DNA of 64,000 bases from positions 1 through 64,000 of the IMG/VR virus record IMGVR_UViG_3300032783_000063, one strand, 5' to 3'. Source of the stretch: a virus. The translations under genes and the position numbers were made by a program. The notes beneath the pieces were generated by a model. It saw nothing but the letters and a program-made list of their open reading frames with translations. It did no database searches and was not told the DNA's origin. The first letter of the stretch is position 1, and every line of letters starts with the position of its first letter. Below are positions 1 to 64,000 of the stretch, in pieces.

Positions 1-10
1 GAGCCCGCAC

Positions 11-928
11 CTACACCCCGACCTTCCTGGACGGGTCTATGTACCGTTGCAGCAGGTACTCGACCTGTGATCCTGCCTGCACATGCACCATGCCGAAGTC
101 GGCCATGCCCTGCACGCCGAACGGGGCGTCTTTCAGCTTGAACAGGTCGGAGGCGAGCAGCAGCGCGGCCTGGGTGATCGCCGGGGGGACGGCGGGCCAG
201 CCGAACACGCCGGTGACCTGGATCCGGTCCTGCCGGTACAGCGGCCACACGAACGGGAAGAACACGGACCCGCCGCCGATGACCCGGATCTCCCGGTACG
301 GCTGCGGCTCCCCGGATGCCATCCGGTTGTAGCGGCGTTCCCCGACGGCGAGCTCATAGTTGACGCCGGGGGTCCATATCTGCGAGAAGTCGCCGGTGCC
401 CTGCGGATCGACGGCAAGCTGGGAGATGGACACGACGTCGTCGATGTGGGCGGTCCAGATGGACTCGGGGACGTAGGTGCGGGTGTCCTGCATCTGGTAG
501 AAGTGGCGGCCGCAGCGGCCCTCGATCCACCGGGCGGCGGCCTGGACGGCGAGGTCGATCTCGAAGTCGTCCGAGGTGTCGTTGATGCCGAGGCGGGATT
601 TGATTTCCTCGCGGGAGGTGTACCACTGGCCGATCGTGTCGGGGAGGACACGCCAGGTGCCGGCGGAGACGTCAGCGGCGGCGCCGGTGCCGATCCAGAC
701 GTAGGTCCAGAGGCCGTCGGTGGTGCAAGGCTGCGTGCACTGGTAGACGCCGACGTCGAGGCGGGTGAGGGCGGGGCTGGCGCCGTAAGTGTAGTAGGTG
801 TAGAGGCCGTTCGGGTCGATGACCTGGAGGTTTACGGTGTCGGGGTCGACGGGGGTTTTGTCGATGGTGAAGACATTGGTGAGAGTGGCGTCTTCGGCGC
901 CGCCGGTGTAGAAGACGGTCGATCCCAT
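11..928 (-). CDS. Head-tail connector (gp6-like) with extra N-terminal Ig-like domain
   Basis: C-terminal half YTSREEIKSRLGI..D..IDLAVQAAARWIEGRCGRHF...GWPAVPPAITQAALLLASDLFK is typical of gp6/gp15 adaptors; ATG at 928 with GGAGG RBS. Confidence 0.8.
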   Translation of the reverse strand: MGSTVFYTGGAEDATLTNVFTIDKTPVDPDTVNLQVIDPNGLYTYYTYGASPALTRLDVGVYQCTQPCTTDGLWTYVWIGTGAAADVSAGTWRVLPDTIGQWYTSREEIKSRLGINDTSDDFEIDLAVQAAARWIEGRCGRHFYQMQDTRTYVPESIWTAHIDDVVSISQLAVDPQGTGDFSQIWTPGVNYELAVGERRYNRMASGEPQPYREIRVIGGGSVFFPFVWPLYRQDRIQVTGVFGWPAVPPAITQAALLLASDLFKLKDAPFGVQGMADFGMVHVQAGSQVEYLLQRYIDPSRKVGV

Positions 929-953
929 GAGGGCGCCTCCGTCTCGAGCTGGT

Positions 954-2774
954 TCAGATGAACGCGGTCCCGGCGGTGGATCCGTCAGCCCACAGGTTAT
1001 TCGCCTGGACATTCGTGTATGTCTGCCCGGACCAGTAGATCATGAAGTCGATCCAGTAGTTCGTCCCGCCGGACGAGGCAACCGGCATCGCGCCGGTTCC
1101 TGAGTTCGGGACACGGTTGGCACCCTGGAGGCCGCCGAACGCCTCTGCGGTGCCGGGCAGCGAGACGGGTCCGTTGACTGCTGTAGTGGCACCCTGGCCG
1201 CCGGAGGCGAACCAGCCGGGCGTGGATGACCATCCGTTCCCGGAGCCGGTATAGGTCATGACAGCGCGGTAGTGCGTGCCTGTGGTGGCCGTGCCGGTAG
1301 ACAGCGCGATCGGGGACGCGACCTGCACGTAAGTCCAGGTGTTTGCCAGTGCGCCGTAGGACCCGGCAGCAATCGACGACCCGGCGACAAGCGTTCCGGT
1401 AGTGCCGGTCGTGCTGGTCAGGGAAAACAGCCGCCAGGACGTGCTGGCCCCGGTACCGTCGCCGACTACCTGGCCGCCTGTGCCGTCACCGGGGGCTACA
1501 TACCAGCCATAGCCGCCGAAGGTGCATCCGGGCTGCGTGACCCAGAACTCCACGCTCAGGTCAGCATGACCGGTGCTGGCGTTCGCGTTCTCCGGCGCCG
1601 GACCGCTGAGCCTGCTGAACGGGTAATTCAGCCAGAGCGAGGGAGAGCCCGTGACCCAGCCGTCAAGCGGCGGGTAGGTATAAGGGCCGTTTCCGCCGCC
1701 GGTGGGATAGATCGCTGTCGTGATCCGGTTCCCGGTGAAATTCAGGTTCGCGACGGCGCCGTAGGGCGTGATGCTGGTGCTCTGCGCGCCGCCCAGGTAG
1801 ACGCAGTACCCAGTGCCGCCCATATAGTTGTCTTTCAGGTAATACCCGTTCGACCCGTCGGGGTTCGTCCCCCGGCCCGTCCACAAGCCGAAGTCGACGA
1901 ACATGCTGATGCAGTCAGTGTCGTTGACCTGAAGGCCGTTCTCGTCGAACTCGGCGGTGACGATATAATTTCGCTGGATCCGCATGGCGGACTGGCCGCC
2001 GCCGCAGGTGATTCCGTTGAGATGCCCGATGCTGAGATGAGTGATTTTCTCAATATAGTTCTCGAACAGATCGATGTAGGTTGTTGATGCGGCTGGCTGC
2101 AGGCCGGTGGTCACGTAACTGACATAACAGCGGTAGATGCGGATGCCGCCGCTGTTCTGGATGTCTATCGGGACTTCCTGGATTTCAGATGACGTAGGGC
2201 CGAGGCCGCCGACGTCGCAGAAATGAAACATCAGCGCCGAGGTGCTGCCACCGCCCGTGTTGAACGATCCCGGCGCAGCACCGTTCTGACGGCACCGGCA
2301 TCCCCGGAACAGCGCGCCGGTGAATCCGCCGAGAATATCAAGATTGGAAAGGCTGAAGTCCATGAACTGGAATACGTAAGTGCCGGCCGGGACGAAGAAC
2401 CCGTCGATGACCTGCCCGCCGGTCCCGCCGATGTTCTGGGCGAGGCCGCCCAGGTTAGTGGTCAGGTTGTTGTATGTGTACGGCGCTGACACGGATGTCC
2501 AGTTAGTGCACAGCCCGTTGTTGCCTGTGTCAAGCTCGCTGGATCCGTCCAGCCGCCAGTAACCGCCGGACGGCAGCGGCGGGGCAGTGAGCGGGCCGCC
2601 GGGTCCGGCGTTCACTGCCGGGTAGGCAGCTTTCTGCGCGGCGGTGAGCAGCGGTATCGGCCCGGTGTTCGCGTTCCGGTTCACTGTGGTGTTGGCGACG
2701 CCGGGGTACATGCTGGTGATCTGCTGGCCGTGGAGATTCGCTGCCCTCATCATCCGCCGCGCGCCCATGGCCAC
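954..2774 (-). CDS. Virion protein: right-handed beta-helix plus C-terminal DUF4082-like carbohydrate-binding domain
   Basis: Beta-helix-like repeats (HLNGITCGGG, DCISMF, GGTGYCVY); C-terminal LSVEFWV...YRAV...NYWIDF resembles DUF4082. Confidence 0.6.
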   Translation of the reverse strand: MAMGARRMMRAANLHGQQITSMYPGVANTTVNRNANTGPIPLLTAAQKAAYPAVNAGPGGPLTAPPLPSGGYWRLDGSSELDTGNNGLCTNWTSVSAPYTYNNLTTNLGGLAQNIGGTGGQVIDGFFVPAGTYVFQFMDFSLSNLDILGGFTGALFRGCRCRQNGAAPGSFNTGGGSTSALMFHFCDVGGLGPTSSEIQEVPIDIQNSGGIRIYRCYVSYVTTGLQPAASTTYIDLFENYIEKITHLSIGHLNGITCGGGQSAMRIQRNYIVTAEFDENGLQVNDTDCISMFVDFGLWTGRGTNPDGSNGYYLKDNYMGGTGYCVYLGGAQSTSITPYGAVANLNFTGNRITTAIYPTGGGNGPYTYPPLDGWVTGSPSLWLNYPFSRLSGPAPENANASTGHADLSVEFWVTQPGCTFGGYGWYVAPGDGTGGQVVGDGTGASTSWRLFSLTSTTGTTGTLVAGSSIAAGSYGALANTWTYVQVASPIALSTGTATTGTHYRAVMTYTGSGNGWSSTPGWFASGGQGATTAVNGPVSLPGTAEAFGGLQGANRVPNSGTGAMPVASSGGTNYWIDFMIYWSGQTYTNVQANNLWADGSTAGTAFI

Positions 2775-2775
2775 G

Positions 2776-5760
2776 TCAGGCCACCTGCGATCCGTACCAG
2801 GCTGAGGTGGATGAGCCGAGGTTTTCGAACACGAGCACTGTCAGTGCCGCTGGGGATGTGGTGAGGTCGATGACGGGCACGGCGCCGGTGATCCAGGTGA
2901 CGTTCGTCCACGTCGGCTGGGTGCCGCCGGTGGCGGTGATGTAAAGGGTGATCGTAGTCGCGACCGCGCCGGTCGCCCCGCCGGCGAGGGTGATCGACGG
3001 GGAGCCGCTGTTGAGGTTCGCCGTGAACACGGTGCCCGGCGCCGATGCGGTGAGGGTGACCGACCCGGAGCCGAGGTTCCCGTGGGCCACGACGCTCTCA
3101 GCGCCGCCTGCCCCGCCAGGCGGCACCTGCCATTGCCCGTCGGCGCGCAGGAACTGGGTCGTCCCGCCCGGCGCCAGGCCGACCGAGGACGCCGCCGCCC
3201 TCGACGTGGCCCCCGTGAGCACGACCGGCGCCGCTGCCAGCCATGTCCCGGCGTAGGTGTTCAGGCCGACGTTGTTGCCGTTCGCCGCGGAGTCTTCCAG
3301 TACGGCCGTCGCGTAAGCGGTCACCGCAGTGAAGTAATTGTCTGTGACGGTGGATGCGGTGGCCCCGTTCAGGCGCACCGCGCTGGCCTGTCCGCCGGTC
3401 AGGCCCTGGCCGACGTTGAGGAACTGGCATCCGGACACCACATGGCCGGCGCCCTGCAGGACGAGCATGTCGGCGCTGTTGGTGCCGTCGAACTGGCAGC
3501 CGGTGAAAACAAGACGTCCCGGGGTGGAGTCGGATTTGACGAATGCCGCGCCGGTGGCGCCGCCGACGAAGTGGCAGCTGCTGTACGTGGACAGCCCGGC
3601 GCTGATGTCATACACCTGTCCGTTTTGCGGGGCGGAGGTGTTGCCGCAGTCCTGGATGGTACAGCCGGTGAACAGGTTCTCGTCGGCCTGCTCGACGCGC
3701 ATGGCGAGGCCGGTGCCGCCGTTGGCGTTCTTCCCGTTGCGGAACAGGCAGTTGCTGATGGTGTTGTGGTGTCCGTAGGAGCCGGTGCCGTCCTGGTAGA
3801 TGTGGATGCCCTCGCCCCACGGTTCCTCGATCCACAGGTGGTCGAAGACGCACCAGACGGCGCCGCGGGCGTAGATGCCTCCGCCTGCGGTGGTCTGGTT
3901 GGCGCCGTTGCAGTTGAGGTACAGGTCGCGGATAGTGAGTCCCGGCGTGTACACCGGGCCGGAGAGACCGAAGTCGAAAATGTAGGCGTTGGACCCGTTT
4001 GCCATGAAGATCTGGGAGTCCCAGCCGTCCCCGGCGATGGTGATCGCGCCGGGGGATCCGCCGCCGACGTTCAGCGCGGCGGAGATCTTGTAGGTTCCGG
4101 GGGGGAAGTAGACGGTCTGCCCGGTGGTTTTCGCGGCGGTGATGGCGTCCTGGATTACGGTGGTCGAGTCGGTGCCGCCGGTGGGGTCGGCGCCGTACTG
4201 GGCGGCGACGTTGATCAAGCCGGTGATGCTGGCGGTGGTCACGCCGCTGGTGTTGTCGTGGATGTTGTAGCTGGCCCGGGATGCTGCCGGGAAGTTCACT
4301 GGGTTCGCGGCGTTGGGGGTGACGGCGGTGAAGTCGTTCTCGGAAATGATGATCTCGCCGTCGCCGGTGCCGGGTACGGCGGCTGCGACACAGTACCGGC
4401 AGGTGCCGATGAACTGGTTCCCGGTGACGATGACGTTGTCGACGTTCTGGGTGATGACCAGCGCTGTGCTGCCGGCGATCGTGGCCGGAGCGGAAATCGT
4501 GTAACTGTAGGGCAGCACGGTTGAGTTGACGGCAGTAATGGTGGCACCAGCCGGGATGCCGGTCCCGGAAATCAGGCTGTTCAAATCGGTCTGCACGGCC
4601 AGCGGATCCAGGACTGTCGAGGCGCTGGCCCCGGACTGTGTCGTACCGCTGGGATCCGTCCTGGTCGTGCCGATGACGACGCTGTCGGTGGACGAGTTCT
4701 TCGTGCCGCCGATCTTGGCGCCGGACACGGTGATGTTCACGCCGTTTTTCATCAGGATCGAGCTGTCCTGCGCTGACCCGGACCCGCCGTATTCGCCGCC
4801 GACGATGTGCAAGGTGTCAAGCGCCGTGTTCCCGCCGAATGTCAGCCCGGCGCCGGCGTTCCAGCATTGCTCGAGGATGACGTTCCCGCCGCACCAGTCC
4901 AGGTTGATCCCGCCGTTGCCTTCCGGCGGGGGCCCGTTACCTGCCTCGAAGTTCGACCCCGAGTTGAAGAACGTGAGCCCCTTGTTGGGGTGGGTTTTGC
5001 CCAGGCTGTTGTGGGTGACGAGGGACAGTGGCCCGAAGAACGCGCAGGACACGAACGACGCGGACCCGGACAGGGAGTCCAGGTCGGCGCCGTAGGTGCC
5101 GCCGCCGAACTGGGACGCGACGGCGTGGACGGCGTTCTGTGTGTACATGCCGGCGTTCTCGCCGTGGAAAAACGACCCGAACATGGTGATCGTGTTCGAC
5201 CCGGTCGCGTAGAGGCCGTTCCAGACGTTGTTGGTCTGCACCCAGATGAAGTACATGTTGGCGCAGTCGGTCAGGTTCAGCGCCGCCCCGGCGGTTGTTG
5301 CCGGGGTCACCTCGGTGTCGAACCGCAGCGACTGGATGGTCAGGCCGCCGAGGCTGGACAGCTGGAAGATGTCGAAGTTCCCGGCGGCTTTGATGACGGA
5401 CCGGTAGCCGTCGCCGTAGAGGGTCAGCGCGGATCCGCCGGACACGACGACGGGCTGGCTGACGCGATACCACTGCGCGGTCGCCGGGAAGTAGACGGCG
5501 CCGTCTGCTGCGACGGCTGCGGTGCAGGCGGCGAGGATGGCGCCGTAGTCGTCGGTGCCGCCGTCGCCTGCTGCGTTGAATGGCGGGTCGGTGACGTTGA
5601 ACACTGTCGTGGTGGCGGAACTGCCGAGCAGGTTCGCAATGGTGATCTTCCGGGTGGATCCGGATGCGTCCATGGAGTGGTCGGAGATATCCACGATCGG
5701 GAGGACGTCGTTGGCTGCGATTCCGCTGGTCAGCGCCTGAAGCTCGGTTATCTTGCTCAA
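2776..5760 (-). CDS. Fibre/spike protein with two tandem pectate-lyase-like beta-helix domains
   Basis: Two N-cap motifs (FNVTDPPFNAAGDGGTDD..AI, INVAAQYGADPTGGTDSTTVIQDAI..VYFPPGTYKIS); N-terminal SKITEL..DVLPIVD module. Confidence 0.75.
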   Translation of the reverse strand: MSKITELQALTSGIAANDVLPIVDISDHSMDASGSTRKITIANLLGSSATTTVFNVTDPPFNAAGDGGTDDYGAILAACTAAVAADGAVYFPATAQWYRVSQPVVVSGGSALTLYGDGYRSVIKAAGNFDIFQLSSLGGLTIQSLRFDTEVTPATTAGAALNLTDCANMYFIWVQTNNVWNGLYATGSNTITMFGSFFHGENAGMYTQNAVHAVASQFGGGTYGADLDSLSGSASFVSCAFFGPLSLVTHNSLGKTHPNKGLTFFNSGSNFEAGNGPPPEGNGGINLDWCGGNVILEQCWNAGAGLTFGGNTALDTLHIVGGEYGGSGSAQDSSILMKNGVNITVSGAKIGGTKNSSTDSVVIGTTRTDPSGTTQSGASASTVLDPLAVQTDLNSLISGTGIPAGATITAVNSTVLPYSYTISAPATIAGSTALVITQNVDNVIVTGNQFIGTCRYCVAAAVPGTGDGEIIISENDFTAVTPNAANPVNFPAASRASYNIHDNTSGVTTASITGLINVAAQYGADPTGGTDSTTVIQDAITAAKTTGQTVYFPPGTYKISAALNVGGGSPGAITIAGDGWDSQIFMANGSNAYIFDFGLSGPVYTPGLTIRDLYLNCNGANQTTAGGGIYARGAVWCVFDHLWIEEPWGEGIHIYQDGTGSYGHHNTISNCLFRNGKNANGGTGLAMRVEQADENLFTGCTIQDCGNTSAPQNGQVYDISAGLSTYSSCHFVGGATGAAFVKSDSTPGRLVFTGCQFDGTNSADMLVLQGAGHVVSGCQFLNVGQGLTGGQASAVRLNGATASTVTDNYFTAVTAYATAVLEDSAANGNNVGLNTYAGTWLAAAPVVLTGATSRAAASSVGLAPGGTTQFLRADGQWQVPPGGAGGAESVVAHGNLGSGSVTLTASAPGTVFTANLNSGSPSITLAGGATGAVATTITLYITATGGTQPTWTNVTWITGAVPVIDLTTSPAALTVLVFENLGSSTSAWYGSQVA

Positions 5761-5862
5761 CGCGCCGCCCCTCCGTCTCAGAGCATTCCGGAGAGCCCGG
5801 TCGTCGCTGCGGTGGTGTATGACTGAGTGATCATCCGTTTTGCGCGCACCAGGCCCCGGCGT

Positions 5863-7659
5863 TTAATCGATTCCCCACCAGCCGAAGTTGTACGTGTTCG
5901 GTGAGAAGTTGGACAAGGTTAGCGGGGTTGTCAGGGTGGTGGCAGTTCCTGTGAGCAAAAGACTGCGGGCAGTGAAACCAGAACGCGCGAAACCGGTTCC
6001 CCCGACGGCCCCTTCGATATTGGTGAATACCGGTCCGACGACGGTGCCGCCCTGGGTTCCGACTACTAGGCCGACAGCCCACCAGCCGGCCGTCAGGGAT
6101 GTAACCCCTGTCGGGCCTGTGCGGATTATCGCATGGGAGGTGCTCGTTATATTCACCGGGCTGCCCTGCAATACAACGCCGTTGCTGCCGCCGGCTATGG
6201 TGTAAAGGCCGGTGTAGCAGTTCGAGTATCCGCTGGCTCCGCGCCAGTCACAGGTCACGTATCCATTGATGGTGATGGTGGTGGGTACGTAGAACAGGTT
6301 GAGTGCGATTCCGCCGCTCGGCCAGCCGCTAGCGGATACGGACTGGGAGAGGACCGGTTCCCAGTAGTCGAACGTCCAGGCGCCGTAGCCTTCGAGGACG
6401 GCGTTCTGATACATGGCGTAGTACTGGGCTGTAGCGTTTGTACTCGGGTGGATGTGTCCCGCGTCGGCGGCCTTGCCAGTCGACCCTGCGGATTGCGTCC
6501 CGGCGGGCGTGATATCTGTGGCGGTGCCGTCGAGTTGCAGGGCTCCTTGTGTGCTGGTGGTTCCCGCAGGGAGGTCGGCGGCCTGAATGGCGGCGAGAGT
6601 AGTGCTGGTCCCGTCGCTGCGGGCGTAATACCCGGCCTGCTGGCTGCCGGTCAGCGCAGTCAGCGCTGCTGTGGCAGACGTAGCGCCAGTGCCGCCGGAA
6701 TCCACGGCCAGCGGCAAGCTCGATGTGAGCACAATGCCAGTCGTCGGATGCACATGGCCTGCGTCGGCCAGTTTCCCCGTCGCCCCGGCGGCCTGCGTGC
6801 CGAGCGGGGCGATGTCCCCGGCGGTGGCATCGATGCTGGCGGTGGCGCCGCTGCTGAGTCCGAGCGCGGAGCGGGCGCCGTCTGCGGTCGTGGCGCCGGT
6901 GCCGCCGTTCCCTACCGCTACGGTCCCGGTCACATTCCCGGCCGTACCGGTGGTGTTCTGGTTCAGGTACCGGGCATCCAGTCCTGACAATGGCGCGTCT
7001 GTGGAGATGGCCAGCCAGATCCCGGCCTGGTACTGCAGGAAGATTCCCTGGTTCAGCAGGGTCAGCGCCACCGTGGTGCTTCCACCTGTTTTGTTGAACA
7101 CGTCTGGAAATGTCGTGTTCACCGTCACCCCGGCTGTGCCGAGGATCTGCTTCACGGCGGCGAGCGTTCCCGCTGGCGGCGTGGCGGGGAGGGTCACGAC
7201 GACCGGGCCGCCGGTCGTGTCTGCCGGAACGATCTGGTTTGCCGCCGCCTGGCATGGGCTGGTCAGGTTCGTCTGCACGGCAGCCTGGGTGAGGACAGGC
7301 CCTTTCGCGGCCTCGGCCGCCTCGGCGCGGGAGGTCTCGGCGTCGACGGACGCGACTGAGGCCCCCCCCAGGCTGGCGAGCGCATCGTCTGCTGTGGCTG
7401 CGCCGGTGCCCCCCTGAGCGACAGGCAGCGGCGCGGTCAGGTGCGTGGAGATGACCTGCGGCACCAGGTCGGTGTTTCCGAGGTCTCCGGCCAGAGTGAT
7501 CCCGCTGCTGCCGCCACCGGGAAGCAGGTCGGCGACGGTAATGCCTTTCGTGGTCCCGGATGCTGAGCCGTGGCTCGTGTCGGAGACGTCCACGATGGGC
7601 AGCACGTCATTGCTGGCGACTCCTGAGGTCAGCAGCGCAAGCTGCGTGATCTTGCTCAA
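5863..7659 (-). CDS. Fibre protein
   Basis: Repeated LPVAQGGTGATT / VAVGNGGTGATT fibre motifs and two DAGH(V/I)HP motifs; N-terminal SKITQL..DVLPIVD module; TTG start. Confidence 0.7.
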   Translation of the reverse strand: MSKITQLALLTSGVASNDVLPIVDVSDTSHGSASGTTKGITVADLLPGGGSSGITLAGDLGNTDLVPQVISTHLTAPLPVAQGGTGAATADDALASLGGASVASVDAETSRAEAAEAAKGPVLTQAAVQTNLTSPCQAAANQIVPADTTGGPVVVTLPATPPAGTLAAVKQILGTAGVTVNTTFPDVFNKTGGSTTVALTLLNQGIFLQYQAGIWLAISTDAPLSGLDARYLNQNTTGTAGNVTGTVAVGNGGTGATTADGARSALGLSSGATASIDATAGDIAPLGTQAAGATGKLADAGHVHPTTGIVLTSSLPLAVDSGGTGATSATAALTALTGSQQAGYYARSDGTSTTLAAIQAADLPAGTTSTQGALQLDGTATDITPAGTQSAGSTGKAADAGHIHPSTNATAQYYAMYQNAVLEGYGAWTFDYWEPVLSQSVSASGWPSGGIALNLFYVPTTITINGYVTCDWRGASGYSNCYTGLYTIAGGSNGVVLQGSPVNITSTSHAIIRTGPTGVTSLTAGWWAVGLVVGTQGGTVVGPVFTNIEGAVGGTGFARSGFTARSLLLTGTATTLTTPLTLSNFSPNTYNFGWWGID

Positions 7660-10600
7660 GGTGCCTCCGTTTCCAGTCCGCCGTCGTCGTTTTCCTGGTC
7701 CAGGACAGTCCAGTCTTCGCAGAAGATTTCCTGGGTGCCCGGTACAGGCGGGGGCGGCCCGGTGACAGTGGAGTCCTGGACCGGTCCGGTGACGCTGCCG
7801 CCGTGGACCGGCCCGGCGACCGGGACGTAAACCCAGATGCGTCGCAAGAACCTGTCTGTAGCGGCGACGGCGTCCGCTGCGGCGGCAGCGGCGCCCGGCA
7901 TGGCAAGGGATTCGGCGACAGCCGCTGCGTCGTGGAGGCGGTTCTGCCCGGCAAGGTACTCCAGGGCGGCTGCCGTATCGTCGACCGCTACGGCGGTGCC
8001 GGCGAGGACGAGGGCCTCAGTGGCACCGCCGGCGTCAAAGACGCCGGGCGGCGTGACCTGGCTGCCGTCGTATGCCTCAGTCACTGCAGCGATGTCGTCC
8101 AGCTCGCTGGTGATGGTGATATAGGCGAAGCCGTCGAGAACGCCTGCGGCCTCCGGGAAGGCGATGCCGCTGACGGGGACGGTCACAGTATCGCCCGCAG
8201 CGGCTGTGTCCGCTGCCGAAGCCCCGTCGGCTGCCGCCGCTGAGGCTTCGGCAGCCCCGGCCAGGTCCGCCAGGGATACTGCGACGATACTGCTGAACGC
8301 CTCGGCGACTGCGGCGGCCTCAGCCGTTTCCGCGTCTGTCCCGGCCAGGTCCGTCTCGCCGGCCGCCGCCGTGTCAGATACCACGGGACCGGCGTCCGAT
8401 GTAAGCAGGTCCCCGGCACCTGCCAGGTCCGCCAGCAATATGGAAACGACGTAACTGAACTCGTCTGTGACCGCCGCAGCCTCGTCCGCCGCCGATGTGA
8501 CGGTTGTCAGTGTCGTGTCCGCAGCCCCGGCCGTGTCCGTCCCGGTCTTCTGCAGGACGAGGAGCTCGGCTGCAGCTGCCCGATCCGGCACGCCAGAAGT
8601 GACAGCGACATCCGGCGTGCGCTCAGCACCGGCGGCAAGATCCTGGGCTATCTCATAGTAGAAAGTCAGGACTGCAGCGCCCCACGGCGCTGACGTGATC
8701 GACGCCGACAGGGTCTGCGAAGCCACGGTCGAGCCCGGCAGCATGCTGTAGGCGGTCACCCAGGTTCCGCCGGCGGAGATGTACTGCTGGTCACCCATCT
8801 GCGGCCAGGACGGCGCTGCCGGGCTGGTGCCGCCGCCTTCCAGGGTGAGGCCGGTGCCGTCCTGCTCGAGCAGGACAGCACCGTCCTGCTCGTCCAGGCT
8901 GGTGCCGCCCGCGCCGTCGGCGGCGATGACCCCGAGGCAGATCTCGTTCTGGTATGCCAGCGGCCCGGTGGTTTCTGCCGGGGTGGCGCTGGCGGGGCTG
9001 CCTGTTCCGGCGGCGGCGTCGACGGCGAGGATTCTGGTGGCGGCAGGGATGCCGCAGATGACCGCCGCCCCGGCAGCGGGGGCGGACCAGGTGATGGTGA
9101 TCGTGTCCCCGGCGGTCGCGCCCTGGACGCATCCGGCGATGAAGAAACCGCAGGACCGGCCGGTGATGTTCAGGTTGTAGAACGTCCACGGCTGCCCGGC
9201 AGTGTCAGTGGCAGCGGCGACGGTCTGGTCGGAGTCGGTGCCCCAGGCGACGGCGATGGTGTCACCGTCAGCGATGTCCCTGTCAAGGGTGATATCAAGG
9301 GTCGCGGCGGGGGTGGCGGCTGCGGCTCCGCCGGCGGTGAACGGGGTTTTCTCGGTAAGGTCCGCGGCAGCGGCCTTGTCGGCCAGCGGTACGACTGTGG
9401 TAACCGACAGCGTGTCAGCGGCGGCGGCCTGGTCGGATTGCAGGACGTTCACCACGAGCGTCTCGGCTGCGCTGCCGCAGTCCGGGAGCGAGGCCACCGT
9501 GGCAGCCGGGGCTTCCGCGTCTGCTGCGGCCGCAGGATCTCTTACCGGGACGGCCGCTGACGCGGCCGGGGTGTCGGTCCCGGCGGCTGTGTCAGCGACC
9601 GGGACTGCGGCCAGGGATATGACTGTCTCGGCTGCCCCGGCCTGGTCGTCAGCCGCCGCAGTCACAGCGGGGACCGCGTCGGTCAGGGCCGCACCCTGGT
9701 CAGCGATCCCGGCGCCGGCGTTCAGGGCCAGGATGTCGGCGGCGGCGGCGGCGTCTGCGTAGACGGGGAACTCGGCGGACAGCAGCCCGTCCCCGGCTGC
9801 TGCCAGGTCACTGCCGAACGGAATGTCACAGGTGATATATGCGATCAGATCAGCGGCGGCGGCCAGATCGGACTGCGGGACGAACAGCGTGAGACTGTAT
9901 GTCAGCGCGTCCAGCGCGGCTGCCGGTTCCTGCTGAGGCTCGTCGGCTTCGCTGGTGATGTATGCGGCGGCCTGGTCCAGCAGGTCGTCTTGCAGATTCT
10001 CAGCCTGGATGAGGTCCGAGGGGCCGCGCAGGGTCTCAGCACCGGCGGCGGTCTCCGGCAGCCCAGCGAAGGCTGTGACACTGGTCAGGTCATCGGTACC
10101 GGCAGCGGCGTCAGCCGGCGCAGGAGTCGGCTGCGAGGCCAGCGTTTCCGCGGCGGCGGCAGCGTCGGCGGGGGTGACACTGAGAGATACATGCAGCGCT
10201 TCGGCTGCGGCACCTGGGTCGGTGAGCCCTGCCGCGTCAGCGGCAGCGGCCTGTTCCGGGAAGGCGGCCGCGACTTCGGCTGACAGCAATTCCGCTGCTG
10301 CGGCAGCGTCCAGTTCGGAGAAGGGAATCGCGGCGGCGTCCTCGGCGGCGGCGGCTTGCTCAGCGAAACTGAGCGTGTTAGCTAGCCGCAGTCTGTCGGC
10401 TGCGGCGCCGCGCTCGAGCCAGAGATTGATCGCCTCTCTCGCCGCGCCGGCATCAGCGAGTGCCACGCTCGCAGACGCCGGCATCAGCGTGTCGGCAGCC
10501 GCGCCACTGTCGGCGAACGGCACCGCGAGGGCGCCGACTGTCAGTCTGTCGGCGGCACCGCCGACATCTGCGAGCGGCCGCAGCCCCTCAACCTGGCCAG

Positions 10601-11033
10601 CCTGGTCCGTGTATGACAGTACGGCGGTGACGCTTACTGCATCCCCGGCAGCGGCGGCATCCCCGGCGGAAGCCGGCGCCGACCTCCGGTCAGCCGCGCC
10701 TGCCAGGTCCGTGAACGTGACGGCGTCTGCCGCTAGCAGGACGTCCGCCCCCGCGACCGTTTCCGTGACCGGGGCGGCGACTGGCGGCGGCCACAGCGTC
10801 TCTGCGGATCCAGCCGTGTCTGACGGCGTGAAATACAGCAGCAGAACGTCCGTGGCCGCAGCCGTATCGGCCCACGGCATCAGCGTGTCGGCAGCCGCGC
10901 CACTGTCGGCCAGCGGGATATCAGCTTCGGTCAGCTGCTGGACGTCAGCGCCGCCAGCCAGGTCAGCAGGCAGGCTGAGGATGGCGGTCAGCGTGTCGGC
11001 GGCGGCGGCGGGGTCGGGCTGGTAGTAAACCAT
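7656..11033 (-). CDS. Long acidic Ala-rich repeat protein, putative scaffold/adaptor fibre
   Basis: 1125 aa with dozens of D/E-x-A-A-A-x-D/E-x-L repeats, one globular insert and three acidic hydrophobic-xxE motifs. Confidence 0.65.
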   Translation of the reverse strand: MVYYQPDPAAAADTLTAILSLPADLAGGADVQQLTEADIPLADSGAAADTLMPWADTAAATDVLLLYFTPSDTAGSAETLWPPPVAAPVTETVAGADVLLAADAVTFTDLAGAADRRSAPASAGDAAAAGDAVSVTAVLSYTDQAGQVEGLRPLADVGGAADRLTVGALAVPFADSGAAADTLMPASASVALADAGAAREAINLWLERGAAADRLRLANTLSFAEQAAAAEDAAAIPFSELDAAAAAELLSAEVAAAFPEQAAAADAAGLTDPGAAAEALHVSLSVTPADAAAAAETLASQPTPAPADAAAGTDDLTSVTAFAGLPETAAGAETLRGPSDLIQAENLQDDLLDQAAAYITSEADEPQQEPAAALDALTYSLTLFVPQSDLAAAADLIAYITCDIPFGSDLAAAGDGLLSAEFPVYADAAAAADILALNAGAGIADQGAALTDAVPAVTAAADDQAGAAETVISLAAVPVADTAAGTDTPAASAAVPVRDPAAAADAEAPAATVASLPDCGSAAETLVVNVLQSDQAAAADTLSVTTVVPLADKAAAADLTEKTPFTAGGAAAATPAATLDITLDRDIADGDTIAVAWGTDSDQTVAAATDTAGQPWTFYNLNITGRSCGFFIAGCVQGATAGDTITITWSAPAAGAAVICGIPAATRILAVDAAAGTGSPASATPAETTGPLAYQNEICLGVIAADGAGGTSLDEQDGAVLLEQDGTGLTLEGGGTSPAAPSWPQMGDQQYISAGGTWVTAYSMLPGSTVASQTLSASITSAPWGAAVLTFYYEIAQDLAAGAERTPDVAVTSGVPDRAAAAELLVLQKTGTDTAGAADTTLTTVTSAADEAAAVTDEFSYVVSILLADLAGAGDLLTSDAGPVVSDTAAAGETDLAGTDAETAEAAAVAEAFSSIVAVSLADLAGAAEASAAAADGASAADTAAAGDTVTVPVSGIAFPEAAGVLDGFAYITITSELDDIAAVTEAYDGSQVTPPGVFDAGGATEALVLAGTAVAVDDTAAALEYLAGQNRLHDAAAVAESLAMPGAAAAAADAVAATDRFLRRIWVYVPVAGPVHGGSVTGPVQDSTVTGPPPPVPGTQEIFCEDWTVLDQENDDGGLETEAP

Positions 11034-11096
11034 CCGGCCCTCCCGCCGCGGCCGCTGTGACCGCGCTCAGGGGCGGCGGCCCGGGTTAAGCCTGGA

Positions 11097-11801
11097 TCAG
11101 GTCGTGCCGAGGGTCCCGGACCCGGACGGGTATCCGAAGGAGATCGTCTCGGTGGCGGTCCATGTCTGCAGGGTTGCCTTGGTGCCCTGGCTGGATACGC
11201 CCCGGTTGAAAAACACCTCGTTGGCGCCAAGACCGGTGGCGGTGACCCCGTCAGCGTTCCAGTTGTCGGTGCCGAACTCGGCCCACGCGAAGTTCGCCAC
11301 GCCGCCGCCGAACGCGGCGGTAAAAGTCAGCGTGGCCGGGACGATGCCGGTGTTGATGACGGGCGCGCCGGATACGAGCTTGTAGTAGCTGGTGGTGGAT
11401 GCGCCGCCGGTGTCGCCGACGAGGGCGGTCTGGGTGGATGCGGCGGCGGTGTTGGAGGTGCCGACGCCGATCCGGCCGTACGCCGCCCCGAATTTGTTCG
11501 TCACCGACGTTCCGGCGATGCCGCCAAGGAGGATCACCCACCCGGTGGAGACGATCAGGTTGCAGTCGTCTTCCTGTGTTTCCAGGTAGGTTTTCACGCC
11601 GAGCTTGTCGAAATGGACGTGGGTTGGCTCCCATGCGGGCGAGAGCTCGGCGGCGTGCCGCCGCCACCTGGCGTCTGTCCACTGGGTCTGCTCCGCATCC
11701 CAGCGTCGCACGTTGAAGCTGGTGCTCACCGAGGCGTGCTCGCGGGCGACCGTGCCGACGCCTACGCCTAGCCTTTCTCCGCCTGTCGCCACATCGGGCA
11801 T
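11097..11801 (-). CDS. Virion structural protein, fibre-base/collar-like
   Basis: IGVGTSNTAAASTQTALVG...ANFAWAEFG motif typical of phage fibre-base proteins; ATG at 11801. Confidence 0.6.
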   Translation of the reverse strand: MPDVATGGERLGVGVGTVAREHASVSTSFNVRRWDAEQTQWTDARWRRHAAELSPAWEPTHVHFDKLGVKTYLETQEDDCNLIVSTGWVILLGGIAGTSVTNKFGAAYGRIGVGTSNTAAASTQTALVGDTGGASTTSYYKLVSGAPVINTGIVPATLTFTAAFGGGVANFAWAEFGTDNWNADGVTATGLGANEVFFNRGVSSQGTKATLQTWTATETISFGYPSGSGTLGTT

Positions 11802-11883
11802 GGTTGATGTCCTCTCAGGATTTACGGGAACTCCAAGACCCGCGTTGTGGCCGGTCAAGGTCAGTGGTTGATGTCTGGCTGGT

Positions 11884-12543
11884 TCAGATGTCAGGCCAGC
11901 CGGGGGACAGGTCCGCGACGCGTGGTTTGCCGGTCCCGATCCACAGCTCGGCGGCGATGCGCTCTGAGTCCGGCAGCACCGATACGGGCGTGATGTCCAC
12001 TTCCGGCAGCGGCGGCAGGCCCGCGATGTAGTCGCTGCGTGCCCACCAGAAATTGCCGGAGAAATGGTCGCCGGCGTCGATGGTCATGGTGATGTGGCCG
12101 GCGGTCCGGGTCATGCCGGCGGTCAGCCAGTTGCACCCGGCCGCGTCGGCGCCCTCGCCGAGGAGGCGCACGCAGTCCCGCCACCGGCCGACCACGCGGC
12201 TGGTCATGTGCTCCCGCCGGCGCGTCCGGTACTCGTCCGGTGATGCGGCGCCTTTGGTGTGGCAGTACAGCACCGCCGCAGGCTCGGGAGCGTTTATGCA
12301 CCATTGCCGCAGCGCTTCCAGGGTGACCTGCTCGTAGCCTTCGTCCGCAGTCGCGCACCGGTCCCAGCCGGGCAGTGCCTGGCACAGCCACCCTGCGGCG
12401 TCCCGCCGGTTCTGCGGCTGGCCGACCAGGCCGACTGCGGGCATGACCGGGAACTGCGCCGCCAGCAGCGCCGCCGCATGCGCGGCAGCGGGGACCCGCC
12501 AGGTACCGTCCGCCCACAGATGGTAAAAGTGGGCGATGTTCAC
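11884..12543 (-). CDS. Putative glycosyltransferase
   Basis: YEQVTL, LYCHTKG, HFSGNFWWARSDYI, AELWIG motifs of a viral GT-like family; inside the GT cluster. Confidence 0.55.
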   Translation of the reverse strand: MNIAHFYHLWADGTWRVPAAAHAAALLAAQFPVMPAVGLVGQPQNRRDAAGWLCQALPGWDRCATADEGYEQVTLEALRQWCINAPEPAAVLYCHTKGAASPDEYRTRRREHMTSRVVGRWRDCVRLLGEGADAAGCNWLTAGMTRTAGHITMTIDAGDHFSGNFWWARSDYIAGLPPLPEVDITPVSVLPDSERIAAELWIGTGKPRVADLSPGWPDI

Positions 12544-12852
12544 TTACGGGCGCCGGCCGGGCGGACGCCCGGGAGGCGCCTTCACAGCCGGCGGCGTCAC
12601 CGCAGGCTGCGGAGCGGGCGCAGGTACAGGCGGAGGCTCCTGCCGGATCTCCGCAGCCGGCTGCACGGCAGGCCGGACTTCTGCCCGGGCCTCCGGGGCG
12701 GCCTTCACCTCAACGCCCCGGCCGGCGGCGATCAGCGACTCCGCGTGCATATCGTCGAACACGCCCACCTCGCCTGCGGGCGGGTACGTCCGCCACTGGA
12801 CCCCGTCGAAGTAGGCGCCCTCAGTGCCGACGTTCAGCCGGACAGCCTTCAA
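12544..12852 (-). CDS. Small hypothetical protein with Pro-rich tail
   Basis: TTG start coupled to the upstream TGA, GGGAG RBS; AESLIAAGRG motif common in small phage head-region proteins. Confidence 0.55.
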   Translation of the reverse strand: MKAVRLNVGTEGAYFDGVQWRTYPPAGEVGVFDDMHAESLIAAGRGVEVKAAPEARAEVRPAVQPAAEIRQEPPPVPAPAPQPAVTPPAVKAPPGRPPGRRP

Positions 12853-13142
12853 TTTGTGCTCCCATCCCAGGTGGTCAGGCCGGAGGCGACGGTGGCCAGC
12901 GCGACCGGCCGGTCTTTCACGCAGTGCAGGTGCGCCCACCTGCCGTTCATCCGCAGTCCGAGCCGCTGCCCTGGTGCCAGCGGCTCACCGCAGGAACACC
13001 GCGGCGGCTGATGCTGGGACCCGCCCGGCAGCGAGCATGCGGTGCACACCCACCGGCGGCCGCGCCGCACCACAGCATGCCCGGCCTTAACGTCATGCCC
13101 GCACCCGGCCGGCCCGGACTGGCGGGCTTCCCTGGTCGGCAT
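12849..13142 (-). CDS. Small Cys/His zinc-binding protein
   Basis: CGH, CTAC, CSC, HLHC; fits exactly between neighbours. Confidence 0.5.
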   Translation of the reverse strand: MPTREARQSGPAGCGHDVKAGHAVVRRGRRWVCTACSLPGGSQHQPPRCSCGEPLAPGQRLGLRMNGRWAHLHCVKDRPVALATVASGLTTWDGSTN

Positions 13143-14219
13143 CTACAGGAGTTCCCGGTACACGCCGGCCCACCTGTGCCAGTTCGCCTCGATCGTGTGC
13201 GCCCGGGCGACCTCACGGGCCTTCACGCTCATTTCCTCCCGCGCCGCATGGTCATTGGCGAGCTCGCGGAGCCGCCGCCCCCAGTCGCCGGGCCTGCGGA
13301 TCAGGTACCCGGTCACCCCGTCGACCATGACATCCCGGTACGCCTCGCAATCCGACGCCAGCGCCGGAATACCCAGGGCAAAATATTCCAGAAGCTTGAT
13401 GCCGGATTTGCTGGCATCGAACACTGTCCCGGTCAGCGGCGCGAGGCCGATGTCAAAGTCCAGCTGCCGGTAATACGCCAGCGACTCATCCGCCGGCACC
13501 CATTCCGTGAACCGGCACCGGCGGCCGATCTCATCGGAGAAGTCGCAGCCGACTAGATGTAGTTCAGCTTTCGGGTGGCCGTCGATGAACTCCCGCAAAG
13601 GCTCGGTGATCATCTTGATGTCCGGGCCGTGGGAGCCGCCGCCCGCCCAGCCGACCACCAGTTTCTTCCGGTGCCGGTTCCGTTCCAGGGTCAGCAGGCC
13701 GCCGGGGACGCAGTTGGGGAGGACCCGGATCTCCGGGCAGCCCAGTTTCCGGTACACCTCGGCGAGCGGTTCCGTGGATACGGTGACGATGTCGGCGATC
13801 CTGGCCGCATGGGCGACGACGTCCTGCATGACGTTCTGCCGGTAGGTGGCGAGCGTCCACCGTTCCTCCGGCACGGAGAAAATATCGTCGTCGGTTTCGT
13901 AGACGAGCCGGTGCCGCAGCCGCAGGTTCCGCCACGGTCTGAGGGCGGTCTGCTTGTCGAGCCGCTGCGCGGTGATGATCCGGTAGTCGTCGGCGGCCTG
14001 CGGCGGCACCCCCGCCCGCCATTGTGTTTTCCAGCCGTGCCTGCCGAGCTCGGCGAGGGGAACGATCACCCGGTACCAGCCGCAGCCGGACGGGCCTGAG
14101 CTGCCCGGCACCCACCGGACCGTCTCGGAGTCGATGAGCTCGCCGCTGCTGCTGCCTGCGGCCATGTAGGAGGCCACGTAGTCGTGGACGCCCCAGACGC
14201 TCCCGGCCAGGTCGCTCAC
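13143..14219 (-). CDS. Glycosyltransferase family 4 (GT-B)
   Basis: SGCGWYR, YETDDD, VGWAGGGSH, DIGLAPL, KSGIKLLEY, GVTGYL. Confidence 0.9.
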   Translation of the reverse strand: MSDLAGSVWGVHDYVASYMAAGSSSGELIDSETVRWVPGSSGPSGCGWYRVIVPLAELGRHGWKTQWRAGVPPQAADDYRIITAQRLDKQTALRPWRNLRLRHRLVYETDDDIFSVPEERWTLATYRQNVMQDVVAHAARIADIVTVSTEPLAEVYRKLGCPEIRVLPNCVPGGLLTLERNRHRKKLVVGWAGGGSHGPDIKMITEPLREFIDGHPKAELHLVGCDFSDEIGRRCRFTEWVPADESLAYYRQLDFDIGLAPLTGTVFDASKSGIKLLEYFALGIPALASDCEAYRDVMVDGVTGYLIRRPGDWGRRLRELANDHAAREEMSVKAREVARAHTIEANWHRWAGVYRELL

Positions 14220-14229
14220 GGCGGCTCCT

Positions 14230-14826
14230 TCAGGGCCAGACGTCTATGGTCTCGGCGGGGACGGCGACGAACCCGGCCCGGGCGTTCAGCCATGCGGATA
14301 CCAGTTCCCAGTCCTCCCCCGCAGACGGCGGCCCCCACGTGGCCACGTCGGCGAGGTCGGCCCAGTGGAGGATCATGGGAGTGCCGACCGTCCCGAACGC
14401 GGGCATCTCCCCTCCGATGACCGTCGCCCCGCCGTCCGGGCCGTGGCTGACCATCCTGGACACTGCGAACCGTGCTCCGGGGGCGGCCAGGAGCGCGGCA
14501 GCGAGGACCTGCAGATGGTCCGGCCGGTAGGCGTCGTCGTCGTCCAGGTAGGCGATCAGGCCGCCTTCGGCGACTTCGAGGCCGCGCCGCCGGGCCGGGC
14601 CGCCCCAGTGCTCGGTGGTGTCGTGCTCGTCCAGGCAGGTGAACGTGACCTGATGCCGGGGATTCGATGCTTCCAGGACGGCCTGGCCGAGATCCCAGTC
14701 GGGGCCGTCGGACACGATCACATGCTCCACCGATGGCCAGGTCTGCGCGGCGACCGACGGAATGCACCGTTTCAGCAGCAGGTCATGCCTGTGCCAGGTC
14801 GGCGTGATCACCGAGATCAGCGGCAT
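14230..14826 (-). CDS. Glycosyltransferase family 2 (paralog A)
   Basis: LISVITPTW..R, EHVIVSDG, IAYLDDDD, EDW. Confidence 0.9.
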   Translation of the reverse strand: MPLISVITPTWHRHDLLLKRCIPSVAAQTWPSVEHVIVSDGPDWDLGQAVLEASNPRHQVTFTCLDEHDTTEHWGGPARRRGLEVAEGGLIAYLDDDDAYRPDHLQVLAAALLAAPGARFAVSRMVSHGPDGGATVIGGEMPAFGTVGTPMILHWADLADVATWGPPSAGEDWELVSAWLNARAGFVAVPAETIDVWP

Positions 14827-15989
14827 CACAGCGGCAGCGCCCCGGCCAGCCGCTGCCTGGCGGCGAGCATGCCCTGATCCCACCGGGGTTTCGACGTGTC
14901 CAGGACCATTTCCAGGTCAGTCCTGCTGACTGTCACCCGCGCAGGCTGCATCGGCGCCGGCGTGCTGGCGGCCAGGACTTTCGCGCAGTCCCGGACCCAC
15001 GCTGCGCCGAGGACGCCGATGCGGGTATCCCGCCACGGCCCGTGTTCCAGGCTCCCGTAAACCATCCCCGCCGCGTCCAGCACCGTCTCCGCGCCGCTGA
15101 GATCGACGTCGTCGAGAGCGGCGGTGAACGGGAGTGTATCCCGCATCCCCCGTGTCTCCGCCGCCAGGTCACGGCTGAGGGTGTGCGTGTTGCGTTCCTG
15201 CCACACCAGCGGCCGACCGTACCGCACCGACCAGCCGAACTCGCGCATCACCCGCTGCGCGACATACGACGCCCAGATGTCGTCGTAGCGGCCCGCGCCG
15301 GGCAGCATCGTCATCACCGGCAGCAGATCCCGGGCGAACGCCGTGTTCTGCGAGTTGAACGGCGCGTAGGTACCCGGGGCGACAGCGAGCCCCGCCGCTG
15401 CGGCGGGGGACACGCCCGTGCACAGCGGCCGGGCGGCGATCCGGGTCACCGCGTCAATGTCCGGGTCGCCGAGCCACAGCCCGGCCGATACCCCAACCCG
15501 GATGCCGCTGCCGTAGCCCACGGCCGGCGCCCTGTCCGGATGCCATAGCTCGTGCGGGAACCCGCGGTGATGCACCGGCGGGATCAGGAAACCGCCCGGG
15601 TCTGCCCACCTGCCGCCCAGCACCAGCCCCGAGAACGACCGCGACAGGTCCTCAGCGAAATCATCGAAATACCTGCGGTCCAGCGGGATATTGTCGTCGT
15701 CGATCATGACGACGATCGAGGCGCCGTGTTTCACCGCCTCGAGCAGGCCGATGGACCTGCGGCCAGTGCACCGCCAGCCCAGCAGCTCCGAGGACTCGTA
15801 TCCGAGCTTATGCTGATCCTCGTCGCTGTAATACACCATGCTGCCGTTGCGCTCGCAGAACGCGCGGATCTCATCGTGAGGGGCCTGCTCGTCGCCGATC
15901 ACATAGAACGGGACGTCCGGGCCGATTTCCCGGTACCAGCCGAGAACTTCGGGAACCTGGATGGTGGTGGTGACCAGCGCGATGCTCAC
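14826..15989 (-). CDS. RGP/STELLO-like protein (GT75 / UDP-sugar mutase-related)
   Basis: IALVTTTI, IDDDN, HRGFP, GLWLGDPDIDA, PFNSQNTAF, GRYDDIW. Confidence 0.75.
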   Translation of the reverse strand: MSIALVTTTIQVPEVLGWYREIGPDVPFYVIGDEQAPHDEIRAFCERNGSMVYYSDEDQHKLGYESSELLGWRCTGRRSIGLLEAVKHGASIVVMIDDDNIPLDRRYFDDFAEDLSRSFSGLVLGGRWADPGGFLIPPVHHRGFPHELWHPDRAPAVGYGSGIRVGVSAGLWLGDPDIDAVTRIAARPLCTGVSPAAAAGLAVAPGTYAPFNSQNTAFARDLLPVMTMLPGAGRYDDIWASYVAQRVMREFGWSVRYGRPLVWQERNTHTLSRDLAAETRGMRDTLPFTAALDDVDLSGAETVLDAAGMVYGSLEHGPWRDTRIGVLGAAWVRDCAKVLAASTPAPMQPARVTVSRTDLEMVLDTSKPRWDQGMLAARQRLAGALPL

Positions 15990-16684
15990 CGCAGCGCCGC
16001 CAGCCGGGCGGCGTCCTCAGCCCGCCACGTGGTGTAAGGCTCACTGTAGAATTCGGCGCAGCGGATCCCGCCGCGGCCTTCCCGGTAGGTGTCGTCGCCG
16101 TTGCGGCCGGTCAGGTCGAACCGGTCCTGATACACGTAGATACCAGGCCTGGTGATCACGCCCGCGGCGAGGCCGACGTCCTGGAACCAGGTGTCCACTG
16201 CGGGAAGCGGGCACAGCCGGCCGAGCACGGCAAGGACGTCCGCGTGGACGACGGGAAAACAGGTGAGGCCGGGAATGTTGCCGTCCGTCCAGATGATCGT
16301 CCCGGCGGGCTGGGCGCGGACGATGTCGTCCCAGCCTTCTGTCTGCATGATCGCGTCGTCGTTCCATGGTGTCATGGTCCATTCGCCGTCCGCGAGCCCG
16401 AGCAGCGCAGCATGGTAGCGGGCACTTTCCGCATATCCGAACCGGTACGGGGCCTGCCAGATTGCGTCCGCAGACGCAGCAGCGGCAGCCCTGGCTGTTT
16501 CCGGGTCGTCCGGGTCGCAGGCCACCAGGATGTCCAGGAGGTCAGGGCGGGCGGCGCGGTCCCGCAGCGACGTGATTGATTCGGTGAGCATGGCGGCCCG
16601 GCGGCGGGACGGGACGGTAACTGAGATAACCCCCGGCCTGTGTTCCGCTGCTGGCCGGAGTGCCAGCGGGATCATCTCAGTCAC
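15986..16684 (-). CDS. GT-A fold glycosyltransferase
   Basis: ISVTVPSRRR, D-P-D-D, WNDD motif, GWD. Confidence 0.7.
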   Translation of the reverse strand: MTEMIPLALRPAAEHRPGVISVTVPSRRRAAMLTESITSLRDRAARPDLLDILVACDPDDPETARAAAAASADAIWQAPYRFGYAESARYHAALLGLADGEWTMTPWNDDAIMQTEGWDDIVRAQPAGTIIWTDGNIPGLTCFPVVHADVLAVLGRLCPLPAVDTWFQDVGLAAGVITRPGIYVYQDRFDLTGRNGDDTYREGRGGIRCAEFYSEPYTTWRAEDAARLAALR

Positions 16685-17450
16685 GGGGCCGGAACCATCC
16701 TGGCGGGCAGCGCCGCTCGAACACCCACTGCGGCCACGTCTCATCCACGTCCACCGGGGTCAGCCAGGGGGACGGCTGACCGTACCTCTCGCCGAAACAG
16801 TTCTGTCCCGCCCGGTACAGGTCGTTCGCGAGCGCGTTCTCGACCAGCGGGTTCCCGTCGGTATGACAGTGCGCGGCCATTTTCGTCCTGACGGCCGCCT
16901 CTCCCCCGAGCCAGGTCAGATGCTTCCCGGCCTTTGCGATCACCGACGGGCTGGCCTGCCCACGCTCCCGGGCCGTCCAGAACGATCCGATCATCCCGGC
17001 GGGGAAAACCGGGGATGTGCGCAGTGATTCCTTCCACAGCCAGTCAACGGAGAACATGCAGGTGTCCATCTCCATCACCGCCGGGCCACCTGCTGTGAGG
17101 GCGGTGATCGTGGCGGGTGACGGTATCTCGTCGGCGTCCGCGAGAATAACCAGATCATCACCGGCGGCGGCGGCCAGCCCGGCGGCTATCTGGTCTCGCT
17201 GGGCGTGTTCCCGGTCCCACGGGTTCGCGGTGTCCGGCAGATCCTCCGCCACCACATGAATGATCTTGCCGAGCCATGGGCTGAACCGGTCCTGGTTCTC
17301 CGCGAACATCAGCGGTTTCGGGTGGCCCTGATGGTCGGTGCGTGCCTCGACGAGGACATGCCGGTACACCGGCGACTCGTCGAGCTCGGTGAGACGGCAT
17401 TCGAGGATGTCCAGCTCGTCGCGGAACAGGAACGTGTCGAAGATCCTCAC
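16677..17450 (-). CDS. GT17-like (MGAT3-type GlcNAc transferase) protein
   Basis: IFDTFLFRDELDILECRL, VLVEA..H.G.PKP, W.RE..QR, ADADEIP, HLTW.GG. Confidence 0.8.
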   Translation of the reverse strand: MRIFDTFLFRDELDILECRLTELDESPVYRHVLVEARTDHQGHPKPLMFAENQDRFSPWLGKIIHVVAEDLPDTANPWDREHAQRDQIAAGLAAAAGDDLVILADADEIPSPATITALTAGGPAVMEMDTCMFSVDWLWKESLRTSPVFPAGMIGSFWTARERGQASPSVIAKAGKHLTWLGGEAAVRTKMAAHCHTDGNPLVENALANDLYRAGQNCFGERYGQPSPWLTPVDVDETWPQWVFERRCPPGWFRPRD

Positions 17451-18130
17451 CGGGGCAGGCTGTCCCGGAGCCGGGCCAGGTCTGCGGGCCACCGCTGGCA
17501 CAGGAACTCGTCATAGGTTCTGCGGTCAGTCCCGGCGGCTTCGAGGGCCAGCATCCGCGCATACCCGTCATCCGCTGCGGCTTTCCCCGCTGACGGATGC
17601 AGGTGCTCGATGAGCACGTCCGGGCGGTACTGCAGGTTCCCGATGTCAGTCCCCAGTTGTTTCCAGAAGGCGTCGACATACAGGTGGGTCAGTCCCGGCG
17701 GGCACATGTAGCCGAGCCTGCGGACCAGCGCGGCAGACATGACCACAGCGGTCGGGAGTTCCTCCCCCCGCAGGCCGTCGTCGCCGTAGGCAACCCCCGG
17801 CCGGGTGATGAGCGCGTCCGTCAAGGTCTTGTCCCATCCGGGCGTGCGGGGCCGGTGGTCGTCGCCGAGGAACCCGACCGCCGGGAACACGGCGGCAAGG
17901 CCAGGGGCGACCATGTTGAGGACCGGCCCCGGCCCGCGCGGCCCGCTGATGACCGCTACCTGTGCCATCTGCCACCGGGACAGCCGGGCATAGCCGTCTG
18001 CGTGCGGGTCGTCAGCGTCGGCGACTACCAGGAGCATGGCGGCGGCTGTGACCTGCGGCCACAGCCTGATGAGCTCGGCGGCGCTGTGCGGCCTGCCGCG
18101 TGATGGGCAGATCATCACCAGTTGGGTCAA
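17447..18130 (-). CDS. GT-A fold glycosyltransferase
   Basis: PSRGRP, FLGDDH, GWD, HLYVD, IEHLHP. Confidence 0.75.
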   Translation of the reverse strand: MTQLVMICPSRGRPHSAAELIRLWPQVTAAAMLLVVADADDPHADGYARLSRWQMAQVAVISGPRGPGPVLNMVAPGLAAVFPAVGFLGDDHRPRTPGWDKTLTDALITRPGVAYGDDGLRGEELPTAVVMSAALVRRLGYMCPPGLTHLYVDAFWKQLGTDIGNLQYRPDVLIEHLHPSAGKAAADDGYARMLALEAAGTDRRTYDEFLCQRWPADLARLRDSLPR

Positions 18131-18819
18131 GGCTTGACTCCGGTGAACATGCCCCGGTCTCCGGGGTGCCCGGAGTAGGCGTAGGAGCCCGTGGTGATGT
18201 CATCAAGGTAGTCGAACTGCCGGAAGACCAGCGGGAACCCGGCGCATCGGATCGCATCGCACAGGTCTGGGATAGCCAGCCAGAACGATCGCTGGTTCCC
18301 CCATGATCCCCACCGGCTGTCTGCGGCCGGATCGTCCTGATACCAGTGTCCGCGGCGGCCCTCGTTCTCCGTGCCGGGGCGGTCGGAGTAGTGGGTCTGG
18401 AGGATCAGCAGCCTGCGGGTGATCTTGCCGAGCATGTTCAGGAACGCTACCGGCCCGTCCAGGTGGTAGAGGAGGCCGCAGCAGAACACGGCGTCGAATC
18501 CGCCGTGCCGGTGCAGGTTCCGGGCGTCGTCCCGGACGAACCGCAGGTTCGGCAGATCCAGCGCTTCGGCGATCCGCTGGCAGTTGGCCATGTTGACGGC
18601 CCGGACCTCGACGCCGACTACGTCGTATCCGGCGCGGGCGAACTCGGCCGCATAGCCGCCTTCGAGGCAGCCGACGTCGGCGATCCTGCCGCCGCCGGGG
18701 AGCGCCAGTTTCAGGTCCCGCAGAGCGGCCTGGCAGATTCCCGTGTCTGCGGTCAGCGGCACGCCCGGAAGCGTCTCCGACCCGTCCGGCAGCCGGATGT
18801 TGTGCGCGGTGAATGCCAT
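18127..18819 (-). CDS. Class I SAM-dependent methyltransferase
   Basis: IADVGCLEGGY, FDAVFCCGLLYHL. Confidence 0.9.
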   Translation of the reverse strand: MAFTAHNIRLPDGSETLPGVPLTADTGICQAALRDLKLALPGGGRIADVGCLEGGYAAEFARAGYDVVGVEVRAVNMANCQRIAEALDLPNLRFVRDDARNLHRHGGFDAVFCCGLLYHLDGPVAFLNMLGKITRRLLILQTHYSDRPGTENEGRRGHWYQDDPAADSRWGSWGNQRSFWLAIPDLCDAIRCAGFPLVFRQFDYLDDITTGSYAYSGHPGDRGMFTGVKP

Positions 18820-19478
18820 CAGAAACGTACTTCGCGGGTTATAGGTGGCGATGGGTATTTACAGTCTCGGTAGTAGTAATCTGCGGTAATTTGCGGGTCG
18901 CATGCCCATGTCACCCCGGCTTTCATCCAGCGCTCTACCAGATCCCAGTCATCGGCAGGCACCCCTGTCTGCCACGTCGCTACGTCCAGGATTTCGCGGC
19001 GGTGCAGGATCGCGGACGTGTCGATCCCCCCGAACATCGGCGGATCGGAGCCGACGATCACTGACCGGTGCGCGTGATGCATCTCGATCCGCGAATACGC
19101 GAACCCGGCTTCCGGGTGGTCCCGCAGTAGCCTGGCGAGGCGGTGCAGGTGAGCGGGCCGGAACGTATTGTCGTCGTCCAGCCACGCAACTAAGCTGCCC
19201 GTGGCGAGCTGGACGCCGCGGAGCTTGGCCCGGTACCCCCAGCGGATGGCCGGGTCATGGCTGGCGAGCTCGCCGAGGACCAGGGACACCCTGCGGCCGG
19301 GCCGCCCGGATCTGATCATCGCGGCGGCGAGGCCCGGGTCGGGGCCGTCGGACACGATCACATGCTCGATCTCGCCGGGATAGGTCTGGTTCCGGACCGA
19401 TGGCATGCACGTGGTAGTCAGTTCCGCGTGCCTCTGCCACGTCGGCGTGATCACCGAGATGAGAGGCCAGCCGCCCAT
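18819..19478 (-). CDS. Glycosyltransferase family 2 (paralog B)
   Basis: LISVITPTWQRH, EHVIVSDG, AWLDDDN, DDW. Confidence 0.9.
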   Translation of the reverse strand: MGGWPLISVITPTWQRHAELTTTCMPSVRNQTYPGEIEHVIVSDGPDPGLAAAMIRSGRPGRRVSLVLGELASHDPAIRWGYRAKLRGVQLATGSLVAWLDDDNTFRPAHLHRLARLLRDHPEAGFAYSRIEMHHAHRSVIVGSDPPMFGGIDTSAILHRREILDVATWQTGVPADDWDLVERWMKAGVTWACDPQITADYYYRDCKYPSPPITREVRF

Positions 19479-19789
19479 CAGGCGGGGCTGCTGTCGAAAA
19501 TGTATGCGGCGGCCGGGTGTGCCTTGCAGTCTTCGCACCACGGCGTGGCGGCGGCCGGGACTGGTCTGCGGCCACGGTGATCCTCGGCGGGGTGGCACGG
19601 GTTGAGCCGGTGCTCAGGGTGGATCTCCGTAGTCATATGGGAGTGCCAGACGACGGCCCCGGCGTGGTGCAGCACATCACCGGTAACAGGATTGATGACA
19701 GGCTCGGTGGTGATGCAGTCAATCACTTGACAGTTGTCGTGGCCATGACGGCAGGGACCGCCAGGCTGGATGCGCTGGATGAAGGCCAT
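19478..19789 (-). CDS. His/Cys-rich small hypothetical protein
   Basis: ATG coupled to upstream TGA; fills the gap in the operon; MAFIQRIQPGGPCRHGHDNC...WCEDC. Confidence 0.55.
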   Translation of the reverse strand: MAFIQRIQPGGPCRHGHDNCQVIDCITTEPVINPVTGDVLHHAGAVVWHSHMTTEIHPEHRLNPCHPAEDHRGRRPVPAAATPWCEDCKAHPAAAYIFDSSPA

Positions 19790-22700
19790 CAGGTGATCCC
19801 GTACATGACTGCCTGGCAGTAAGCACCTGTCGATACCAGCGCCGGGGGGCTGAGCAGAGGATGACCTCCGGTGGTTACCGTCAGACCGCCCGTGGCGTAT
19901 GTGACCGGGCTGGAGATTGTGTAACTGGTGTTGGCGACGGCATTGGTGATGGTGGTCCTGGGCGGGATGACCTGGACGCCGACGAGAAGGGTGTCGGTGC
20001 CGGCGCTGTTCCCGGCCGGGTTCTGGGAGAGCGTGTAGCCGGTGCCTGCCTGGACGGCGATGATGATGGTCCCTGCCGTGATGTTCCCGGGCGTGGTGGC
20101 ATCGGTGACGACCGCGCCGACGTCGGCGGCAACGGCGGATGGAACCCCGGTTACCGTGGCAGTGCTCGTGCTGAACGTGCATGCGGGGCAGCTGCGGGCC
20201 GGGTTGGGGCCGCATGGACCAATCAGCAGGTTCTGGGCAGCGCTGGCCTGGCCGGTGGCCTGCGCAGGGGAGGTCGTGAAGGTAGACGGCGACCCGGGAG
20301 TGACAGTATCTATCACTGTGCCCGGGGTGAAATTCGCCGGGGTTGTCTTGTTGAAGACTGTCGCGCCGACGTCAGTTGCCAGAACGGCAGCGTCGGTTAT
20401 CGCGCCGGTGGATGGTACGGTGCAACTGGTGTCACTGCGGGCTGTCGCGGCGATGATGCCCCGTCCGATATTGGCAACTGCCGCGCTGGGACACAGGATG
20501 ATGTTCTGGCTGGGCGACGCCTGGGCCGTGCAGCCGAGGCTGCCGGATCCGTTAGCGCACCAGACGAGCCCGGTCATGATGTTGTTCCCGCCAGAGAACG
20601 CGGAGACGGAAATAGTCTGGTTGTCGAATGATATGGCCAGCCAGTCGGCCAGCTGCGGTATGCAGCTCGCCCCGAGAGGTATTACCGGCTGACCCGCTGC
20701 CGGGCACGGTATATTACCGCTGGTCGCGTTGAGGTACATGCCGCCGTTCGGCTTGGCGTTCAGACCTGACCCGCTGTTCTTGTAATAGGCAACAGAGATA
20801 TTCCCGTAGGAAACGGCCACTGACTCGATGACGATATTAGCGGAACTGTACCCGGCTGACTTGAGCCGCGTGTAGGCCGCCGCCATGAAGCTGATAGGCG
20901 ACGCGGAAGTCCAGGACATGACTGAGCTGAAATTAGAATTGAACCCGTTCTGCAGCGGGTCGTTGGCGCTGGCGTAGCCGCTGGACGGGCCGACCTGAGC
21001 CCATGCGGATGTGCCACCGCCCGTCCCGGCCGTGGTGCAGATCCAGATGAGCCCGGTCTGGTCAATGACGAAATCGCCGGCCAGGTACGTTCCCGACCGG
21101 GGGGCGCCGCCCGCCGTCGCTCCCGCATACCGGCTGGCTGCGGTAGCCCCCGGCAGCCCTGCCGGAGCGTAGTCAGGGAGACTCTGGCCTGCCTGCGCCC
21201 AGGTGGCAAGAGTTCCGGTCCCGCCCGTGGTGCAGATCCAGATGAACCCGGTCTGGTCAATGACGAAATCGCCGGCCAGGTAGGTTCCCGACGTCGGCTT
21301 GCCGCTGACAGTCGCGCCGACAAAGCGGCTCCCGGCACCGGCCCCCGTTATCATGCTCCCGCCGCTGGCCGCGACAAGGCCAGCGGCAGCGAACGCCTGC
21401 GCGCTTGCGACCTCCTGGAAATTAGGCCCGGTTCCGCAGTTGATGATGGTGGTCTGCTGCAGCGGCACGTTGAGCAGCGGCTGCAGCCCCCAGTTGCCGA
21501 CCGTGTCGAGCAGCAGGCCCGTGGTACTGCTGTCTGCGTAGACGTGGAAGTAGACGCCGGCGCCGAGATTGTGCGTAAGCTGACCGGATTGCCGGACTAT
21601 TATGTTGCGGCAGGGAGTGCCAGCTGTACTTTTGGTGAACTGGAATGCGTTTCCCGTCCACGAGCTGGCGTCCCAGCCGCGGACGTGCTCTATGGTAACA
21701 CTGAATCCGGCTGCTATGTTGATCAGCCCTGCGGGGGCCAGCTCAACGACGATGTTCCGGAATAGCATATCCTGTGCGTATCCGGCTGCATTCTGCATGT
21801 CAAAGTTAAAGAATGGCACAAAGTTATTGTTGCCAAAATATCCGGTGTCCAGATCTTGCCAGGAGCAGGATGTGACGCCTACCTGCAGTGAGTTCCAGGC
21901 GGAATTAGTGGCCAGCGCGGAGCCGTAAATACGGCATTCGCCGTACACCACGAGATCAATAGCGGTGCCGCCGAATTCCGACCAGACGCTGTGTGCCGGA
22001 TTATCCTGCTGAGCCTGGACGCCGCAGATGCGGAACTTGGACAGCCCGACGTTGCCGCCCAGGGTGAAGGTGGCAGTGCCTGCGGCGCTGTCGGTGGCAG
22101 GCTTGCTCAGCACGTATCCGGGGCCGGCGTCTCCGGGTGTTATGTAAGAAGAGATAACCGTGGACGCCTGTATGTTAGTTCCGCTGATCGGGGCGCCGAC
22201 GTCGGTGGAGACCGCCGACGGGTCATATACAGTGGCTGAGCCGTTACTGGTCGTGCAGCCGGTATCGGCGCGCCGTGTGATATCCCATACGTGACCGGTA
22301 ACCGGTGCGATCGTGACTGATCCGCCGTTGATGCTGCCGGCTCCGGTGATGCTGAGCATGGGGGCCTGCCCTGGCGCAGGCGCATATGCCTGATTGTTGA
22401 AAAGCACCAGGTAAGCAGTCCCGGCCGGGACGGGAAACGTGTACGGGCCGCCGGCCACTCCCGTCAGCGTGGCAGTGCCTGTTGCTGTCGTCGGAGACGG
22501 GTAGCCGACAGATGCGGTGAAGGAAACACTTGCGCTTGACGCCGCCTGCGCAGACGACAGGGATACTGTTCCGGTGCCTGACGGCGAGACGGCCCCCGTA
22601 ACACCCTTCCCCGAAGCATACAGGAAACAATGCTCAAAAGTAATGTCGTGAGTGTTCTTGTACATGGTGAAGAGACTCGACACGGAATTTATGATCGAGC

Positions 22701-23355
22701 CGCCGGCGCCGCTGCTGCTGTTCGGCCCGTCGATGTTCGAGCCGCGGACATGCATGCCGCTGTACATGGAGATCGGAGTCGACGTCCTGAAGCCTCTGTT
22801 GCCGAGATCCACGATGCCGGACGCAGCCTGTGCGGCGGCGAAGCACGCGTGGACAGGAACGTCGTCATCAGTAACGCCGTCGCCGGCGGCACCGAACGAC
22901 ATCGGGCTGAAGATGCCCTGGGTGGCGTTGACGGCAAGCGGAACACCGGTGAACGCCCCGGCGGAAACGACCTGGCGGACGGTGAACCCTGCGGCGTGAG
23001 CGACAGGAACAGACGCCAAAGCGCCGCGGATCACCGTCCACGTCACGCCGGATACGTCCGTGACCGCAACCATCTCGGAAGACAGCACCGGATCCCCGGC
23101 ATAGAACGGGTTCCCTGCAGACGGGACCGGGAACCCGTCCGACGATGCGACAGTCCACGTCTCGGTGCTGCCTGGCGCAGGCGCGCCGGTGCCTCCGGCG
23201 GTCACCGTGGTCGTGGCGAGCAGATTCCCGGCGGTGATCTTCTTGGTGGTCCCGGACCCGGCCATGGAGAAGTCGCTGGTGTCGACCACCGGGAACAGGT
23301 CACCGGGCTGCAGGCTGGACCCGGCCAGCGCCCCGTATTCGCTGATCTTGCCCAT
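19789..23355 (-). CDS. Multidomain fibre/spike protein with beta-helix
   Basis: N-terminal GKISEY..DLFPVVD module; FGAAGDGVTDD beta-helix cap; internal duplicated modules. Confidence 0.75.
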   Translation of the reverse strand: MGKISEYGALAGSSLQPGDLFPVVDTSDFSMAGSGTTKKITAGNLLATTTVTAGGTGAPAPGSTETWTVASSDGFPVPSAGNPFYAGDPVLSSEMVAVTDVSGVTWTVIRGALASVPVAHAAGFTVRQVVSAGAFTGVPLAVNATQGIFSPMSFGAAGDGVTDDDVPVHACFAAAQAASGIVDLGNRGFRTSTPISMYSGMHVRGSNIDGPNSSSGAGGSIINSVSSLFTMYKNTHDITFEHCFLYASGKGVTGAVSPSGTGTVSLSSAQAASSASVSFTASVGYPSPTTATGTATLTGVAGGPYTFPVPAGTAYLVLFNNQAYAPAPGQAPMLSITGAGSINGGSVTIAPVTGHVWDITRRADTGCTTSNGSATVYDPSAVSTDVGAPISGTNIQASTVISSYITPGDAGPGYVLSKPATDSAAGTATFTLGGNVGLSKFRICGVQAQQDNPAHSVWSEFGGTAIDLVVYGECRIYGSALATNSAWNSLQVGVTSCSWQDLDTGYFGNNNFVPFFNFDMQNAAGYAQDMLFRNIVVELAPAGLINIAAGFSVTIEHVRGWDASSWTGNAFQFTKSTAGTPCRNIIVRQSGQLTHNLGAGVYFHVYADSSTTGLLLDTVGNWGLQPLLNVPLQQTTIINCGTGPNFQEVASAQAFAAAGLVAASGGSMITGAGAGSRFVGATVSGKPTSGTYLAGDFVIDQTGFIWICTTGGTGTLATWAQAGQSLPDYAPAGLPGATAASRYAGATAGGAPRSGTYLAGDFVIDQTGLIWICTTAGTGGGTSAWAQVGPSSGYASANDPLQNGFNSNFSSVMSWTSASPISFMAAAYTRLKSAGYSSANIVIESVAVSYGNISVAYYKNSGSGLNAKPNGGMYLNATSGNIPCPAAGQPVIPLGASCIPQLADWLAISFDNQTISVSAFSGGNNIMTGLVWCANGSGSLGCTAQASPSQNIILCPSAAVANIGRGIIAATARSDTSCTVPSTGAITDAAVLATDVGATVFNKTTPANFTPGTVIDTVTPGSPSTFTTSPAQATGQASAAQNLLIGPCGPNPARSCPACTFSTSTATVTGVPSAVAADVGAVVTDATTPGNITAGTIIIAVQAGTGYTLSQNPAGNSAGTDTLLVGVQVIPPRTTITNAVANTSYTISSPVTYATGGLTVTTGGHPLLSPPALVSTGAYCQAVMYGIT
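21030..21292. repeat. Intragenic near-identical 68-bp duplication, 195 bp apart
   Basis: 21030-21097 and 21225-21292 both encode SGTYLAGDFVIDQTG(F/L)IWICTT. Confidence 0.9.
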
Positions 23356-23364
23356 CGTGGTCTC

Positions 23365-23928
23365 CTAACGCCCTGCTGCCGCCCTGGCAGCGGCAGCGGC
23401 GTAGATCCCCATGCTGCCGATAATCTTGTCCGGCTCGCCAAGGATCTCGTCCAGCGCCGGGGCAACCTCACGGCAGCAACAGCGTTCCTCCCTGTCGTGA
23501 CAGGCCAGGGTGCCGCCTGCGGCGAGGAGCGGCAGGGCAAGGTTCACGTCAGCCCCGACCTGCGTCCCGGCGTGGTCGCCGTCGATGAAGATAAACCCGA
23601 ACCGGGTCCCGGCTGCAGCCATCCCCGGTAGAACATCCTGGCTGGCATGGCGGAGGATGGTCACCTTACCTGCCGCCCCGGCGAGGAGCAGGTTAGCGGT
23701 CATCACCGGCAGCGAGTCCAGCCAATCATGCGGATCCACTGCGGTGACCGACCGGGCACCCCCGAGAGCCATCACGATCGCCGAGTACCCGAACGCTGAG
23801 CCGATCTCCAGGACATCCTGGTCTTTCGCCATCCGGGCAAGCGCGGCGGCTTCTTCCGGGAGGACCGAGGTCGGGATGGTCTGCGGATGCAGGCCGCCGA
23901 CCGGCTGTTCCTGCCACGCCAGATGCAT
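23365..23928 (-). CDS. SAM-dependent methyltransferase (Methyltransf_24-like)
   Basis: VLEIGSAFGYS, FIFIDGDH, CHD. Confidence 0.9.
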   Translation of the reverse strand: MHLAWQEQPVGGLHPQTIPTSVLPEEAAALARMAKDQDVLEIGSAFGYSAIVMALGGARSVTAVDPHDWLDSLPVMTANLLLAGAAGKVTILRHASQDVLPGMAAAGTRFGFIFIDGDHAGTQVGADVNLALPLLAAGGTLACHDREERCCCREVAPALDEILGEPDKIIGSMGIYAAAAARAAAGR

Positions 23929-23930
23929 GC

Positions 23931-24293
23931 TTACCCGGCGGCGGGGGTTTTCGTCCAGGTGAACCGGGACGGCCCCGAACTCCCCGCACCCGGGTTCCCG
24001 GCGCCCTGCAGGCCGCCGGGCTGAATGCCCTGCGTCCACCCGCCCGAGGGCGCGGCGGGCCCGGCGGCGGGGCTCTTGCCGCCGTCTTTCCCTATCAGGG
24101 TGGACACCGGCGCCGGGGCGCCTGGCGGCAGGACCGGCAGCGGCAAGACCTCCGGGCCCGCGCCAGGATCACCCGGCGACGGGCTCGAGATCGGCACCGA
24201 CCCGGACCCGGACTGGCCGAGATCGCCGTGGACCTCGCCGCCCGCGCTCATCGAGGACGGGACCAGCGGCGGGGCGGTCAGGTGCTGCACCAT
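23931..24293 (-). CDS. Pro/Gly-rich small protein
   Basis: Tightly packed ORF after capsid gene. Confidence 0.55.
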   Translation of the reverse strand: MVQHLTAPPLVPSSMSAGGEVHGDLGQSGSGSVPISSPSPGDPGAGPEVLPLPVLPPGAPAPVSTLIGKDGGKSPAAGPAAPSGGWTQGIQPGGLQGAGNPGAGSSGPSRFTWTKTPAAG

Positions 24294-24499
24294 CAGGTCT
24301 GCCTGAACGGGCCGGAGTCGCCGTCAAGATACGGATAGTCCGCAGTCTTCATGAACCCGGCGTTGTTGGTGCCGCCAGGGTCGGTCGGCTGCGGCCGGTC
24401 CACGTCCTGCGCGCCGCCGTAGTTCACCGGATCGCTGCGGTCCGGCATGCCGGCCACCGCGCCCTGCCGGACACCGGAACCGCCGGGAAACGTAGCCAT
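24293..24499 (-). CDS. Small hypothetical protein
   Basis: Coupled ORF, 68 aa. Confidence 0.55.
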   Translation of the reverse strand: MATFPGGSGVRQGAVAGMPDRSDPVNYGGAQDVDRPQPTDPGGTNNAGFMKTADYPYLDGDSGPFRQT

Positions 24500-25024
24500 C
24501 TACCGCTGTCCTTTCTTCCAGCCGCCGACCATGATGTTCCCCTGCCCCGCCCCGTCAGAAGTGGGGTAGAACCCGCCCTCGACGAGGGGCCGCGCCGGCG
24601 GGTACGTCCCCGCCGGGGCGGTCGAGTCCGGGCCGACCACCGCGGACACGACATAGTTGCCGGTGCCGCCGCCGGGCTTGCCGTACACGGCGTTCGGGTC
24701 GGTGACCTGGATGGTCATGCCGGGCTGCTGGATCTGCCCGGCCGGCGCCCCGCCGGACCCGGGCGCGCCCGTGCCGCCCAGCGGCGTCCCGGCCAGCGTG
24801 TCATTAGCCGGGTAAATTCCCGGCGGAGCCGTCGGGTCAGACGCCTCCCCGGCGACTGACGGCGAACCGCCCGCGCCAGTCGAGTAGGAAAGCGGGATGC
24901 CGAACGCCGACGCCGGGTCCTGGCCGGGCGCCAGCGTCGAGTCATTCGGGTTCGCGGGGACACCTGGCGCGGGGGCGAAGCCGTCCCCGGATTCGTCCGG
25001 GCCCCTGTACTTCAGGTCAGCCAT
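24500..25024 (-). CDS. Pro/Gly/Thr-rich protein
   Basis: GAGGAG RBS; low-complexity, likely disordered. Confidence 0.6.
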   Translation of the reverse strand: MADLKYRGPDESGDGFAPAPGVPANPNDSTLAPGQDPASAFGIPLSYSTGAGGSPSVAGEASDPTAPPGIYPANDTLAGTPLGGTGAPGSGGAPAGQIQQPGMTIQVTDPNAVYGKPGGGTGNYVVSAVVGPDSTAPAGTYPPARPLVEGGFYPTSDGAGQGNIMVGGWKKGQR

Positions 25025-25055
25025 CACAGCTCCTCGCTGCCGGTTTCCGTTGGAC

Positions 25056-25095
25056 CGCGCCGGGCCGGGCGTTCACAGTCGCCCGGCCCGGCGCG
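25056..25095 (-). terminator. Perfect 16-bp hairpin downstream of the major capsid gene
   Basis: CGCGCCGGGCCGGGCG-N8-CGCCCGGCCCGGCGCG. Confidence 0.7.
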
Positions 25096-25148
25096 CACCT
25101 TGACTGCAGGTGGCGGCAGCCAAGGAAGATACAGGCGTACAGGAAGGA

Positions 25149-26420
25149 TCAGGTACTTCCTCCCACGTAGTACTTCATGCAGTTGCCGGTCCGATCGACC
25201 AGGGTGCCGTCGCCCCTGATCACGGCCCGGAACGTCACCAGGTCAGTGTTGAACTGGTAATCATCGGACCGCTCGAACCGGACTGGGCCGACCAGCCGCA
25301 CGAAGAACTGGGCGAAGTCGCCGAACACCACCGACTTCGCTGACGTCGCCACCGCCGGCATGAACGGGTCCGCGACCAGCGGCTTGCCCAGCAGCAGGTC
25401 CGGGGACCCGAGGACCACCGACGGCTCCCAGATCGGCCGCAGGTTCGCGTCGAGCAGCAGCCGGAACCCGGCGATCGTCTTGTCCGCCGCCAGCCAGTAG
25501 CAGCTGCGGGACTGACGGTAAGGAGCGATAACGCTGTACTCCAGGTTCACCAGGTCCGAGTACTGCGGGGCGCCGGTCTTGCCGGTTGTGGTGCCGAGGA
25601 CACCCTGGCCTGCGTTCTTGAGCAGCCCGTCCGGCTTGGTGGTGCCCGTGCCGGTGATCAGGTCCGAGCCGAAAGCGTTCCCGATCGCCCGCCCCGACGA
25701 CATGGCCAGGTAGCCGACCAGGTCAACACCCGAGTCGTCGAGAAGCTCGCGGGCCACGGACAGGAGCACGCCGTACTTGTAGGCGCCGAGCGTGACGACG
25801 TCGAACTGCGGGTCAACCTCGTTGATGGAGCCGATCTGCCCAGTCAGCGCCGCCGTGGTGTGCGACGTGGTGCGGGGCACGGTCAGGTTCTCACCGCCGG
25901 CAGTGTTCAGGATCGTCGGCCCGGCCTGCAGCAGCCCCGACACCTCGATCAGGTGGCTTATGAGCTGGTCGTAGAAGTCCGTCGGGGTCAGCGCCCCGCC
26001 GGACGCAGCCGAGTAGGTCATCAGGGCCCGGTAGTTCACCGGCCCCCGGGCCGGGTCGTGGCGCAGTTCCAGCACCCGCGGCGATCCGGCGTCGCCGCGG
26101 AACCAGGCCCGGATCTCGCCGTCCGACCCGCCGCCGGGACTGGTTTCCGGCTGCCGCCACGCCGACTGCCGTTTCTTGTCGACGTCCTTGCCGACAATCG
26201 AGTTGAACGCCGCATCCGCGTCCTTCGACCGCTTCTCCGCCTCGAGGACGGCCTTGATGCGCTTGTCCAGGTTGTCGAGTTCCTCGTTCGCCGCGTCCCA
26301 GGAACCCTGCTCCTCGGCGGTCAGCGCCCGGTTCTCTTCCGTTGCCCGGTCGGCGATGGCTTTTGCCTGCTCCCAGACGTTCAGCCTGCGGTCACGCAGG
26401 GTCTTGGCCACTTCGGACAT
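25149..26420 (-). CDS. Major capsid protein, HK97 family, with N-terminal delta domain
   Basis: Coiled-coil N-terminus, GGALTP, ELLDDS, LLGKP, FGDF, R.DG. Confidence 0.95.
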   Translation of the reverse strand: MSEVAKTLRDRRLNVWEQAKAIADRATEENRALTAEEQGSWDAANEELDNLDKRIKAVLEAEKRSKDADAAFNSIVGKDVDKKRQSAWRQPETSPGGGSDGEIRAWFRGDAGSPRVLELRHDPARGPVNYRALMTYSAASGGALTPTDFYDQLISHLIEVSGLLQAGPTILNTAGGENLTVPRTTSHTTAALTGQIGSINEVDPQFDVVTLGAYKYGVLLSVARELLDDSGVDLVGYLAMSSGRAIGNAFGSDLITGTGTTKPDGLLKNAGQGVLGTTTGKTGAPQYSDLVNLEYSVIAPYRQSRSCYWLAADKTIAGFRLLLDANLRPIWEPSVVLGSPDLLLGKPLVADPFMPAVATSAKSVVFGDFAQFFVRLVGPVRFERSDDYQFNTDLVTFRAVIRGDGTLVDRTGNCMKYYVGGST

Positions 26421-26604
26421 GTGACAGTTCTCCGTTTCAGTAGCGAGGTGTCCGAAACGGCGATCCAGCGCGGCCCTGTGTTGTGTCCCGGTGCCTGCCT
26501 CGCGGCCGGGAGTCCGTGCCAGTGATGCGTCCGTGTCACGCCTGTCCAGGTGGTGTCGAGCCGGCCTGGAGGCGCCGTGCGCGGGGTTGTGCTTGTTCTT
26601 CCGC

Positions 26605-27255
26605 TTACATGCGGGAAGCTGCGTGCGGTACAGGACGGTGCGGCGGGAAGCACGCCGGCGTGCCCGTCAGCGGCACCGACGGGTAGTAGTCACAGGTCAC
26701 CGCGTCCACCGACGCGCACGTGATGCCGGCGTCCAGCCACCGGGAAACCAGATCCCAGTCATCGGCGCGGATCAGGCTCCGCCACGACGCCACGTCGAGG
26801 AGCTCACGGCGGTGCAGCAGCATGCACGACAGCACGCGGCCGTGCGCCAGCGGCCCGTCGCCGATCCGCAGCACGCTGTCCCCGGCGCACTTGATGACTG
26901 CCCGCGAGTACGCGAACCCCGCAGCCGGGTCAGACTCCAGAGCATCAGCCAGCAGCCGGAGATGGTCCGGCCGGTAGGCGTCGTCGTCGTCCAGGTAGGC
27001 GATCAGATTCCCGCGGGCGAGAGTGAGAGCGTGGTTGCGGGCATCCGCCCCGCCCGGCCCCGTAGTGACCGTCTCGCCGTACACGACCGGCAGCCCGGCG
27101 ACCAGGGCCTGCAGTTCCGGGTCCGGGTCGGAGACGACAACATGCTCAACGTCGGGATACGTCTGCGCCCGCACCGACGGGACACAGCGGCCCAGCAGCA
27201 GGTCGTGCCTGTGCCAGGTGGGCGTGATGACGGAGATCAGCCCTCGTCGGCCCAC
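26605..27255 (-). CDS. Glycosyltransferase family 2 (paralog C)
   Basis: LISVITPTWHRHDLLL, IAYLDDDDAYRPDHL. Confidence 0.85.
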   Translation of the reverse strand: MGRRGLISVITPTWHRHDLLLGRCVPSVRAQTYPDVEHVVVSDPDPELQALVAGLPVVYGETVTTGPGGADARNHALTLARGNLIAYLDDDDAYRPDHLRLLADALESDPAAGFAYSRAVIKCAGDSVLRIGDGPLAHGRVLSCMLLHRRELLDVASWRSLIRADDWDLVSRWLDAGITCASVDAVTCDYYPSVPLTGTPACFPPHRPVPHAASRM

Positions 27256-28214
27256 GGGTCCTCACGGCGCCCCAGCAGCGTCGCCGCCGCGGCAGCACCC
27301 AGCAGCCGCTTCGGCTGCGGCCGCGGCTTCACAGCCACCGACGGCCGGTCCGTCCGCACGAAGAACCGCCGCAGCTCATCCTGATCCGCGAGCTTCCGGA
27401 CCTCATCCACCTCAACACCCATATGATCCGCCAGCGACCGCAGCCCGGCCGACGCATCCGGGTACGCCGGGTCGACTACCGGGGCCACATCCACCAACTG
27501 CACCTCGACCAGCGACCTGACCGGATAGTTCGTGTCCTCCGTCAGATCCCACTCCTCGCCCCCGGAGGGCACCCGGAACGCGAAACTGGAATGCTGCACG
27601 TCACCCCGGCCCACCAGCTCGAGAATGTCGCCCCGGGACTGCGGCGGCAGCACGTCATAATGCAGCCCCACCCGGTCAACCTCGAGCCTCAGCGTGTTCC
27701 CCGCCGTCGTGCCCAGCAGCATGTCATCGGAATGGTTGTACCGGCACACCGCACCCGACCAGCCGCCCTGCCGCGCCTGGTTGAACGCCGACGGGAGGAC
27801 ACGCTCCACGAACCCGCCCAGGTTCCGCGACGTCACCGGCCGCTGCGTGGTGTGGAACACTGCGCCGTAGCCGACGATCCGGTTCCCCTCAACCTCGGAA
27901 CGGCATTCGACGGGGCCGCGGGTATAGCGGCGCTCCACCGGGACACGCTCGAGCATGGACCGCCCCGCATCGGACGCGACCTTTATGCCCATGCGTTCGG
28001 CCGCTGCTTTGATCTTCGGAAGGGCTTTGTCACCGAATGGGGACTGAGGGGCGCGAGCTAGGGCATTCCGGACATGAGCCTCGTCATGTATCGGAAAATG
28101 CCGCAAACTACGCGGAACGGTCTTGCCCTCTGCGTCTTTTGAGCCGCCGCTCTCCACGAATGCGAACTGACTGTCCGGGAGGTCGTTAATGTCCGATGTG
28201 GACATCTGTGTCAT
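27237..28214 (-). CDS. HK97 prohead protease with N-terminal DUF6582-like domain
   Basis: GYGAVF, F.E, YNH, SFAF, DVAPV..PAYP; N-terminal LPDSQFA...FPIHDEAHVRNALAR. Confidence 0.9.
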   Translation of the reverse strand: MTQMSTSDINDLPDSQFAFVESGGSKDAEGKTVPRSLRHFPIHDEAHVRNALARAPQSPFGDKALPKIKAAAERMGIKVASDAGRSMLERVPVERRYTRGPVECRSEVEGNRIVGYGAVFHTTQRPVTSRNLGGFVERVLPSAFNQARQGGWSGAVCRYNHSDDMLLGTTAGNTLRLEVDRVGLHYDVLPPQSRGDILELVGRGDVQHSSFAFRVPSGGEEWDLTEDTNYPVRSLVEVQLVDVAPVVDPAYPDASAGLRSLADHMGVEVDEVRKLADQDELRRFFVRTDRPSVAVKPRPQPKRLLGAAAAATLLGRREDPWADEG

Positions 28215-28232
28215 AGTTGCGCCCCAATCGGG

Positions 28233-30818
28233 TTAATGCCAGCCGTTCGCCATGATCTTGCGTATTGCATCTGGGTCCAGCGGGTCGAGGTCGTAGTCCC
28301 CGTCCCACCTAGCGCGGGCCGCAGCCGCAGCGGCCTGCGGGTTCCCCGCCGCGCCCTTCCCGTTCGCCGCAGCCGCAGGCGCGGCCTGGCCAGGAGCCTG
28401 CGCCTGCGCAGGCTTCGTCTTCGCGATCGTCTCCGCCGACTTCATCGCCAGCAGATCCGCAGGCCCCGGCTGCACAAGCTTCTCCATCGACACCGGGATC
28501 TCCTTGATCCCGCGTGCCATCGCCACCAGCACCTCGAGCGGCATCGGGTCATCCCCGATCGCCCCGGCCAGCGGCTCCTCTTCTTCTTTCGCCCGGACCT
28601 CGTTCGCCGTCATCATCCCGATGTCACGGGCCAGCTTGTAAATGTTGAACCTGGCCTCAGTCGTCGTCTTCAGCATTGCTGCAGTGTTGAACCGGACGTA
28701 CTGGGCTTCGGGGAGGATGCCGAACAGCGCGGTCTCGAACCGGACCAGCCACGGCCGCAGCGTGTCCGTTACCAGACTGATGGACTCCTGCTCTTGGGTG
28801 GAATAAGTCAAACTGCTACCTCTTGACCCACCGATACGCTCTGGAGGCAGCCCCAGGATCGCCGCGATCTGCGTCGCATTCAGCTGCATGGAGTTATGGG
28901 TGATCAGGCCCTCGGTGACATGCGTGTGCGTGCCAGCCACCGTGACCGCGTAAGTGTGCTGATCAGGGGCATCCTCGACAGCGACAACCCTGGTCCATCG
29001 GACGTCCGAACGGGCGCCGTTAGTGCGGTACCCCGTTGCCGCGGCGGCCCAGGTAGCTAGCCGTGCCGCCTTTCTTGGGTGCGCGGGCGTCAGCAGGCCA
29101 GCTAGACGAGCAACGTTGCCGCGGCCGCAGACCGTCAGAGTCCAGCAGTCCTTGGCGTTGCATTCCTGCCCCATGACCATCCGGACATGGGCGGCCTCAT
29201 GGAGCCGTATGGCCGACTGGACGCCCATCATGGCAAGCATGTGCTGGCACTCATCAAGAAGCCGACGGGACACTGAGGCCCAGTAGACGATCGGCTGAGG
29301 CCGAGTCTCAGCTACTACACAGCCATCCGTGTCCAGGTATCCGCTGAGGAACGACGCCTGGGCCTTACGGCCGCCAGTCAGGACAGCTTCGGGTACACGC
29401 TTGTGTTCTGCGCTGAACCCGAGGACGCCGAAGTCGCTCAGTTCCTTACGTAGTCCGCTGAGACGCCCAGGATGTCCGCCAGTTTTCATTCGGTAATTGC
29501 CGGGGCGCCTCCGTGGCATAAGCGCCCCACCGCGCTCACCAAGCCAGTCATCTAGCCTGCTGATGATCGCTGGCTCATCGCCGGTGAACGAGGAGTGGCG
29601 CCCGGTCAGTCCACCGTCGCCGACAAGCGCGCCCAGCGCCCATGCGGTTTCCGTGTCGAGGTCTCCGCCGCCATCCCAGTCCAGTGCGACCCGGACGTAA
29701 TCGCCGACCCGCAAGTCGCTTGCTTTGACCCATCGGGCGTTATCGTCCAGGGATCCGTAATAGCGCTTACCGGGGGACCGCGGGCGGCGGGACGCCCAGT
29801 ACGGGTGCTGCGGGGATGTTTCCAGTTGACGTCCACACTGGGTGCGGATCCGGTTCACCGGGCCTGCTGGCTTCTTGGCGACAGCAGCGACCGTGGCGGG
29901 CACCAGTCGTGTACCGTCCCACGACAGAACTTCATCGCCAACTGCGAGTTCATCGGCGCGCCGAAGGGCGCCGTTCGGTAGGGAGAACATACTTGATCCT
30001 ACCGCGCATTCTAGAAACTGCGCCTCACTTGGCGGCACCGACACGGGCTTGTAATCCCAGTCCCGTCCGTACACCAATGGCTCACGGCGGCGGATCGAGT
30101 TGCTCAGACGGCGGCGGATCTCATCCGCCTGCTCGCTGTCGACCTCGATTTCCGTGTTCTGGAATGTTCCCGGCGGCCACCCGCCGGCCCGGTACCACGA
30201 CGCCCCGTACTCCAGCGCATCCTGACCCGAGTTGATCAGGTTCATGAACAGCCGCAGAGGCGACAGGCCCAGGACTTTCCCCGGCACGGAGAACGCCCGG
30301 ATGTGGAACAGGTCCGCCCGGTTCAGCTGCGTCCCGTGGAACAGGATCCGCGCCCTGAGCGGGTTCCAGGGCTGGTCGTCGTCTTCGATGACCTCGACCC
30401 GGTCCATCGGCAGCCACTCGATGCCCGTCGGATACCCGTAGCCGTCGCGGCCGGTGATCAGGCCCATGGCGTTGCCCTGGAGGATCAGGGACACCATCGC
30501 CATGTGCACCCAGTCGTAGATGGTGCCCATGGCGGACGGCTGGGTCAGCAGCTGCCCGGTCGTGACTTTGACGGGGTCGCCGTTGGGGAGTTTCCGGTAC
30601 TGCTGGATGGGGAGCGAGGCGACCATGTCGGCGATGAGGCGGGCGCCGGCGTAGAGGGGGCCGAGGCGGAGGGCGTGCTCGACGCCGACGACCATCTGCG
30701 AGGGATGCGCCGGCCCGCCCGCGCTGTAGGGCACGTAGGGGCTATCCCAGGGGCGCCAGGGTACCTGGATCGCTCTGCGTTCCTCGCGGGAGGCGGCGAT
30801 CCGGTCCAGGAGACCCAC
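28233..30818 (-). CDS. Portal protein (HK97 family) containing an intein
   Basis: IADMVASLP, L.GNA, GLSP, EAQFLE, IAAILG.PP, T.NE.R; GTG start with GGAGG RBS. Confidence 0.92.
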   Translation of the reverse strand: MGLLDRIAASREERRAIQVPWRPWDSPYVPYSAGGPAHPSQMVVGVEHALRLGPLYAGARLIADMVASLPIQQYRKLPNGDPVKVTTGQLLTQPSAMGTIYDWVHMAMVSLILQGNAMGLITGRDGYGYPTGIEWLPMDRVEVIEDDDQPWNPLRARILFHGTQLNRADLFHIRAFSVPGKVLGLSPLRLFMNLINSGQDALEYGASWYRAGGWPPGTFQNTEIEVDSEQADEIRRRLSNSIRRREPLVYGRDWDYKPVSVPPSEAQFLECAVGSSMFSLPNGALRRADELAVGDEVLSWDGTRLVPATVAAVAKKPAGPVNRIRTQCGRQLETSPQHPYWASRRPRSPGKRYYGSLDDNARWVKASDLRVGDYVRVALDWDGGGDLDTETAWALGALVGDGGLTGRHSSFTGDEPAIISRLDDWLGERGGALMPRRRPGNYRMKTGGHPGRLSGLRKELSDFGVLGFSAEHKRVPEAVLTGGRKAQASFLSGYLDTDGCVVAETRPQPIVYWASVSRRLLDECQHMLAMMGVQSAIRLHEAAHVRMVMGQECNAKDCWTLTVCGRGNVARLAGLLTPAHPRKAARLATWAAAATGYRTNGARSDVRWTRVVAVEDAPDQHTYAVTVAGTHTHVTEGLITHNSMQLNATQIAAILGLPPERIGGSRGSSLTYSTQEQESISLVTDTLRPWLVRFETALFGILPEAQYVRFNTAAMLKTTTEARFNIYKLARDIGMMTANEVRAKEEEEPLAGAIGDDPMPLEVLVAMARGIKEIPVSMEKLVQPGPADLLAMKSAETIAKTKPAQAQAPGQAAPAAAANGKGAAGNPQAAAAAARARWDGDYDLDPLDPDAIRKIMANGWH
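28893..30008 (-). mobile_element. Intein (372 aa) with LAGLIDADG homing endonuclease
   Basis: Begins CAVGSS..GDEV, ends THN followed by Ser; LGALVGDG and FLSGYLDTDG motifs; removal restores QFLE-SMQLNATQIA. Confidence 0.92.
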
Positions 30819-30889
30819 AGCGCCCCCTCCGGCGTGTCGCATGCCTGTTTGCGGTGTACCGACAGCCATCACGGTGTACGGTGGCAGAC

Positions 30890-31117
30890 ATGAGCATGGA
30901 ACCCATGGTTGAACAACAGCAAGCCGACGCCCTCGCGGCCCTCATCGAGCCCGGTCGCCGCCGCCGCGCCGCAGTCACCACCGCAGCCGACGCTGACGCC
31001 GAACTGCACCCGCTCGTCGTCGCCGCAGTCAAAGCCGGATGCTCCTACCGGCGCATCCGGCAGCTCACCGGACTATCCCTGGACACCATCGGCGCCTGGG
31101 CAAAGGCCGGACGATGA
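30890..31117 (+). CDS. Small HTH DNA-binding protein
   Basis: AGCSYRRIRQLTGLSLDTIGAW. Confidence 0.7.
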   Translation: MSMEPMVEQQQADALAALIEPGRRRRAAVTTAADADAELHPLVVAAVKAGCSYRRIRQLTGLSLDTIGAWAKAGR

Positions 31118-32496
31118 CCGGCGGCTATGCGGCGTTCCTCGCCGCCAAAGCCCAGCTAGACGGTGCCGCTGGCTTTGAGCCCTCATGGATGCCGTCCGCC
31201 CTGTTCCCGTTCCAGGTCTTCCTCACCGAATGGGCTATCCGCCAGGGCCGCGCTGCCCTGTTCGAAGACTGCGGTCTCGGCAAGTCTTGCCAGGAACTGG
31301 CCTGGGCGCAGAACGTCTACAAGCACACCGGGAAACCCGTGCTGATGCTCGCCCCGCTCGGGGTCACATTCCAGATGCAGGCCGAAGCGGAGAAGTTCGG
31401 CATCGAGGCAGCCATCTCGCGGGACGGATCGGCACCCGCCGGGATAACGGTCACCAACTACGAGCGGCTGGAAAAGTTCGACTCCAGCCGGTTCGGCGGC
31501 GTGGTCTGCGACGAATCCAGCGTCCTCAAGTCTTTCGACGGGGTACGCCGCACGAGGATCACTGAGTTCGCGCGGACCCTGCCGTACCGGCTGCTGGGCA
31601 CTGCGACAGCAGCCCCGAACGACTACATCGAGCTCGGCACGTCATCCGAGGCACTCGGATATCTCGGCCACATGGACATGCTCGCCGCGTTCTTCACCAA
31701 CAAAGAGAAAACGATGAAAGCCATGGGCGGGAAGTGGCGGCCGCGGACAGGCGAGGCGTGGCGGTTCAAAGGCCACGCCGAGGACCAGTTCTGGCGGTGG
31801 GTGTCGTCGTGGGCCCGGACAGCCCGGAAACCATCCGATCTCGGATTCGACGACAACGGGTTCATTCTCCCGCCGCTTGAGGAACGGCTGCATATCGTGA
31901 AGGCCCGGACGCTGGCCGACGGCACCCTGTTCGACCTGCCCGCGCACGGCCTGCAGGAAGAACGTGAGGAAGCTCGCCGCACCCTGCCCGAACGATGCGA
32001 GAAAGCCGCCGAGCTCCTCGCCGCCGACGACCATGGTGTCGCCTGGTGTCACCTCAACGACGAGGGAAAACTTCTCGCCAGGCTGATCGACGGAGCCGTC
32101 GAAGTAGCCGGATCGGACAGCAACGAAGACAAAGAAGAGAAACTGGCCGCGTTCGCCTGCGGCGAGATCCGCGTCCTGGTAACCAAACCGAAAATCGCAT
32201 CATTCGGGCTGAACTGGCAGCACTGCCATCGGATGACGTTCTTCCCGAGCCACAGTTACGAGCAGATGTTCCAGGCCATCCGGCGATGCTGGCGGTTCGG
32301 CCAGACCCAGCCAGTCACCGTGGACATGGTCGCCACCGAAGGCGGCGCGAACGTGCTCAAGAACCTCGAGCGCAAAGCAGCCGCCGCCGACCGCATGTTC
32401 GACTCCCTGACCGCGCACGTCAACGACGCGCTGTCGATCCGCCGCAGCCAGACCTTCAACCAGGAAGCAGAGGTGCCCTCATGGGTAACGTCCTAG
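31114..32496 (+). CDS. SNF2-like helicase
   Basis: LFPFQ, DCGLGKS, TNYE, DESS, TATAAPND, FGLNWQH, QAIRRCWRFGQ. Confidence 0.9.
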   Translation: MTGGYAAFLAAKAQLDGAAGFEPSWMPSALFPFQVFLTEWAIRQGRAALFEDCGLGKSCQELAWAQNVYKHTGKPVLMLAPLGVTFQMQAEAEKFGIEAAISRDGSAPAGITVTNYERLEKFDSSRFGGVVCDESSVLKSFDGVRRTRITEFARTLPYRLLGTATAAPNDYIELGTSSEALGYLGHMDMLAAFFTNKEKTMKAMGGKWRPRTGEAWRFKGHAEDQFWRWVSSWARTARKPSDLGFDDNGFILPPLEERLHIVKARTLADGTLFDLPAHGLQEEREEARRTLPERCEKAAELLAADDHGVAWCHLNDEGKLLARLIDGAVEVAGSDSNEDKEEKLAAFACGEIRVLVTKPKIASFGLNWQHCHRMTFFPSHSYEQMFQAIRRCWRFGQTQPVTVDMVATEGGANVLKNLERKAAAADRMFDSLTAHVNDALSIRRSQTFNQEAEVPSWVTS

Positions 32497-33503
32497 ACCA
32501 GGAAATCACCGGCCGGTGGGCCCTGTACAACAGCGACTGCCTGGAAGTGATGCCAGGACTACCCGACGGCTCCATACACCTGTCCGTATACAGCCCGCCG
32601 TTCATCGGCCTGTACGTTTACAGTTCCTCAGACCGCGACCTGTCGAACTGCCGGAGTTACGACGAGTTCTTCACCCAGTACGAGTTCATGGTCGAGGAGA
32701 TCGCCCGGCTGACCATGCCAGGCAGGATCAGCGCCGTGCACTGCATGGACGTCCCGTCCGGGAACTCCGGCGGAGACTCCCTGACAGACTTCCCCGGCGA
32801 CATCATCCGGCTGCACTGCCGCCTCGGCTTCGAATACGTCGGCCGTCACTCCATCTGGAAAGAGCCCCTGGCGGTCCGGAACCGGACCATGGTCAAAGAC
32901 CTGACCCATCAGACCACCGTGCAGGACTCCGGGCTCGCCGGGATCGCCTCAGCGGACTACCTGCTGATCTTCCGCAAAACCGGGACCAGCCCCGTCCCGG
33001 TGACACACCCGAACGGGTTCACCACCTACCACGGTGCCAGCAGCCCGCCAGCCGACGTCCTCCGATACCAGGGATGGACAGGCAACCAGATCGAGAACCG
33101 GTACTCACAGTGGGTATGGCGCCAGTATGCGTCGTCGGTGTGGGATGACATCCGCGGGAACCTCGGCCAGTGGGACAAGCGCCCCGGCCAGGAAGGCTAC
33201 ATAGCACCCGTGCTTCCTTACCGCGAGTCCCGCGACGAGGAAGACGAGAAGCACGTCCACCCACTGCAGCTGGATGTAATCCGCCGGGTCGTTGACCTGC
33301 GCACCAACCCAGGCGAGGTGGTGCTCACACCGTTCCTCGGGGTCGGATCAGAGGCATATGCGGCGGTGGAACTCGGCCGCCGGGCGATCGGCATCGAACT
33401 GAAGCCCTCCTACTACCGGCAGGCCGTCAAGAACCTCCGTGAGATTCGGCACGACCAGGAGGCCGGCCAGGCTGACCTGTTCGAGACAGCGGGCGTGTCA
33501 TGA
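32481..33503 (+). CDS. DNA methyltransferase (N4/N6, beta class)
   Basis: SPPF catalytic motif, then TPFLGVGSE and GIELKPSY. Confidence 0.9.
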   Translation: MGNVLDQEITGRWALYNSDCLEVMPGLPDGSIHLSVYSPPFIGLYVYSSSDRDLSNCRSYDEFFTQYEFMVEEIARLTMPGRISAVHCMDVPSGNSGGDSLTDFPGDIIRLHCRLGFEYVGRHSIWKEPLAVRNRTMVKDLTHQTTVQDSGLAGIASADYLLIFRKTGTSPVPVTHPNGFTTYHGASSPPADVLRYQGWTGNQIENRYSQWVWRQYASSVWDDIRGNLGQWDKRPGQEGYIAPVLPYRESRDEEDEKHVHPLQLDVIRRVVDLRTNPGEVVLTPFLGVGSEAYAAVELGRRAIGIELKPSYYRQAVKNLREIRHDQEAGQADLFETAGVS

Positions 33504-33781
33504 GCCTGCAGGACCGGGTGGTTGCCTACCATGAGGCCCGGTTCCCGGTCTGCACCCCCCACGAGGTGATCCTCAAGGCCATGGCGGAACTCGGCGAGGT
33601 CGCCGACGCAGCCCAGATCCAGATGCCCCGCGGCGACCTGGTCGAGGAAGCCGCAGATGTGGTGATCACCATGTTCGCACTGACCGGCCGCTGGTACGGG
33701 GCGAACCTGCTGGACGCGGTAGAGGCGAAGCTAGGGATCCTGTCGACGCCGGGGGCGCACCGGGCATCCCTGGCTGGCTAG
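33500..33781 (+). CDS. MazG-like nucleotide pyrophosphohydrolase
   Basis: AELGEVADA...EEAADV. Confidence 0.75.
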   Translation: MSLQDRVVAYHEARFPVCTPHEVILKAMAELGEVADAAQIQMPRGDLVEEAADVVITMFALTGRWYGANLLDAVEAKLGILSTPGAHRASLAG

Positions 33782-34164
33782 CGGCCCTTCGCACGGCGGA
33801 CGGCCTCACGGGTGGCGTTCATCGCGGGCTGGTCGCCACCCATCCGCTCCAGCGCGGCCCGCATCGCCAGGTTGTCTTCCACCAGGTCAGCCTTGGACGG
33901 ACCCTGCCCGCGGCCGTTCTTCCACCCCAGCGCAGCAGCAGCCCACGACCAGGCCATCACCGCGAACAGGACGGTGAACACCTTGCCGACCAGCCACGCA
34001 GCCCCGTACAAGACGGAGGCAACCCCGGTAAGGAACGCCTCGCGTGGTTCCGCCGCATGGGCACGGGCGGAAATCTGCTCGAGCCGCTCATGCCTGCCGG
34101 CCGCCCGCGGATCGGAGACACCGGTCAGGTCAAGCTGTTCGGTGAGATCAGCGGCCAGCGCCAT
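33778..34164 (-). CDS. Membrane protein between terminase and portal
   Basis: Hydrophobic segment AFLTGVASVLYGAAWLVGKVFTVLFAVMAWSWAAAALGW; AGGGAAGG RBS. Confidence 0.65.
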   Translation of the reverse strand: MALAADLTEQLDLTGVSDPRAAGRHERLEQISARAHAAEPREAFLTGVASVLYGAAWLVGKVFTVLFAVMAWSWAAAALGWKNGRGQGPSKADLVEDNLAMRAALERMGGDQPAMNATREAVRRAKGR

Positions 34165-34442
34165 AACCGGTCCTTCCCTGCCTCGCGCGGCGGATGGTGA
34201 CGGATGTAGTGCTCCCACGGCGCCTCGTAGGTCGGGTGCTGCCCGCAGGCGTTCTCGACGCGGCGGTGCAGCGGTTTGAGGATGTACATGCGCCGGCCGG
34301 CACGGACGCCAATGAGATGCCCGTGGAGCCGCAAAAGGTACATGTCGCAGCCGTAGCGGACGACGACATCGACGGGGTTCCACCATTGCGGGCGGCGGAC
34401 GTTCAGCCCGTAAGCTGCCAGCACCCGCCACAGCCGGTCCAC
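34125..34442 (-). CDS. Hypothetical protein
   Basis: Fills the operon gap. Confidence 0.45.
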   Translation of the reverse strand: MDRLWRVLAAYGLNVRRPQWWNPVDVVVRYGCDMYLLRLHGHLIGVRAGRRMYILKPLHRRVENACGQHPTYEAPWEHYIRHHPPREAGKDRLWRWPLISPNSLT

Positions 34443-34448
34443 GGACGC

Positions 34449-34697
34449 CTATGGCATGCGGGTCATGAAAACACCGCCGCTGGGTGCCGAGTTGAGTTCC
34501 TCGGGCATGACTTTCCCGGAGCCGCCACAGTCGGGGCATTCCCGGCCGCCGTTCATGATGGTGCCAGTGCCGTCACAGGTCGGGCAGGTCACCTCGCCGG
34601 GAGTACCCGTGTCCGGAGGCTCGGGCATGGGCGCGGCGGCGCGGAGTTGGCCGACCGTGGACGCACGGACCACGGCACGCTGCCGGACCTGGCCCAT
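34449..34697 (-). CDS. DnaJ-type zinc-finger small protein
   Basis: CPTCDGTG...CPDCGGSG. Confidence 0.65.
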   Translation of the reverse strand: MGQVRQRAVVRASTVGQLRAAAPMPEPPDTGTPGEVTCPTCDGTGTIMNGGRECPDCGGSGKVMPEELNSAPSGGVFMTRMP

Positions 34698-34718
34698 CAG
34701 TTGCCCCCCGGAAACAGT

Positions 34719-36275
34719 TCAGGCGATTGACGCAAGCGGGTCATAAGTGACGCGGGCGTACTTGTTGTGACCCCACGTAGCCAAAGTGACTGCGATCAGC
34801 GGGCTTATGTCCACTGGCGTGAGTTTCCGGCCCCAGGCATGATTCCCGTCACCAAGATCCCGCTGCACTGCCCCCGCAACCGCAGTCCGCAGATTCGGCT
34901 GGCTATCCCCCAGATGCACAAACGTGCGATCCTTCACGCTAACCAGGAACAAACCGAAAGCCTGAGCCAGCTCAGTAGACGACGGCCGGGTCACCTCAAT
35001 CCGGGCCCGCTCCACCTCGTCAATCAGATGCCCCGCCGGCCCATGCGGATCAATCACAACCGCAGCAGGCCGGTACTTCGCAGTCAGCTCAGCCAGCCGG
35101 TCAACCACCCACGCAGTCCCCGGCCGGTGATCACCAGCCGGGATCTCCCCCACAACCTTCCCATCCGGCCGCCGCCCCGCAACCGCAATCGCCGCAGTCG
35201 CCCCGCCCTCCGACGCATCCACCGCCAGAGCCAGACCCCGGCCCGACGGCCGCCGCGTCACCGGATCAGCACACGCATCCCACGCCAGCTCACTGATCAC
35301 CATCCACCCGGCCTCATCAGCAGGCCAATCCGACACAGCCAGATGCGACGCCGCGAACGTCCCCGCATCCATCGACGCATACGCCTTCGACAGATACGCC
35401 TGCGAAATCCGGATCCCCATCCCCGGGTTAGCCTTCGCCCACGTCGCCGGCGACCCCGGGTCGTCATGACGGGTGCAGTTCTTCTCGCACATCTCATGAC
35501 ACAGCTCGGCGGACCACTCAGCCCACATCAGGTCGCTGGCGCCGCCGTCCATGCCGCGGCGGCGGATCCTCGCCAGGTGGAAGGCGTCCGCGCGGCCCTC
35601 AGACGCCGTGTACCACAGCTGCGGGTTCGGCCTGGTTGACATGGTGGGCATCGACGCGCCGACTGCCTCAGCGGACAGGATCATCGCCTCGTCGTAGTAC
35701 AGGCAGTCACACGTGAACCCGCGCGCGCTCGACCTCGAGCGGGCCAGGAACCTCAGCCGCCGGGAGGCCAGGCCGCGGCGCACCGAACCGCTGTCGGAGC
35801 CCATGATGATCGTCGGCGTCGGGTAGAGCTCGATGCCCTCGGAACCATGCGACGTGATGATCTTCCGGACCAGGCGGCACAGGTCCGGGGTTGTCTCCAC
35901 GAGGGCCTGCATCCGCAGGAAATGTTCCTCAGTCGTCTTGAACTCGTGGGATGTGTGGATTTGCAGCAGGTCGTCTAGCAGGAACATCCCCGCCAGCTGC
36001 CGCGCCTCAATTATGCAATTCTTGCCATTCTGGCGCGGGATGAGGAGCCCGACCTCGAACGCTGCCCACTGACCGCCCGGCAGAGTCCCCATCGACTCCC
36101 GCAGAACCCACGCTTCCCACTCATCCAGAACCAGCCCAGCCGACGCAGCGAGCTCCACCGCGTCATCGCCCTGCGCATGCGACACCGCAGGCGGCGCCCA
36201 GAACACCCGCGGCCGGGGATTCCCCTCAGCCTTCGGCGGCGGCGCGTTCCGCGCGTCTCGCCCTGAGCTCGTCAA
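34719..36275 (-). CDS. terL: Terminase large subunit
   Basis: Walker A PRQNGK, RGF, YDEA, ANP, LAVD, DISPL.A; start inferred (TTG overlapping TerS). Confidence 0.92.
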   Translation of the reverse strand: MTSSGRDARNAPPPKAEGNPRPRVFWAPPAVSHAQGDDAVELAASAGLVLDEWEAWVLRESMGTLPGGQWAAFEVGLLIPRQNGKNCIIEARQLAGMFLLDDLLQIHTSHEFKTTEEHFLRMQALVETTPDLCRLVRKIITSHGSEGIELYPTPTIIMGSDSGSVRRGLASRRLRFLARSRSSARGFTCDCLYYDEAMILSAEAVGASMPTMSTRPNPQLWYTASEGRADAFHLARIRRRGMDGGASDLMWAEWSAELCHEMCEKNCTRHDDPGSPATWAKANPGMGIRISQAYLSKAYASMDAGTFAASHLAVSDWPADEAGWMVISELAWDACADPVTRRPSGRGLALAVDASEGGATAAIAVAGRRPDGKVVGEIPAGDHRPGTAWVVDRLAELTAKYRPAAVVIDPHGPAGHLIDEVERARIEVTRPSSTELAQAFGLFLVSVKDRTFVHLGDSQPNLRTAVAGAVQRDLGDGNHAWGRKLTPVDISPLIAVTLATWGHNKYARVTYDPLASIA

Positions 36276-36666
36276 CCGTCGACCCTTCCGACTCCGGCGG
36301 CGCCAGAGCCGCAAGCTCCGACAGCGTGATCCGCAGTTCCCGCGCGACCGCTGTCAGATCCCCCGCATTCACGCCACCGTCCAGCCGCCGCGCCAGCAGG
36401 CCAGCCAGCCGCGCCGACGCAGACATGCGCAACTTCTCCGGCAGCACACCCACATCCGCCACAACAGCCGACTCCGTCTCGCCCGGCGCCAGCGCGGGGC
36501 CGACCGCAGTGCGCCGCTCCGAGATCAGCAGCAGCCGGTCCACCGCCCGCAGCACCATCGTCGCGTTGTTGGCTTCCGCGGCCTGGCGGAGCACCGCCTG
36601 GCAGCACCGCTCAAGCTCAGCCAGCCGCGCCTGCTCTGATTCCGCCCAGGCCGTCACATCATCCAC
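36226..36666 (-). CDS. Terminase small subunit (putative)
   Basis: LARRLD...ARELR.TL.EL...VDELRARRA typical of actinophage TerS; immediately upstream of TerL. Confidence 0.7.
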   Translation of the reverse strand: MDDVTAWAESEQARLAELERCCQAVLRQAAEANNATMVLRAVDRLLLISERRTAVGPALAPGETESAVVADVGVLPEKLRMSASARLAGLLARRLDGGVNAGDLTAVARELRITLSELAALAPPESEGSTVDELRARRAERAAAEG

Positions 36667-36680
36667 TCGGTTCCCCTGCC

Positions 36681-36908
36681 TTAACCACCCGGCGGGTTGC
36701 GGCCACGTTCCCGCCGCAGCCGGGCTGCGGCGGCACGCCTTCGACGCTTCTTCTCGTCGTCGGACAGGCCCTCCGGCGGCGGACCGCCGCCAGCACCCCC
36801 AGCACCCAGCACCGCCCCAGCGCCGAGCAGCCCAGCAGCCGTCTTCAGACCGTGGCCGCCGCGGCCGCCAGCACGGCCCCTACCCCCGCCGCCGCCTCGA
36901 CCGCCCAC
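36681..36908 (-). CDS. Small Gly/Arg-rich protein starting MGGRG
   Basis: GTG-GGC-GGT-CGA-GGC start overlapping the DUF4417-like gene. Confidence 0.55.
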   Translation of the reverse strand: MGGRGGGGGRGRAGGRGGHGLKTAAGLLGAGAVLGAGGAGGGPPPEGLSDDEKKRRRRAAAARLRRERGRNPPGG

Positions 36909-37611
36909 TCCCGTCAGCCCCCTGCCACCGCGTCGGGTACAGCCTGACCGGCACACCGTGAGTATCAGCGCCTGGCGGGAGCTTCCCGTACACCAGCAGC
37001 ACCGACGGGGCGACACGCTCCGCCAGCGCGCTCAGCCCCGCCTGGAACCCCGCATGCGCCGACCGGTCACGCACCACACCCACCGCCGACACCGCCACCG
37101 GACACCCATGCGGCATCGTCCCGAACGCAAACCCGAACGTCTCCGGCCCAGCCCACTGCGCCGTACAGATCACCCGCACACCATGCGACTGCCACCACGC
37201 CGCACACCAACGAGACCGGTACACCTGCCACGACTGCACAACCCACGGCGCACCCCGCCACAACGAGAAATCCGGCGACAGCGCCATGCACCCGGCCGTC
37301 TTCAGCCGCGCGACCGACTTCTCCGCCCGCGCCCACATCGACTCGAACCGGTAATCATCCAGGAACGAATGCGCCGCCGCGTTCGGCCCGGCATCGGCCA
37401 GGGCCGCGCGGTCCGTCCACGCCAGCATTCGCTCCGGCACTGTGTACTCCGCCGCGACGTCTGGAATACCCCACTCATTTGAGCTCGGGAACACGGCCCG
37501 CAGGTTCAGGTCGTCAAGGTGGCCAGGCGGCTTGGACAGCCACAGGGCGCTCGTCCGGGTGCCCGCCAGGTCAAACGCGCCTGGCTGCTCCGGAAACAGG
37601 ACTTCCTGCAA
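36880..37611 (-). CDS. DUF4417-like protein
   Basis: HSFLDDYRFE, SPDFSL, YRSRW, W. Confidence 0.8.
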   Translation of the reverse strand: MQEVLFPEQPGAFDLAGTRTSALWLSKPPGHLDDLNLRAVFPSSNEWGIPDVAAEYTVPERMLAWTDRAALADAGPNAAAHSFLDDYRFESMWARAEKSVARLKTAGCMALSPDFSLWRGAPWVVQSWQVYRSRWCAAWWQSHGVRVICTAQWAGPETFGFAFGTMPHGCPVAVSAVGVVRDRSAHAGFQAGLSALAERVAPSVLLVYGKLPPGADTHGVPVRLYPTRWQGADGSGRSRRRRG

Positions 37612-38064
37612 GCTCGAATGTCCGATTTGAACCTTCCAGGGGGTTCTGAATGTCCGAAATAGCCCCTGAAAGTTGCCTAGGGAGAGAAAAACCTAAATGC
37701 ACCTGGGCATCCTCAGTGCGATCATGAAAAAAACGACCGCGTTCATCGCCGGGCTGCTCGCGTTCTCCGGGTGCTGTCCGGCCTGTCCTGTTTGATCGCA
37801 TCGCGGGCGAAGGGGGGTGGCTTGTCTGAGTCCTCGGCGCGCGCCCTCAGTCGTTCGGTCCGGGGTCTCATCGCAGGCACATGCCGGGAGGTTCCCGAAG
37901 GTACTGGAATCAGGGACTCGGTCACCGACTCCCATTCCTTTAAATGGGAACTACTATAGTCATACCATCTTGTTTATCTTGAATGCTTATCGTGTAATGA
38001 TTGCTGTCACATGCACACATATGTGTGGATGGTCGCATGCGGCAGGCATACGGGCAGGGCATGC

Positions 38065-38118
38065 CACCACCCCCCTGCCATGGGCACCACCCCCCTGCCA
38101 TGGGCACCACCCCCCTGC
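38065..38118. repeat. Tandem 20-bp repeat, about 2.7 copies
   Basis: CACCACCCCCCTGCCATGGG. Confidence 0.9.
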
Positions 38119-38125
38119 TGGCAGG

Positions 38126-38213
38126 CACTCCCTCACCGTGGCCCTCTAATCACCAGGACCGTCCGCTGACACTCCCTCACCGTGGCCCTCTAATCACCAG
38201 GACCGTCCACTGA
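38126..38213. repeat. Tandem 44-bp repeat, 2 copies, 1 mismatch
   Basis: CACTCCCTCACCGTGGCCCTCTAATCACCAGGACCGTCC(G/A)CTGA; includes the HNH stop codon. Confidence 0.95.
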
Positions 38214-38568
38214 CAGGCTGCGGCTGGTCGCCACGCTTCACTGCGTCAGCATGCTCACGACTACAGGCAAGCTGGCTGGCACGGGTGGCACGGTAGGTCA
38301 CGTGGCAGATGGGGCAGACACGCTGGCGTGTTCTCTTGCCCTGCCTGCTGGTGCCGACGACACCGCCGGCTGACTCGTTGCACCGGTCGTGCTCGAGTCC
38401 CAGGTAAGCGCGCGGGCCTGCGCCGTCGCGGTGGCCGAGGTGCAGCTTAGTGGCGTCCCACGTGGGCTGGCCGCAGCGTGCGCATGGCTGGCCCGGGCGC
38501 CAGCGGGCGATGAGCCTGGCGCGCATCTTCTGGTGCGCAGGCCCGTATTTGGAGCCCTTGGGTGCCAT
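38194..38568 (-). CDS. HNH endonuclease (packaging-associated, gp74-like)
   Basis: YG..HQ..R, CARCG, LGH, EH..CN..AG; position upstream of the terminase genes. Confidence 0.8.
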   Translation of the reverse strand: MAPKGSKYGPAHQKMRARLIARWRPGQPCARCGQPTWDATKLHLGHRDGAGPRAYLGLEHDRCNESAGGVVGTSRQGKRTRQRVCPICHVTYRATRASQLACSREHADAVKRGDQPQPVSGRSW

Positions 38569-38571
38569 CGT

Positions 38572-38742
38572 TCAGCCGATGTAGGTTCGTTCGCCGTTGA
38601 GGACGCGCACTGCGGTGATGGCGTCCATGATCCTGAGCACAGGCTCGCCCCACCGCTCGCTGAGTACGCCAAGCGGCAGCTGGTGGTCGGCGTCAGGCAG
38701 CGACTGGACTTCTTCCATGAGTCGCTCGAAGGGCATCCGCAT
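38572..38742 (-). CDS. 56-aa hypothetical protein (not in ORF track)
   Basis: MRMPFERLMEEVQSLPDADHQLPLGVLSERWGEPVLRIMDAITAVRVLNGERTYIG fills the gap exactly. Confidence 0.5.
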   Translation of the reverse strand: MRMPFERLMEEVQSLPDADHQLPLGVLSERWGEPVLRIMDAITAVRVLNGERTYIG

Positions 38743-38752
38743 GGGTCAGCGC

Positions 38753-39094
38753 CTAGTCGGTATGGCGTGTGCGAGGCCGGCGAGGTAGCGGACCGGTCAT
38801 GGTTTCCCTGTGCGGGCATGAGGTGTCAGGCCCAATATCACCACACATTTCGGGGTGGTGTCTAACCGTCCGTAAGACGCGTGCGAGCCAGGGTCCGAGG
38901 GCGGCGTGGAGGCGGAGGAGTTCCTGGGCGTTGTAGGTGAGTTCCGGGTGTCCTCGGCGGCCGGTGTAGCGGTAGCCGGTCGGGAGGAGGCCGAGTGCGC
39001 GGACGATGGCGCGGAGTTGTCTTGTGGTGATGGGCGGGTCGAGGAAGCTGGCGGCTTCGGTGAGGGTGAACCCTACTTCTGCGGGTGCGGACAC
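38753..39094 (-). CDS. MerR/Xis-like winged-HTH protein
   Basis: FTLTEAA...RQLR...G.R..Y. Confidence 0.6.
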   Translation of the reverse strand: MSAPAEVGFTLTEAASFLDPPITTRQLRAIVRALGLLPTGYRYTGRRGHPELTYNAQELLRLHAALGPWLARVLRTVRHHPEMCGDIGPDTSCPHRETMTGPLPRRPRTRHTD

Positions 39095-39103
39095 CGGTCC
39101 AGA

Positions 39104-39799
39104 TTAGCGGTGTGTAATTGTTTTAGCGCTGTGTGGTGACTGTGCGTATTCGGCGGATGTTGGCCGTAGCCGCAGCATGATCTCGGGTGTTGTGTAGATC
39201 GCCGCTGACGGGTAGTGGCGGCTGAGTTTGTCCTCGATCTCGGCTTTAACCAGGTCTGTGTCGGGTGACGGCACGAGCCGCTGGGTGACTGCATGTCCGG
39301 TGAGTGCCTCGAATGTGGCTGCGCCTGCGGGGCCGCGGCGGAACATGTTCGGATGTGGTGTCCAGCGCCGCTGGCCGCCGCCGGCTGGGATGAGGTTTTC
39401 GTGGTCGATGGCGAGGGCTACGATGCGTGCCCGCGCGGAGCGGAAGCCGAGCGGGCCGCCGATGACTTTCCCGTCGCCTTCGATGACGCCGATGATGGCG
39501 TTCTCGGGGTCGTAGATGGGTGCGTGGGCTCGTTGCCAGTATGCCCAGAACCCGCAGCCGCAGCGGTACGTGAACCCGGCGGGCTGGAGGTTCGCGGGAC
39601 TTTTGTAATAGTCGAAGTCGACGGGCGGCTGGTGGGTGCGGTCATTGGAGCAGACGGCCTGGTTGTCGCCGTCTTTCCACACGTACCAGTTGGATCCCCG
39701 GAGCATGCCTTCGCCGGTGAGCGTCCAGGTGCGGACGCCGAACACTGACCCGGCGGTGAATAACCCCGGGCCGTTCTCGTGGAATCCGTCTGCGCTCAT
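39104..39799 (-). CDS. Conserved phage hypothetical protein
   Basis: GVRTW, CGCGFWAY, GVIEGDGKV, GFRS.RARIVAL. Confidence 0.7.
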   Translation of the reverse strand: MSADGFHENGPGLFTAGSVFGVRTWTLTGEGMLRGSNWYVWKDGDNQAVCSNDRTHQPPVDFDYYKSPANLQPAGFTYRCGCGFWAYWQRAHAPIYDPENAIIGVIEGDGKVIGGPLGFRSARARIVALAIDHENLIPAGGGQRRWTPHPNMFRRGPAGAATFEALTGHAVTQRLVPSPDTDLVKAEIEDKLSRHYPSAAIYTTPEIMLRLRPTSAEYAQSPHSAKTITHR

Positions 39800-39930
39800 G
39801 CGGGGATGGGTTCCCTGGCGGGTGCAGGCTGCGCCGGTGCTGGCTGCGGTACGGGTGCTGGTTCCTGTGCTGGGTGGTCGGGCCAGCGTTCATATTCGCG
39901 GACCCATTCAGTTTCGCCGATGTTGCCCAT
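39796..39930 (-). CDS. 44-aa acidic/Pro-rich peptide
   Basis: MGNIGETEWVREYE..., coupled at both ends, GAGG RBS. Confidence 0.5.
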   Translation of the reverse strand: MGNIGETEWVREYERWPDHPAQEPAPVPQPAPAQPAPAREPIPA

Positions 39931-40577
39931 CAGTCCGCCTCGCTGTCGGGTTGCGGTGGCACTGGCGGCACTTGTATCTGCCCGTCTGCCCATACGAGCA
40001 TCGGCTCGCCGGATGCCTGCCCTATCTCCATGGTAGCTGTCGGGCGGCGGCCGGAACTGTCGGCGCAGTCCCCGTACCAGCACATGACAACGCCGGTGCG
40101 CTGTGCCACGCGAAGGGAGAATGTGGAGCAGTATGGGCAGCGTGGCGGGAGGCCGTCGGGTCCTGGCAGCAGACGGCGCCATACGGGTGCGGTGTCGATG
40201 GCGGGCAACTGCTGGGCTGCGGTGATCCACCGGGAGACAAGGTGCATGGCAGTGGTCTCGGCGTCGGTGCCGAGCTGGACGCCGAGCATGGCGATCGCGT
40301 CGATGGCTGCGAGGGTGTGGGCGTCGCTGCCGCCGCGGCGCCTGCCTGGCGTGCCGGTCAGGGCGAGCCGCATGGATGCCTCGAGGCGCCGGGATCCTTC
40401 ATGCACGTCGGTGATGACAGCGGCGACACGGGGGTTCCACGGTGGCGCGGAAGTGGCCTGGCCGTGGCCGTGGACGCCTTCCTCGTCGGGCTGGGTGATG
40501 AGCGCTTCGACTTTGGGCATCCAGGCTGCGAGGTCGTTGCAGGCGTCGGCGAGCTCGGATGGCCGTTCAGCCGGCAT
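39930..40577 (-). CDS. Zinc-ribbon phage protein, possible late regulator
   Basis: PPWN, RCPYC, CWYGDC. Confidence 0.6.
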   Translation of the reverse strand: MPAERPSELADACNDLAAWMPKVEALITQPDEEGVHGHGQATSAPPWNPRVAAVITDVHEGSRRLEASMRLALTGTPGRRRGGSDAHTLAAIDAIAMLGVQLGTDAETTAMHLVSRWITAAQQLPAIDTAPVWRRLLPGPDGLPPRCPYCSTFSLRVAQRTGVVMCWYGDCADSSGRRPTATMEIGQASGEPMLVWADGQIQVPPVPPQPDSEAD

Positions 40578-40947
40578 GGGTGTCTTCGGGTTGCTCGGTG
40601 ACTTCGCCTTCTCCCCGCACTGTGACCTGTGGTTTGTCGCCGTGTGTAACAATTTCGTCACGCATTGCGATCCGCGAGCCTATACCTTTCCCGGCGTAAA
40701 GTTTTAGGTTGCGGTCTGGGTTATAAGCAGCGTTGGATTCGTCCGGGACTACAGCGGCCTGAACGACGTGCCATGGGGAACAGTCGCGCATGACCAGAGT
40801 GTGTCCGCCCGCGCCGAAATTGCAGCCGCAGTCGCGGTTAAGGCGGTCACGCTCGGCGGCCAGGCCATACCGATTCTGGTATGACGGTCCGGTGGAGACA
40901 CTACCGTCTGGGTGCATGATCCCCCATTCGCGGCGGTCAGTCGGCAT
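40567..40947 (-). CDS. Hypothetical protein
   Basis: Overlaps both neighbours in operon fashion. Confidence 0.5.
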   Translation of the reverse strand: MPTDRREWGIMHPDGSVSTGPSYQNRYGLAAERDRLNRDCGCNFGAGGHTLVMRDCSPWHVVQAAVVPDESNAAYNPDRNLKLYAGKGIGSRIAMRDEIVTHGDKPQVTVRGEGEVTEQPEDTHAG

Positions 40948-41170
40948 GTGACCAGGTGGTGTCGGGCGGGGGCCTGAAGGTAACCATGGGCAGCGGTTTG
41001 TCCCGTTTCAGTGTGCTGGTGTCTTTGCGTTTGATGCGGCCTTCGGCGGCGAGGCGCATGATGACGGCGGTGACGAGCCAGGAGGACATGGGCTCGCCGT
41101 CGCGGGCGTCGTTGACGGCGGCGAGGACTTTCGCGGGCATTCTGGCCTGCACGACGGGTGAATTGGCCAC
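40937..41170 (-). CDS. Ribbon-helix-helix protein
   Basis: VVQARMPAKVLAAVNDARDGEPMSSWL. Confidence 0.6.
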   Translation of the reverse strand: MANSPVVQARMPAKVLAAVNDARDGEPMSSWLVTAVIMRLAAEGRIKRKDTSTLKRDKPLPMVTFRPPPDTTWSHAD

Positions 41171-41183
41171 GTTTTCTACTGTA

Positions 41184-41426
41184 TTACAGGTTGCCGGGGT
41201 CGGCTGGGTCGGGGATGCCCTGCTTGAGGACGACGACCGGGATAGTGGTGGTGCCGGTGCTGCTCGTGGCGGTGCTGGCGCCGAGGGCATGCGCCAGGCG
41301 GAGTGAGATGGCGTGCCTCAGCCATCCCGACCGTGTCATGTCGCCGCGGGCGTCGTCGATGGCCTCGAGGGTCTGCGCGCTGACCTTGACAGACAGGGTG
41401 GCTCGTTTGCCGGCGGACCGTGGCAC
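41184..41426 (-). CDS. Ribbon-helix-helix (CopG-like) protein
   Basis: LSVKVSAQTLEAIDDARGDMTRSGWLRHAI. Confidence 0.7.
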   Translation of the reverse strand: MPRSAGKRATLSVKVSAQTLEAIDDARGDMTRSGWLRHAISLRLAHALGASTATSSTGTTTIPVVVLKQGIPDPADPGNL

Positions 41427-41559
41427 CTGGCCAGCGTAGCGAAACGTGAGACACGGGACACGGGGTGTCGTTAGGCTCCCGCGTCATCAGGCGCTCGGAG
41501 GAACGCCAGCAGGACCGGCGGTCGTCCGCATGGGCGCGAAGCGCGCGAGAAGGACGTTT

Positions 41560-42366
41560 ATGGGCCGCCATAGGAAACCGTCACGCCTGCTGACAGGTGC
41601 GACCGCTGGTGCCGCTGCTGCCCCCGCGCTGGCCGGGGTGGCGGCGGCTTTCTGTCTTACTCAGCCGCCGCCGCAGGAGCCTGCGGTGCTGCCTGACGTG
41701 CAGCATGTGGCCATGGCTGCCCTGTCGGCGCCAGCGGGGACGTACACGGTGCAGCCAGGCGACACCCTGTCAGGCATCGCCGGCCGAGTGTGGGACAACC
41801 CGGCCGGATGGACAGAGATTTACGGCCAGAACCGGCAGGTGATCGGCGGCGACCCGAACCTGATCCTGGCGGGTGAGCGGCTGACGGTGGGCGCCGAGTT
41901 CCCGAGCCGGCCAGTGCAGGCTGCGCCGGCGCAGTCCGTGCCGCACCTGCAGGGCACTTACGGGCATCCGTATTACTGCGGTGACGGCGACGGCGACGGC
42001 TTCGACATGCCGTGCTGGAAACTCCACCATGATGCTCCTGGACGGGCGTCCGCTCCCCCACAGGCGCCCGTCCAGGGATACCGGGCACCCGCGGCACCCG
42101 TGCAGGCCCCCGCCCGCGCGGTGTCATACACAGGCTCCGGCGGGTTCCAGTCATGTGTGATCGCACGCGAGTCGGGCGGGAACAGCCAGGTGATGAACTC
42201 GTCGGGGCATTACGGCCTGTACCAGTTCGCCGCGGGCACATGGGCGGCGGCGGGCGGGAACCCCGGCGACTTCGGGCATGCGTCGGTGGCCGAGCAGAAC
42301 CAGGTGTTCGCGTCCGCGTATGCGAAGTGGGGCACACAGCCCTGGGCGGGTTACGACGGCTGCTGA
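41560..42366 (+). CDS. Secreted LysM + Rpf-like lytic transglycosylase
   Basis: MGRHRKP leader, YTVQPGDTLSGIA..PNLI LysM, ARESGGN, YGLYQF..GTW, EQ, G..PW. Confidence 0.88.
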   Translation: MGRHRKPSRLLTGATAGAAAAPALAGVAAAFCLTQPPPQEPAVLPDVQHVAMAALSAPAGTYTVQPGDTLSGIAGRVWDNPAGWTEIYGQNRQVIGGDPNLILAGERLTVGAEFPSRPVQAAPAQSVPHLQGTYGHPYYCGDGDGDGFDMPCWKLHHDAPGRASAPPQAPVQGYRAPAAPVQAPARAVSYTGSGGFQSCVIARESGGNSQVMNSSGHYGLYQFAAGTWAAAGGNPGDFGHASVAEQNQVFASAYAKWGTQPWAGYDGC

Positions 42367-42504
42367 GGAGGGCTGGTTGGACGTTGCTGAGGTTCTCGGA
42401 CTTTTGCTGACCGGGCTGGCCGGGGTGGCGTGTGTTGTGCTGCTGCGGGCCGTCCTCCACGTGATCCGGCACTGGAGGACGGCCCGCGACATCATCGACG
42501 ACAG

Positions 42505-42843
42505 CTAGCCCGTAGCTAGCACCGGCTTGTCGAACGCCCGCACCTTCCCGTGCCAGGACTCGACCATGTCGAGGATGATCCTGGCCTCGGATACGTCCAC
42601 CCGCAGGCTGCGGCGTTCACCGTGGCGGGCGCGGTCCATGACTGCCAGCAGCCTGTCCGTTGCGGCGGTCAGCTGGCTGGCCAGGTCCTCACCGCACGCC
42701 GGGTCGGATGTCGGCCAGTGGTCGCACTCGTCGGCGACGAAGTAGCCTTCCGGAGCGAGACCCGGGCTGGGCTCGAGGTGGACTGGGCGGCCTTCCTGCC
42801 AGTCCCTGAGACAGGCGGGGCACATCAGCTCGGGTTTTGTCAT
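42505..42843 (-). CDS. Hypothetical Cys-containing protein
   Basis: MTKPELMCPAC; GAAAGGA RBS. Confidence 0.55.
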   Translation of the reverse strand: MTKPELMCPACLRDWQEGRPVHLEPSPGLAPEGYFVADECDHWPTSDPACGEDLASQLTAATDRLLAVMDRARHGERRSLRVDVSEARIILDMVESWHGKVRAFDKPVLATG

Positions 42844-43271
42844 TGTGGTCCTTTCCTGTTGCCGCATGTGTAGTGTCCGCGGTTTTGCGAGCAAAGCTCG
42901 ACGTAGATGTGCTTGTAGGCGAACAGGGTGTCGGTGGTGGAGAAGTGCGTGCCGGCGGTCCCGCCGTTTTCCGCGGTTCCGACGGTGATGTCCTTGGGGT
43001 TGCTGACCGTGTCGTAGTGGAGGTGGAGTTTCGCCCATCCTGTGCGGCAGGTGGATTTGAGGGTTCCGTCGACGTCGAGGTAGTGATCGCCGAGGGGGTG
43101 CGTGCCCCAGCCGATGGTGCCTTTCCATGTGGCGCAGCTGATGGCGGAACTGTAGTGCGCTGCGTACGCTACTGCCGGCCTGGGTGGTGGCTGCGTGGAT
43201 GCGCGGGCTGCTGCGGGTGCGGCCAGCAGGCTGAGTGTTCCTGCGGTGGCCAGGATGGTGCGTGTCCTCAA
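42840..43271 (-). CDS. Small secreted protein
   Basis: Signal peptide RTRTILATAGTLSLLAAPAAARA; four Cys. Confidence 0.6.
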   Translation of the reverse strand: MRTRTILATAGTLSLLAAPAAARASTQPPPRPAVAYAAHYSSAISCATWKGTIGWGTHPLGDHYLDVDGTLKSTCRTGWAKLHLHYDTVSNPKDITVGTAENGGTAGTHFSTTDTLFAYKHIYVELCSQNRGHYTCGNRKGPQ

Positions 43272-43533
43272 GTGTCGCCCTTTCGCTGGACGGACACCAG
43301 CCATGCGGACGGGAAGATGACAGAAACAGGTAGGATCATCGCATCTGCACCGGGTTCGCGTGGTCGGTGTGGGTCACGGCCTGGGACGCTCGAACGTCGC
43401 CAGGCCACTTACGTTGAGTATACCAGCCATCACCGCAGGTTAAACGGCTGTGCTGTCATACACAGTGGCGGTGGTGGCGCGGTGGCGGCCGACCGAAGCC
43501 GCCCCGCGCCAGACAAGCCTACGCTGGCCACAG

Positions 43534-43749
43534 TCACCCAGGCGGCGGCGCGTACGGGTCGACGGTCTGCTGCGGCAGCGCCGGCGCCCCCGAGAACGAC
43601 GGCGCCGGGCCGTTGTACCCGCCCCCGCCGTCGGGTACATCCGGGGAGTCCTCGTGCACACGGCTGCACGAGCGCGCCGACGACACCGGGACGCCGACGA
43701 ACACGATCGCAGCCGCCAGGACTGACGCTAACCGCCGCCACTTCACCAT
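43534..43749 (-). CDS. Small exported peptide
   Basis: KWRR + hydrophobic LAAAIVFVGVPV + Cys. Confidence 0.5.
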   Translation of the reverse strand: MVKWRRLASVLAAAIVFVGVPVSSARSCSRVHEDSPDVPDGGGGYNGPAPSFSGAPALPQQTVDPYAPPPG

Positions 43750-43780
43750 TCCACCACCTATCTACCCGGATTGATCAAGG

Positions 43781-43918
43781 TTAGCCGTTGACGTCGCCGC
43801 CGCCAGTTTCGCCGGACGACGGGTGCTTGTGCGCCGGCCAGCAGCCGCTGACCGCCACCGGGACGCCGGCGAACATAATCGCAGCCAGCAGGATCGCAGC
43901 CGCCCGCCGTTTCTTCAT
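43781..43918 (-). CDS. Small putative lipopeptide
   Basis: MKKRRAAAILLAAIMFAGVPVAVSG-C lipobox-like. Confidence 0.5.
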   Translation of the reverse strand: MKKRRAAAILLAAIMFAGVPVAVSGCWPAHKHPSSGETGGGDVNG

Positions 43919-44156
43919 TCCACCGCCTACGGGATGATCGGGCCGGTTGTCATGGGCGTCGGCGCTGTCGGGTCGCCGTTCCGGCACACCGTGTCGCATC
44001 CCTTGCTAAGGGTTCGCAGGCCGGGCCCCCACGGGCTCCCGTATCTCCTGCGCTTCGATGACCGTTTGCGCCACGGCCTAAGGTCAAGGATAGTAAGGAA
44101 CACTATCACGCTCGACCACGCGAAGGCCCCGTGCTTATACTTGCCATGTCACACAC

Positions 44157-45407
44157 TCAAGCAGCACCATAGGTAATGAATCCACCTGGTGATGGTTTAT
44201 GTGAATCACACCATTTCCCGCCTGCGTATAGTCGTGGCGGCTGAGTGCAGTCAGGCACTATGCAACCTGTCACCTGCAGCACTGGCTCGGCGTTCTCCTG
44301 CCGCATGTTCTCGACCAGATTGAGATCGCAGATCCAGCAAAGCTGTCCAGGACCTGGACTGCGGTTACCGCGTCCCGTTTTGTGGTCGTGCGGGTTAGCC
44401 GTACGCCAGCGATCTAGTTCCGCCAGCGCCACGGGATCGGGTTCCCCAGGGCGCATGTCACACAGGCATGGGATGTGACCATGATAGCGACATCGGCCAG
44501 ACTTATACCGTTGGGTTCGTTTCGTCTGAAACGCGCTACCAGGCATCCATGTGCCTTGACCATCAGTCAGATGCTGGTAACGCTCAAAGCAAGACGAATG
44601 AACTAGGTAAGCGTGGCCGTCCCAACTGCGCAGCGGAACGATCTCGCCGGCTGGCACGCCGACGACGACATCATCGACAGACAATCCCAGGGCGGGCGTG
44701 AGGACTGGATGCTCGCGACCGCAGGGACGTCGACTGCCGTCTGGGCAGCGGGGCAGCAAGTTGTCGAAGGTCGCGCACTTGCGGGCTTCGACAACTCTGA
44801 GGCCGGTCGCTGTGACCGCGCGGCGTGGCGGTACACCTTCGCTGAAGATCCTCGGATTGTTGCAGCCCAAAGCTGGTACGGAGTCAAGCATCCGAGGCCG
44901 TGGGCCCCAGTCGTTGAACCACGCTGGAAGATACCCGGCAGCGTAGTACGTTTTAGTTCGATTGTTGATCTTTCTGGAATGTTGCTCGTATCGCTGGATT
45001 TCGATGTCCGTTGGCACGACGCATCCTGTGATCGCCACATCGAGAACGCCTCCGTCGACCACAACCTCCTGGCCAACGGTCATCCCGGCGTCTTGCGGCG
45101 GCCGAGCACAGTAGTCCTGCTCATTCTGATGTTCAGCGCTCTTCCTGCTGATCTCATGATCATCGTCGTGCCGGTCGTGGCCTTCCCCCGCGAAGTGCCG
45201 CGCAAAGTATTTCTCCGGTGCGCTGGATGTGGCTTGCCGTCGAACGACGTGCATCGCCCCGTCCCCACCATGCTCTAAGCAGAGCAGAACTCGATCATCG
45301 CGCTTGATCTCGTTGTGCAGACTGGTGATAACCCGGTAATCCGCGCCGGACAGCTTGCCGAGATCCAGGTCGCGATGTTCAGGGACATAATGTACACGGC
45401 CGGTCAT
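44157..45407 (-). CDS. CoiA-like PD-(D/E)XK nuclease with Cys-rich C-terminus
   Basis: LLC..H, RHF, S.EH, E..., LDV, IEIQ; visibly lower GC than flanks. Confidence 0.6.
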   Translation of the reverse strand: MTGRVHYVPEHRDLDLGKLSGADYRVITSLHNEIKRDDRVLLCLEHGGDGAMHVVRRQATSSAPEKYFARHFAGEGHDRHDDDHEISRKSAEHQNEQDYCARPPQDAGMTVGQEVVVDGGVLDVAITGCVVPTDIEIQRYEQHSRKINNRTKTYYAAGYLPAWFNDWGPRPRMLDSVPALGCNNPRIFSEGVPPRRAVTATGLRVVEARKCATFDNLLPRCPDGSRRPCGREHPVLTPALGLSVDDVVVGVPAGEIVPLRSWDGHAYLVHSSCFERYQHLTDGQGTWMPGSAFQTKRTQRYKSGRCRYHGHIPCLCDMRPGEPDPVALAELDRWRTANPHDHKTGRGNRSPGPGQLCWICDLNLVENMRQENAEPVLQVTGCIVPDCTQPPRLYAGGKWCDSHKPSPGGFITYGAA

Positions 45408-45663
45408 TGGACACCTTCACGAAGTCATGGATATGCATGACCTCAGGGTATACGGACCCTCGGACACTCTGATGTCACGGACGCGCGGCCCTTGACACGC
45501 AGTCCAGGGACAACGGGACATCGCGCCTGCCGTGGCCGTCGCTGGCGGAGGATGAGCTGGCGCGGTTCGCGGCGAAGCGGCTGTCCGAGGAGATGGCTGA
45601 ACGGCAGCGGCAGGGCCAGGCCGCCAGGGCCAGGGCTGTGGCCGGGGACTCTGGTGATGCGGC

Positions 45664-46011
45664 GTGAGAACCGACCTGCGTATCGCCTGCGACCGTTGCG
45701 GCATCGACGCCCCGGACATGCCCGACGTTCTGCGCTGGCTGATCAGCGATGAGGCCGGTGGCGGTGTCCCCGCTGTCTGCCCGGCTTGCCAGACCCTGGC
45801 TGAGAGGGGTCTTGTCGCAGCGGCTCACGAGGGGCTCCGGTGGATTCATGACAACGCTGGTGTAGGCGGTCCGGGGACGATGTTCCTGGATTACGTGTCC
45901 TGTGTCGGTGACCAGCTGGTTCGCCGTCGTCATCGCCGGGGTGACCATTCCCGGTGTTACGCGGACGACGGCTGCCGTTCTGCGGGGGCGCGTGTGTTAC
46001 CGCCGGGGTGA
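45664..46011 (+). CDS. Hypothetical zinc-finger protein
   Basis: CDRC...CPAC. Confidence 0.45.
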   Translation: MRTDLRIACDRCGIDAPDMPDVLRWLISDEAGGGVPAVCPACQTLAERGLVAAAHEGLRWIHDNAGVGGPGTMFLDYVSCVGDQLVRRRHRRGDHSRCYADDGCRSAGARVLPPG

Positions 46012-46217
46012 CCCCGGATATGCGGAACGGCCGGGGTTACCACGCCCGGCCGCCCGCCAAACCAGCCCGGCTCCCTCAACAGAGCCGTCCAACAGCACCG
46101 GATCCCCACCGTCAAGAGAGGCCCAGATATGGAAAGAGTACCGGAAGAGGCCGACAGAACCACTGCTCCCCGGCCGGCTGCGTCCCGGCTGCATCGCATC
46201 AGCAAAGGCCGGTGGGG

Positions 46218-46602
46218 GTCGCACCTCTCGCACCCGCTCCGCGCTGGCTCGGGTCAGAGGAGGCGTCGCACCTCTCCCGCCCGCGCCGCAGGGCCCTGGC
46301 CTCGGGCGCTGTGCTCGGCGCGGGGGGCGCGGGAGGACCCGGACCGACCACAATGTCCGCCGATGAGTCGCACCTCACGCGGCACCAACTGCCCGGCCCC
46401 AGTGCAAACCAGTGTCACACCTCCCCGACCGCGAGGCCCGGCAGAGGGCCTACAGCAGCACGCATGGCCACCGCCACCCGGACCACACAGCGCTGCTGGC
46501 GCCAGCTCGAACAGGCCGGCTGGCTGTCACCGGCCCTCCGGCTCCATCCCGCCCTGAGACTTCGCGGCCGCTGAGGAGCCTCATGCCCTCATGTCGCCCC
46601 TC
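46218..46602 (-). repeat. Five copies of a 10-nt motif at and after the tnpB 3' end (GAGGTGCGAC on minus strand)
   Basis: Plus-strand GTCGCACCTC at 46218, 46265, 46367; GTCACACCTC at 46414; GTCGCCCCTC at 46593. Confidence 0.8.
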
Positions 46603-48137
46603 TGAGCGGTCAGGCAGCCTTGCGTACGGGCCCGCCGTCTGCGGCGGTGCTTACGTGTGCGCGGCGGCCCCAGGCCCCAGGCAGACGGCACCAGCGCGCC
46701 AGACGGCTCCGCGGCGCTCGGGAGTCGCGCGGCCTCTATGGAGTTAGGAGAGTTCACGGGCTGCTCCCTGACGGGTTGGCATATCTCCCGTGCTGCCACC
46801 GTTTGCGCCACGGCGGTAAAGCGATCCTTAATGTTACCTGCTGCGATTATGTCGGCGTGCCCTGACAATCCGCATCCGACACATTGGAACACGGCCCGGC
46901 TCGGCCGGTTCGCTGCGTCGACCAGCCCGCAACCGGGACACGTCTGCGACGTGTGCGGGGCCGGGACTTTCACCAGGGTCGTCTTGTAGGCAACGAACTG
47001 CTGGAGCTGATACCAGTTCCCGGCGAGGATCTCTCGGTTCAGCCCCGTCTTCTGTTTCACGTTCCGGCCCGGGGCGTCTTCGGTGCCTTTCGCTGATGCG
47101 GTCATGGCGGACACGTCCAGGTTCTCCATCACCACGGTCGCGTATCTGGCCGCCAGCGCCCTGGAGGCCAGGTGAGCGCCTGCGGTGCGCTGCCTGGTCT
47201 CATGCTGCATCAGCTTCAGGTGCGCCATCTTGTCCCGCAGATACCTGCGCGAATGCTTCCAGCAATCACAATCGTGACCATCAGCGCCTGGCGGGGGGCA
47301 GTAGCCACGGAGCAGATGCGCGCGCCCATTCCGCTGGGTCCAGGTGTCGTGCCGACACGGGTTCAGCCGCCGTTTGCGGGCCATCGCAACCTGCAGCCGC
47401 CGTTTCCGCTCCTGCTGACCAGCAGACAAGCCAGGTGCGTCGTATGTTTCGCCATCCGACGTCATCGCCGTCACCGTCACGCCACGATCCACGCCCACCA
47501 CCCCGGACGTCGCAGGCTGCCGCACCTCTGCAGTGTCATATTGGACAGTCGCCCAGTACCGGCCTGTGTCATCCACTCGCAGCGACGCGAACCCCACCAG
47601 CGTGTCCTCGGGCAGCACCCGGTGATAGCGGATCTTCACCAGGCCGATCGCACCGGGCACCTTCAACATGGCCCGGCCAGGACGGCCCGGCCGGATAACA
47701 CCCGGCAGCGGACACCGCACCGAGCCCTCCTGCGTCTGCCAGTACAACGACCCGCCCTTATGAACCGACCGGAACCGAGGCGGACTGGACGGCTTGCCTT
47801 CCTTCAGCATCGTGAAATGCCGCGTCCACGACGCCGACAACTGCCGCAGGGCACCATGCAGCATCACCGACGGCACTATGGTGAATGGGTGGGTCTGGCC
47901 GTGATGCCGAAACTCGCACCCCGCCTTGCGTGCTACCGACACCGCATAGCTGAGGCTCATGCACGACTCGACCCCGGCGTGATGCTTCCACCGGTCCAGC
48001 TGCGACGCCACAGCCTCATTGAAGAACGCCGTCACCCCGGCGCGCTGCAAGGCGAATGTCTCAGCCTGGGCGGGCGATAACTCGGCGGCGTACACCTGGG
48101 CGCGCTTGTAACGCACCGGGACAACTAGCTGAGACAT
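46581..48137 (-). CDS. tnpB: TnpB RNA-guided endonuclease (IS200/IS605 family), no adjacent TnpA
   Basis: PPRFR, VGVDRG (RuvC-I), VMENL (RuvC-II), TSQTCPGCG..FQCVGCG zinc ribbon, HAD..AA.NI (RuvC-III). Confidence 0.92.
   Translation of the reverse strand: MSQLVVPVRYKRAQVYAAELSPAQAETFALQRAGVTAFFNEAVASQLDRWKHHAGVESCMSLSYAVSVARKAGCEFRHHGQTHPFTIVPSVMLHGALRQLSASWTRHFTMLKEGKPSSPPRFRSVHKGGSLYWQTQEGSVRCPLPGVIRPGRPGRAMLKVPGAIGLVKIRYHRVLPEDTLVGFASLRVDDTGRYWATVQYDTAEVRQPATSGVVGVDRGVTVTAMTSDGETYDAPGLSAGQQERKRRLQVAMARKRRLNPCRHDTWTQRNGRAHLLRGYCPPPGADGHDCDCWKHSRRYLRDKMAHLKLMQHETRQRTAGAHLASRALAARYATVVMENLDVSAMTASAKGTEDAPGRNVKQKTGLNREILAGNWYQLQQFVAYKTTLVKVPAPHTSQTCPGCGLVDAANRPSRAVFQCVGCGLSGHADIIAAGNIKDRFTAVAQTVAAREICQPVREQPVNSPNSIEAARLPSAAEPSGALVPSAWGLGPPRTRKHRRRRRARTQGCLTAQRGDMRA
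46593..46820 (-). ncRNA. Putative omega-RNA scaffold overlapping the tnpB 3' end
   Basis: Begins just after the RuvC-III codons; hairpins such as ACCGCCGTGGCGCAAACGGTGG; protein tail is low-complexity, as expected for an overlapped RNA; boundaries inferred. Confidence 0.5.
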
Positions 48138-48357
48138 GCTGTAACCGTACTGCTGGAGTCCGACAGTGCAGGGTCACTGCCGGGCCAACCTGCCCGCCCG
48201 GCAGAGTGGGCGAAGTGACCTGGCGCGAAGATGGCCACTACCTGCCGCTGCCAGGGCACCCAGGAGGGATTGCACCATCATCCAGGACATGCTCAGTGCT
48301 TAGGAACACTGTGCGGCCTGACTTGCCAGTGACATTCCGCTACGTCGACACACGACA

Positions 48358-48392
48358 AGGGCGCCACGCTCCCGAGGGAACACGGCGCCCTG
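48358..48392 (-). terminator. Hairpin downstream of the UTRA gene
   Basis: AGGGCGCC...GGCGCCCT inverted repeat. Confidence 0.5.
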
Positions 48393-48407
48393 TCCTACAC
48401 CCCGCGG

Positions 48408-48962
48408 CTACCCGTCGATCGTGAACTCGTAGTCCAGCACCCACTGGGAGGCCGCCACAACATGCACGCACACCTCAACCGCCCGGCCTTCAGCAGTCCA
48501 GCCCACGTGGAAGATCTCCGTCACGAACTGGTCAGGGTCCAAGCCGAGCGCGGTCGCCTCGGCCTCGGTGGGCCGCCGTGACCTCACCGCCTCGGTGATC
48601 CTGGTCTGCGCGTAGCCGAGCTCAGCAAACCGCGACACGATCCCGCCCGGCCCCGAGTCCTGGTCGACGAGCCGGGTGCCGTCTGCGATGTCAGTCGGGA
48701 TAAACGATGTGGCGAGCTGGACCGTGACCCCGTCCGCGGCCATGCGGCGACGACGGGCCACCACCGGCACGCCCTCGTGAATGCCCAGCACGCGGGCGAC
48801 GTCTGCCGACGCGGGAACGCGGCTGACCTCGACTTCTGAGTGCGGTTCGAGGCCGAGGCTGCGGATCTCGGCGTCGAACGCGCCACGGCCGCCGTTGCGT
48901 TCGCGCGCCTGGCGGTTGTAGCGGGTTACTGCGTTGCGGTGGATGACTGGGATCGTGCGCAC
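48408..48962 (-). CDS. UTRA-domain protein lacking an HTH
   Basis: VARRR...VQLATSF, GPGG...ELG, E.V.SR.PT..EA..L, GRAVE. Confidence 0.8.
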   Translation of the reverse strand: MRTIPVIHRNAVTRYNRQARERNGGRGAFDAEIRSLGLEPHSEVEVSRVPASADVARVLGIHEGVPVVARRRRMAADGVTVQLATSFIPTDIADGTRLVDQDSGPGGIVSRFAELGYAQTRITEAVRSRRPTEAEATALGLDPDQFVTEIFHVGWTAEGRAVEVCVHVVAASQWVLDYEFTIDG

Positions 48963-49031
48963 TGTGCTCCCTTTTCTTGTCGTGCGGTTATGTTGCGCTG
49001 CCATTGAGCGGTAGCGCGTCGTAGACGAGAG

Positions 49032-49781
49032 CTACCCGACAGGCTCCGGGTCCACCGCGTAGTCGTAACTGACTACCTGGTCAGGGGGCAGCACGTGCTC
49101 ACCGTAGATCAGCACACCAGCATCGTCGGACCATACGTTCGTCGTGGCCAGGATCGGGGTGCCGATCGGAATACGCAGCGCACCCGCCTCTCGCGCATCT
49201 GCCGCCCGGCCGCGGAGATGATCCCGGCCGTGCGTGACACGCCGCCCCGTCACCGACTCAACCACACGAACAGTGCCGTCCGCCAGCGGCTCCGGTGATG
49301 TGAGCTCAGCTGCGAGCGGGCTGGAGCCGATCGGCGGCACCCAGTCCACCGACAGCATCTGCGGCCGGGCCCTCTTGTAAGTGACCTCTTCACGTCGGTT
49401 GACCACCGTGCCGATCGGGATGCCCAGCAGTTCAGCCACATAGTTGGGTGCGGTGACCGTCTCTGCGGCGTTGACGATGATCCGTTCGCCGTTGGTGGTG
49501 GAGCGGCGCGGCCCGCCGCCTGTAATACGGTCACGGGCAGACTTGGTGATGATCTCCTTGTCGGCGACAAAAGACCCTTGGGGACTGGTCCAGATGGCGC
49601 CTTCTACCTGAAGCTGGCTGATGGCCCGGGCGGCCGTGGCTACTGAGATGCCCCAGTCGGTGGCGATCTGGCTGATGGGCGGGAGCTTCTGCCCGGGAAC
49701 AAGGTCACCATCGAGGATCGCGGTGCGGTAGTGATCCGCCACCTGTACGTAAACAGGTAGTGGCCGGTCGGCGCGTGGCAT
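49032..49781 (-). CDS. GntR/HutC-family repressor (HTH + UTRA), Kor-like
   Basis: YVQVADHYR..I.DG.L.PG.KLP, G.S..T...A...L; UTRA C-terminus; AGGAGG RBS. Confidence 0.9.
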   Translation of the reverse strand: MPRADRPLPVYVQVADHYRTAILDGDLVPGQKLPPISQIATDWGISVATAARAISQLQVEGAIWTSPQGSFVADKEIITKSARDRITGGGPRRSTTNGERIIVNAAETVTAPNYVAELLGIPIGTVVNRREEVTYKRARPQMLSVDWVPPIGSSPLAAELTSPEPLADGTVRVVESVTGRRVTHGRDHLRGRAADAREAGALRIPIGTPILATTNVWSDDAGVLIYGEHVLPPDQVVSYDYAVDPEPVG

Positions 49782-49849
49782 TAAGGTCCGCCTCCTGAGG
49801 TGGGGGTCCTTTGGCAGCGTACTCATAGATCTACTGCCCAACCGTATTC

Positions 49850-49900
49850 TAGTACACGAGTGCTTGTGCTGTGTACGGTGCAGGCGTATGCTGTATACAG
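49850..49900 (+). promoter_or_regulatory. Rightward promoter with palindromic operator candidates
   Basis: TTGTGC(49864)-N17-TATGCT(49887); palindrome CTGTATACAG 49891-49900; GTACAC...GTGTAC inverted pair. Confidence 0.55.
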
Positions 49901-49935
49901 ACAGCAACGGAACGCAACCGAAGGGAGCACGCAGC

Positions 49936-51243
49936 ATGAGCGCCCCCACCATCACCAGCGCACACCCCCCGCTCACCGTGGAGCAGGCCGACATACTCAC
50001 CGAGGCCATCGCCGACGCCATCACATTCCGGCAGCCCCACCACGACTGCCCGGCCTGCATGTGGGAGCCCATCCCGTGGGCCTGTGTCGAGCATTTCGCC
50101 GACGAGGCCCGCGCCGAGGCATACATCTCCCTCGCCGCCGAGCTCGGCCTGGAAGCACCGGAGGTCTAGATGCCTGACGAACTAGCAGTCACGCCGATCG
50201 TTACCGGCAGCCCCGTCAAGTCGATCGCATATCTCGTCGGCTACGGCGAATACGACGACCAGGTAATCCTGTGTGTCTGCGTGGACGCGCGTGACGCCGC
50301 AATGCAGGCCGACGAGTGGAACCGCACCGGCCGCGAACGGATGCATGACAAAGCGTGGATCGAGACGGTGGACTTCATCCCCGCAGGCGGCTCCTGATGT
50401 CTGACTGCGACCTGAACACTGAAAGCCCTCACATCGCCATGTCGGCGCCCGCCCGGTATGGCAAGAGCCCCGGCAAGTTCCTGCGGCTGGTCCCCCCCGA
50501 CGGCGACTATTACGCGAACGTCCTGGACGAGGAACTCGTGCAGACCGTCACAGCCCTGTGCGCTGAATGCGCCCACTGTCACCAGCCGGTCCGCCGCGAG
50601 CACGGCGGCGTCTGGTGCCACGTGTTCGCGTTCGACATGTTCATGTGCCCCGGCGTGCCAGAACCGGAGGCAGCGTCATGATCTGGGTGATGGGCGGGTC
50701 GATGGCCCTGTTCCTGGTTGTGATCGTCGGTTTCGGCGTGGCTGTGGTGGCCGAGCTTCTCGGCGGCGGCCGCCGGGCTGATAGGCCGCGGCTGCGGGAC
50801 GCGGATGTGGCCCTGGCCGTGGACGCAGCCCGGCAGGCCGCCTACGCCCAGGGCCAGGCAGACCAGGCCAGCCAGACGTTCGACGCCTACATCGCCGCCG
50901 GTCTTGACGACGTGGAGGCGTTCGCGAACGGCGAGCGGAGGCAGCCATGACCGCCTGGGCTGTCCTCGGCGCCATGTTCGTATTCCTGTGCCTCGTCTTC
51001 GCCGCCGGCGAATGGGCGTTCGACATCGTCGGTGTGCGCCGCCGGTATTACGCGTGGCGGCTGGACCGGTGGGAGGCATCCCGGCAGGCCGCCTACGACC
51101 GGGCCGTCGCCGACCAGGAAGAAGAGGAACGCTACGTCCGCGCCGCCGCGGCCGCCGTGCAGGACGAAGCCTGGGACGACATGGTGGCCAAGGGCCTCGA
51201 CCTCCTCGAGGCGTGCGCCAATAACGAGAGGACGGACTGGTGA
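49936..51243 (+). other. Run of five small coupled hypothetical genes (49936-50169, 50170-50397, 50397-50681, 50678-50950, 50947-51243); last two have N-terminal TM helices
   Basis: Abutting or overlapping start/stop codons. Confidence 0.6.
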
Positions 51244-51692
51244 TGCACACCGTATCGACGTACAGCCCGCAGCTTGTGCTGGATGTCACTGACATGGCCT
51301 GGGCGGATGACGGCGACTGTCAGTACGCCGACCCGGAACTGTGGTTCCCCGCGCCGGGCGAACGGGCCGAAGAAGCGAAATCCATCTGCGCGCAGTGCCC
51401 GGTGAAAGCGGAGTGCCTGGCGTATGCGATGCCCCGCAGCGAGCTGGAGGGCATCTGGGGCGGGACGTCGCAACGTCAGCGTGCCCGCATGCGGGTCAAG
51501 GCCCAGCTGGCGCCCAGGAAGCACGCTGAGGCGGCGGCGCTGGCCGCGGAAGGCATGAAACGGTGCACCCGCTGCCGCCACCCGAAGCCCTATGCGGAGT
51601 TTTCGCTGGATTCCCGTTCACGGGACGGGCGGCGGCCGGATTGCAAGGCGTGCCTGTCGGCGCGCGGGTGGCGGAAGGAGAAGGCGGCATGA
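51243..51692 (+). CDS. whiB: WhiB-family regulator with C-terminal zinc-ribbon extension
   Basis: C...DPELWFP, C..CPV..EC, GIWGG; then KRCTRC...F...CKAC. Confidence 0.9.
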   Translation: MHTVSTYSPQLVLDVTDMAWADDGDCQYADPELWFPAPGERAEEAKSICAQCPVKAECLAYAMPRSELEGIWGGTSQRQRARMRVKAQLAPRKHAEAAALAAEGMKRCTRCRHPKPYAEFSLDSRSRDGRRPDCKACLSARGWRKEKAA

Positions 51693-52267
51693 ACGCCCGC
51701 GAGAAATACGCCCGCCACCACGACAGACCTGAAGGGAACACCATGAGCCAGCCATCTGACACGACACCCGGGGCAGCCCGCCTGAACGAGATCCGCGCCC
51801 GCGAGCAGGCCGCCACGCCCGGCCCGTGGGGCTGGCGCGGACACCTGAGCCAGTCCGTTGAACTGCGCACGATCGGCCAGGGCGGCAAGCGGATCATCAC
51901 GACGATGCGGCAGGACCCGTGCATCGGCGGGACCGAAGACATCGGCCTGTTCCTGCACGACGACCCATGCCAGACCTGCCGCAAGGCATTCGAGACCGGG
52001 GAACTGGTCGAGCCCTTTCAGTGTGAGAAGCCCGAGAATCTGGATACCGTCTGGGTCTGGGGACCGAACGATGCTTGCGAGCCGGTCAACAAGTACGCCA
52101 AGGCCGAGGTACTCGAATGGTCTGACCACGTGTACCGCGACGATGTGAAGGACACCACGCATCCGGACGCCGAGTTCATCGCCCACGCCCGCGAAGACAT
52201 CAGGTTCCTCCTGGACATCATCGACGGCATGCAGGAGCAGGTCCGGGATCGTGACGGTGCGGCATGA
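51689..52267 (+). CDS. Ead/Ea22-like phage protein
   Basis: LNEIRAR..AATPGPW ... DAEFIAHAREDI..LL. Confidence 0.7.
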   Translation: MNAREKYARHHDRPEGNTMSQPSDTTPGAARLNEIRAREQAATPGPWGWRGHLSQSVELRTIGQGGKRIITTMRQDPCIGGTEDIGLFLHDDPCQTCRKAFETGELVEPFQCEKPENLDTVWVWGPNDACEPVNKYAKAEVLEWSDHVYRDDVKDTTHPDAEFIAHAREDIRFLLDIIDGMQEQVRDRDGAA

Positions 52268-52485
52268 CTACGACCACTGTTTTGCAGCCGGGGCGGGCGC
52301 ACCGGAACGTCAGGCGCGCTGTCCGGCTGTGGCGCAAGCACAAGGCTGCGGCGGCCGTGATGGCCGCTGCGGCGGCCGCTGAGGTTGTCCTGTGGGCGGC
52401 GTGGACTGTGGTCGCCCTGGCCCTGGCCGTGGCTGTGGCGGGCGTGTCGCGGGCCGCCGCTTACATCAGGGGACGGCGGTCATGA
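52264..52485 (+). CDS. Small membrane protein
   Basis: Long hydrophobic stretch; coupled to the next gene. Confidence 0.55.
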   Translation: MTTTTVLQPGRAHRNVRRAVRLWRKHKAAAAVMAAAAAAEVVLWAAWTVVALALAVAVAGVSRAAAYIRGRRS

Positions 52486-54185
52486 ACATCATCACCACTT
52501 CCCATATCAAGGCCCAGGTTCGTGACAGTCATGCGGCGCGGCGGACAGCATGGGCGGGGGGTGTCATCCTGGCAGCGGGTGTCATACAGGCGGCACACCG
52601 TGTCATGCACCTGCCAGGATGGCCGTATGCGCTGATGGCCGCCGCCATCCTGGCCTACCACTATGCGCGGGCCGGGTGGGAACTGGTGGAGTTCCGCCGG
52701 ACCGGCGGCCGGGCCGCGCGACGTCGGCGGCGGAAGTATCAGGGCGCTGCCACATTGCGCGACATTCACAAGCACTTGTCACCGGCTGCGGTCACTAAGC
52801 GGGCGGCGGTGACCCGGCCGTCGCTGGACGGGAAGGTAACGCTGGCCGACACGGGTGTCTTCCTCGGCCGCACCCTCCGCGCCAGACGCCGGCTGTGCGG
52901 CACCCACGAGGACTCGTATCTGATCGTCGGCCCGCCCAGGACGGGAAAGACGGGATGGCTGGCGGGTGTCGTACAGGACGCTCCCGGTGCGTGTGTCGCC
53001 ACCTCGAGCCGGGTTGACGTCCTCGTTCACACTGCCCCTGTCCGTGCTGCGAAAGGCCCGGCGTGGGTGCTGAACCCCGGCGGGGACGGGTCCATCCCCA
53101 CCACGCTCGCCTGGTCGCCGCTCGACGGCTGCTACACCGCCGCCGGGGCAGTGGAACGCGCCGGCTACCTGATGGCCGCCGCGCCCAAAGACTCGTCCGG
53201 GAAAGACGCCTGGTGGGAAGGCAAAGGCCACGAGCTCCTCCGCCTCGCCCTGCACGCCGCCGCAGTCGACGGCGGCACCATCCGCGACGCAGCCCAGTGG
53301 GTCCGCGACCCAGCCGACCCGGGCTTCGCCGCCGCGCTAGCCCTCCCCGACGCGGCCCCCGGCTGGGCCGCCGAGCATGCGCGGCTCATCGAATCCGCGG
53401 GGGAGATGCTGTCCGGCATCGTCGCCTCCGCCGCGGCGGCGCTGGCGTGGCTGGCCGACCCGGCCATGGCACAGGTCGCCGACCCGGACCCTGGCACCGA
53501 GTTCTCCGCCGAGGAGTTCATCCTGTCGCGCGGCACCCTCTACATGATCGGCGCCGACAAGCCCCACTCCAGTTACGCACCCTATTTCGCGGCACTGACA
53601 GCGGAGATTTTCGAGGCAGCGAAACGGGTCGCATCGAACATGCGGAACGGCAGGCTTGACCCGCCGCTGACACTGGCCCTGGACGAGGCGGCGATCATCT
53701 GCCCCGTCCCGCTGGACCGGTGGACGTCCGAGGCCGGCGGTCACGGTGTCACCGTCCTGGCAGGCGTGCAGGCCATGTCACAGCTGCGCGCCCGGTGGGG
53801 CGACGAAGGCGGCCGTACCATCTTCTCCAACTCCACGGTGAAGATGATTTTCGGCGGGCTGACAGACCACGCTGATCTGGAGGCACTGTCAGCGGTGTGC
53901 GGTGACCGTGACACGTGGCACAAGGTCAAGAGCGACGGCGGGTCGACCAGGCAGCCCGGCAGCGAGCGGCTGTTCCCGCCGGAACGGATCCGGCTGCTGC
54001 CCGCCTGGCATGCCCTGATCCTGCACCGGTCCACGCGGCCGGTGGTAGCCCGTGTCACCCCCGTGTGGCAGCGGAAGGACTATCTGCCGCTGCCCGAGGC
54101 CACCTGCCCGCCGCCCGCTGACATGCCGGCGGTCACCGACGACATCCAGCTCGCACTGCCGCCCGGCACCCAGCCGGCGGCCTGA
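52482..54185 (+). CDS. VirD4/TraG-like type IV coupling protein
   Basis: N-terminal TMs, GPPRTGKT, WSPL, LALDEAA, G.Q..SQL..RWG. Confidence 0.88.
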   Translation: MNIITTSHIKAQVRDSHAARRTAWAGGVILAAGVIQAAHRVMHLPGWPYALMAAAILAYHYARAGWELVEFRRTGGRAARRRRRKYQGAATLRDIHKHLSPAAVTKRAAVTRPSLDGKVTLADTGVFLGRTLRARRRLCGTHEDSYLIVGPPRTGKTGWLAGVVQDAPGACVATSSRVDVLVHTAPVRAAKGPAWVLNPGGDGSIPTTLAWSPLDGCYTAAGAVERAGYLMAAAPKDSSGKDAWWEGKGHELLRLALHAAAVDGGTIRDAAQWVRDPADPGFAAALALPDAAPGWAAEHARLIESAGEMLSGIVASAAAALAWLADPAMAQVADPDPGTEFSAEEFILSRGTLYMIGADKPHSSYAPYFAALTAEIFEAAKRVASNMRNGRLDPPLTLALDEAAIICPVPLDRWTSEAGGHGVTVLAGVQAMSQLRARWGDEGGRTIFSNSTVKMIFGGLTDHADLEALSAVCGDRDTWHKVKSDGGSTRQPGSERLFPPERIRLLPAWHALILHRSTRPVVARVTPVWQRKDYLPLPEATCPPPADMPAVTDDIQLALPPGTQPAA

Positions 54186-54206
54186 CCGGAGAAAGGACAC
54201 ACCACG

Positions 54207-55028
54207 ATGAGCGAAAGCACCTATTCGCCGCTCTCCCGCAGAGCAAAGCAGCTGCTCAGCCTGCTGAAACGCACCAAGGACAAAGGCGTCCAGCGGGCGA
54301 TTCTGCAGGCCCTGGCCCGTGAGATCGAGAAAGGCAAGCGGGCGGTCGTCAGGCGCGCGAAGGAAGCCGCCGAGCGTGCGAAGGACCGGATCAAGTACGG
54401 CAAGGAGTTCGCCCGCAAGGAGGCCCGGAAAGCATCGACGCGGGCGAAGGAGCCGCTGATGCGGCAGCACGCCGCTGGCGGGCAGGCCAGGAAGCCGGGG
54501 CCGAAGATGACCCGCGACGGCTACCACAAAGCTGCCGGGCTCACCCCCGAGCAGTCACGGAAGGTAGCAGCCGGGCCGAAGCCGCTCCGCCGCAGCGTCC
54601 GGGACCGGGCAGCGAAGGTGCAGGCGAAACTCCAGTCGAAAGCCCGGCCTGTGACGGTGCGCAACCCGGCACCGGCTAAGGCGAAGGTGGTGCACATCGG
54701 CGGCAAGCCGGCCGCTAAGCCAGCACGGACCGTCCGCCCGGCGCCCGCCCCGTCAGCGCCGGCCAGGACCACGCCAGCGCCAGCCCGCGCCCCCGCCGCC
54801 ACCGCAGCCAGGACCCCCGTGCGGGCCCCCGCAGCACCCGCCAGGACACCCGTGCCGCTCCCGTCGCAGACCGTCGCACGCGACCACGCAGCCCGCCTCG
54901 CGCCCAGGCCCCGCAAGCCCGCAGCGCCCATCCGCGTCCGCGCACCCAGGGCCCGGGCGCCCAGGCCAGCCGTGCACCCCGTCAAGATCCGCGCACCACG
55001 GGTCCGCATCCCCATCCGCGGCCGCTAA
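54207..55028 (+). CDS. Highly basic Lys/Arg/Ala/Pro-rich protein
   Basis: GAAAGGA RBS; PART/RAPR repeats. Confidence 0.6.
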   Translation: MSESTYSPLSRRAKQLLSLLKRTKDKGVQRAILQALAREIEKGKRAVVRRAKEAAERAKDRIKYGKEFARKEARKASTRAKEPLMRQHAAGGQARKPGPKMTRDGYHKAAGLTPEQSRKVAAGPKPLRRSVRDRAAKVQAKLQSKARPVTVRNPAPAKAKVVHIGGKPAAKPARTVRPAPAPSAPARTTPAPARAPAATAARTPVRAPAAPARTPVPLPSQTVARDHAARLAPRPRKPAAPIRVRAPRARAPRPAVHPVKIRAPRVRIPIRGR

Positions 55029-55047
55029 CAGAAAGGAGAACACGCTC

Positions 55048-55326
55048 ATGGATGACAACAGGGCGAAAGCACTGAGCGAAGCCCGCCAGAAACTCACCGA
55101 AATGGAATTCGCATGGGCCGACGCCACCATCAACAGCGTCCACGCGACCGAGGACCCGGACCGCGACCCGCCGACGATCCGCCAGGGATTCGCCGCACTG
55201 CGTGGTCTTGCCGCCGAACAGGCACAACATGACGCGCTGGAAGCGCAGCGGAAGCTGATCTGGGACCTGGAATGGGGTCCGCAGTCGGCGCAGCGCCGCG
55301 CTCCCGGGCTTCGCCGCAGCCGGTAA
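55048..55326 (+). CDS. Hypothetical protein
   Basis: GAAAGGAG RBS. Confidence 0.6.
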   Translation: MDDNRAKALSEARQKLTEMEFAWADATINSVHATEDPDRDPPTIRQGFAALRGLAAEQAQHDALEAQRKLIWDLEWGPQSAQRRAPGLRRSR

Positions 55327-55341
55327 CAGGAGAAAAAGAAC

Positions 55342-55518
55342 ATGAAAACCTTCCGGACCATCGTAGGCATCGGGTTCTTCGGTCTGATGGCCGTCGTCGC
55401 CACATGGGCGATAGTGACGAGCCCCGGTCCTGTCCACTGGGGCCGGATGCTCGTCTTCGGCGTGATCGCGAGCATCCCGCTTGTGATCAAGATGCGCCGC
55501 GCCGACCGTAACCGCTAA
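55342..55518 (+). CDS. 58-aa two-TM membrane protein (not in ORF track)
   Basis: MKTFRTIVGIGFFGLMAVVATWAIV...GRMLVFGVIASIPLVIK; AGGAG RBS. Confidence 0.6.
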   Translation: MKTFRTIVGIGFFGLMAVVATWAIVTSPGPVHWGRMLVFGVIASIPLVIKMRRADRNR

Positions 55519-55535
55519 CACAGAAAGACACACAA

Positions 55536-56204
55536 ATGTCCATTAACCTCCGCATCAGCCAGCGCAACCGTGGCACCGAACCCGGCAACCCGTTCAGATG
55601 TGCCATCGCCAACGCCTGGCGGGCGCAGAAAGGCGGTGACCCGTACGTACCAGGAGACGGCCGCGTACACGTAAGCCACGGCCCGTTCTGGCGCGAAACC
55701 CACAAGATCGGCCCGGACGGCAACAAGGTCATCAAAACCCACGACACCAAAGGCCCGAAAGCAGTCCCGGACCAGGACATCACCCTCGACGGCCCCGCCA
55801 AGACACCCGCGAAGACCAAGACACCGGCCAAGACGGCGGCGAAGGCATCTGCCCGCGCTGACCGGAAAGCCGCCAGGGCCGCCAGGAAAACAGACACCAA
55901 ACCGGCCGCGAAGGCACCTGCTGCTGCCGCAGCACCACAGCAGCAGCGAGCGTGGCCGCCGAAACCAGCACGCACCGCCCCCCCGCAGCAGACACGCGCC
56001 ACACTGCGCCGCCCGGCACCCCCGCAGCCAGCCAGACAGCCCGCCGCGACCGCCCAGGCACGCACCAGAGCGGCAGCCCCGGCCCAGGCCCGTGCCACCC
56101 AGCGGCAAGCCATCACCGCAGGCAAACCAGCACAGCAATGGCCGCCGCCATACCGGGAACCCGAGAAAGTCCCCGTCACCCGCAGCCGCAGCCGCGGACG
56201 GTAA
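55536..56204 (+). CDS. Basic protein with histone H1-like PAK repeats
   Basis: PAKTPAKTKTPAKTAAK. Confidence 0.6.
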   Translation: MSINLRISQRNRGTEPGNPFRCAIANAWRAQKGGDPYVPGDGRVHVSHGPFWRETHKIGPDGNKVIKTHDTKGPKAVPDQDITLDGPAKTPAKTKTPAKTAAKASARADRKAARAARKTDTKPAAKAPAAAAAPQQQRAWPPKPARTAPPQQTRATLRRPAPPQPARQPAATAQARTRAAAPAQARATQRQAITAGKPAQQWPPPYREPEKVPVTRSRSRGR

Positions 56205-56216
56205 AAGGAGCCCTGC

Positions 56217-58148
56217 ATGAGTGCCAGCAAGAAAGAAACCGCCGCGATGGACGCCATCGTCATGACCATCCGGTTCCTCTGGCGCTGGCACTCCGGCTAC
56301 CCCCTCCACGGCCCCCACGGCAAATTCCGCACCGACGCCACCTGGTCAAAAGACGCAAAAAACGTCCTCCACCCGATCCCAGGCGGATACGCGCCCCGGT
56401 GGCATCACCTCCGCTGGCGCCGCCGCGGCCTCTACCGCTCCGCCGCCACCTGGACTGTCATCGGCGCCATCTACGGGTACCTCACCGCACCCGCCGTCAC
56501 CCTGGCCATCATCGCTGCCGCCACTGCGGCAGCAGCCGGATACGGCACCTGGAAAGCCATCCGCGTCATCCGCACCTGGCAGTCCGAACGACACGAAATC
56601 AGGCCGCTGAAAGCCCGCCTCAAGCACCTCACCGGCTGGGAACCCGTCAGCATCACCATCGTCCGCGAAGACAACCCCGGCGGCAAGGACTGGCGGGAAC
56701 TCAAGATCGTAGACGTCGAGATCGAATGGCCAGTCGCCGCGCAGCTCGGCCCCCGCGACCAGCCCCTCATCCTCGAGGGCCTCACCGACCGCCTAGCCAT
56801 CGAAGCCCCCGAACAGGCCGGGTCAAAATTCAAAGGACGCAACCGGGTTGTCCGATACGTCCAGTCCGAGCCGCCTCCCGGCCTGATCGGCTGGGATCAC
56901 GTCGCTGAAGCCGTCGCCGGCGCCGACCGGAACGAGCTCGTGTTCGGCCTCGGCCGGCCCGAGGTGACGGGCAACAGGAAAACCTACGCGATCGTCAAGG
57001 CATCCCTGTCCACCGATAGCCCGCACCTCGCGTGCTCCGGCGGAACAGGCGGCGGGAAAACCAACCTGGGCGCGCTCATCATCCTCCAGGAACTGCACCG
57101 CGGCGCGATCCTCTTCAACATCGACCCCCGCTGGGACTCCCACCTGTGGTCTGAGGGCCTGCCCAACGTCATCTCCGCCCATTCCATCCCCGACGTTCAC
57201 AACGCCCTGGCCTGGCTCGGCGAAGAACTCCACCGCCGCTACCAGACCGTGTTCTACGCTTCCCGCGGCACCGGCCGCGCCAGGCCCAAGTGGGCCCGCA
57301 TCCTCGTCAACTGCGAAGAACTCAACTTCGGCATGCAGGACCTCAAGGACTACTGGACCGAGTGCCGCGCCGGCGACAAGAGCCTGCCGAAACGGTCCCC
57401 CGCGCTGAAAGCCCTCCAGGCCCTGTCCTGCGCCGGGCGGGCCGTCGACATCCACATCATGCTCTGGGCACAGATGCTCACCGTCGAATGCACCGGAGTG
57501 AAGGACTCCACCGTCCGCGCCAACGCCGGAATCAAAGCCATGGTCCGCTACGACACCAACAACTGGAACATGCAGATCGGCAAACGGTTCCCCATGCCCC
57601 CCGAGCCCACCGAGCCCGGCCGCATACAACTGGTAACCGCCCGCGGTGTCCAGGAAACCCAGGTCCCCTACCTGTGCCTCGACCAGGACAAGGGTGACGA
57701 AGAAGGCGACAAGGCAGTCGCATGGGCTCGCGAGTACGCCGTCAGCGGCCAAGTCGCAGCACTGCCCACAGGCAAGCACGGAATCCCCCAGAGACTGTGG
57801 CCGGTACCCATCGCCGAACCCGTCCTAGGACAACTGCAACTTTCGCAAAACGCGGACTCAACCCCAGGTCAGAACCCTGAGACGCCTAGGACAGTCTCAA
57901 CTGAGACACCCGCGATCGAAGCTCCGGTGACCCTTTCCGAGGCATGCGACGAGGAAACAGGGTTCCTCACGTGCGGTCTGATCGCCGCCCGCCGCGCCAG
58001 CACCCGGCCCGGATTCCCCCCGTCATGCGGACACAGGGGCGCAGCGAAGCTGTACTGGCCTGCCGACCTCCGCGCCAAGCTCGCGCGCCCCGACGACACC
58101 AGCCAGATAGCGGACAGTGACGACGATCAGCAGGACGGCGCGGCATGA
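56217..58148 (+). CDS. TraB-like FtsK/SpoIIIE DNA translocase
   Basis: N-terminal TMs, SPH..SGGTGGGKT Walker A, ILVNCEELN Walker B, GRAV..H...AQ, PGR, C-terminal winged-helix-like segment. Confidence 0.85.
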   Translation: MSASKKETAAMDAIVMTIRFLWRWHSGYPLHGPHGKFRTDATWSKDAKNVLHPIPGGYAPRWHHLRWRRRGLYRSAATWTVIGAIYGYLTAPAVTLAIIAAATAAAAGYGTWKAIRVIRTWQSERHEIRPLKARLKHLTGWEPVSITIVREDNPGGKDWRELKIVDVEIEWPVAAQLGPRDQPLILEGLTDRLAIEAPEQAGSKFKGRNRVVRYVQSEPPPGLIGWDHVAEAVAGADRNELVFGLGRPEVTGNRKTYAIVKASLSTDSPHLACSGGTGGGKTNLGALIILQELHRGAILFNIDPRWDSHLWSEGLPNVISAHSIPDVHNALAWLGEELHRRYQTVFYASRGTGRARPKWARILVNCEELNFGMQDLKDYWTECRAGDKSLPKRSPALKALQALSCAGRAVDIHIMLWAQMLTVECTGVKDSTVRANAGIKAMVRYDTNNWNMQIGKRFPMPPEPTEPGRIQLVTARGVQETQVPYLCLDQDKGDEEGDKAVAWAREYAVSGQVAALPTGKHGIPQRLWPVPIAEPVLGQLQLSQNADSTPGQNPETPRTVSTETPAIEAPVTLSEACDEETGFLTCGLIAARRASTRPGFPPSCGHRGAAKLYWPADLRAKLARPDDTSQIADSDDDQQDGAA

Positions 58149-59032
58149 CACGCCAACTCACCGAGATCGTGCTCGCCAGCCGTGACGACATCCCCGCCGT
58201 CCCCCTCGGGGCGTGGCGCACCAGCGAGATCTGGTGCCCAGTCGGCGCCCCGTTCGGCGCCTATCAGGCGTCGTCACGCGGCCGTATCCGCAGCGTCGAC
58301 CGCACCGCAGCCAACGGCCGCGCCTACAAGGGCGTAGTGCTCAGCGCGCGGCTCTCCCACCGCGGCCCGAGCGCGGGCACCAGGCACTCCTACGAGCAAG
58401 TCAACGTCACCGCCGGCGACGGCACGAAGCACACCAGGCCCGTCCACTGGCTTGTCACGCTCGCCTTCGAGGGCCCCAGGCCCGCAGGCCAGCCCGAGAC
58501 CCGCCACTACAACGACCAGCCGCTCGACAACAGGTGGGCCCCGGGCGCCACGAAAGAGGAACGGCAGGCCAACGGCGGGAACCTGGGCTACGGGTCGCGG
58601 GAGGACCAGGAACGCGACCAGGCCGAGAACAACCCGCCCGAGCCGAGGCCGCCGCGACCGGTCGTCCTCTGCGAGCCCCACGGCCGGCCCGTAGTCAACG
58701 GCAGCAAGGTCCGCTGCCAGGCGTGCATCGAGCAGCTGGGCATCGCCGGCGCCCGCCTCATCGCCTCGGGCCTCAGCCCGGCCGAGGCAGCTGAGCAGCT
58801 GGGCTACAGCTCGCCGGACGGCCTGGTGCGCCACGCCAAAAACCACGGCGGCCTGATCGAGACCATCACCTACTCGCTCGCCGGCGGGACACCGCCCGTG
58901 ATACTCGCCGGGGACCCTCCCGCGAGTGTTATACGCAACCACCCTGTGACCAGCGGAAACGTGCCGGATGGCGGCCGCCGCCGAGTGTCCCGGCTGAGGC
59001 GCCTGTTCCGCCAGGTCGGTGACTCACAGTGA
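58145..59032 (+). CDS. NUMOD4/HNH-like protein with C-terminal HTH
   Basis: EIW.PV, YQASSRGRIRS, VH.LV..AF.GPRP, RH.N...DNR. Confidence 0.75.
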   Translation: MTRQLTEIVLASRDDIPAVPLGAWRTSEIWCPVGAPFGAYQASSRGRIRSVDRTAANGRAYKGVVLSARLSHRGPSAGTRHSYEQVNVTAGDGTKHTRPVHWLVTLAFEGPRPAGQPETRHYNDQPLDNRWAPGATKEERQANGGNLGYGSREDQERDQAENNPPEPRPPRPVVLCEPHGRPVVNGSKVRCQACIEQLGIAGARLIASGLSPAEAAEQLGYSSPDGLVRHAKNHGGLIETITYSLAGGTPPVILAGDPPASVIRNHPVTSGNVPDGGRRRVSRLRRLFRQVGDSQ

Positions 59033-59339
59033 ACGCCGGCCTGACGTCACGCACAGTGAGCGGCCCGCTAATCCGATCGAACTGGAAACTCGCCCAAGAT
59101 CGTTCACCGCTAACCATAGTACGCAGCCACATAAGGGGCATAAGCGGGCGTTCTACGCTGGGGCGAGTTGCTCGCGGGGGGAGGCCCGCCGCGAAGCGGC
59201 GTAAAGGCGCGTGGCCTCCCCCCAAACCCGTCCCAGATGGGACAAACTGGGACACCCTTCTGGGACAGCCCAGGGAGACGAGTTGTTTGCTTGATATACA
59301 CAGCAAACCGGCTGCCGAGCCGAGTCACACACAGTGAGC
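59019..59339 (+). repeat. Cluster of short repeats
   Basis: GT(G/C)ACNCACAGTGA(A/G)C at 59019, 59046, 59324; TGGGACA at 59238, 59248, 59261 with inverted GTCCCA at 59230. Confidence 0.75.
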
Positions 59340-59378
59340 AACAAAAACAAAGGTCAGGTTCAAGGCAGGGGGACATCC

Positions 59379-59422
59379 TGTACACGTACATGGTTTCACG
59401 TGCCACGTACAGTGGGTATACT
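59379..59422 (+). promoter_or_regulatory. Promoter with repeated operator-like boxes
   Basis: TTTCAC-N17-TATACT; CACGTACA twice. Confidence 0.45.
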
Positions 59423-59462
59423 TACGCGCAGAGAGATTCACTCCCTAGCCAACAGAGAGGCC

Positions 59463-59882
59463 ATGTTGAACATCACGGTGTACCTGCCAGAAGAGATCGG
59501 CACCTGGGCGAAGAAAGCGGACCTGAACCTGAGTTACATGCTGCGACGAGCAGTAGAGGGCGAGCAGCACCGCCAGGCCGTGCGGATGAACCTGGGCGAC
59601 CAATCAGGCGTACACGAACTGGAGGTACAAGACAAGCACAAGCGGATCTACACCGCCAGGTTCCACGGCCGCCTGCTGACAGAGCATGACGGCGTAACGG
59701 CATACCTCAGCGACGACGGGAACATCTGGACATACGACGGCTCATCTTTCGACCTGTGCCCGCACGATGAGCCGTGGCTGGACCTGCAGGACTGGCCGCT
59801 AGATGACTATCTCACCGTGATGGAGGCCATCGGCGTGACAGGCGTCGTGGAGATCGGAAAAAGAAAGGGCATCGTCCCGTGA
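59463..59882 (+). CDS. CcdA-like RHH domain fused to an unknown domain
   Basis: NITVYLPEE...AK...LNLS..LR.AV. Confidence 0.6.
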   Translation: MLNITVYLPEEIGTWAKKADLNLSYMLRRAVEGEQHRQAVRMNLGDQSGVHELEVQDKHKRIYTARFHGRLLTEHDGVTAYLSDDGNIWTYDGSSFDLCPHDEPWLDLQDWPLDDYLTVMEAIGVTGVVEIGKRKGIVP

Positions 59883-59919
59883 CCACCAACATCAACTGTC
59901 AGGCGGGGGAGGTGCCCGC

Positions 59920-62262
59920 ATGAGCGGCCAGCGGTTCGTGGTCGCCTGCATCACCGTGTCATTGCTGGTGATCGTCACCCAGGTTCTGCTGTGCGTCCTG
60001 GGCGACGCCCGCCTGGCGCGGGCGTGGGCCGCCGGGTTCGCTGGCGTCGCAGTCGCATCCGGCCTCATGTATCTCCGCAGCCAGAGAGGCGGCCAACGAT
60101 GACCGCCATTGTGGCCGTGGACCGGCGGCAGCACGACAGTAGGGGGGGCATCGTCCCGTGAGCACACTCATCGTCGTCGCGGTCATCGTGTTCGTCTTGC
60201 TGCACGTCCTGGGCGCCGGACAGCATCACCGGCGCCGGTCACGCGGACTCCAGCCCAGGTTCTACTGGTCCTCGAAGTGGGGGCCGTACGGGTCGATCAA
60301 GATCGGGGGCTTTCGCATCGGTCACAAACTGTAGGGGGGGGGATTATCCCCTCTATTAACTACTAGATAGTCGTTTCAAGTCAAGGGAGCACGAATCATG
60401 TCATCTTGCCCGGGTTTGCATTGCCCAGGGTGCGGCGAGGTGGGGGCTGGCGGCCTGGTGGTCGCCGGTGTTGCCGCAGCGCTGGCTTATGAACTGGGTG
60501 CGACGATCGCCACGATCGCCGCACTCGTCCTGACCATCGCCGGTGTCACGACTCTCGTCGTCGTCGTGCTGATGGCCATCTTCCTGCGGAAGGTCCTGAA
60601 GGACACTGCGGGCCAGGAGCAGATCTTGCCGTTCGGTGAGGCGATGCGCCGGTCTGCGGCGGTGCGGGGGCCGTCGAATGCGGCGATCGGGCGGCGGCTG
60701 CGGGCGCTGGAGAACCGGCCTGCGCTGCATGTGCATCTGGGCGGCGAGCAGGACACCGCGCCGGTGTGGACGGCGCGCCAGCAGGCGACGGAGCGGAAGC
60801 AGCTGCCGGGCCGGTCGTGGCCGCGAGAGGACCAGCCGTGATCGTCCTGGCTGTGGCCGGGGTGGCCGTGCTGATCCTGTGGGCGGCGTTCGGGGATGTT
60901 GTTCTCTGGTCGCTGCTGGCCGCCGGGGTCGTGGTGGCCGCTGCCGGGGCGGTGTTCGCGGTGTGGTGGTGTCGGCGGACTGTGCCGCAGATCCGGCAGC
61001 CGTGGACTGGTGACATGACCCTGGACGTGCTCAAGGCGCGCGAGCTGGCTGAGGAGCATCCGGTGAAGGTGATCGAGGGCGTGTTCGAGGTGTCGGAGGA
61101 ACGGCTCCCGGCACGCAGGAAGAGAGCATGGACCGCTACCCCCAGTAATCAACCGAAGGGAACACACGCAGTGACCAAGCTCAGCGAATGCGACGACCGG
61201 CGGGACCGGTCTAGGCGATGAACATTCCAGTCACTCTGACCGGTTTGACTGCCGATGGCGAACTAGTGCCCTTTACCGGTTTCCCGACAGGTGTCCCCGG
61301 TCTTGTGGTCGCTAAGTCGGCCTTCCACCGTGACCCGCCACGGTATGCCGTGGTCCATGCCCGGTCAGGTCTGAGCCTTGGCTACTGCTTCACCGACCCG
61401 GAGGCTGCGCTCAGCTTCGCGCAGGCTGTCGGCTCCGTCGCCTGCTGGCGGCAGCCGGGACCTGCGGTACACGCCGCACTGCGAACCGATCGTTTCAAGG
61501 TGGCGCGAGAGCCATACCTGCGTGCGCGATGCCCTCATGGGCGTACTCGCGGAGCCCTGGATCACGACAACGGGGCAACGCTATGAGCGGCGAAGAGAAG
61601 GGATGCGTCATGAACTCCACGAAAGGAATCGATCAGATGAATGCAATATCCGGGCCAGCAGTGCGGGCCGCCCCGCAGCCCGATTTCCCGTCCACCGCCT
61701 ACGGTGTGCGCTTGACCTGGCTCGGTGAAGACGGTGGCATGGCCGCCGAAGGCCACGTCCCGCTGCTGCGGTTCGTCGCTGCCTGCAACCGTGTAGCGCG
61801 CACGGAGTGTGGTCTGCGGAACCTGGCAGACGAGCGAGGGTTCGCGCTGGACGATGTCCTGGACGTAGTCCGGCACGTCTGGGCCGTGACCGTCCCGCCA
61901 GAGGGCTGGTGCGAGTGGGCGGTCAGCTGGCAGGACGTCACGAAGGAAACTCCCGGCGCCATTCCCCTCACCGTCTACTGGCCGTAAGCGGACAGGGAGC
62001 ACGCAATGAGTGTGTATGACAAGGCTCTGGCGGCTCGGTGTGAGTTGTGCTGGGCGTCGCCGGGGACGGTGTGTCAGCGGCATCCGGCGGGGGTGCATGT
62101 GGGACGCTTCCCGGACACTACGGTCACAGGCCGGGATGCGTACCGGATCGTACTGGAGGCGGCAGCGTGATTCTCGATCTGGCCATGTTCGCGGTGGGGG
62201 TTGTCATGGGCTGGGGTGCGGCCTGGTGGATGGCGCGCCGCGATAGGAAGGACAAGTCATGA
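59920..62262 (+). other. Run of small genes, mostly membrane proteins (59920-60102, 60158-60334, 60398-60841, 60838-61221, 61218-61586, 61583-61987, 62168-62262)
   Basis: Coupled starts/stops; hydrophobic helices in most. Confidence 0.55.
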
Positions 62263-62909
62263 CGCGCACGGGCAACACCACCAGGTACACGGCGGCGGCT
62301 GCGCTGGCTGGCGTGTCACTCATCGCCGCCGTCATCTCCTACCTGCACGCCCTCGCCGTGGTCCGCGCGGTCGGCGCCACGCCGCCGGTGGTGTACCTGA
62401 TCCCGTTCCTCGCGGACCTGGTGATCCTGGGGGCGTCGGCGTCGCTGCTGGACGCAGCGTCGTCCGGGAAGGCGAAGCCGCGGCTGGCGGTGGTGTCGCT
62501 GGCGACGGGGGTTGGGGTGACTCTGGCGATGAACGTGGCGGCGGGGCTGGGTCATGGTGTGGCGGGCGGTCTGGTGGCGGGGTGGCCGGCGGTGGCGTTC
62601 GTGTTGTCGCTGGAGTCCCTGGCGGTGATCGTCCGCTCAAACAGCCGCGAGGCGGCGCGGGCGGCGCGGCAGAGTGCCGTGGCGCCTGTCATACACGACG
62701 ACAGGCCCGTCGCTCCCGCCACGGCCGAGCCTGCGCCGGTGGCGTCGGCGGCCGGGGACAACCATGAGGAGATCCGGCGGCTTCTCACCGCCGTCCCGCC
62801 GCTGTCGGTTTCCCAGATCGCTGACAGGGCGAATGTTTCCAAGTCCACGGTCCACCGGGTGAAGCGGCAGTCCCGCAACAACCGGCACGGCCTGTCCGCT
62901 GTCCGGTAG
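62259..62909 (+). CDS. DUF2637-like membrane protein with C-terminal HTH (SpdA-like)
   Basis: AAVISY.H, P...D, TLAMNV, VAGWPAVA...S.E; SVSQIADRANVSKSTVHR. Confidence 0.8.
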   Translation: MTRTGNTTRYTAAAALAGVSLIAAVISYLHALAVVRAVGATPPVVYLIPFLADLVILGASASLLDAASSGKAKPRLAVVSLATGVGVTLAMNVAAGLGHGVAGGLVAGWPAVAFVLSLESLAVIVRSNSREAARAARQSAVAPVIHDDRPVAPATAEPAPVASAAGDNHEEIRRLLTAVPPLSVSQIADRANVSKSTVHRVKRQSRNNRHGLSAVR

Positions 62910-62920
62910 GAGGGAACCCC

Positions 62921-63646
62921 ATGGACGGTCACATGCTGAAGCGGACCCTGGCCGTGCACCAGCGCATAGCCGACGCGTTCAACGATGACCGGTTCCCGGT
63001 ACGCGGCCCGAATACGCGGATGCTCGTTGTCACGGGCCTGTGGGTGGTCGGGATCGAGAGGCCCCCGCCTGGTGAGCGGTGGGATCGTGTCCGGGATCTG
63101 CTGCAGCTGAGTCCGTACGGGCTGCTGAACATGTTCAGGGAGGACGCACCTCGGTGGGCGCCGACTGACGAGCATGGCGTTGACCGACGCCGGGTGTGTG
63201 AGGCGCCGATGGTCCGCCGGTCCGGCCCGTGCGGGCAGTCTGAGTCGACTGCGTTCCGGGTGACTGATCCTGCTGATGGGACGTGGCGTATTGCCGGGTT
63301 CTGTAACCGGCACCGGGAGTATGCGGCGGCGGTGCAGCAGGCTGAGCGTGTCCGCCGCCAGTCCGGGACGTTGCCGGTGCCTGTGCCGAACACGGGAGGG
63401 CTGCTGCCGTGTTATCTCGGCGGTAAACGGGAAGCCTGGGCTGAGAATTATGCGCGTGCCCGGCCGGGGTGGCAGCCTCCTGCGGAGGGTTTGCGGGCGG
63501 ATGACTGGCCAGTCATGGCAAAGGTCGTAGCCAAGGCGGCGGCTCCGCAGCTGTCGCTGCTCGAGGGTGACGGTGAGACCGAGTTCCTGTTCGCTGATGG
63601 TACCGGCCCTCCTTCGCTGCGTCTTTTGCCCGGAGGTGCGGCGTAA
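62921..63646 (+). CDS. Hypothetical protein with Cys motif
   Basis: 241 aa, GGAGG RBS, CEAPM...CG...FC.RH. Confidence 0.65.
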   Translation: MDGHMLKRTLAVHQRIADAFNDDRFPVRGPNTRMLVVTGLWVVGIERPPPGERWDRVRDLLQLSPYGLLNMFREDAPRWAPTDEHGVDRRRVCEAPMVRRSGPCGQSESTAFRVTDPADGTWRIAGFCNRHREYAAAVQQAERVRRQSGTLPVPVPNTGGLLPCYLGGKREAWAENYARARPGWQPPAEGLRADDWPVMAKVVAKAAAPQLSLLEGDGETEFLFADGTGPPSLRLLPGGAA

Positions 63647-63680
63647 GACTGGCAGCCGACATGAGTAGAAAGGCATCACC

Positions 63681-64000
63681 ATGTGCAACCCCGTGACAAC
63701 CCTCAACCCGGACTGCCTCCTCGCCAAAGGCACGGCGAACGGCTACGAGTGGGAAGTCGTCAGCAACCCGCTTGGCTACCGCTGCGGCTATGTGCGCATC
63801 CCGGCCGGGCACCCGTGGCACGGCAAGGGCATCGACGACGTCAACCCGGACCCGTTCGTACATGGCGGCCTGAACTTCGCCCGGGCGGACACTGACTGCG
63901 GCAAGGGCGGCGGGGATGATGCGTGGTGGCTCGGATTCGATTGTGCCCATGCGGGGGACGCCCCGGACCCGGCGCTGCCAGGCCATGATCCTCACATGCT
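63681..64000 (+). CDS. Conserved phage hypothetical protein, truncated by window end
   Basis: GYRCGYVRIPAGHPW...VHGGLNF...WWLGFDCAHAGD; GAAAGG RBS. Confidence 0.65.
   Translation, partial: MCNPVTTLNPDCLLAKGTANGYEWEVVSNPLGYRCGYVRIPAGHPWHGKGIDDVNPDPFVHGGLNFARADTDCGKGGGDDAWWLGFDCAHAGDAPDPALPGHDPHM

Follow-up and report, generated by a model that had tools for sequence, protein, structure and literature searches.

An uncultured phage from soil actinobacteria (genome 101-kb) carries, within its head-gene operon, nine genes of sugar-transferase fold and two SAM methyltransferase genes, all on the minus strand between the protease/capsid genes and the head-tail adaptor gene. What does so large a set of enzymes do amid the genes of the virion? 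The initial annotation of the window (the whole stretch of 64,000 nucleotides analyzed here) took the set to build a complex, probably branched and methyl-capped glycan on the capsid or fibres. The enzyme genes are framed by, and interspersed with, the following structural and small genes, several of them fibre-like.

28233..30872, minus: intein-split portal protein (Hint + LAGLIDADG), bounding the head module upstream (Pfam Phage_portal 1.1e-52, LAGLIDADG_3, Intein_splicing)
27237..28214, minus: prohead serine protease, S78 (Pfam Peptidase_S78 2.4e-26)
25149..26420, minus: HK97-type major capsid protein with an N-terminal delta domain, ending in ...VGGST (Pfam Phage_capsid 1.2e-53)
23931..25027, minus: three small Pro/Gly/Ser/Thr-rich, probably disordered proteins of 175, 68 and 120 aa (composition)
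19789..23355, minus: 1188-aa fibre-like protein (blastp all-against-all)
19478..19789, minus: 103-aa Cys/His-rich ORF, previously unlisted (sequence reading and junctions)
12544..13142, minus: two small ORFs, 97-aa Cys-rich and 131-aa Pro/Ala-rich (tblastn)
11097..11858, minus: 253-aa Thr/Gly-rich virion-type protein ending in ...GSGTLGTT (phrog_23653 3.1e-17)
954..11033, minus: four large fibre/appendage-type proteins of 1125, 598, 994 and 606 aa (tail-fibre and pre-neck appendage PHROGs; shared N-terminal module)
11..1012, minus: head-tail adaptor (gp6-like), bounding the island downstream (Pfam Phage_connect_1; phrog_442 5e-23)

The enzymes are three paralogous GT2 proteins, a GT4, a GT17-like and a GT75/RGP-like protein, two further GT-A-fold proteins, a DUF8361 ("HTKG") GT-A-like protein and two SAM methyltransferases.

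26605..27255, minus: GT2a, GT-A family 2, between protease and capsid (Pfam Glycos_transf_2 3e-18)
23365..24039, minus: SAM methyltransferase of Methyltransf_24 (PF13578) type, likely start 23928 (Pfam 2.1e-16)
18819..19598, minus: GT2b, likely start 19478 (Pfam Glycos_transf_2 3.9e-11)
18127..18819, minus: class I SAM methyltransferase, Methyltransf_25/11 (Pfam 1.6e-11; NCBIfam TIGR04290 6e-13)
17447..18130, minus: probable GT-A glycosyltransferase with an invariant G-D-D motif (phrog_14945 "glycosyltransferase" 9.5e-41; no Pfam match)
16677..17501, minus: GT17-like glycosyltransferase, likely start 17450 (Pfam Glyco_transf_17 2.2e-26)
15986..16744, minus: GT-A-fold glycosyltransferase without Pfam family, likely start 16675 (AF2 pLDDT 90.7; Foldseek GT2 matches, probability 1.0)
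14826..15989, minus: GT75/RGP-like protein, probable MtdL-like NDP-sugar pyranose-to-furanose mutase (Pfam RGP 1.3e-10; phmmer to MtdL 3.3e-27)
14230..14883, minus: GT2c, likely start 14826 (Pfam Glycos_transf_2 1.3e-13)
13143..14219, minus: GT-B glycosyltransferase, GT1/GT4 type (Pfam Glyco_trans_1_4 4.9e-10; phrog_7162 2.1e-45)
11884..12543, minus: DUF8361 GT-A-like fold protein with "HTKG" and GNFWW motifs (AF2 pLDDT 94.8; Foldseek and VIA Z about 12)

All eleven had been named in the initial annotation and were recovered by Pfam, PHROG and AF2/Foldseek; the gene map agrees with their described position between protease/capsid and head-tail connector, interleaved with fibre genes. GC3 frame analysis and the start/stop junctions indicate a single contiguous minus-strand gene array: GC3 is high in all frames, and inspection of the junctions of the 17 consecutive genes from 25027 to 11884 reveals gaps of at most 10 nt or overlapping stop/start codons. 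GT2a and the protease gene share 19 nt, the likely start of GT2c overlaps the stop codon of the GT75 gene by 1 nt, and the 103-aa ORF is joined to both neighbours via TGATG overlaps. The ORF at 14216-14767, overlapping GT2c, is in the wrong frame. Promoter and terminator counts in the island are not above chance, and beyond the adaptor the operon resumes at the record's opposite end. No GT2 or PF13578 match of the genome falls outside the cluster.

About 46 aa at the N-terminus of the 1188-aa fibre-like protein form a module common to three other fibre-like proteins (blastp all-against-all), and the 994-aa fibre protein exhibits a pectate-lyase-like beta-helix (Pfam Pect-lyase_RHGA_epim 1.6e-18). 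The 253-aa protein finds only viral clusters in the Atlas, with weak tail-fibre leads. Homologues of the small Pro/Gly/Ser/Thr-rich proteins, which are candidate decoration proteins or acceptors, lie behind the capsid gene in L033-L036, the closest relatives, and tblastn identifies homologues of both the 97-aa and the 131-aa ORFs in one of them (L034).

Enzyme families and a probable mutase

The three GT2 paralogues are 43-51% identical to each other (GT2a to the other two, 48-51%), and the GT2 proteins of other phages are equally distant. The GT17-like protein scores 93.2 bits against PF04724 (cut-off 26), its residues 16-215 aligning with profile positions 71-274 of 348; the gene has zero matches in 50,697 phage records. 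The profile of the 17447-18130 protein gives a marginal PDB match (E 0.06) to the GT-A enzyme AvpGT. The predicted structure of the 15986-16744 protein matches SpsA, TarS, TarP, PcManGT and ppGalNAcT (Foldseek probability 1.0), and its invariant acidic residues (D77, D79-D80, D129-D130) are consistent with a GT-A fold bearing a DxD-type motif; some of its homologues are fused to PF13578. A DxD or G-D-D catalytic motif is kept in all island GT-A members.

The predicted fold of the 11884-12543 protein is that of the GT-A/NDP-sugar-transferases, equally near GT-A transferases and sugar nucleotidyltransferases. It matches Atlas clusters labelled DUF8361 (PF27674) with scores of 0.97-0.98 and TM 0.85. 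The family has 1595 representatives, mostly viral, with GT2/GT92, GT4 and PF13578 as fusion partners; fusions to GT17 occur in giant viruses.

The GT75 protein scores 41.5 bits against PF03214 (cut-off 23.8). Using the catalytic, sugar-binding and phosphate-binding roles assigned to MtdL residues in PMC9937993, we found 13 of 16 key residues retained, likewise across 12 viral homologues. All these sequences keep the equivalents of the DxD, the catalytic/autoglycosylated Arg159, Asp195, Gln229, Arg257 and Asp260. Compared with the GDP-sugar mutase MtdL and with Hyg20 (PDB 7XPR, 7YUA), the phage protein shares the DDDN motif and the equivalents of Arg159, Asp195, Ser228-Gln229, Arg257, Asp260, Arg289 and His292. 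However, the Mn2+-coordinating His287 and Asp87, both required for MtdL activity (PMC9937993), are replaced by Gln and by Thr or Ile, respectively, in all 13 sequences. Since active plant UAMs exhibit Ser at the Asp87 position (PMC9937993), only the His287-to-Gln change is unprecedented. The setting also differs, being a phage head operon here and an antibiotic gene cluster there; MtdL and Hyg20 function in antibiotic pathways (PMC9937993). Judging from these residues, the GT75 protein is probably a donor-making enzyme rather than a transferase, which strengthens an early remark that it might be a mutase. Therefore, the nine glycosyltransferase-like genes counted at first, although all of transferase fold, probably comprise eight transferases and one donor-making enzyme, with the DUF8361 protein grouped among the former by predicted fold.

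Relatives, proposed function and alternatives

We compared 33 IMG/VR relatives with capsids 61-74% identical, each with 8 kb or more of sequence beyond its capsid gene on the downstream side, from a clade of at least 234 IMG/VR contigs. Glycosyltransferase or methyltransferase homologues were found in the virion module downstream of the capsid gene in 32 of the 33, in 11 combinations; the phrog_14945 glycosyltransferase is the commonest (26/33). The insertion site varies within the clade, always inside the virion module: terminase-portal (L050, L052), protease-capsid (the present genome, L059, L060), capsid-adaptor (most relatives) and adaptor-tail tube (L001, L014). Two phages with unrelated or distant head genes (L021 and L007) exhibit the orders capsid-GT4-epimerase-GT75-MT24-GT17 and capsid-GT4-GT17-MT24-adaptor. 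The initial annotation expected sugar donors to come from the host. This fits the present genome, in which a family search finds neither NTP_transferase nor NAD-epimerase families, and none of the lipid-carrier, flippase-type or sugar-nucleotide synthesis genes searched for. It fits the relatives less well, some of their islands holding dehydratase, epimerase and nucleotidyltransferase genes; in L017 and L019 the same island contains GDP-mannose-dehydratase-like epimerases, an NTP-transferase/kinase, a HAD hydrolase and a methyltransferase.

Virion-directed glycosylation is the best explanation of the island because of its position, its tight coupling and its conserved placement in relatives. 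We propose, with a probability of roughly 0.6, a new form of virion glycosylation by phages, with a much larger enzyme set, that is phage-encoded, late and cytoplasmic and acts on the phage's own virion proteins. The conservation with plasticity among relatives, the recurrence in unrelated phages, the sugar-nucleotide genes in L017 and L019, and the Corndog/Che8 precedent with its shared PF13578/TylF domains all support this proposal. So do the lack of a convincing membrane-span-like hydrophobic segment in any island enzyme and of a thymidylate-synthase-type hydroxymethylase in the genome. Several observations count against it. There is no detectable homology to Che8 gp108-110 or Corndog gp35-38 (blastp, no match below E 0.005), the DUF8361 HMM has no significant match to Che8 gp110, GT25 (PF01755) is absent from the genome, and no Ser/Thr sequon or tag signal is enriched in virion proteins. 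The terminal Ser/Thr of the capsid is also present in 5 of 6 prophage relatives lacking any island. In addition, phrog_14945 homologues lie amid DNA-replication genes in Stanwilliamsviridae, and the GT75 homologue of L020 is flanked by an SNF2 helicase and a cytosine methylase. The reading of a glycan on virion proteins is partly supported, by gene placement and shared families, but not by any acceptor signal specific to island-bearing phages.

In the proposed mechanism, soluble GT-A enzymes (three GT2, the GT17-like, the two unnamed GT-A and the DUF8361 proteins) and the GT-B GT4 would attach sugars one by one, during capsid and fibre assembly, from host NDP-sugars to Ser/Thr on the virion proteins that are exposed. 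The capsid C-terminus (...GGST), the small proteins rich in Pro/Gly/Ser/Thr, the 253-aa protein (...LGTT) and the fibres are candidates for the acceptor. The GT75 enzyme would turn an NDP-pyranose into a furanose donor, and the PF13578 and Methyltransf_25 enzymes would O-methylate the sugars. At least seven different transferases would imply a long or branched glycan, or separate glycans on separate proteins. The island would then be a plastic "glycotype" locus, varying among related phages. A bolder version, which we offer tentatively as possible and no better than that, pictures an O-antigen-locus-like, hypervariable locus in a large uncultured actinobacterial siphophage clade, autonomously furnishing capsids, decoration proteins or fibres with complex glycans that contain furanose and are O-methylated. 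The present genome would be its most elaborate form, in which eight transferases would work with a divergent GT75 mutase and the DUF8361 family would act as a protein glycosyltransferase of a new kind, and the result would be strain-specific sugar coats of giant-virus complexity.

The enzymes might instead remodel the host envelope late in infection, glycosylating or methylating wall glycopolymers or cytoplasmic precursors, for example so that progeny do not stick to debris, other phages are shut out or release is made easier. We consider this unlikely. In wall-polymer pathways, soluble GT2 and GT4 enzymes likewise have no membrane segments, the pectate-lyase-like domain among the fibre genes suggests glycan receptors, and NCBIfam gives weak matches to TuaG, WcaA, EpsD and PglI-type enzymes. 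However, these scores are all far under cut-off, the island encodes no membrane protein, and in many relatives its genes are coupled to those for capsid and fibres. Known serotype-converting glycosyltransferase operons, by contrast, are expressed in the lysogen and lie near integration modules.

The variability of content among relatives, the distance between the GT2 paralogues and the lack of two MtdL key residues would also suit an accretion of mobile "moron" genes at a permissive insertion hotspot. Such genes would form no concerted pathway, the glycosyltransferases being partly redundant, inactive or directed at unrelated substrates. This appears a still smaller possibility, given the kept catalytic motifs (those of GT75 over 12 homologues), the high GC3 in all frames, the tight translational coupling and the recurrence of the GT75-MT24-GT17-GT4 set in an unrelated phage. 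It is quite improbable that the enzymes make glycoconjugates not linked to protein, either free or bound to lipid, for example an oligosaccharide carrying methyl groups or a small molecule bearing sugar. The GT2 and methyltransferase proteins exhibit weak family-level matches to MftF and MftM, a mycofactocin glycosyltransferase and an oligosaccharide methyltransferase, respectively, and MtdL and Hyg20 offer an antibiotic-pathway parallel; yet the MftF/MftM matches are far under cut-off, aglycone-synthesis genes are absent from the island, and the virion-module placement in many phages would be left unexplained. Glycosylation of phage DNA as an anti-restriction hypermodification, to which the neighbours of the phrog_14945 and L020 homologues and a "DNA methyltransferase" label on phrog_2675 might point, is hardly credible, as the genes sit inside the head operon of a genome without a thymidylate-synthase-family hydroxymethylase, phrog_2675 aligns to the GT-A protein and PF13578 and looks like a Che8 gp108-type fusion of glycosyltransferase and O-methyltransferase, and nine transferase-fold genes with sugar-type O-methyltransferases far exceed, to our knowledge, the needs of any known DNA glycosylation.

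As far as we know, the only phages shown to glycosylate virions with enzymes of their own are a few mycobacteriophages, which have two to four such enzymes. If the virion proteins are indeed the targets here, phages can make particle glycans as complex as those of chloroviruses, and the trait evolves fast and is nearly universal across a widespread lineage of soil actinophages. It would employ GT17-like, GT75-like and DUF8361 proteins, families without characterised phage members, and would give DUF8361, with more than 1,500 representative sequences, its first functional context. It would also matter for how phage and host recognise each other, for particle stability in soil and possibly for the masking of capsid proteins, and would yield a furanose-donor mutase and new soluble enzymes that glycosylate proteins.

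Known glycosylation systems

According to PMC12363180 and PMC11600133, which cite Freeman et al. 2023 (Cell Host Microbe), the capsid and tail tube are glycosylated in Che8, Corndog and Myrna; PMC12582341 cites the same work for mycobacteriophage virion O-glycosylation. The Che8/Corndog-type glycans are described as O-linked at the C-termini of capsid and tail-tube subunits. Che8 gp110 and Corndog gp38, of the GT25 family, are essential for capsid glycosylation (PMC12363180). Corndog exhibits the order methyltransferase-GT-GT-GT between portal and capsid. The present island similarly places soluble phage-encoded glycosyltransferases and an O-methyltransferase in or beside the virion structural operon of a phage of Actinomycetota, and shares the GT2 and PF13578/TylF families, the latter carried by Che8 gp108, Corndog gp35 and the 23365-24039 protein. 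The capsid tails are also alike, ending in small residues and a terminal hydroxyl residue (Che8 ...TGS, Corndog ...VGS, here ...GGST). In contrast, nine glycosyltransferase-fold genes and two methyltransferases stand here against two to three glycosyltransferases with or without one methyltransferase there. GT17, GT75, GT4 and DUF8361 add to the families seen there, fibre genes are interspersed, and the island is hypervariable across a large uncultured clade.

The Streptomyces phages of Stanwilliamsviridae (e.g. Teutsch gp34-36, MeganTheeKilla gp76-78) possess a phrog_14945 glycosyltransferase 35-40% identical to the present one, but there a glycosyltransferase pair lies beside a nucleotidyltransferase, amid replication and nucleotide-metabolism genes. 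The chlorovirus PBCV-1 (A064R, A111/114R) is, unlike the present tailed phage with its single-domain genes, a giant virus of eukaryotes whose enzymes are multidomain and whose glycans are N-linked. It encodes cytoplasmic glycosyltransferases and a sugar O-methyltransferase, as the phage is proposed to do, and DUF8361 is fused to GT17 in Nucleocytoviricota proteins. The glycan of the PBCV-1 major capsid protein is complex, methyl-capped, independent of host machinery and contains a furanose, Araf (PMC7826918, PMC9614988).

The enzyme cluster in the late operon

The window covers bases 1-64000 of an IMG/VR virus record of 101,305 bp that exhibits direct terminal repeats and is rated 100% complete; GC is ~67%. 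GC3-based gene calling reveals a single long minus-strand late operon. It extends from the portal gene (30872) to base 11 and resumes at the record's opposite end, where the tail genes lie, among them a tape-measure-sized ORF of 1151 aa. The large terminase gene (34719-36314, phrog_9) lies upstream of this operon. An intein splits the portal gene (28233-30872, minus strand) at roughly residues 284-660 and carries a LAGLIDADG homing-endonuclease domain; in relatives the portal matches fall into separate pieces, possibly because they lack the intein. A close cultured phage was not found: megablast with the island gave no match, and among 50,697 phage records the top capsid match reaches 33% identity. 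Capsid relatives at ~50% identity are prophages in three Streptomyces genomes, Terrabacter, Haloechinothrix and an Acidimicrobiia MAG; the host is therefore an actinobacterium.

The following enzyme genes were identified.

Glycosyltransferase (GT) and methyltransferase genes of the island, with Pfam or PHROG E-values
26605-27255, minus: GT2 (GT2a), Pfam 3e-18
23365-24039, minus: Methyltransf_24 (MT24), Pfam 2.1e-16
18819-19598, minus: GT2 (GT2b), Pfam 3.9e-11
18127-18819, minus: Methyltransf_25 (MT25), Pfam 1.6e-11
17447-18130, minus: phrog_14945 "glycosyltransferase", PHROG 9.5e-41, without Pfam match
16677-17501, minus: GT17, Pfam 2.2e-26
15986-16744, minus: GT-A (252 aa), without Pfam match; model on 25 homologues, pLDDT 90.7
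14826-15989, minus: RGP/GT75, Pfam 1.3e-10
14230-14883, minus: GT2 (GT2c), Pfam 1.3e-13
13143-14219, minus: GT1/GT4, Pfam 4.9e-10; phrog_7162 2e-45
11884-12543, minus: DUF8361 (PF27674), "HTKG" motif, without Pfam match; model on 50 homologues, pLDDT 94.8

All the enzymes named in the initial annotation, nine GT-like genes and two methyltransferases, are thus present by Pfam, PHROG or structure models. The cluster is real, far beyond chance, and every GT2 and PF13578 match of the whole genome falls within it. The three GT2 proteins are paralogs (43-51% identity); for GT2c, an alternative ORF (14216-14767) was rejected as a wrong frame (GC3 0.54). The 17447-18130 protein exhibits an invariant G-D-D motif, and its profile matches a GT-A structure only marginally (E-value = 0.06); the 15986-16744 model resembles GT-A enzymes such as SpsA, TarS, TarP and ppGalNAc-T (Foldseek probability 1.0). 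A membrane-span-type hydrophobic stretch was found in no enzyme.

On the minus strand, the intein-containing portal gene is followed by the protease, GT2a, the capsid and three small Pro/Gly/Ser/Thr-rich proteins, then by MT24, a 1188-aa fibre-like protein, c103 (a 103-aa Cys/His-rich ORF), GT2b, MT25, the phrog_14945 GT-A, GT17, the 252-aa GT-A, GT75, GT2c and GT4. Two small ORFs, DUF8361 and a 253-aa Thr/Gly-rich protein come next, and proteins of 1125, 598, 994 (pectate-lyase-like) and 606 aa lead to the head-tail adaptor. This order bears out the earlier description of GT genes interleaved with fibre genes from protease/capsid to the connector. With start codons refined by homologue alignments, 17 genes in a row (25027 to 11884) are separated by gaps of at most 10 nt or overlap (TGATG, GTGA), and promoter- and terminator-like sites inside the operon are at or below shuffled expectation. 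The 1188-aa gene is followed by an apparent gap of 310 nt, which is unstructured (z 0.39) and is occupied by c103 (19478-19789, minus), an ORF not listed before that shows TGATG coupling to both the fibre gene and GT2b. No homologue of c103 was found in any of the fetched loci, and it is unrelated to the 97-aa Cys-rich ORF at 12849-13142.

A ~46-aa N-terminal module (46-67% identity) is common to four fibre-like proteins (1188, 994, 598 and 689 aa), which suggests a common docking site. The fibre-like set spans 954-23355 of the window and 97884-99953 of the genome (minus strand), one member lying beyond the adaptor among head-tail joining genes.

Plasticity of the island among relatives

A capsid search identified at least 234 IMG/VR relatives, the best 80 of which (61-74% identical) were kept. 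For 33 of these, the sequence downstream of the capsid gene covers 8 kb or more, and 32 of the 33 exhibit GT/methyltransferase homologues there, in 11 different combinations. The commonest island genes are phrog_14945 (26/33), GT2 (25) and GT4 (15); GT75 was found in none and GT17 in one of 79. The insertion point varies but never leaves the virion module, falling between terminase and portal, protease and capsid, capsid and adaptor, or adaptor and tail tube. Of the relatives with context, L034 is the closest; its island is shorter, comprising capsid, small proteins, MT24, GT2 and GT4, and the present genome looks like an L034-type backbone with ~20 kb of additional enzyme and fibre genes.

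In L021 the terminase is T4-type, the portal SPP1-type and the capsid of a different family, and yet the order capsid-GT4-epimerase-GT75-MT24-GT17 is present; L007 carries capsid-GT4-GT17-tandem MT24-adaptor. This recurrence indicates that the enzyme set travels as a cassette, repeatedly landing beside capsid genes. The islands of L017 and L019 additionally encode a methyltransferase and a set of sugar-nucleotide synthesis genes lacking in the present genome: two epimerases of GDP-mannose-dehydratase type, a fused NTP-transferase/kinase and a HAD hydrolase (L017:3330-9309 and 15915-16931, and L019:9162-12266).

One relative, L001, harbours a B12-binding radical-SAM enzyme (L001:5792-7129) between a phrog_14945 GT and a GT17 gene, immediately upstream of its counterpart of the putative major tail protein (genome 96361-97110); this enzyme may methylate the glycan by radical chemistry. 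In two further relatives, L014 and L016, the homologue of a 214-aa protein (genome 99892-100536) is duplicated, flanking the homologue of the same tail protein.

Putative sugar donors and the GT-A-like proteins

The GT75 protein matches the solved structures of MtdL (7XPR, 7YUA; E-value = 3e-27), which converts GDP-L-fucopyranose or GDP-L-galactopyranose to the furanose form (PMC9937993). Key residues given in that paper were mapped via alignment. The DDDN motif, the catalytic Arg159, Asp195, Ser228-Gln229, Arg257, Asp260, Arg289 and His292 (MtdL numbering) are all kept; the Mn-ligand His287 is replaced by Gln and Asp87 by Thr. Both positions are changed likewise in 12/12 fetched viral homologues, and these proteins thus form a conserved, divergent viral GT75 subfamily. 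The protein is most likely a mutase providing a furanosyl donor, although the His-to-Gln change leaves some doubt. On a 54% GC viral contig (L020:1262-11000), a GT75 homologue lies outside any virion module, flanked by an SNF2 helicase and a C5 cytosine methylase; viral GT75 proteins may therefore serve several roles. Consistent with the earlier remark that nucleotide-sugar synthesis genes are lacking apart from the possible mutase, PF00483 (NTP-transferase) and PF01370 (NAD-epimerase) are absent genome-wide, and the other donors must therefore come from the host.

The "HTKG" protein was initially counted among the GT-like genes. Its model supports a GT-A/nucleotide-diphospho-sugar-transferase fold (Z ~12 to mannosylglycerate synthase, hyaluronan synthase and WrtF), but is also near GlmU (Z ~11). 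The protein atlas assigns the family to DUF8361, which is almost entirely viral. With 1595 representatives at E-value≤0.001, it is a large GT-A-like family without a characterised member, exhibiting an invariant Tyr-x-His-x-Lys inside the YxHTKG motif and a GNFWW motif (proteins P0033-P0182). In giant viruses it occurs in fusions with GT17, and longer members carry GT2/GT92, GT4 or PF13578 domains; DUF8361 is therefore putatively glycan-related.

The family phrog_2675 bears the annotation "DNA methyltransferase", which is probably an error. Positions 1-220 align to the 17447-18130 GT-A protein and positions 307-461 to the PF13578 methyltransferase (23365-24039), so that the family looks like a GT fused to a sugar-O-methyltransferase, as in Che8 gp108.

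Possible target of the proposed glycans and comparison with known systems

The explanation with the best support (probability about 0.6) is a phage that coats its own particle with sugars, because of the operon structure and the recurrent, plastic placement in virion modules. These support the initially proposed virion-directed glycan coat, whereas no acceptor signal was found; the acceptor proteins and the structure, branching and capping of the glycan are putative. The capsid ends in GGST, a Thr/Ser end is seen in 64/79 clade capsids (81%), and the proteins of capsid and tail tube in mycobacteriophages Che8 and Corndog end in Gly/Asp-Ser. This ending was rejected as a glycosylation tag: 5/6 prophage relatives whose capsid-to-tail region is compact and lacks an island share it, and it is therefore a lineage trait, not evidence for glycosylation. 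Terminal Ser/Thr occurs in 8 of ~27 virion-type proteins versus 0/11 enzymes, a marginal difference. The sequons [ST]G[ST], [ST][ST], [ST]P and [ST]x[ST] exhibit no consistent enrichment versus shuffles across all late proteins. DNA hypermodification was rejected as a role, PF00303 being absent from the genome. There are two context caveats: phrog_14945 homologues lie among replication genes in Stanwilliamsviridae, and the L020 GT75 homologue has its helicase and cytosine methylase neighbours.

According to PMC12363180 and PMC11600133, which cite Freeman et al. 2023, the capsid and tail tube of Che8, Corndog and Myrna are glycosylated by phage GTs. Corndog has a methyltransferase and three GTs between portal and capsid, and Che8 three GTs at the right genome end. 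At the family level, Che8 gp108 is GT2 plus PF13578/TylF and Corndog gp35 PF13578/TylF; Che8 gp109 and Corndog gp37 are GT2-like, and Che8 gp110 and Corndog gp38 GT25. The island has its placement and two families, GT2 and PF13578, in common with them, whereas GT25 is absent from the present genome, and neither blastp nor the DUF8361 HMM detected homology to the validated Che8/Corndog enzymes. The island would work like the Che8/Corndog system without being a member by descent. As a form of phage virion glycosylation it would be new, and much larger than the known sets. Its complexity, with methyltransferases and a putative furanose donor, brings it nearer to the capsid-glycan machinery of chloroviruses (PMC7826918).

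What the first reader, a model, noticed from the sequence alone, without database searches (positions are those of the whole stretch)
46200..48137. Solo TnpB followed by a repeated 10-nt motif: candidate multi-guide proto-CRISPR array
Seen: TnpB with all three RuvC acidic residues and no TnpA. In the transcribed direction, GAGG(T/G)G(C/T)GAC occurs five times: once at the end of the ORF (46593) and four times downstream (46414, 46367, 46265, 46218), with spacings 179, 47, 102 and 47 nt. Most copies are preceded by a hairpin and each is followed by different sequence. Known: omega-RNAs overlap the tnpB 3' end and finish with a hairpin plus a short conserved motif directly before the guide; Cas12 arrays are thought to derive from duplication of this 3' module. 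Inference: a phage-domesticated TnpB with several guides. Caveats: only 10 nt are conserved, spacing is irregular, and in the last unit the putative guide pairs with the next repeat.
Basis: partly seen in the sequence, partly recalled or inferred. Interest (0 to 1): 0.8.

Follow-up and report, generated by a model that had tools for sequence, protein, structure and literature searches.

The report
Phage TnpB-like nuclease, eroded guide array
A phage carries a non-mobile TnpB-like RNA-guided nuclease. The repeated 10-base motif after it is the guide-adjacent end of its guide RNA, relatives carry full CRISPR-type arrays built on the same motif, and here only an irregular mini-array plus a separate compact guide-RNA gene remain.

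Summary
GAGGKGYGAC occurs five times, on one strand only, at the end of and just after a 518-aa TnpB-like gene. It occurs nowhere else in the complete 101-kb phage genome.

The motif is the scaffold/guide junction of the nuclease's guide RNA:
- Two relatives (a 210-kb phage and a Streptosporangiaceae MAG contig) carry real arrays of about 21 and 7 repeats of 36-37 nt. These arrays start at the ORF stop, and their repeats end in the same motif.
- One spacer in the MAG array matches another contig of that MAG at 36/38.
- Canonical actinobacterial TnpB omega-RNAs share the same covarying stems and end in the homologous GGAGGATGTCAA.
- A second, stand-alone compact guide-RNA gene lies at 43993-44083 and ends in GGGATGCGAC.

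The protein clade is closest to Cas12n (V-U4) and has a disordered tail that encodes the RNA scaffold. No transposase or Cas1 is present in the genome.

This is a multi-copy guide-handle locus of a domesticated TnpB. However, the tree places it among array-bearing lineages, so it is more likely a derived, eroded or minimised array than a nascent one. No targets and no RNA data were found, so whether units A-D are used as guides is unproven.

The parts
46581..48137 (-). 518-aa TnpB-like (Cas12n-like) effector gene with an intact RuvC triad, a CCCC zinc ribbon, and a disordered C-terminal tail from about residue 446
   Evidence: Family matches: Pfam, NCBIfam and PADLOC. Invariant D217/E338/D429 and C400/C403/C419/C422. 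AlphaFold model with pLDDT 78 and tail below 50. Best fold matches are ISDra2 and ISFba1 TnpB and Cas12f. Core dN/dS is 0.19 against L007.
46745..46821 (-). 5' part of the guide-RNA scaffold (stems A and B), embedded in the ORF tail
   Evidence: RNAalifold finds compensatory pairs. Covariance model R1 scores 99.5 bits here. In 58 distinct sequences, 97% of cells are paired against 78% in shuffles, and 16 of 19 pairs covary. Synonymous third-position identity is 0.84 here against about 0.5 elsewhere in the ORF.
46593..46602 (-). R1: motif copy GAGGGGCGAC at the ORF end. It is the positional homologue of the first repeat of the arrays in L003 and L084.
   Evidence: Alignment A2. The GAG of the motif pairs with CUC after stem B, and this pair is compensated in L084 (CGC/GCG).
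46414..46423 (-). Unit A: GAGGTGTGAC
46367..46376 (-). Unit B: GAGGTGCGAC, 47 nt after A (37 nt between the motifs)
46265..46274 (-). Unit C: GAGGTGCGAC (12-mer GAGAGGTGCGAC shared with D)
46218..46227 (-). Unit D: GAGGTGCGAC, 47 nt after C
45949..46580 (-). About 630-nt G+C-rich stretch without codon periodicity. It holds units A-D and lies between the effector gene and the next gene on the same strand.
   Evidence: Frame-specific GC profile. No consensus terminator or promoter is predicted.
46131..46196 (-). Weak stem-A-like hairpin (loop GACGCAG) just after unit D. It may be a vestige of another scaffold copy.
   Evidence: R1 scores 14.3 bits, E 0.002 in a 900-nt search and 0.35 in 161 kb. 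This is weak.
43993..44083 (-). Stand-alone compact guide-RNA gene: stems A and B, a short stem C (CCCUU/AAGGG), then GGGATGCGAC
   Evidence: R1 scores 53 bits, E 2e-10. Sequence. Counterparts in L007/L004 and L006 have covarying stems and the same junction motif. The first trace was a 72% DNA match.
43955..43992 (-). Sequence directly after the stand-alone scaffold, a putative guide. It is unrelated to the sequences at the same place in L007 and L006.

Best explanation
The gene encodes a non-mobile, phage-borne member of a rare clade of long (500-590 aa) TnpB-derived nucleases. The clade is closest to Cas12n (type V-U4/V-N).

Guide RNA. The guide RNA is of the omega-RNA type. Its scaffold begins inside the disordered-tail coding region, and its last 10 nt (GAGGTGCGAC) sit directly before the guide.

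Relatives. In relatives, the last 36-37 nt of this RNA have been multiplied into a CRISPR-type array that starts at the ORF stop and targets other mobile elements.

This phage's subclade. The array is reduced to an irregular set: R1 in cis with the scaffold, plus four downstream copies of only the 10-nt guide-adjacent handle, each followed by unique sequence. The locus has also gained a separate compact guide-RNA gene 2.5 kb downstream.

Inferred mechanism. Read-through transcription of the gene's 3' region yields the scaffold and the handle-plus-guide units. The nuclease binds the scaffold, and the guide following a handle directs RuvC cleavage of matching DNA, most likely in competing mobile elements or phages.

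Shown: the identity of the motif as the scaffold/guide junction; the homologous arrays; the RNA structure; the absence of a transposase; and purifying selection on the protein.

Inferred: transcription; use of units A-D as guides; and the targets.
For: (1) The motif is unique to this spot and strand in the genome.

(2) L003 (complete 210-kb phage, protein 60-62% identical) has about 21 repeats of 36 nt ending in GAGGTGCGAC, with spacers mostly 30-42 nt and the first repeat overlapping the stop codon. L084 (protein 52-55% identical) has 7 repeats of 37 nt ending in GCGATGCGAC.

(3) L084 spacer 4 matches G001:C240 at 36/38, inside a DUF2637/excisionase-like gene.

(4) The scaffold stems covary, and synonymous change is suppressed there. 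Tail dS is 0.68 against 1.22 in the core.

(5) The same scaffold model hits 54 canonical actinobacterial TnpB loci at their ORF ends. Their RNAs end in GGAGGATGTCAA followed by divergent flanks.

(6) Stand-alone compact RNAs in the window, L007/L004 and L006 end in (G/A)TGCGAC followed by unrelated sequence, and stem C is fully compensated between the window and L006.

(7) The four 10-mers differ at 1 of 40 positions while their 27-nt upstream flanks are random-like. This argues for selection on the handle itself.

(8) The 37 nt between motifs in pairs A-B and C-D equals the usual spacer length of the relatives.

(9) In RdCas12n, most of the repeat:anti-repeat stem 5 (-39 to -12) is disordered and could be modified or truncated, while -4 to -2 form the pseudoknot (PMC12216341). 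A roughly 10-nt handle is therefore plausible.

(10) The nearest accessible relative, L007 (68% identical), also has an irregular cluster of short copies: 7 GCGAC in 420 nt, P 7.5e-5.

(11) The protein is under purifying selection (dN/dS 0.19) and the catalytic triad is intact.
Against: - Units A-D share nothing beyond 10-12 nt, and spacing is irregular.
- The conserved internal element CGCTCGCACC(C/G)CAGGTCAGGAG is the best pairing partner of the motif in L003 and L084. It is missing from the window and L007.
- No partner for the motif of 7 bp or more is enriched in the locus.
- No unit folds better than its shuffles, nor does the whole region.
- No target was found for any putative guide: in the phage's own genome and about 230 loci, in 50,697 phage records, in IMG/VR for two guides as exact 20-mers, or in 401 genomes of the order of G001, where only G+C-rich background matches appeared.
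- There is no expression evidence.
- The stand-alone RNA could make the downstream units redundant.
Confidence: 0.55

Rival explanations
1. Dead relic. The four downstream copies are leftovers of a once regular array and no longer work. The nuclease uses only the guide after R1 and/or the stand-alone compact guide RNA at 43993-44083.
For: - The regular-array state is found on both sides of the subclade in the tree.
- The putative anti-repeat element and the repeat's 5' block are lost.
- Spacing is irregular and there are no significant hairpins.
- A complete alternative guide-RNA gene exists.
- L003 itself shows eroded repeats and shortened spacers at the far end of its array.
Against: Neutral decay should not leave 39 of 40 motif positions intact while the adjoining 27 nt are randomised. 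The same kind of short-motif cluster is kept in L007 at 68% protein identity. The two motif pairs keep exactly 37 nt between them.
Confidence: 0.3
2. DNA-level sites. The 10-mers are binding sites for a phage or host protein and regulate the downstream operon. The neighbouring GntR/UTRA regulators at 48408-50126 are one candidate.
For: The copies are clustered and same-oriented in a roughly 630-nt non-coding stretch upstream of the next gene. Two GntR/UTRA genes lie just upstream of the nuclease gene.
Against: - The motif is the 3' end of CRISPR-type repeats in two homologous loci and of stand-alone guide RNAs in three.
- One position covaries with the RNA scaffold.
- The motif is not palindromic, unlike typical GntR/HutC operators (general knowledge).
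- It is absent from all other intergenic regions of the genome.
Confidence: 0.05
3. Transposon-end repeats. The copies are subterminal transposase-binding repeats of an IS607- or IS605-type element that once carried this tnpB.
For: The protein belongs to the TnpB family, and related canonical elements exist in Actinomycetota. IS607-type ends are known to contain short repeats (general knowledge, not tested here).
Against: No Y1 or serine transposase is present in either complete phage genome. The gene is single-copy. The canonical relatives show a single GGAGGATGTCAA end, not clusters. The motif is the repeat end of spacer-bearing arrays.
Confidence: 0.03

Closest known systems
Cas12n (type V-N, formerly V-U4), e.g. 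RdCas12n, PDB 9J09
   Same: - Best match among solved structures by sequence (profile E 1e-28; single sequence E 3e-16).
- Best PADLOC model is Cas12u4 at 145 bits.
- Similar size of about 520-590 aa and actinobacterial setting.
- Disordered C-terminal tail whose coding DNA also encodes the tracr/scaffold RNA (PMC12216341).
- Relatives have 36-37-nt-repeat arrays downstream and no adaptation genes.
   Different: - The sequence match is confined to the RuvC/TNB half and is barely better than the Cas12f models (145 against 136 bits).
- The clade has its own Cys/His-rich insertion.
- The single protospacer found has a G+C-rich 5' flank (...CCCCGC), not the 5'-AAN PAM reported for Cas12n (n=1).
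- The window itself has no regular array.
TranC (transposon-CRISPR intermediates) and the V-U6 to V-U45 branches of TnpB-derived Cas12
   Same: These are TnpB-like proteins nested among TnpBs. They carry CRISPR arrays downstream, where the omega-RNA normally lies, and lack cas1/cas2. Some are phage-borne. The underlying idea is that the omega-RNA splits into tracrRNA and crRNA (PMC13565253; bioRxiv 10.64898/2026.03.27.714800; PMC10691335).
   Different: I could not establish whether this clade is one of the named TranC or V-U branches. The original TranC paper and the PNAS supplement were not available. The window's 10-nt micro-repeats and its extra stand-alone guide-RNA gene are not features described in the texts I could read.
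Canonical IS-borne TnpB with its omega-RNA in Actinomycetota (about 400 aa, with the PF12323 HTH)
   Same: Same fold. Same two 5' scaffold stems at the ORF 3' end. Homologous guide-adjacent end: GGAGGATGTCAA against GAGGTGCGAC.
   Different: Only 35-40% identity over about 57% of the protein. These elements have one omega-RNA and one guide each, and are multi-copy and mobile. The window's protein lacks the N-terminal HTH domain hit, is about 120 aa longer, is single-copy, and has no transposase.
Omega-RNA arrays and minimised arrays described for inactivated TnpBs (the sigma-factor-associated TnpB clade)
   Same: These show irregular, divergent arrays in which the sharp scaffold/guide boundary is kept. 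They also illustrate a path in which an array is minimised and the guide RNA re-fused (PMC10691335).
   Different: Those proteins are nuclease-dead regulators with repeats longer than 60 bp. Here the nuclease triad is intact and the repeated unit is only 10-12 nt.

Membership tests
TnpB / OMEGA family | RuvC-like D-E-D triad split by a zinc-ribbon (TNB) domain, and a TnpB fold | tested here: met
   PF07282 at E 4e-14. NF040570 at 137 bits against a cut-off of 100. D217/E338/D429 and four Cys are invariant. Foldseek top hits are 8H1J and 8IAZ TnpB, E 1e-18 to 3e-17.
TnpB / OMEGA family | Guide RNA scaffold overlapping the 3' end of the gene and ending at a sharp boundary before a variable guide | tested here: met
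   Covarying stems in the ORF tail. Suppressed synonymous change. Junction motif followed by unrelated sequences in five loci.
TnpB / OMEGA family | Residence in an IS200/IS605 or IS607 element (TnpA partner or several copies) | tested here: not met
   Single copy in a complete genome. No PF01797 or PF00239 hit in G000 or G002.
Type V CRISPR-Cas (Cas12 with array) | Array of regular direct repeats with unique spacers next to the effector gene | tested here: not met
   Met in the relatives L003 (about 21 repeats of 36 nt) and L084 (7 repeats of 37 nt). In the window only 10-12 nt recur, at spacings of 179, 47, 102 and 47 nt.
Type V CRISPR-Cas (Cas12 with array) | Spacers that match mobile elements | tested here: inconclusive
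   One L084 spacer matches a DUF2637/excisionase-like gene on another contig of the same MAG at 36/38. Nothing was found for the window's putative guides.
Type V CRISPR-Cas (Cas12 with array) | Adaptation genes cas1/cas2 (absent from many small type V subtypes) | tested here: not met
   No PF01867 hit in G000 or G002, while the control genomes were positive.
Cas12n (V-N / V-U4) | Sequence membership in the Cas12n family | tested here: inconclusive
   Cas12u4 is the best PADLOC model (145 bits) but is close to Cas12f (136 bits). RdCas12n is the best PDB sequence hit, covering residues 295-465 only.
Cas12n (V-N / V-U4) | Disordered C-terminal tail whose DNA encodes the tracrRNA | tested here: met
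   pLDDT below 50 for residues 446-475 and 491-518. The scaffold model hit lies in the tail. Tail dN/dS is 0.77 with lowered dS. The feature is as described in PMC12216341.
Cas12n (V-N / V-U4) | A-rich 5'-AAN PAM | tested here: inconclusive
   The only protospacer found (for L084) has the 5' flank CTCGCCCCGC. This is a single case, in a relative, with two mismatches.
TranC (transposon-CRISPR intermediate) | Use of both a CRISPR RNA with tracrRNA and a contiguous omega/reRNA | not testable with these tools
   The architecture is compatible: R1 is in cis with the scaffold, there are further repeats or handles, and there is a contiguous stand-alone RNA. Activity needs experiments.

The most novel reading that the evidence does not exclude
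A natural 'micro-repeat' guide array. In this subclade a 10-nt handle alone may be enough to mark a guide for a TnpB-like nuclease whose scaffold RNA is supplied separately, from the ORF tail or the stand-alone gene. Units A-D would then be working crRNAs with the shortest repeat known. The locus would also show that a CRISPR-type array can be streamlined back towards an omega-RNA-like state, with a delocalised guide-RNA gene.
Probability: 0.25. Interest if true: 0.8.

Novelty: new variant of a known kind. Interest (0 to 1): 0.62.

Why it matters
TnpB-to-Cas12 transitions are known in outline from Cas12n, TranC and the V-U branches. This clade lays several states side by side in close relatives:
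- a canonical omega-RNA end;
- the same end multiplied into 36-37-nt-repeat arrays on a jumbo phage and a plasmid-like contig;
- a state where only the 10-nt guide-adjacent handle recurs, together with a separate, very compact (about 90 nt) guide-RNA gene.

If the short handles work, this sets a natural lower limit for a crRNA handle and gives a compact nuclease/guide design. If they do not work, the locus documents how such arrays decay and are replaced. Either way it gives a directly testable system for how guide modules are gained and lost on phages.

Tried and rejected
The loci of the closest homologues, including P0002 at 81% identity, could not be fetched.

Searches that found nothing:
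- Rfam gave no hit in 45000-49000.
- Megablast of the locus against phage records gave nothing.
- An IMG/VR scan with the single protein found nothing. With the clade profile it found only L003.
- The metagenome and genome scans were dominated by generic TnpBs. They gave only L004-L007 and L084 from the clade.
- The clade was not found in 400 further genomes of the order of G001. The unpublished genomes G003 and G012 were among those searched, and only these negative or background statements rest on them.

IMG/VR pattern scans:
- For the repeat's 3' end and for two motif copies 37-67 nt apart, only L003's record appeared, plus unrelated coding repeats and one unrelated type I/III-like array.

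Spacer and guide target searches, all negative except L084 spacer 4. A 19-nt exact match of the unit C-D interval to a Nonomuraea GTPase gene was judged to be chance, because the sequence is G+C-rich and the match does not abut a motif.

Searches for an anti-repeat:
- Whole-ORF duplex scans were uninformative in this G+C-rich DNA.
- A 7-bp partner scan of the window gave 10 hits against 11.5 expected.

Other negative tests:
- Folding of the 711-nt region gave z = 0.1.
- A 75-nt or 149-nt periodicity of the units was considered. No sequence similarity supports it.
- No consensus promoter or terminator was predicted.
Full report
WHAT IS THERE

The window is the first 64 kb of a complete 101,305-bp phage record with direct terminal repeats, about 67% G+C.

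The ORF 46581-48137 on the minus strand encodes a 518-aa TnpB-family protein. It matches Pfam PF07282 and NCBIfam guided_TnpB above its cut-off.

The pattern GAGGKGYGAC matches five times, all on the gene's strand. One copy overlaps the last codons of the ORF (R1, 46593-46602). Four lie downstream: A at 46414, B at 46367, C at 46265 and D at 46218. The expectation for the window is 1.3, and no shuffle reaches 5. These are the only copies in the whole genome.

The roughly 630 nt between the stop codon and the next gene on the same strand show no codon periodicity.

Outside 10-12 nt the units are as different as random sequence. None folds better than its shuffles.

THE PROTEIN AND ITS CLADE

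A database search found about 50 proteins of 41-81% identity, all from metagenomes. After these, identity drops sharply to ordinary TnpBs of about 400 aa at 35-40%.

In an alignment of 20 members, the RuvC triad (D217, E338, D429), the CCCC zinc ribbon and a Cys/His-rich insertion are invariant.

The AlphaFold model (pLDDT 78) has a TnpB/Cas12f fold and a disordered tail from residue 446.

The best solved relative by sequence is RdCas12n (9J09). The best PADLOC model is Cas12u4, only slightly ahead of Cas12f.

The core is under purifying selection: dN/dS is 0.19 against L007.

Neither this phage nor the phage of L003 encodes a Y1 or serine transposase or Cas1. The gene is single-copy. The clade was found in only one of 401 genomes of the order of G001 and in one other IMG/VR record.

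RELATIVES CARRY REAL ARRAYS BUILT ON THE SAME MOTIF

In L003 (a complete 210-kb phage, protein P0022), the ORF is followed directly by about 21 copies of a 36-nt repeat that ends in GAGGTGCGAC. Spacers are mostly 30-42 nt. The first repeat overlaps the stop codon, and the most distant copies are degenerate.

In L084 (an 81-kb contig of a Streptosporangiaceae MAG, with a ParA-like gene next to it), seven 37-nt repeats end in GCGATGCGAC.

The two repeats share three blocks: CTGRCAACGG, GCCTGAGC and TGCGAC. Most clade proteins end in ...PGNG, which is the translation of the first block.

Spacer 4 of L084 matches another contig of the same MAG at 36 of 38 positions, inside a DUF2637/excisionase-like gene. 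I take that gene to be of a kind typical of actinobacterial integrative or conjugative elements, which is my own reading and not a tool result.

These are therefore working CRISPR-type arrays of a TnpB-derived effector without adaptation genes. This architecture has been described for Cas12n, for the V-U branches and for TranC.

THE MOTIF IS THE SCAFFOLD/GUIDE JUNCTION OF AN OMEGA-TYPE RNA

I aligned the ORF 3' ends of the window, L007, L003 and L084. This gives two stems with compensatory changes, and a CUC/GAG pair between the scaffold and the motif that is compensated in L084.

Synonymous third positions are 84% identical across these stems, against about 50% elsewhere in the ORF. In the tail, dS is lowered while dN/dS rises.

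A covariance model of the two stems also finds 54 canonical actinobacterial TnpB loci, at the equivalent place. On 58 distinct sequences, 97% of cells pair (shuffles 78%; slid controls 32-43%) and 16 of 19 pairs covary. That alignment is fitted to the model, which is a caveat.

In the canonical loci the RNA ends with a G+C hairpin and GGAGGATGTCAA, after which the sequences diverge. GAGGTGCGAC is the clade's version of this end.

AN UNEXPECTED SECOND GUIDE-RNA GENE

The same model hits window 44005-44083 (53 bits, E 2e-10). There the two stems are followed by a short third stem and GGGATGCGAC (ending at 43993) and then by unique sequence.

Counterparts lie just upstream of, and divergent from, the effector gene in L007/L004. 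In L006 one lies about 1 kb upstream. In L006 the third stem is fully compensated (CCCUU/AAGGG against CUCGC/GCGAG), and the sequences after the motif are unrelated in all three.

These are compact (about 90 nt) contiguous guide RNAs. TANNNT-type -10 candidates lie 8-10 nt upstream in the window and L007; this is my reading of the sequence and is weak. No such copy was found within the 40 kb searched around the L003 effector or the 20 kb around the L084 effector.

WHAT THE WINDOW'S MINI-ARRAY IS

The window and L007 form a subclade with P0002. This subclade lacks two things the rest of the clade keeps:
- a conserved internal element (the 'GERSHPGQ'-coding segment, CGCTCGCACC(C/G)CAGGTCAGGAG), which is the best pairing partner of the motif in L003 and L084;
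- the repeat's 5' block.

Array-bearing lineages sit both deeper (L084, 72% identical to P0030) and beside it (L003 = P0022) in the tree. That tree is the quick one and was rooted with ordinary TnpBs. The irregular state is therefore most simply derived from a regular array, not a nascent one.

Three observations argue that the handle itself is still under selection:
- The four 10-mers differ at one position in forty while their flanks are randomised.
- The two motif pairs keep exactly 37 nt between them, which is the family's usual spacer length.
- L007 also keeps an irregular cluster of short copies: 7 GCGAC in 420 nt, P 7.5e-5.

Work on RdCas12n shows that most of the repeat:anti-repeat stem is disordered and could be modified or truncated, and that the nucleotides next to the guide form the pseudoknot (PMC12216341). 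A roughly 10-nt handle is thus mechanistically conceivable.

Against function:
- No anti-repeat is detectable in the window.
- There is no structure signal.
- No targets were found.
- There are no RNA data.

VERDICT

The locus is a domesticated, phage-borne TnpB/Cas12n-like nuclease. The repeated motif is the guide-adjacent handle of its RNA, and relatives show the full array form. The window's version is most likely an eroded or minimised array. Whether units A-D still deliver guides is open: I put it at roughly even odds, with 'dead relic' as the main rival.

It is a new variant of a known kind. I could not decide whether the clade equals a named V-U or TranC branch.

Noticed in passing
window 47250-47390 (residues ~250-296 of the nuclease): A Cys/His-rich insertion between RuvC-I and RuvC-II. 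C261, C280, C292, W293 and K294 are invariant, and C290 and H295 nearly invariant, in 20 clade members. It looks like a second metal-binding module specific to this clade.
   Followed up: partly
window 48408-49004 and 49032-50126 (minus strand): Two HutC-type regulator genes lie directly upstream of the nuclease gene, one with UTRA only and one with GntR HTH plus UTRA. Both hit phrog_10724. The sequence ACTGGTTTGCACTGG right after unit A loosely resembles a DasR/HutC-type operator.
   Followed up: no
window 44157-45407 (minus strand): A 416-aa ORF with no Pfam or PHROG match ends about 75 nt before the stand-alone guide-RNA gene. Its function is unknown.
   Followed up: partly
window 43781-43915 (minus strand): A small ORF with a lipoprotein-type signal peptide (…VAVSGC) lies just after the putative guide of the stand-alone RNA.
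   Followed up: no
L007:4970-6859: A second, different large TnpB-family gene (HTH_OrfB_IS605 + OrfB_IS605 + TNB) lies about 430 nt downstream of the clade gene, so two RNA-guided nuclease genes sit in tandem.
   Followed up: partly
L249:1033-1070 (G001:C240:12632-12669): Protospacer of L084 spacer 4 (36/38) near the 3' end of a DUF2637/excisionase-like gene. Its 5' flank is CTCGCCCCGC.
   Followed up: partly
L232 (IMGVR_UViG_2585427655_000001), minus strand ~4260-4560: An unrelated A+T-rich viral contig has a CRISPR array whose roughly 32-nt repeat also ends in GAGGTGCGAC. Read on the other strand it ends in ...GATTGAAAT, typical of type I/III repeats, so the shared 10-mer is probably a coincidence.
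   Followed up: partly
window 46229-46247 vs L096:1894-1912: A 19-nt exact match between the unit C-D interval and a GTPase (Der/EngA-like) gene of a Nonomuraea genome. It is G+C-rich and does not abut a motif, so it is probably chance.
   Followed up: partly
L003:5350-5400 and 5840-5900: The regular array of L003 contains shortened spacers (10, 15 and 19 nt) and degenerate distal repeats, which shows erosion in progress.
   Followed up: partly
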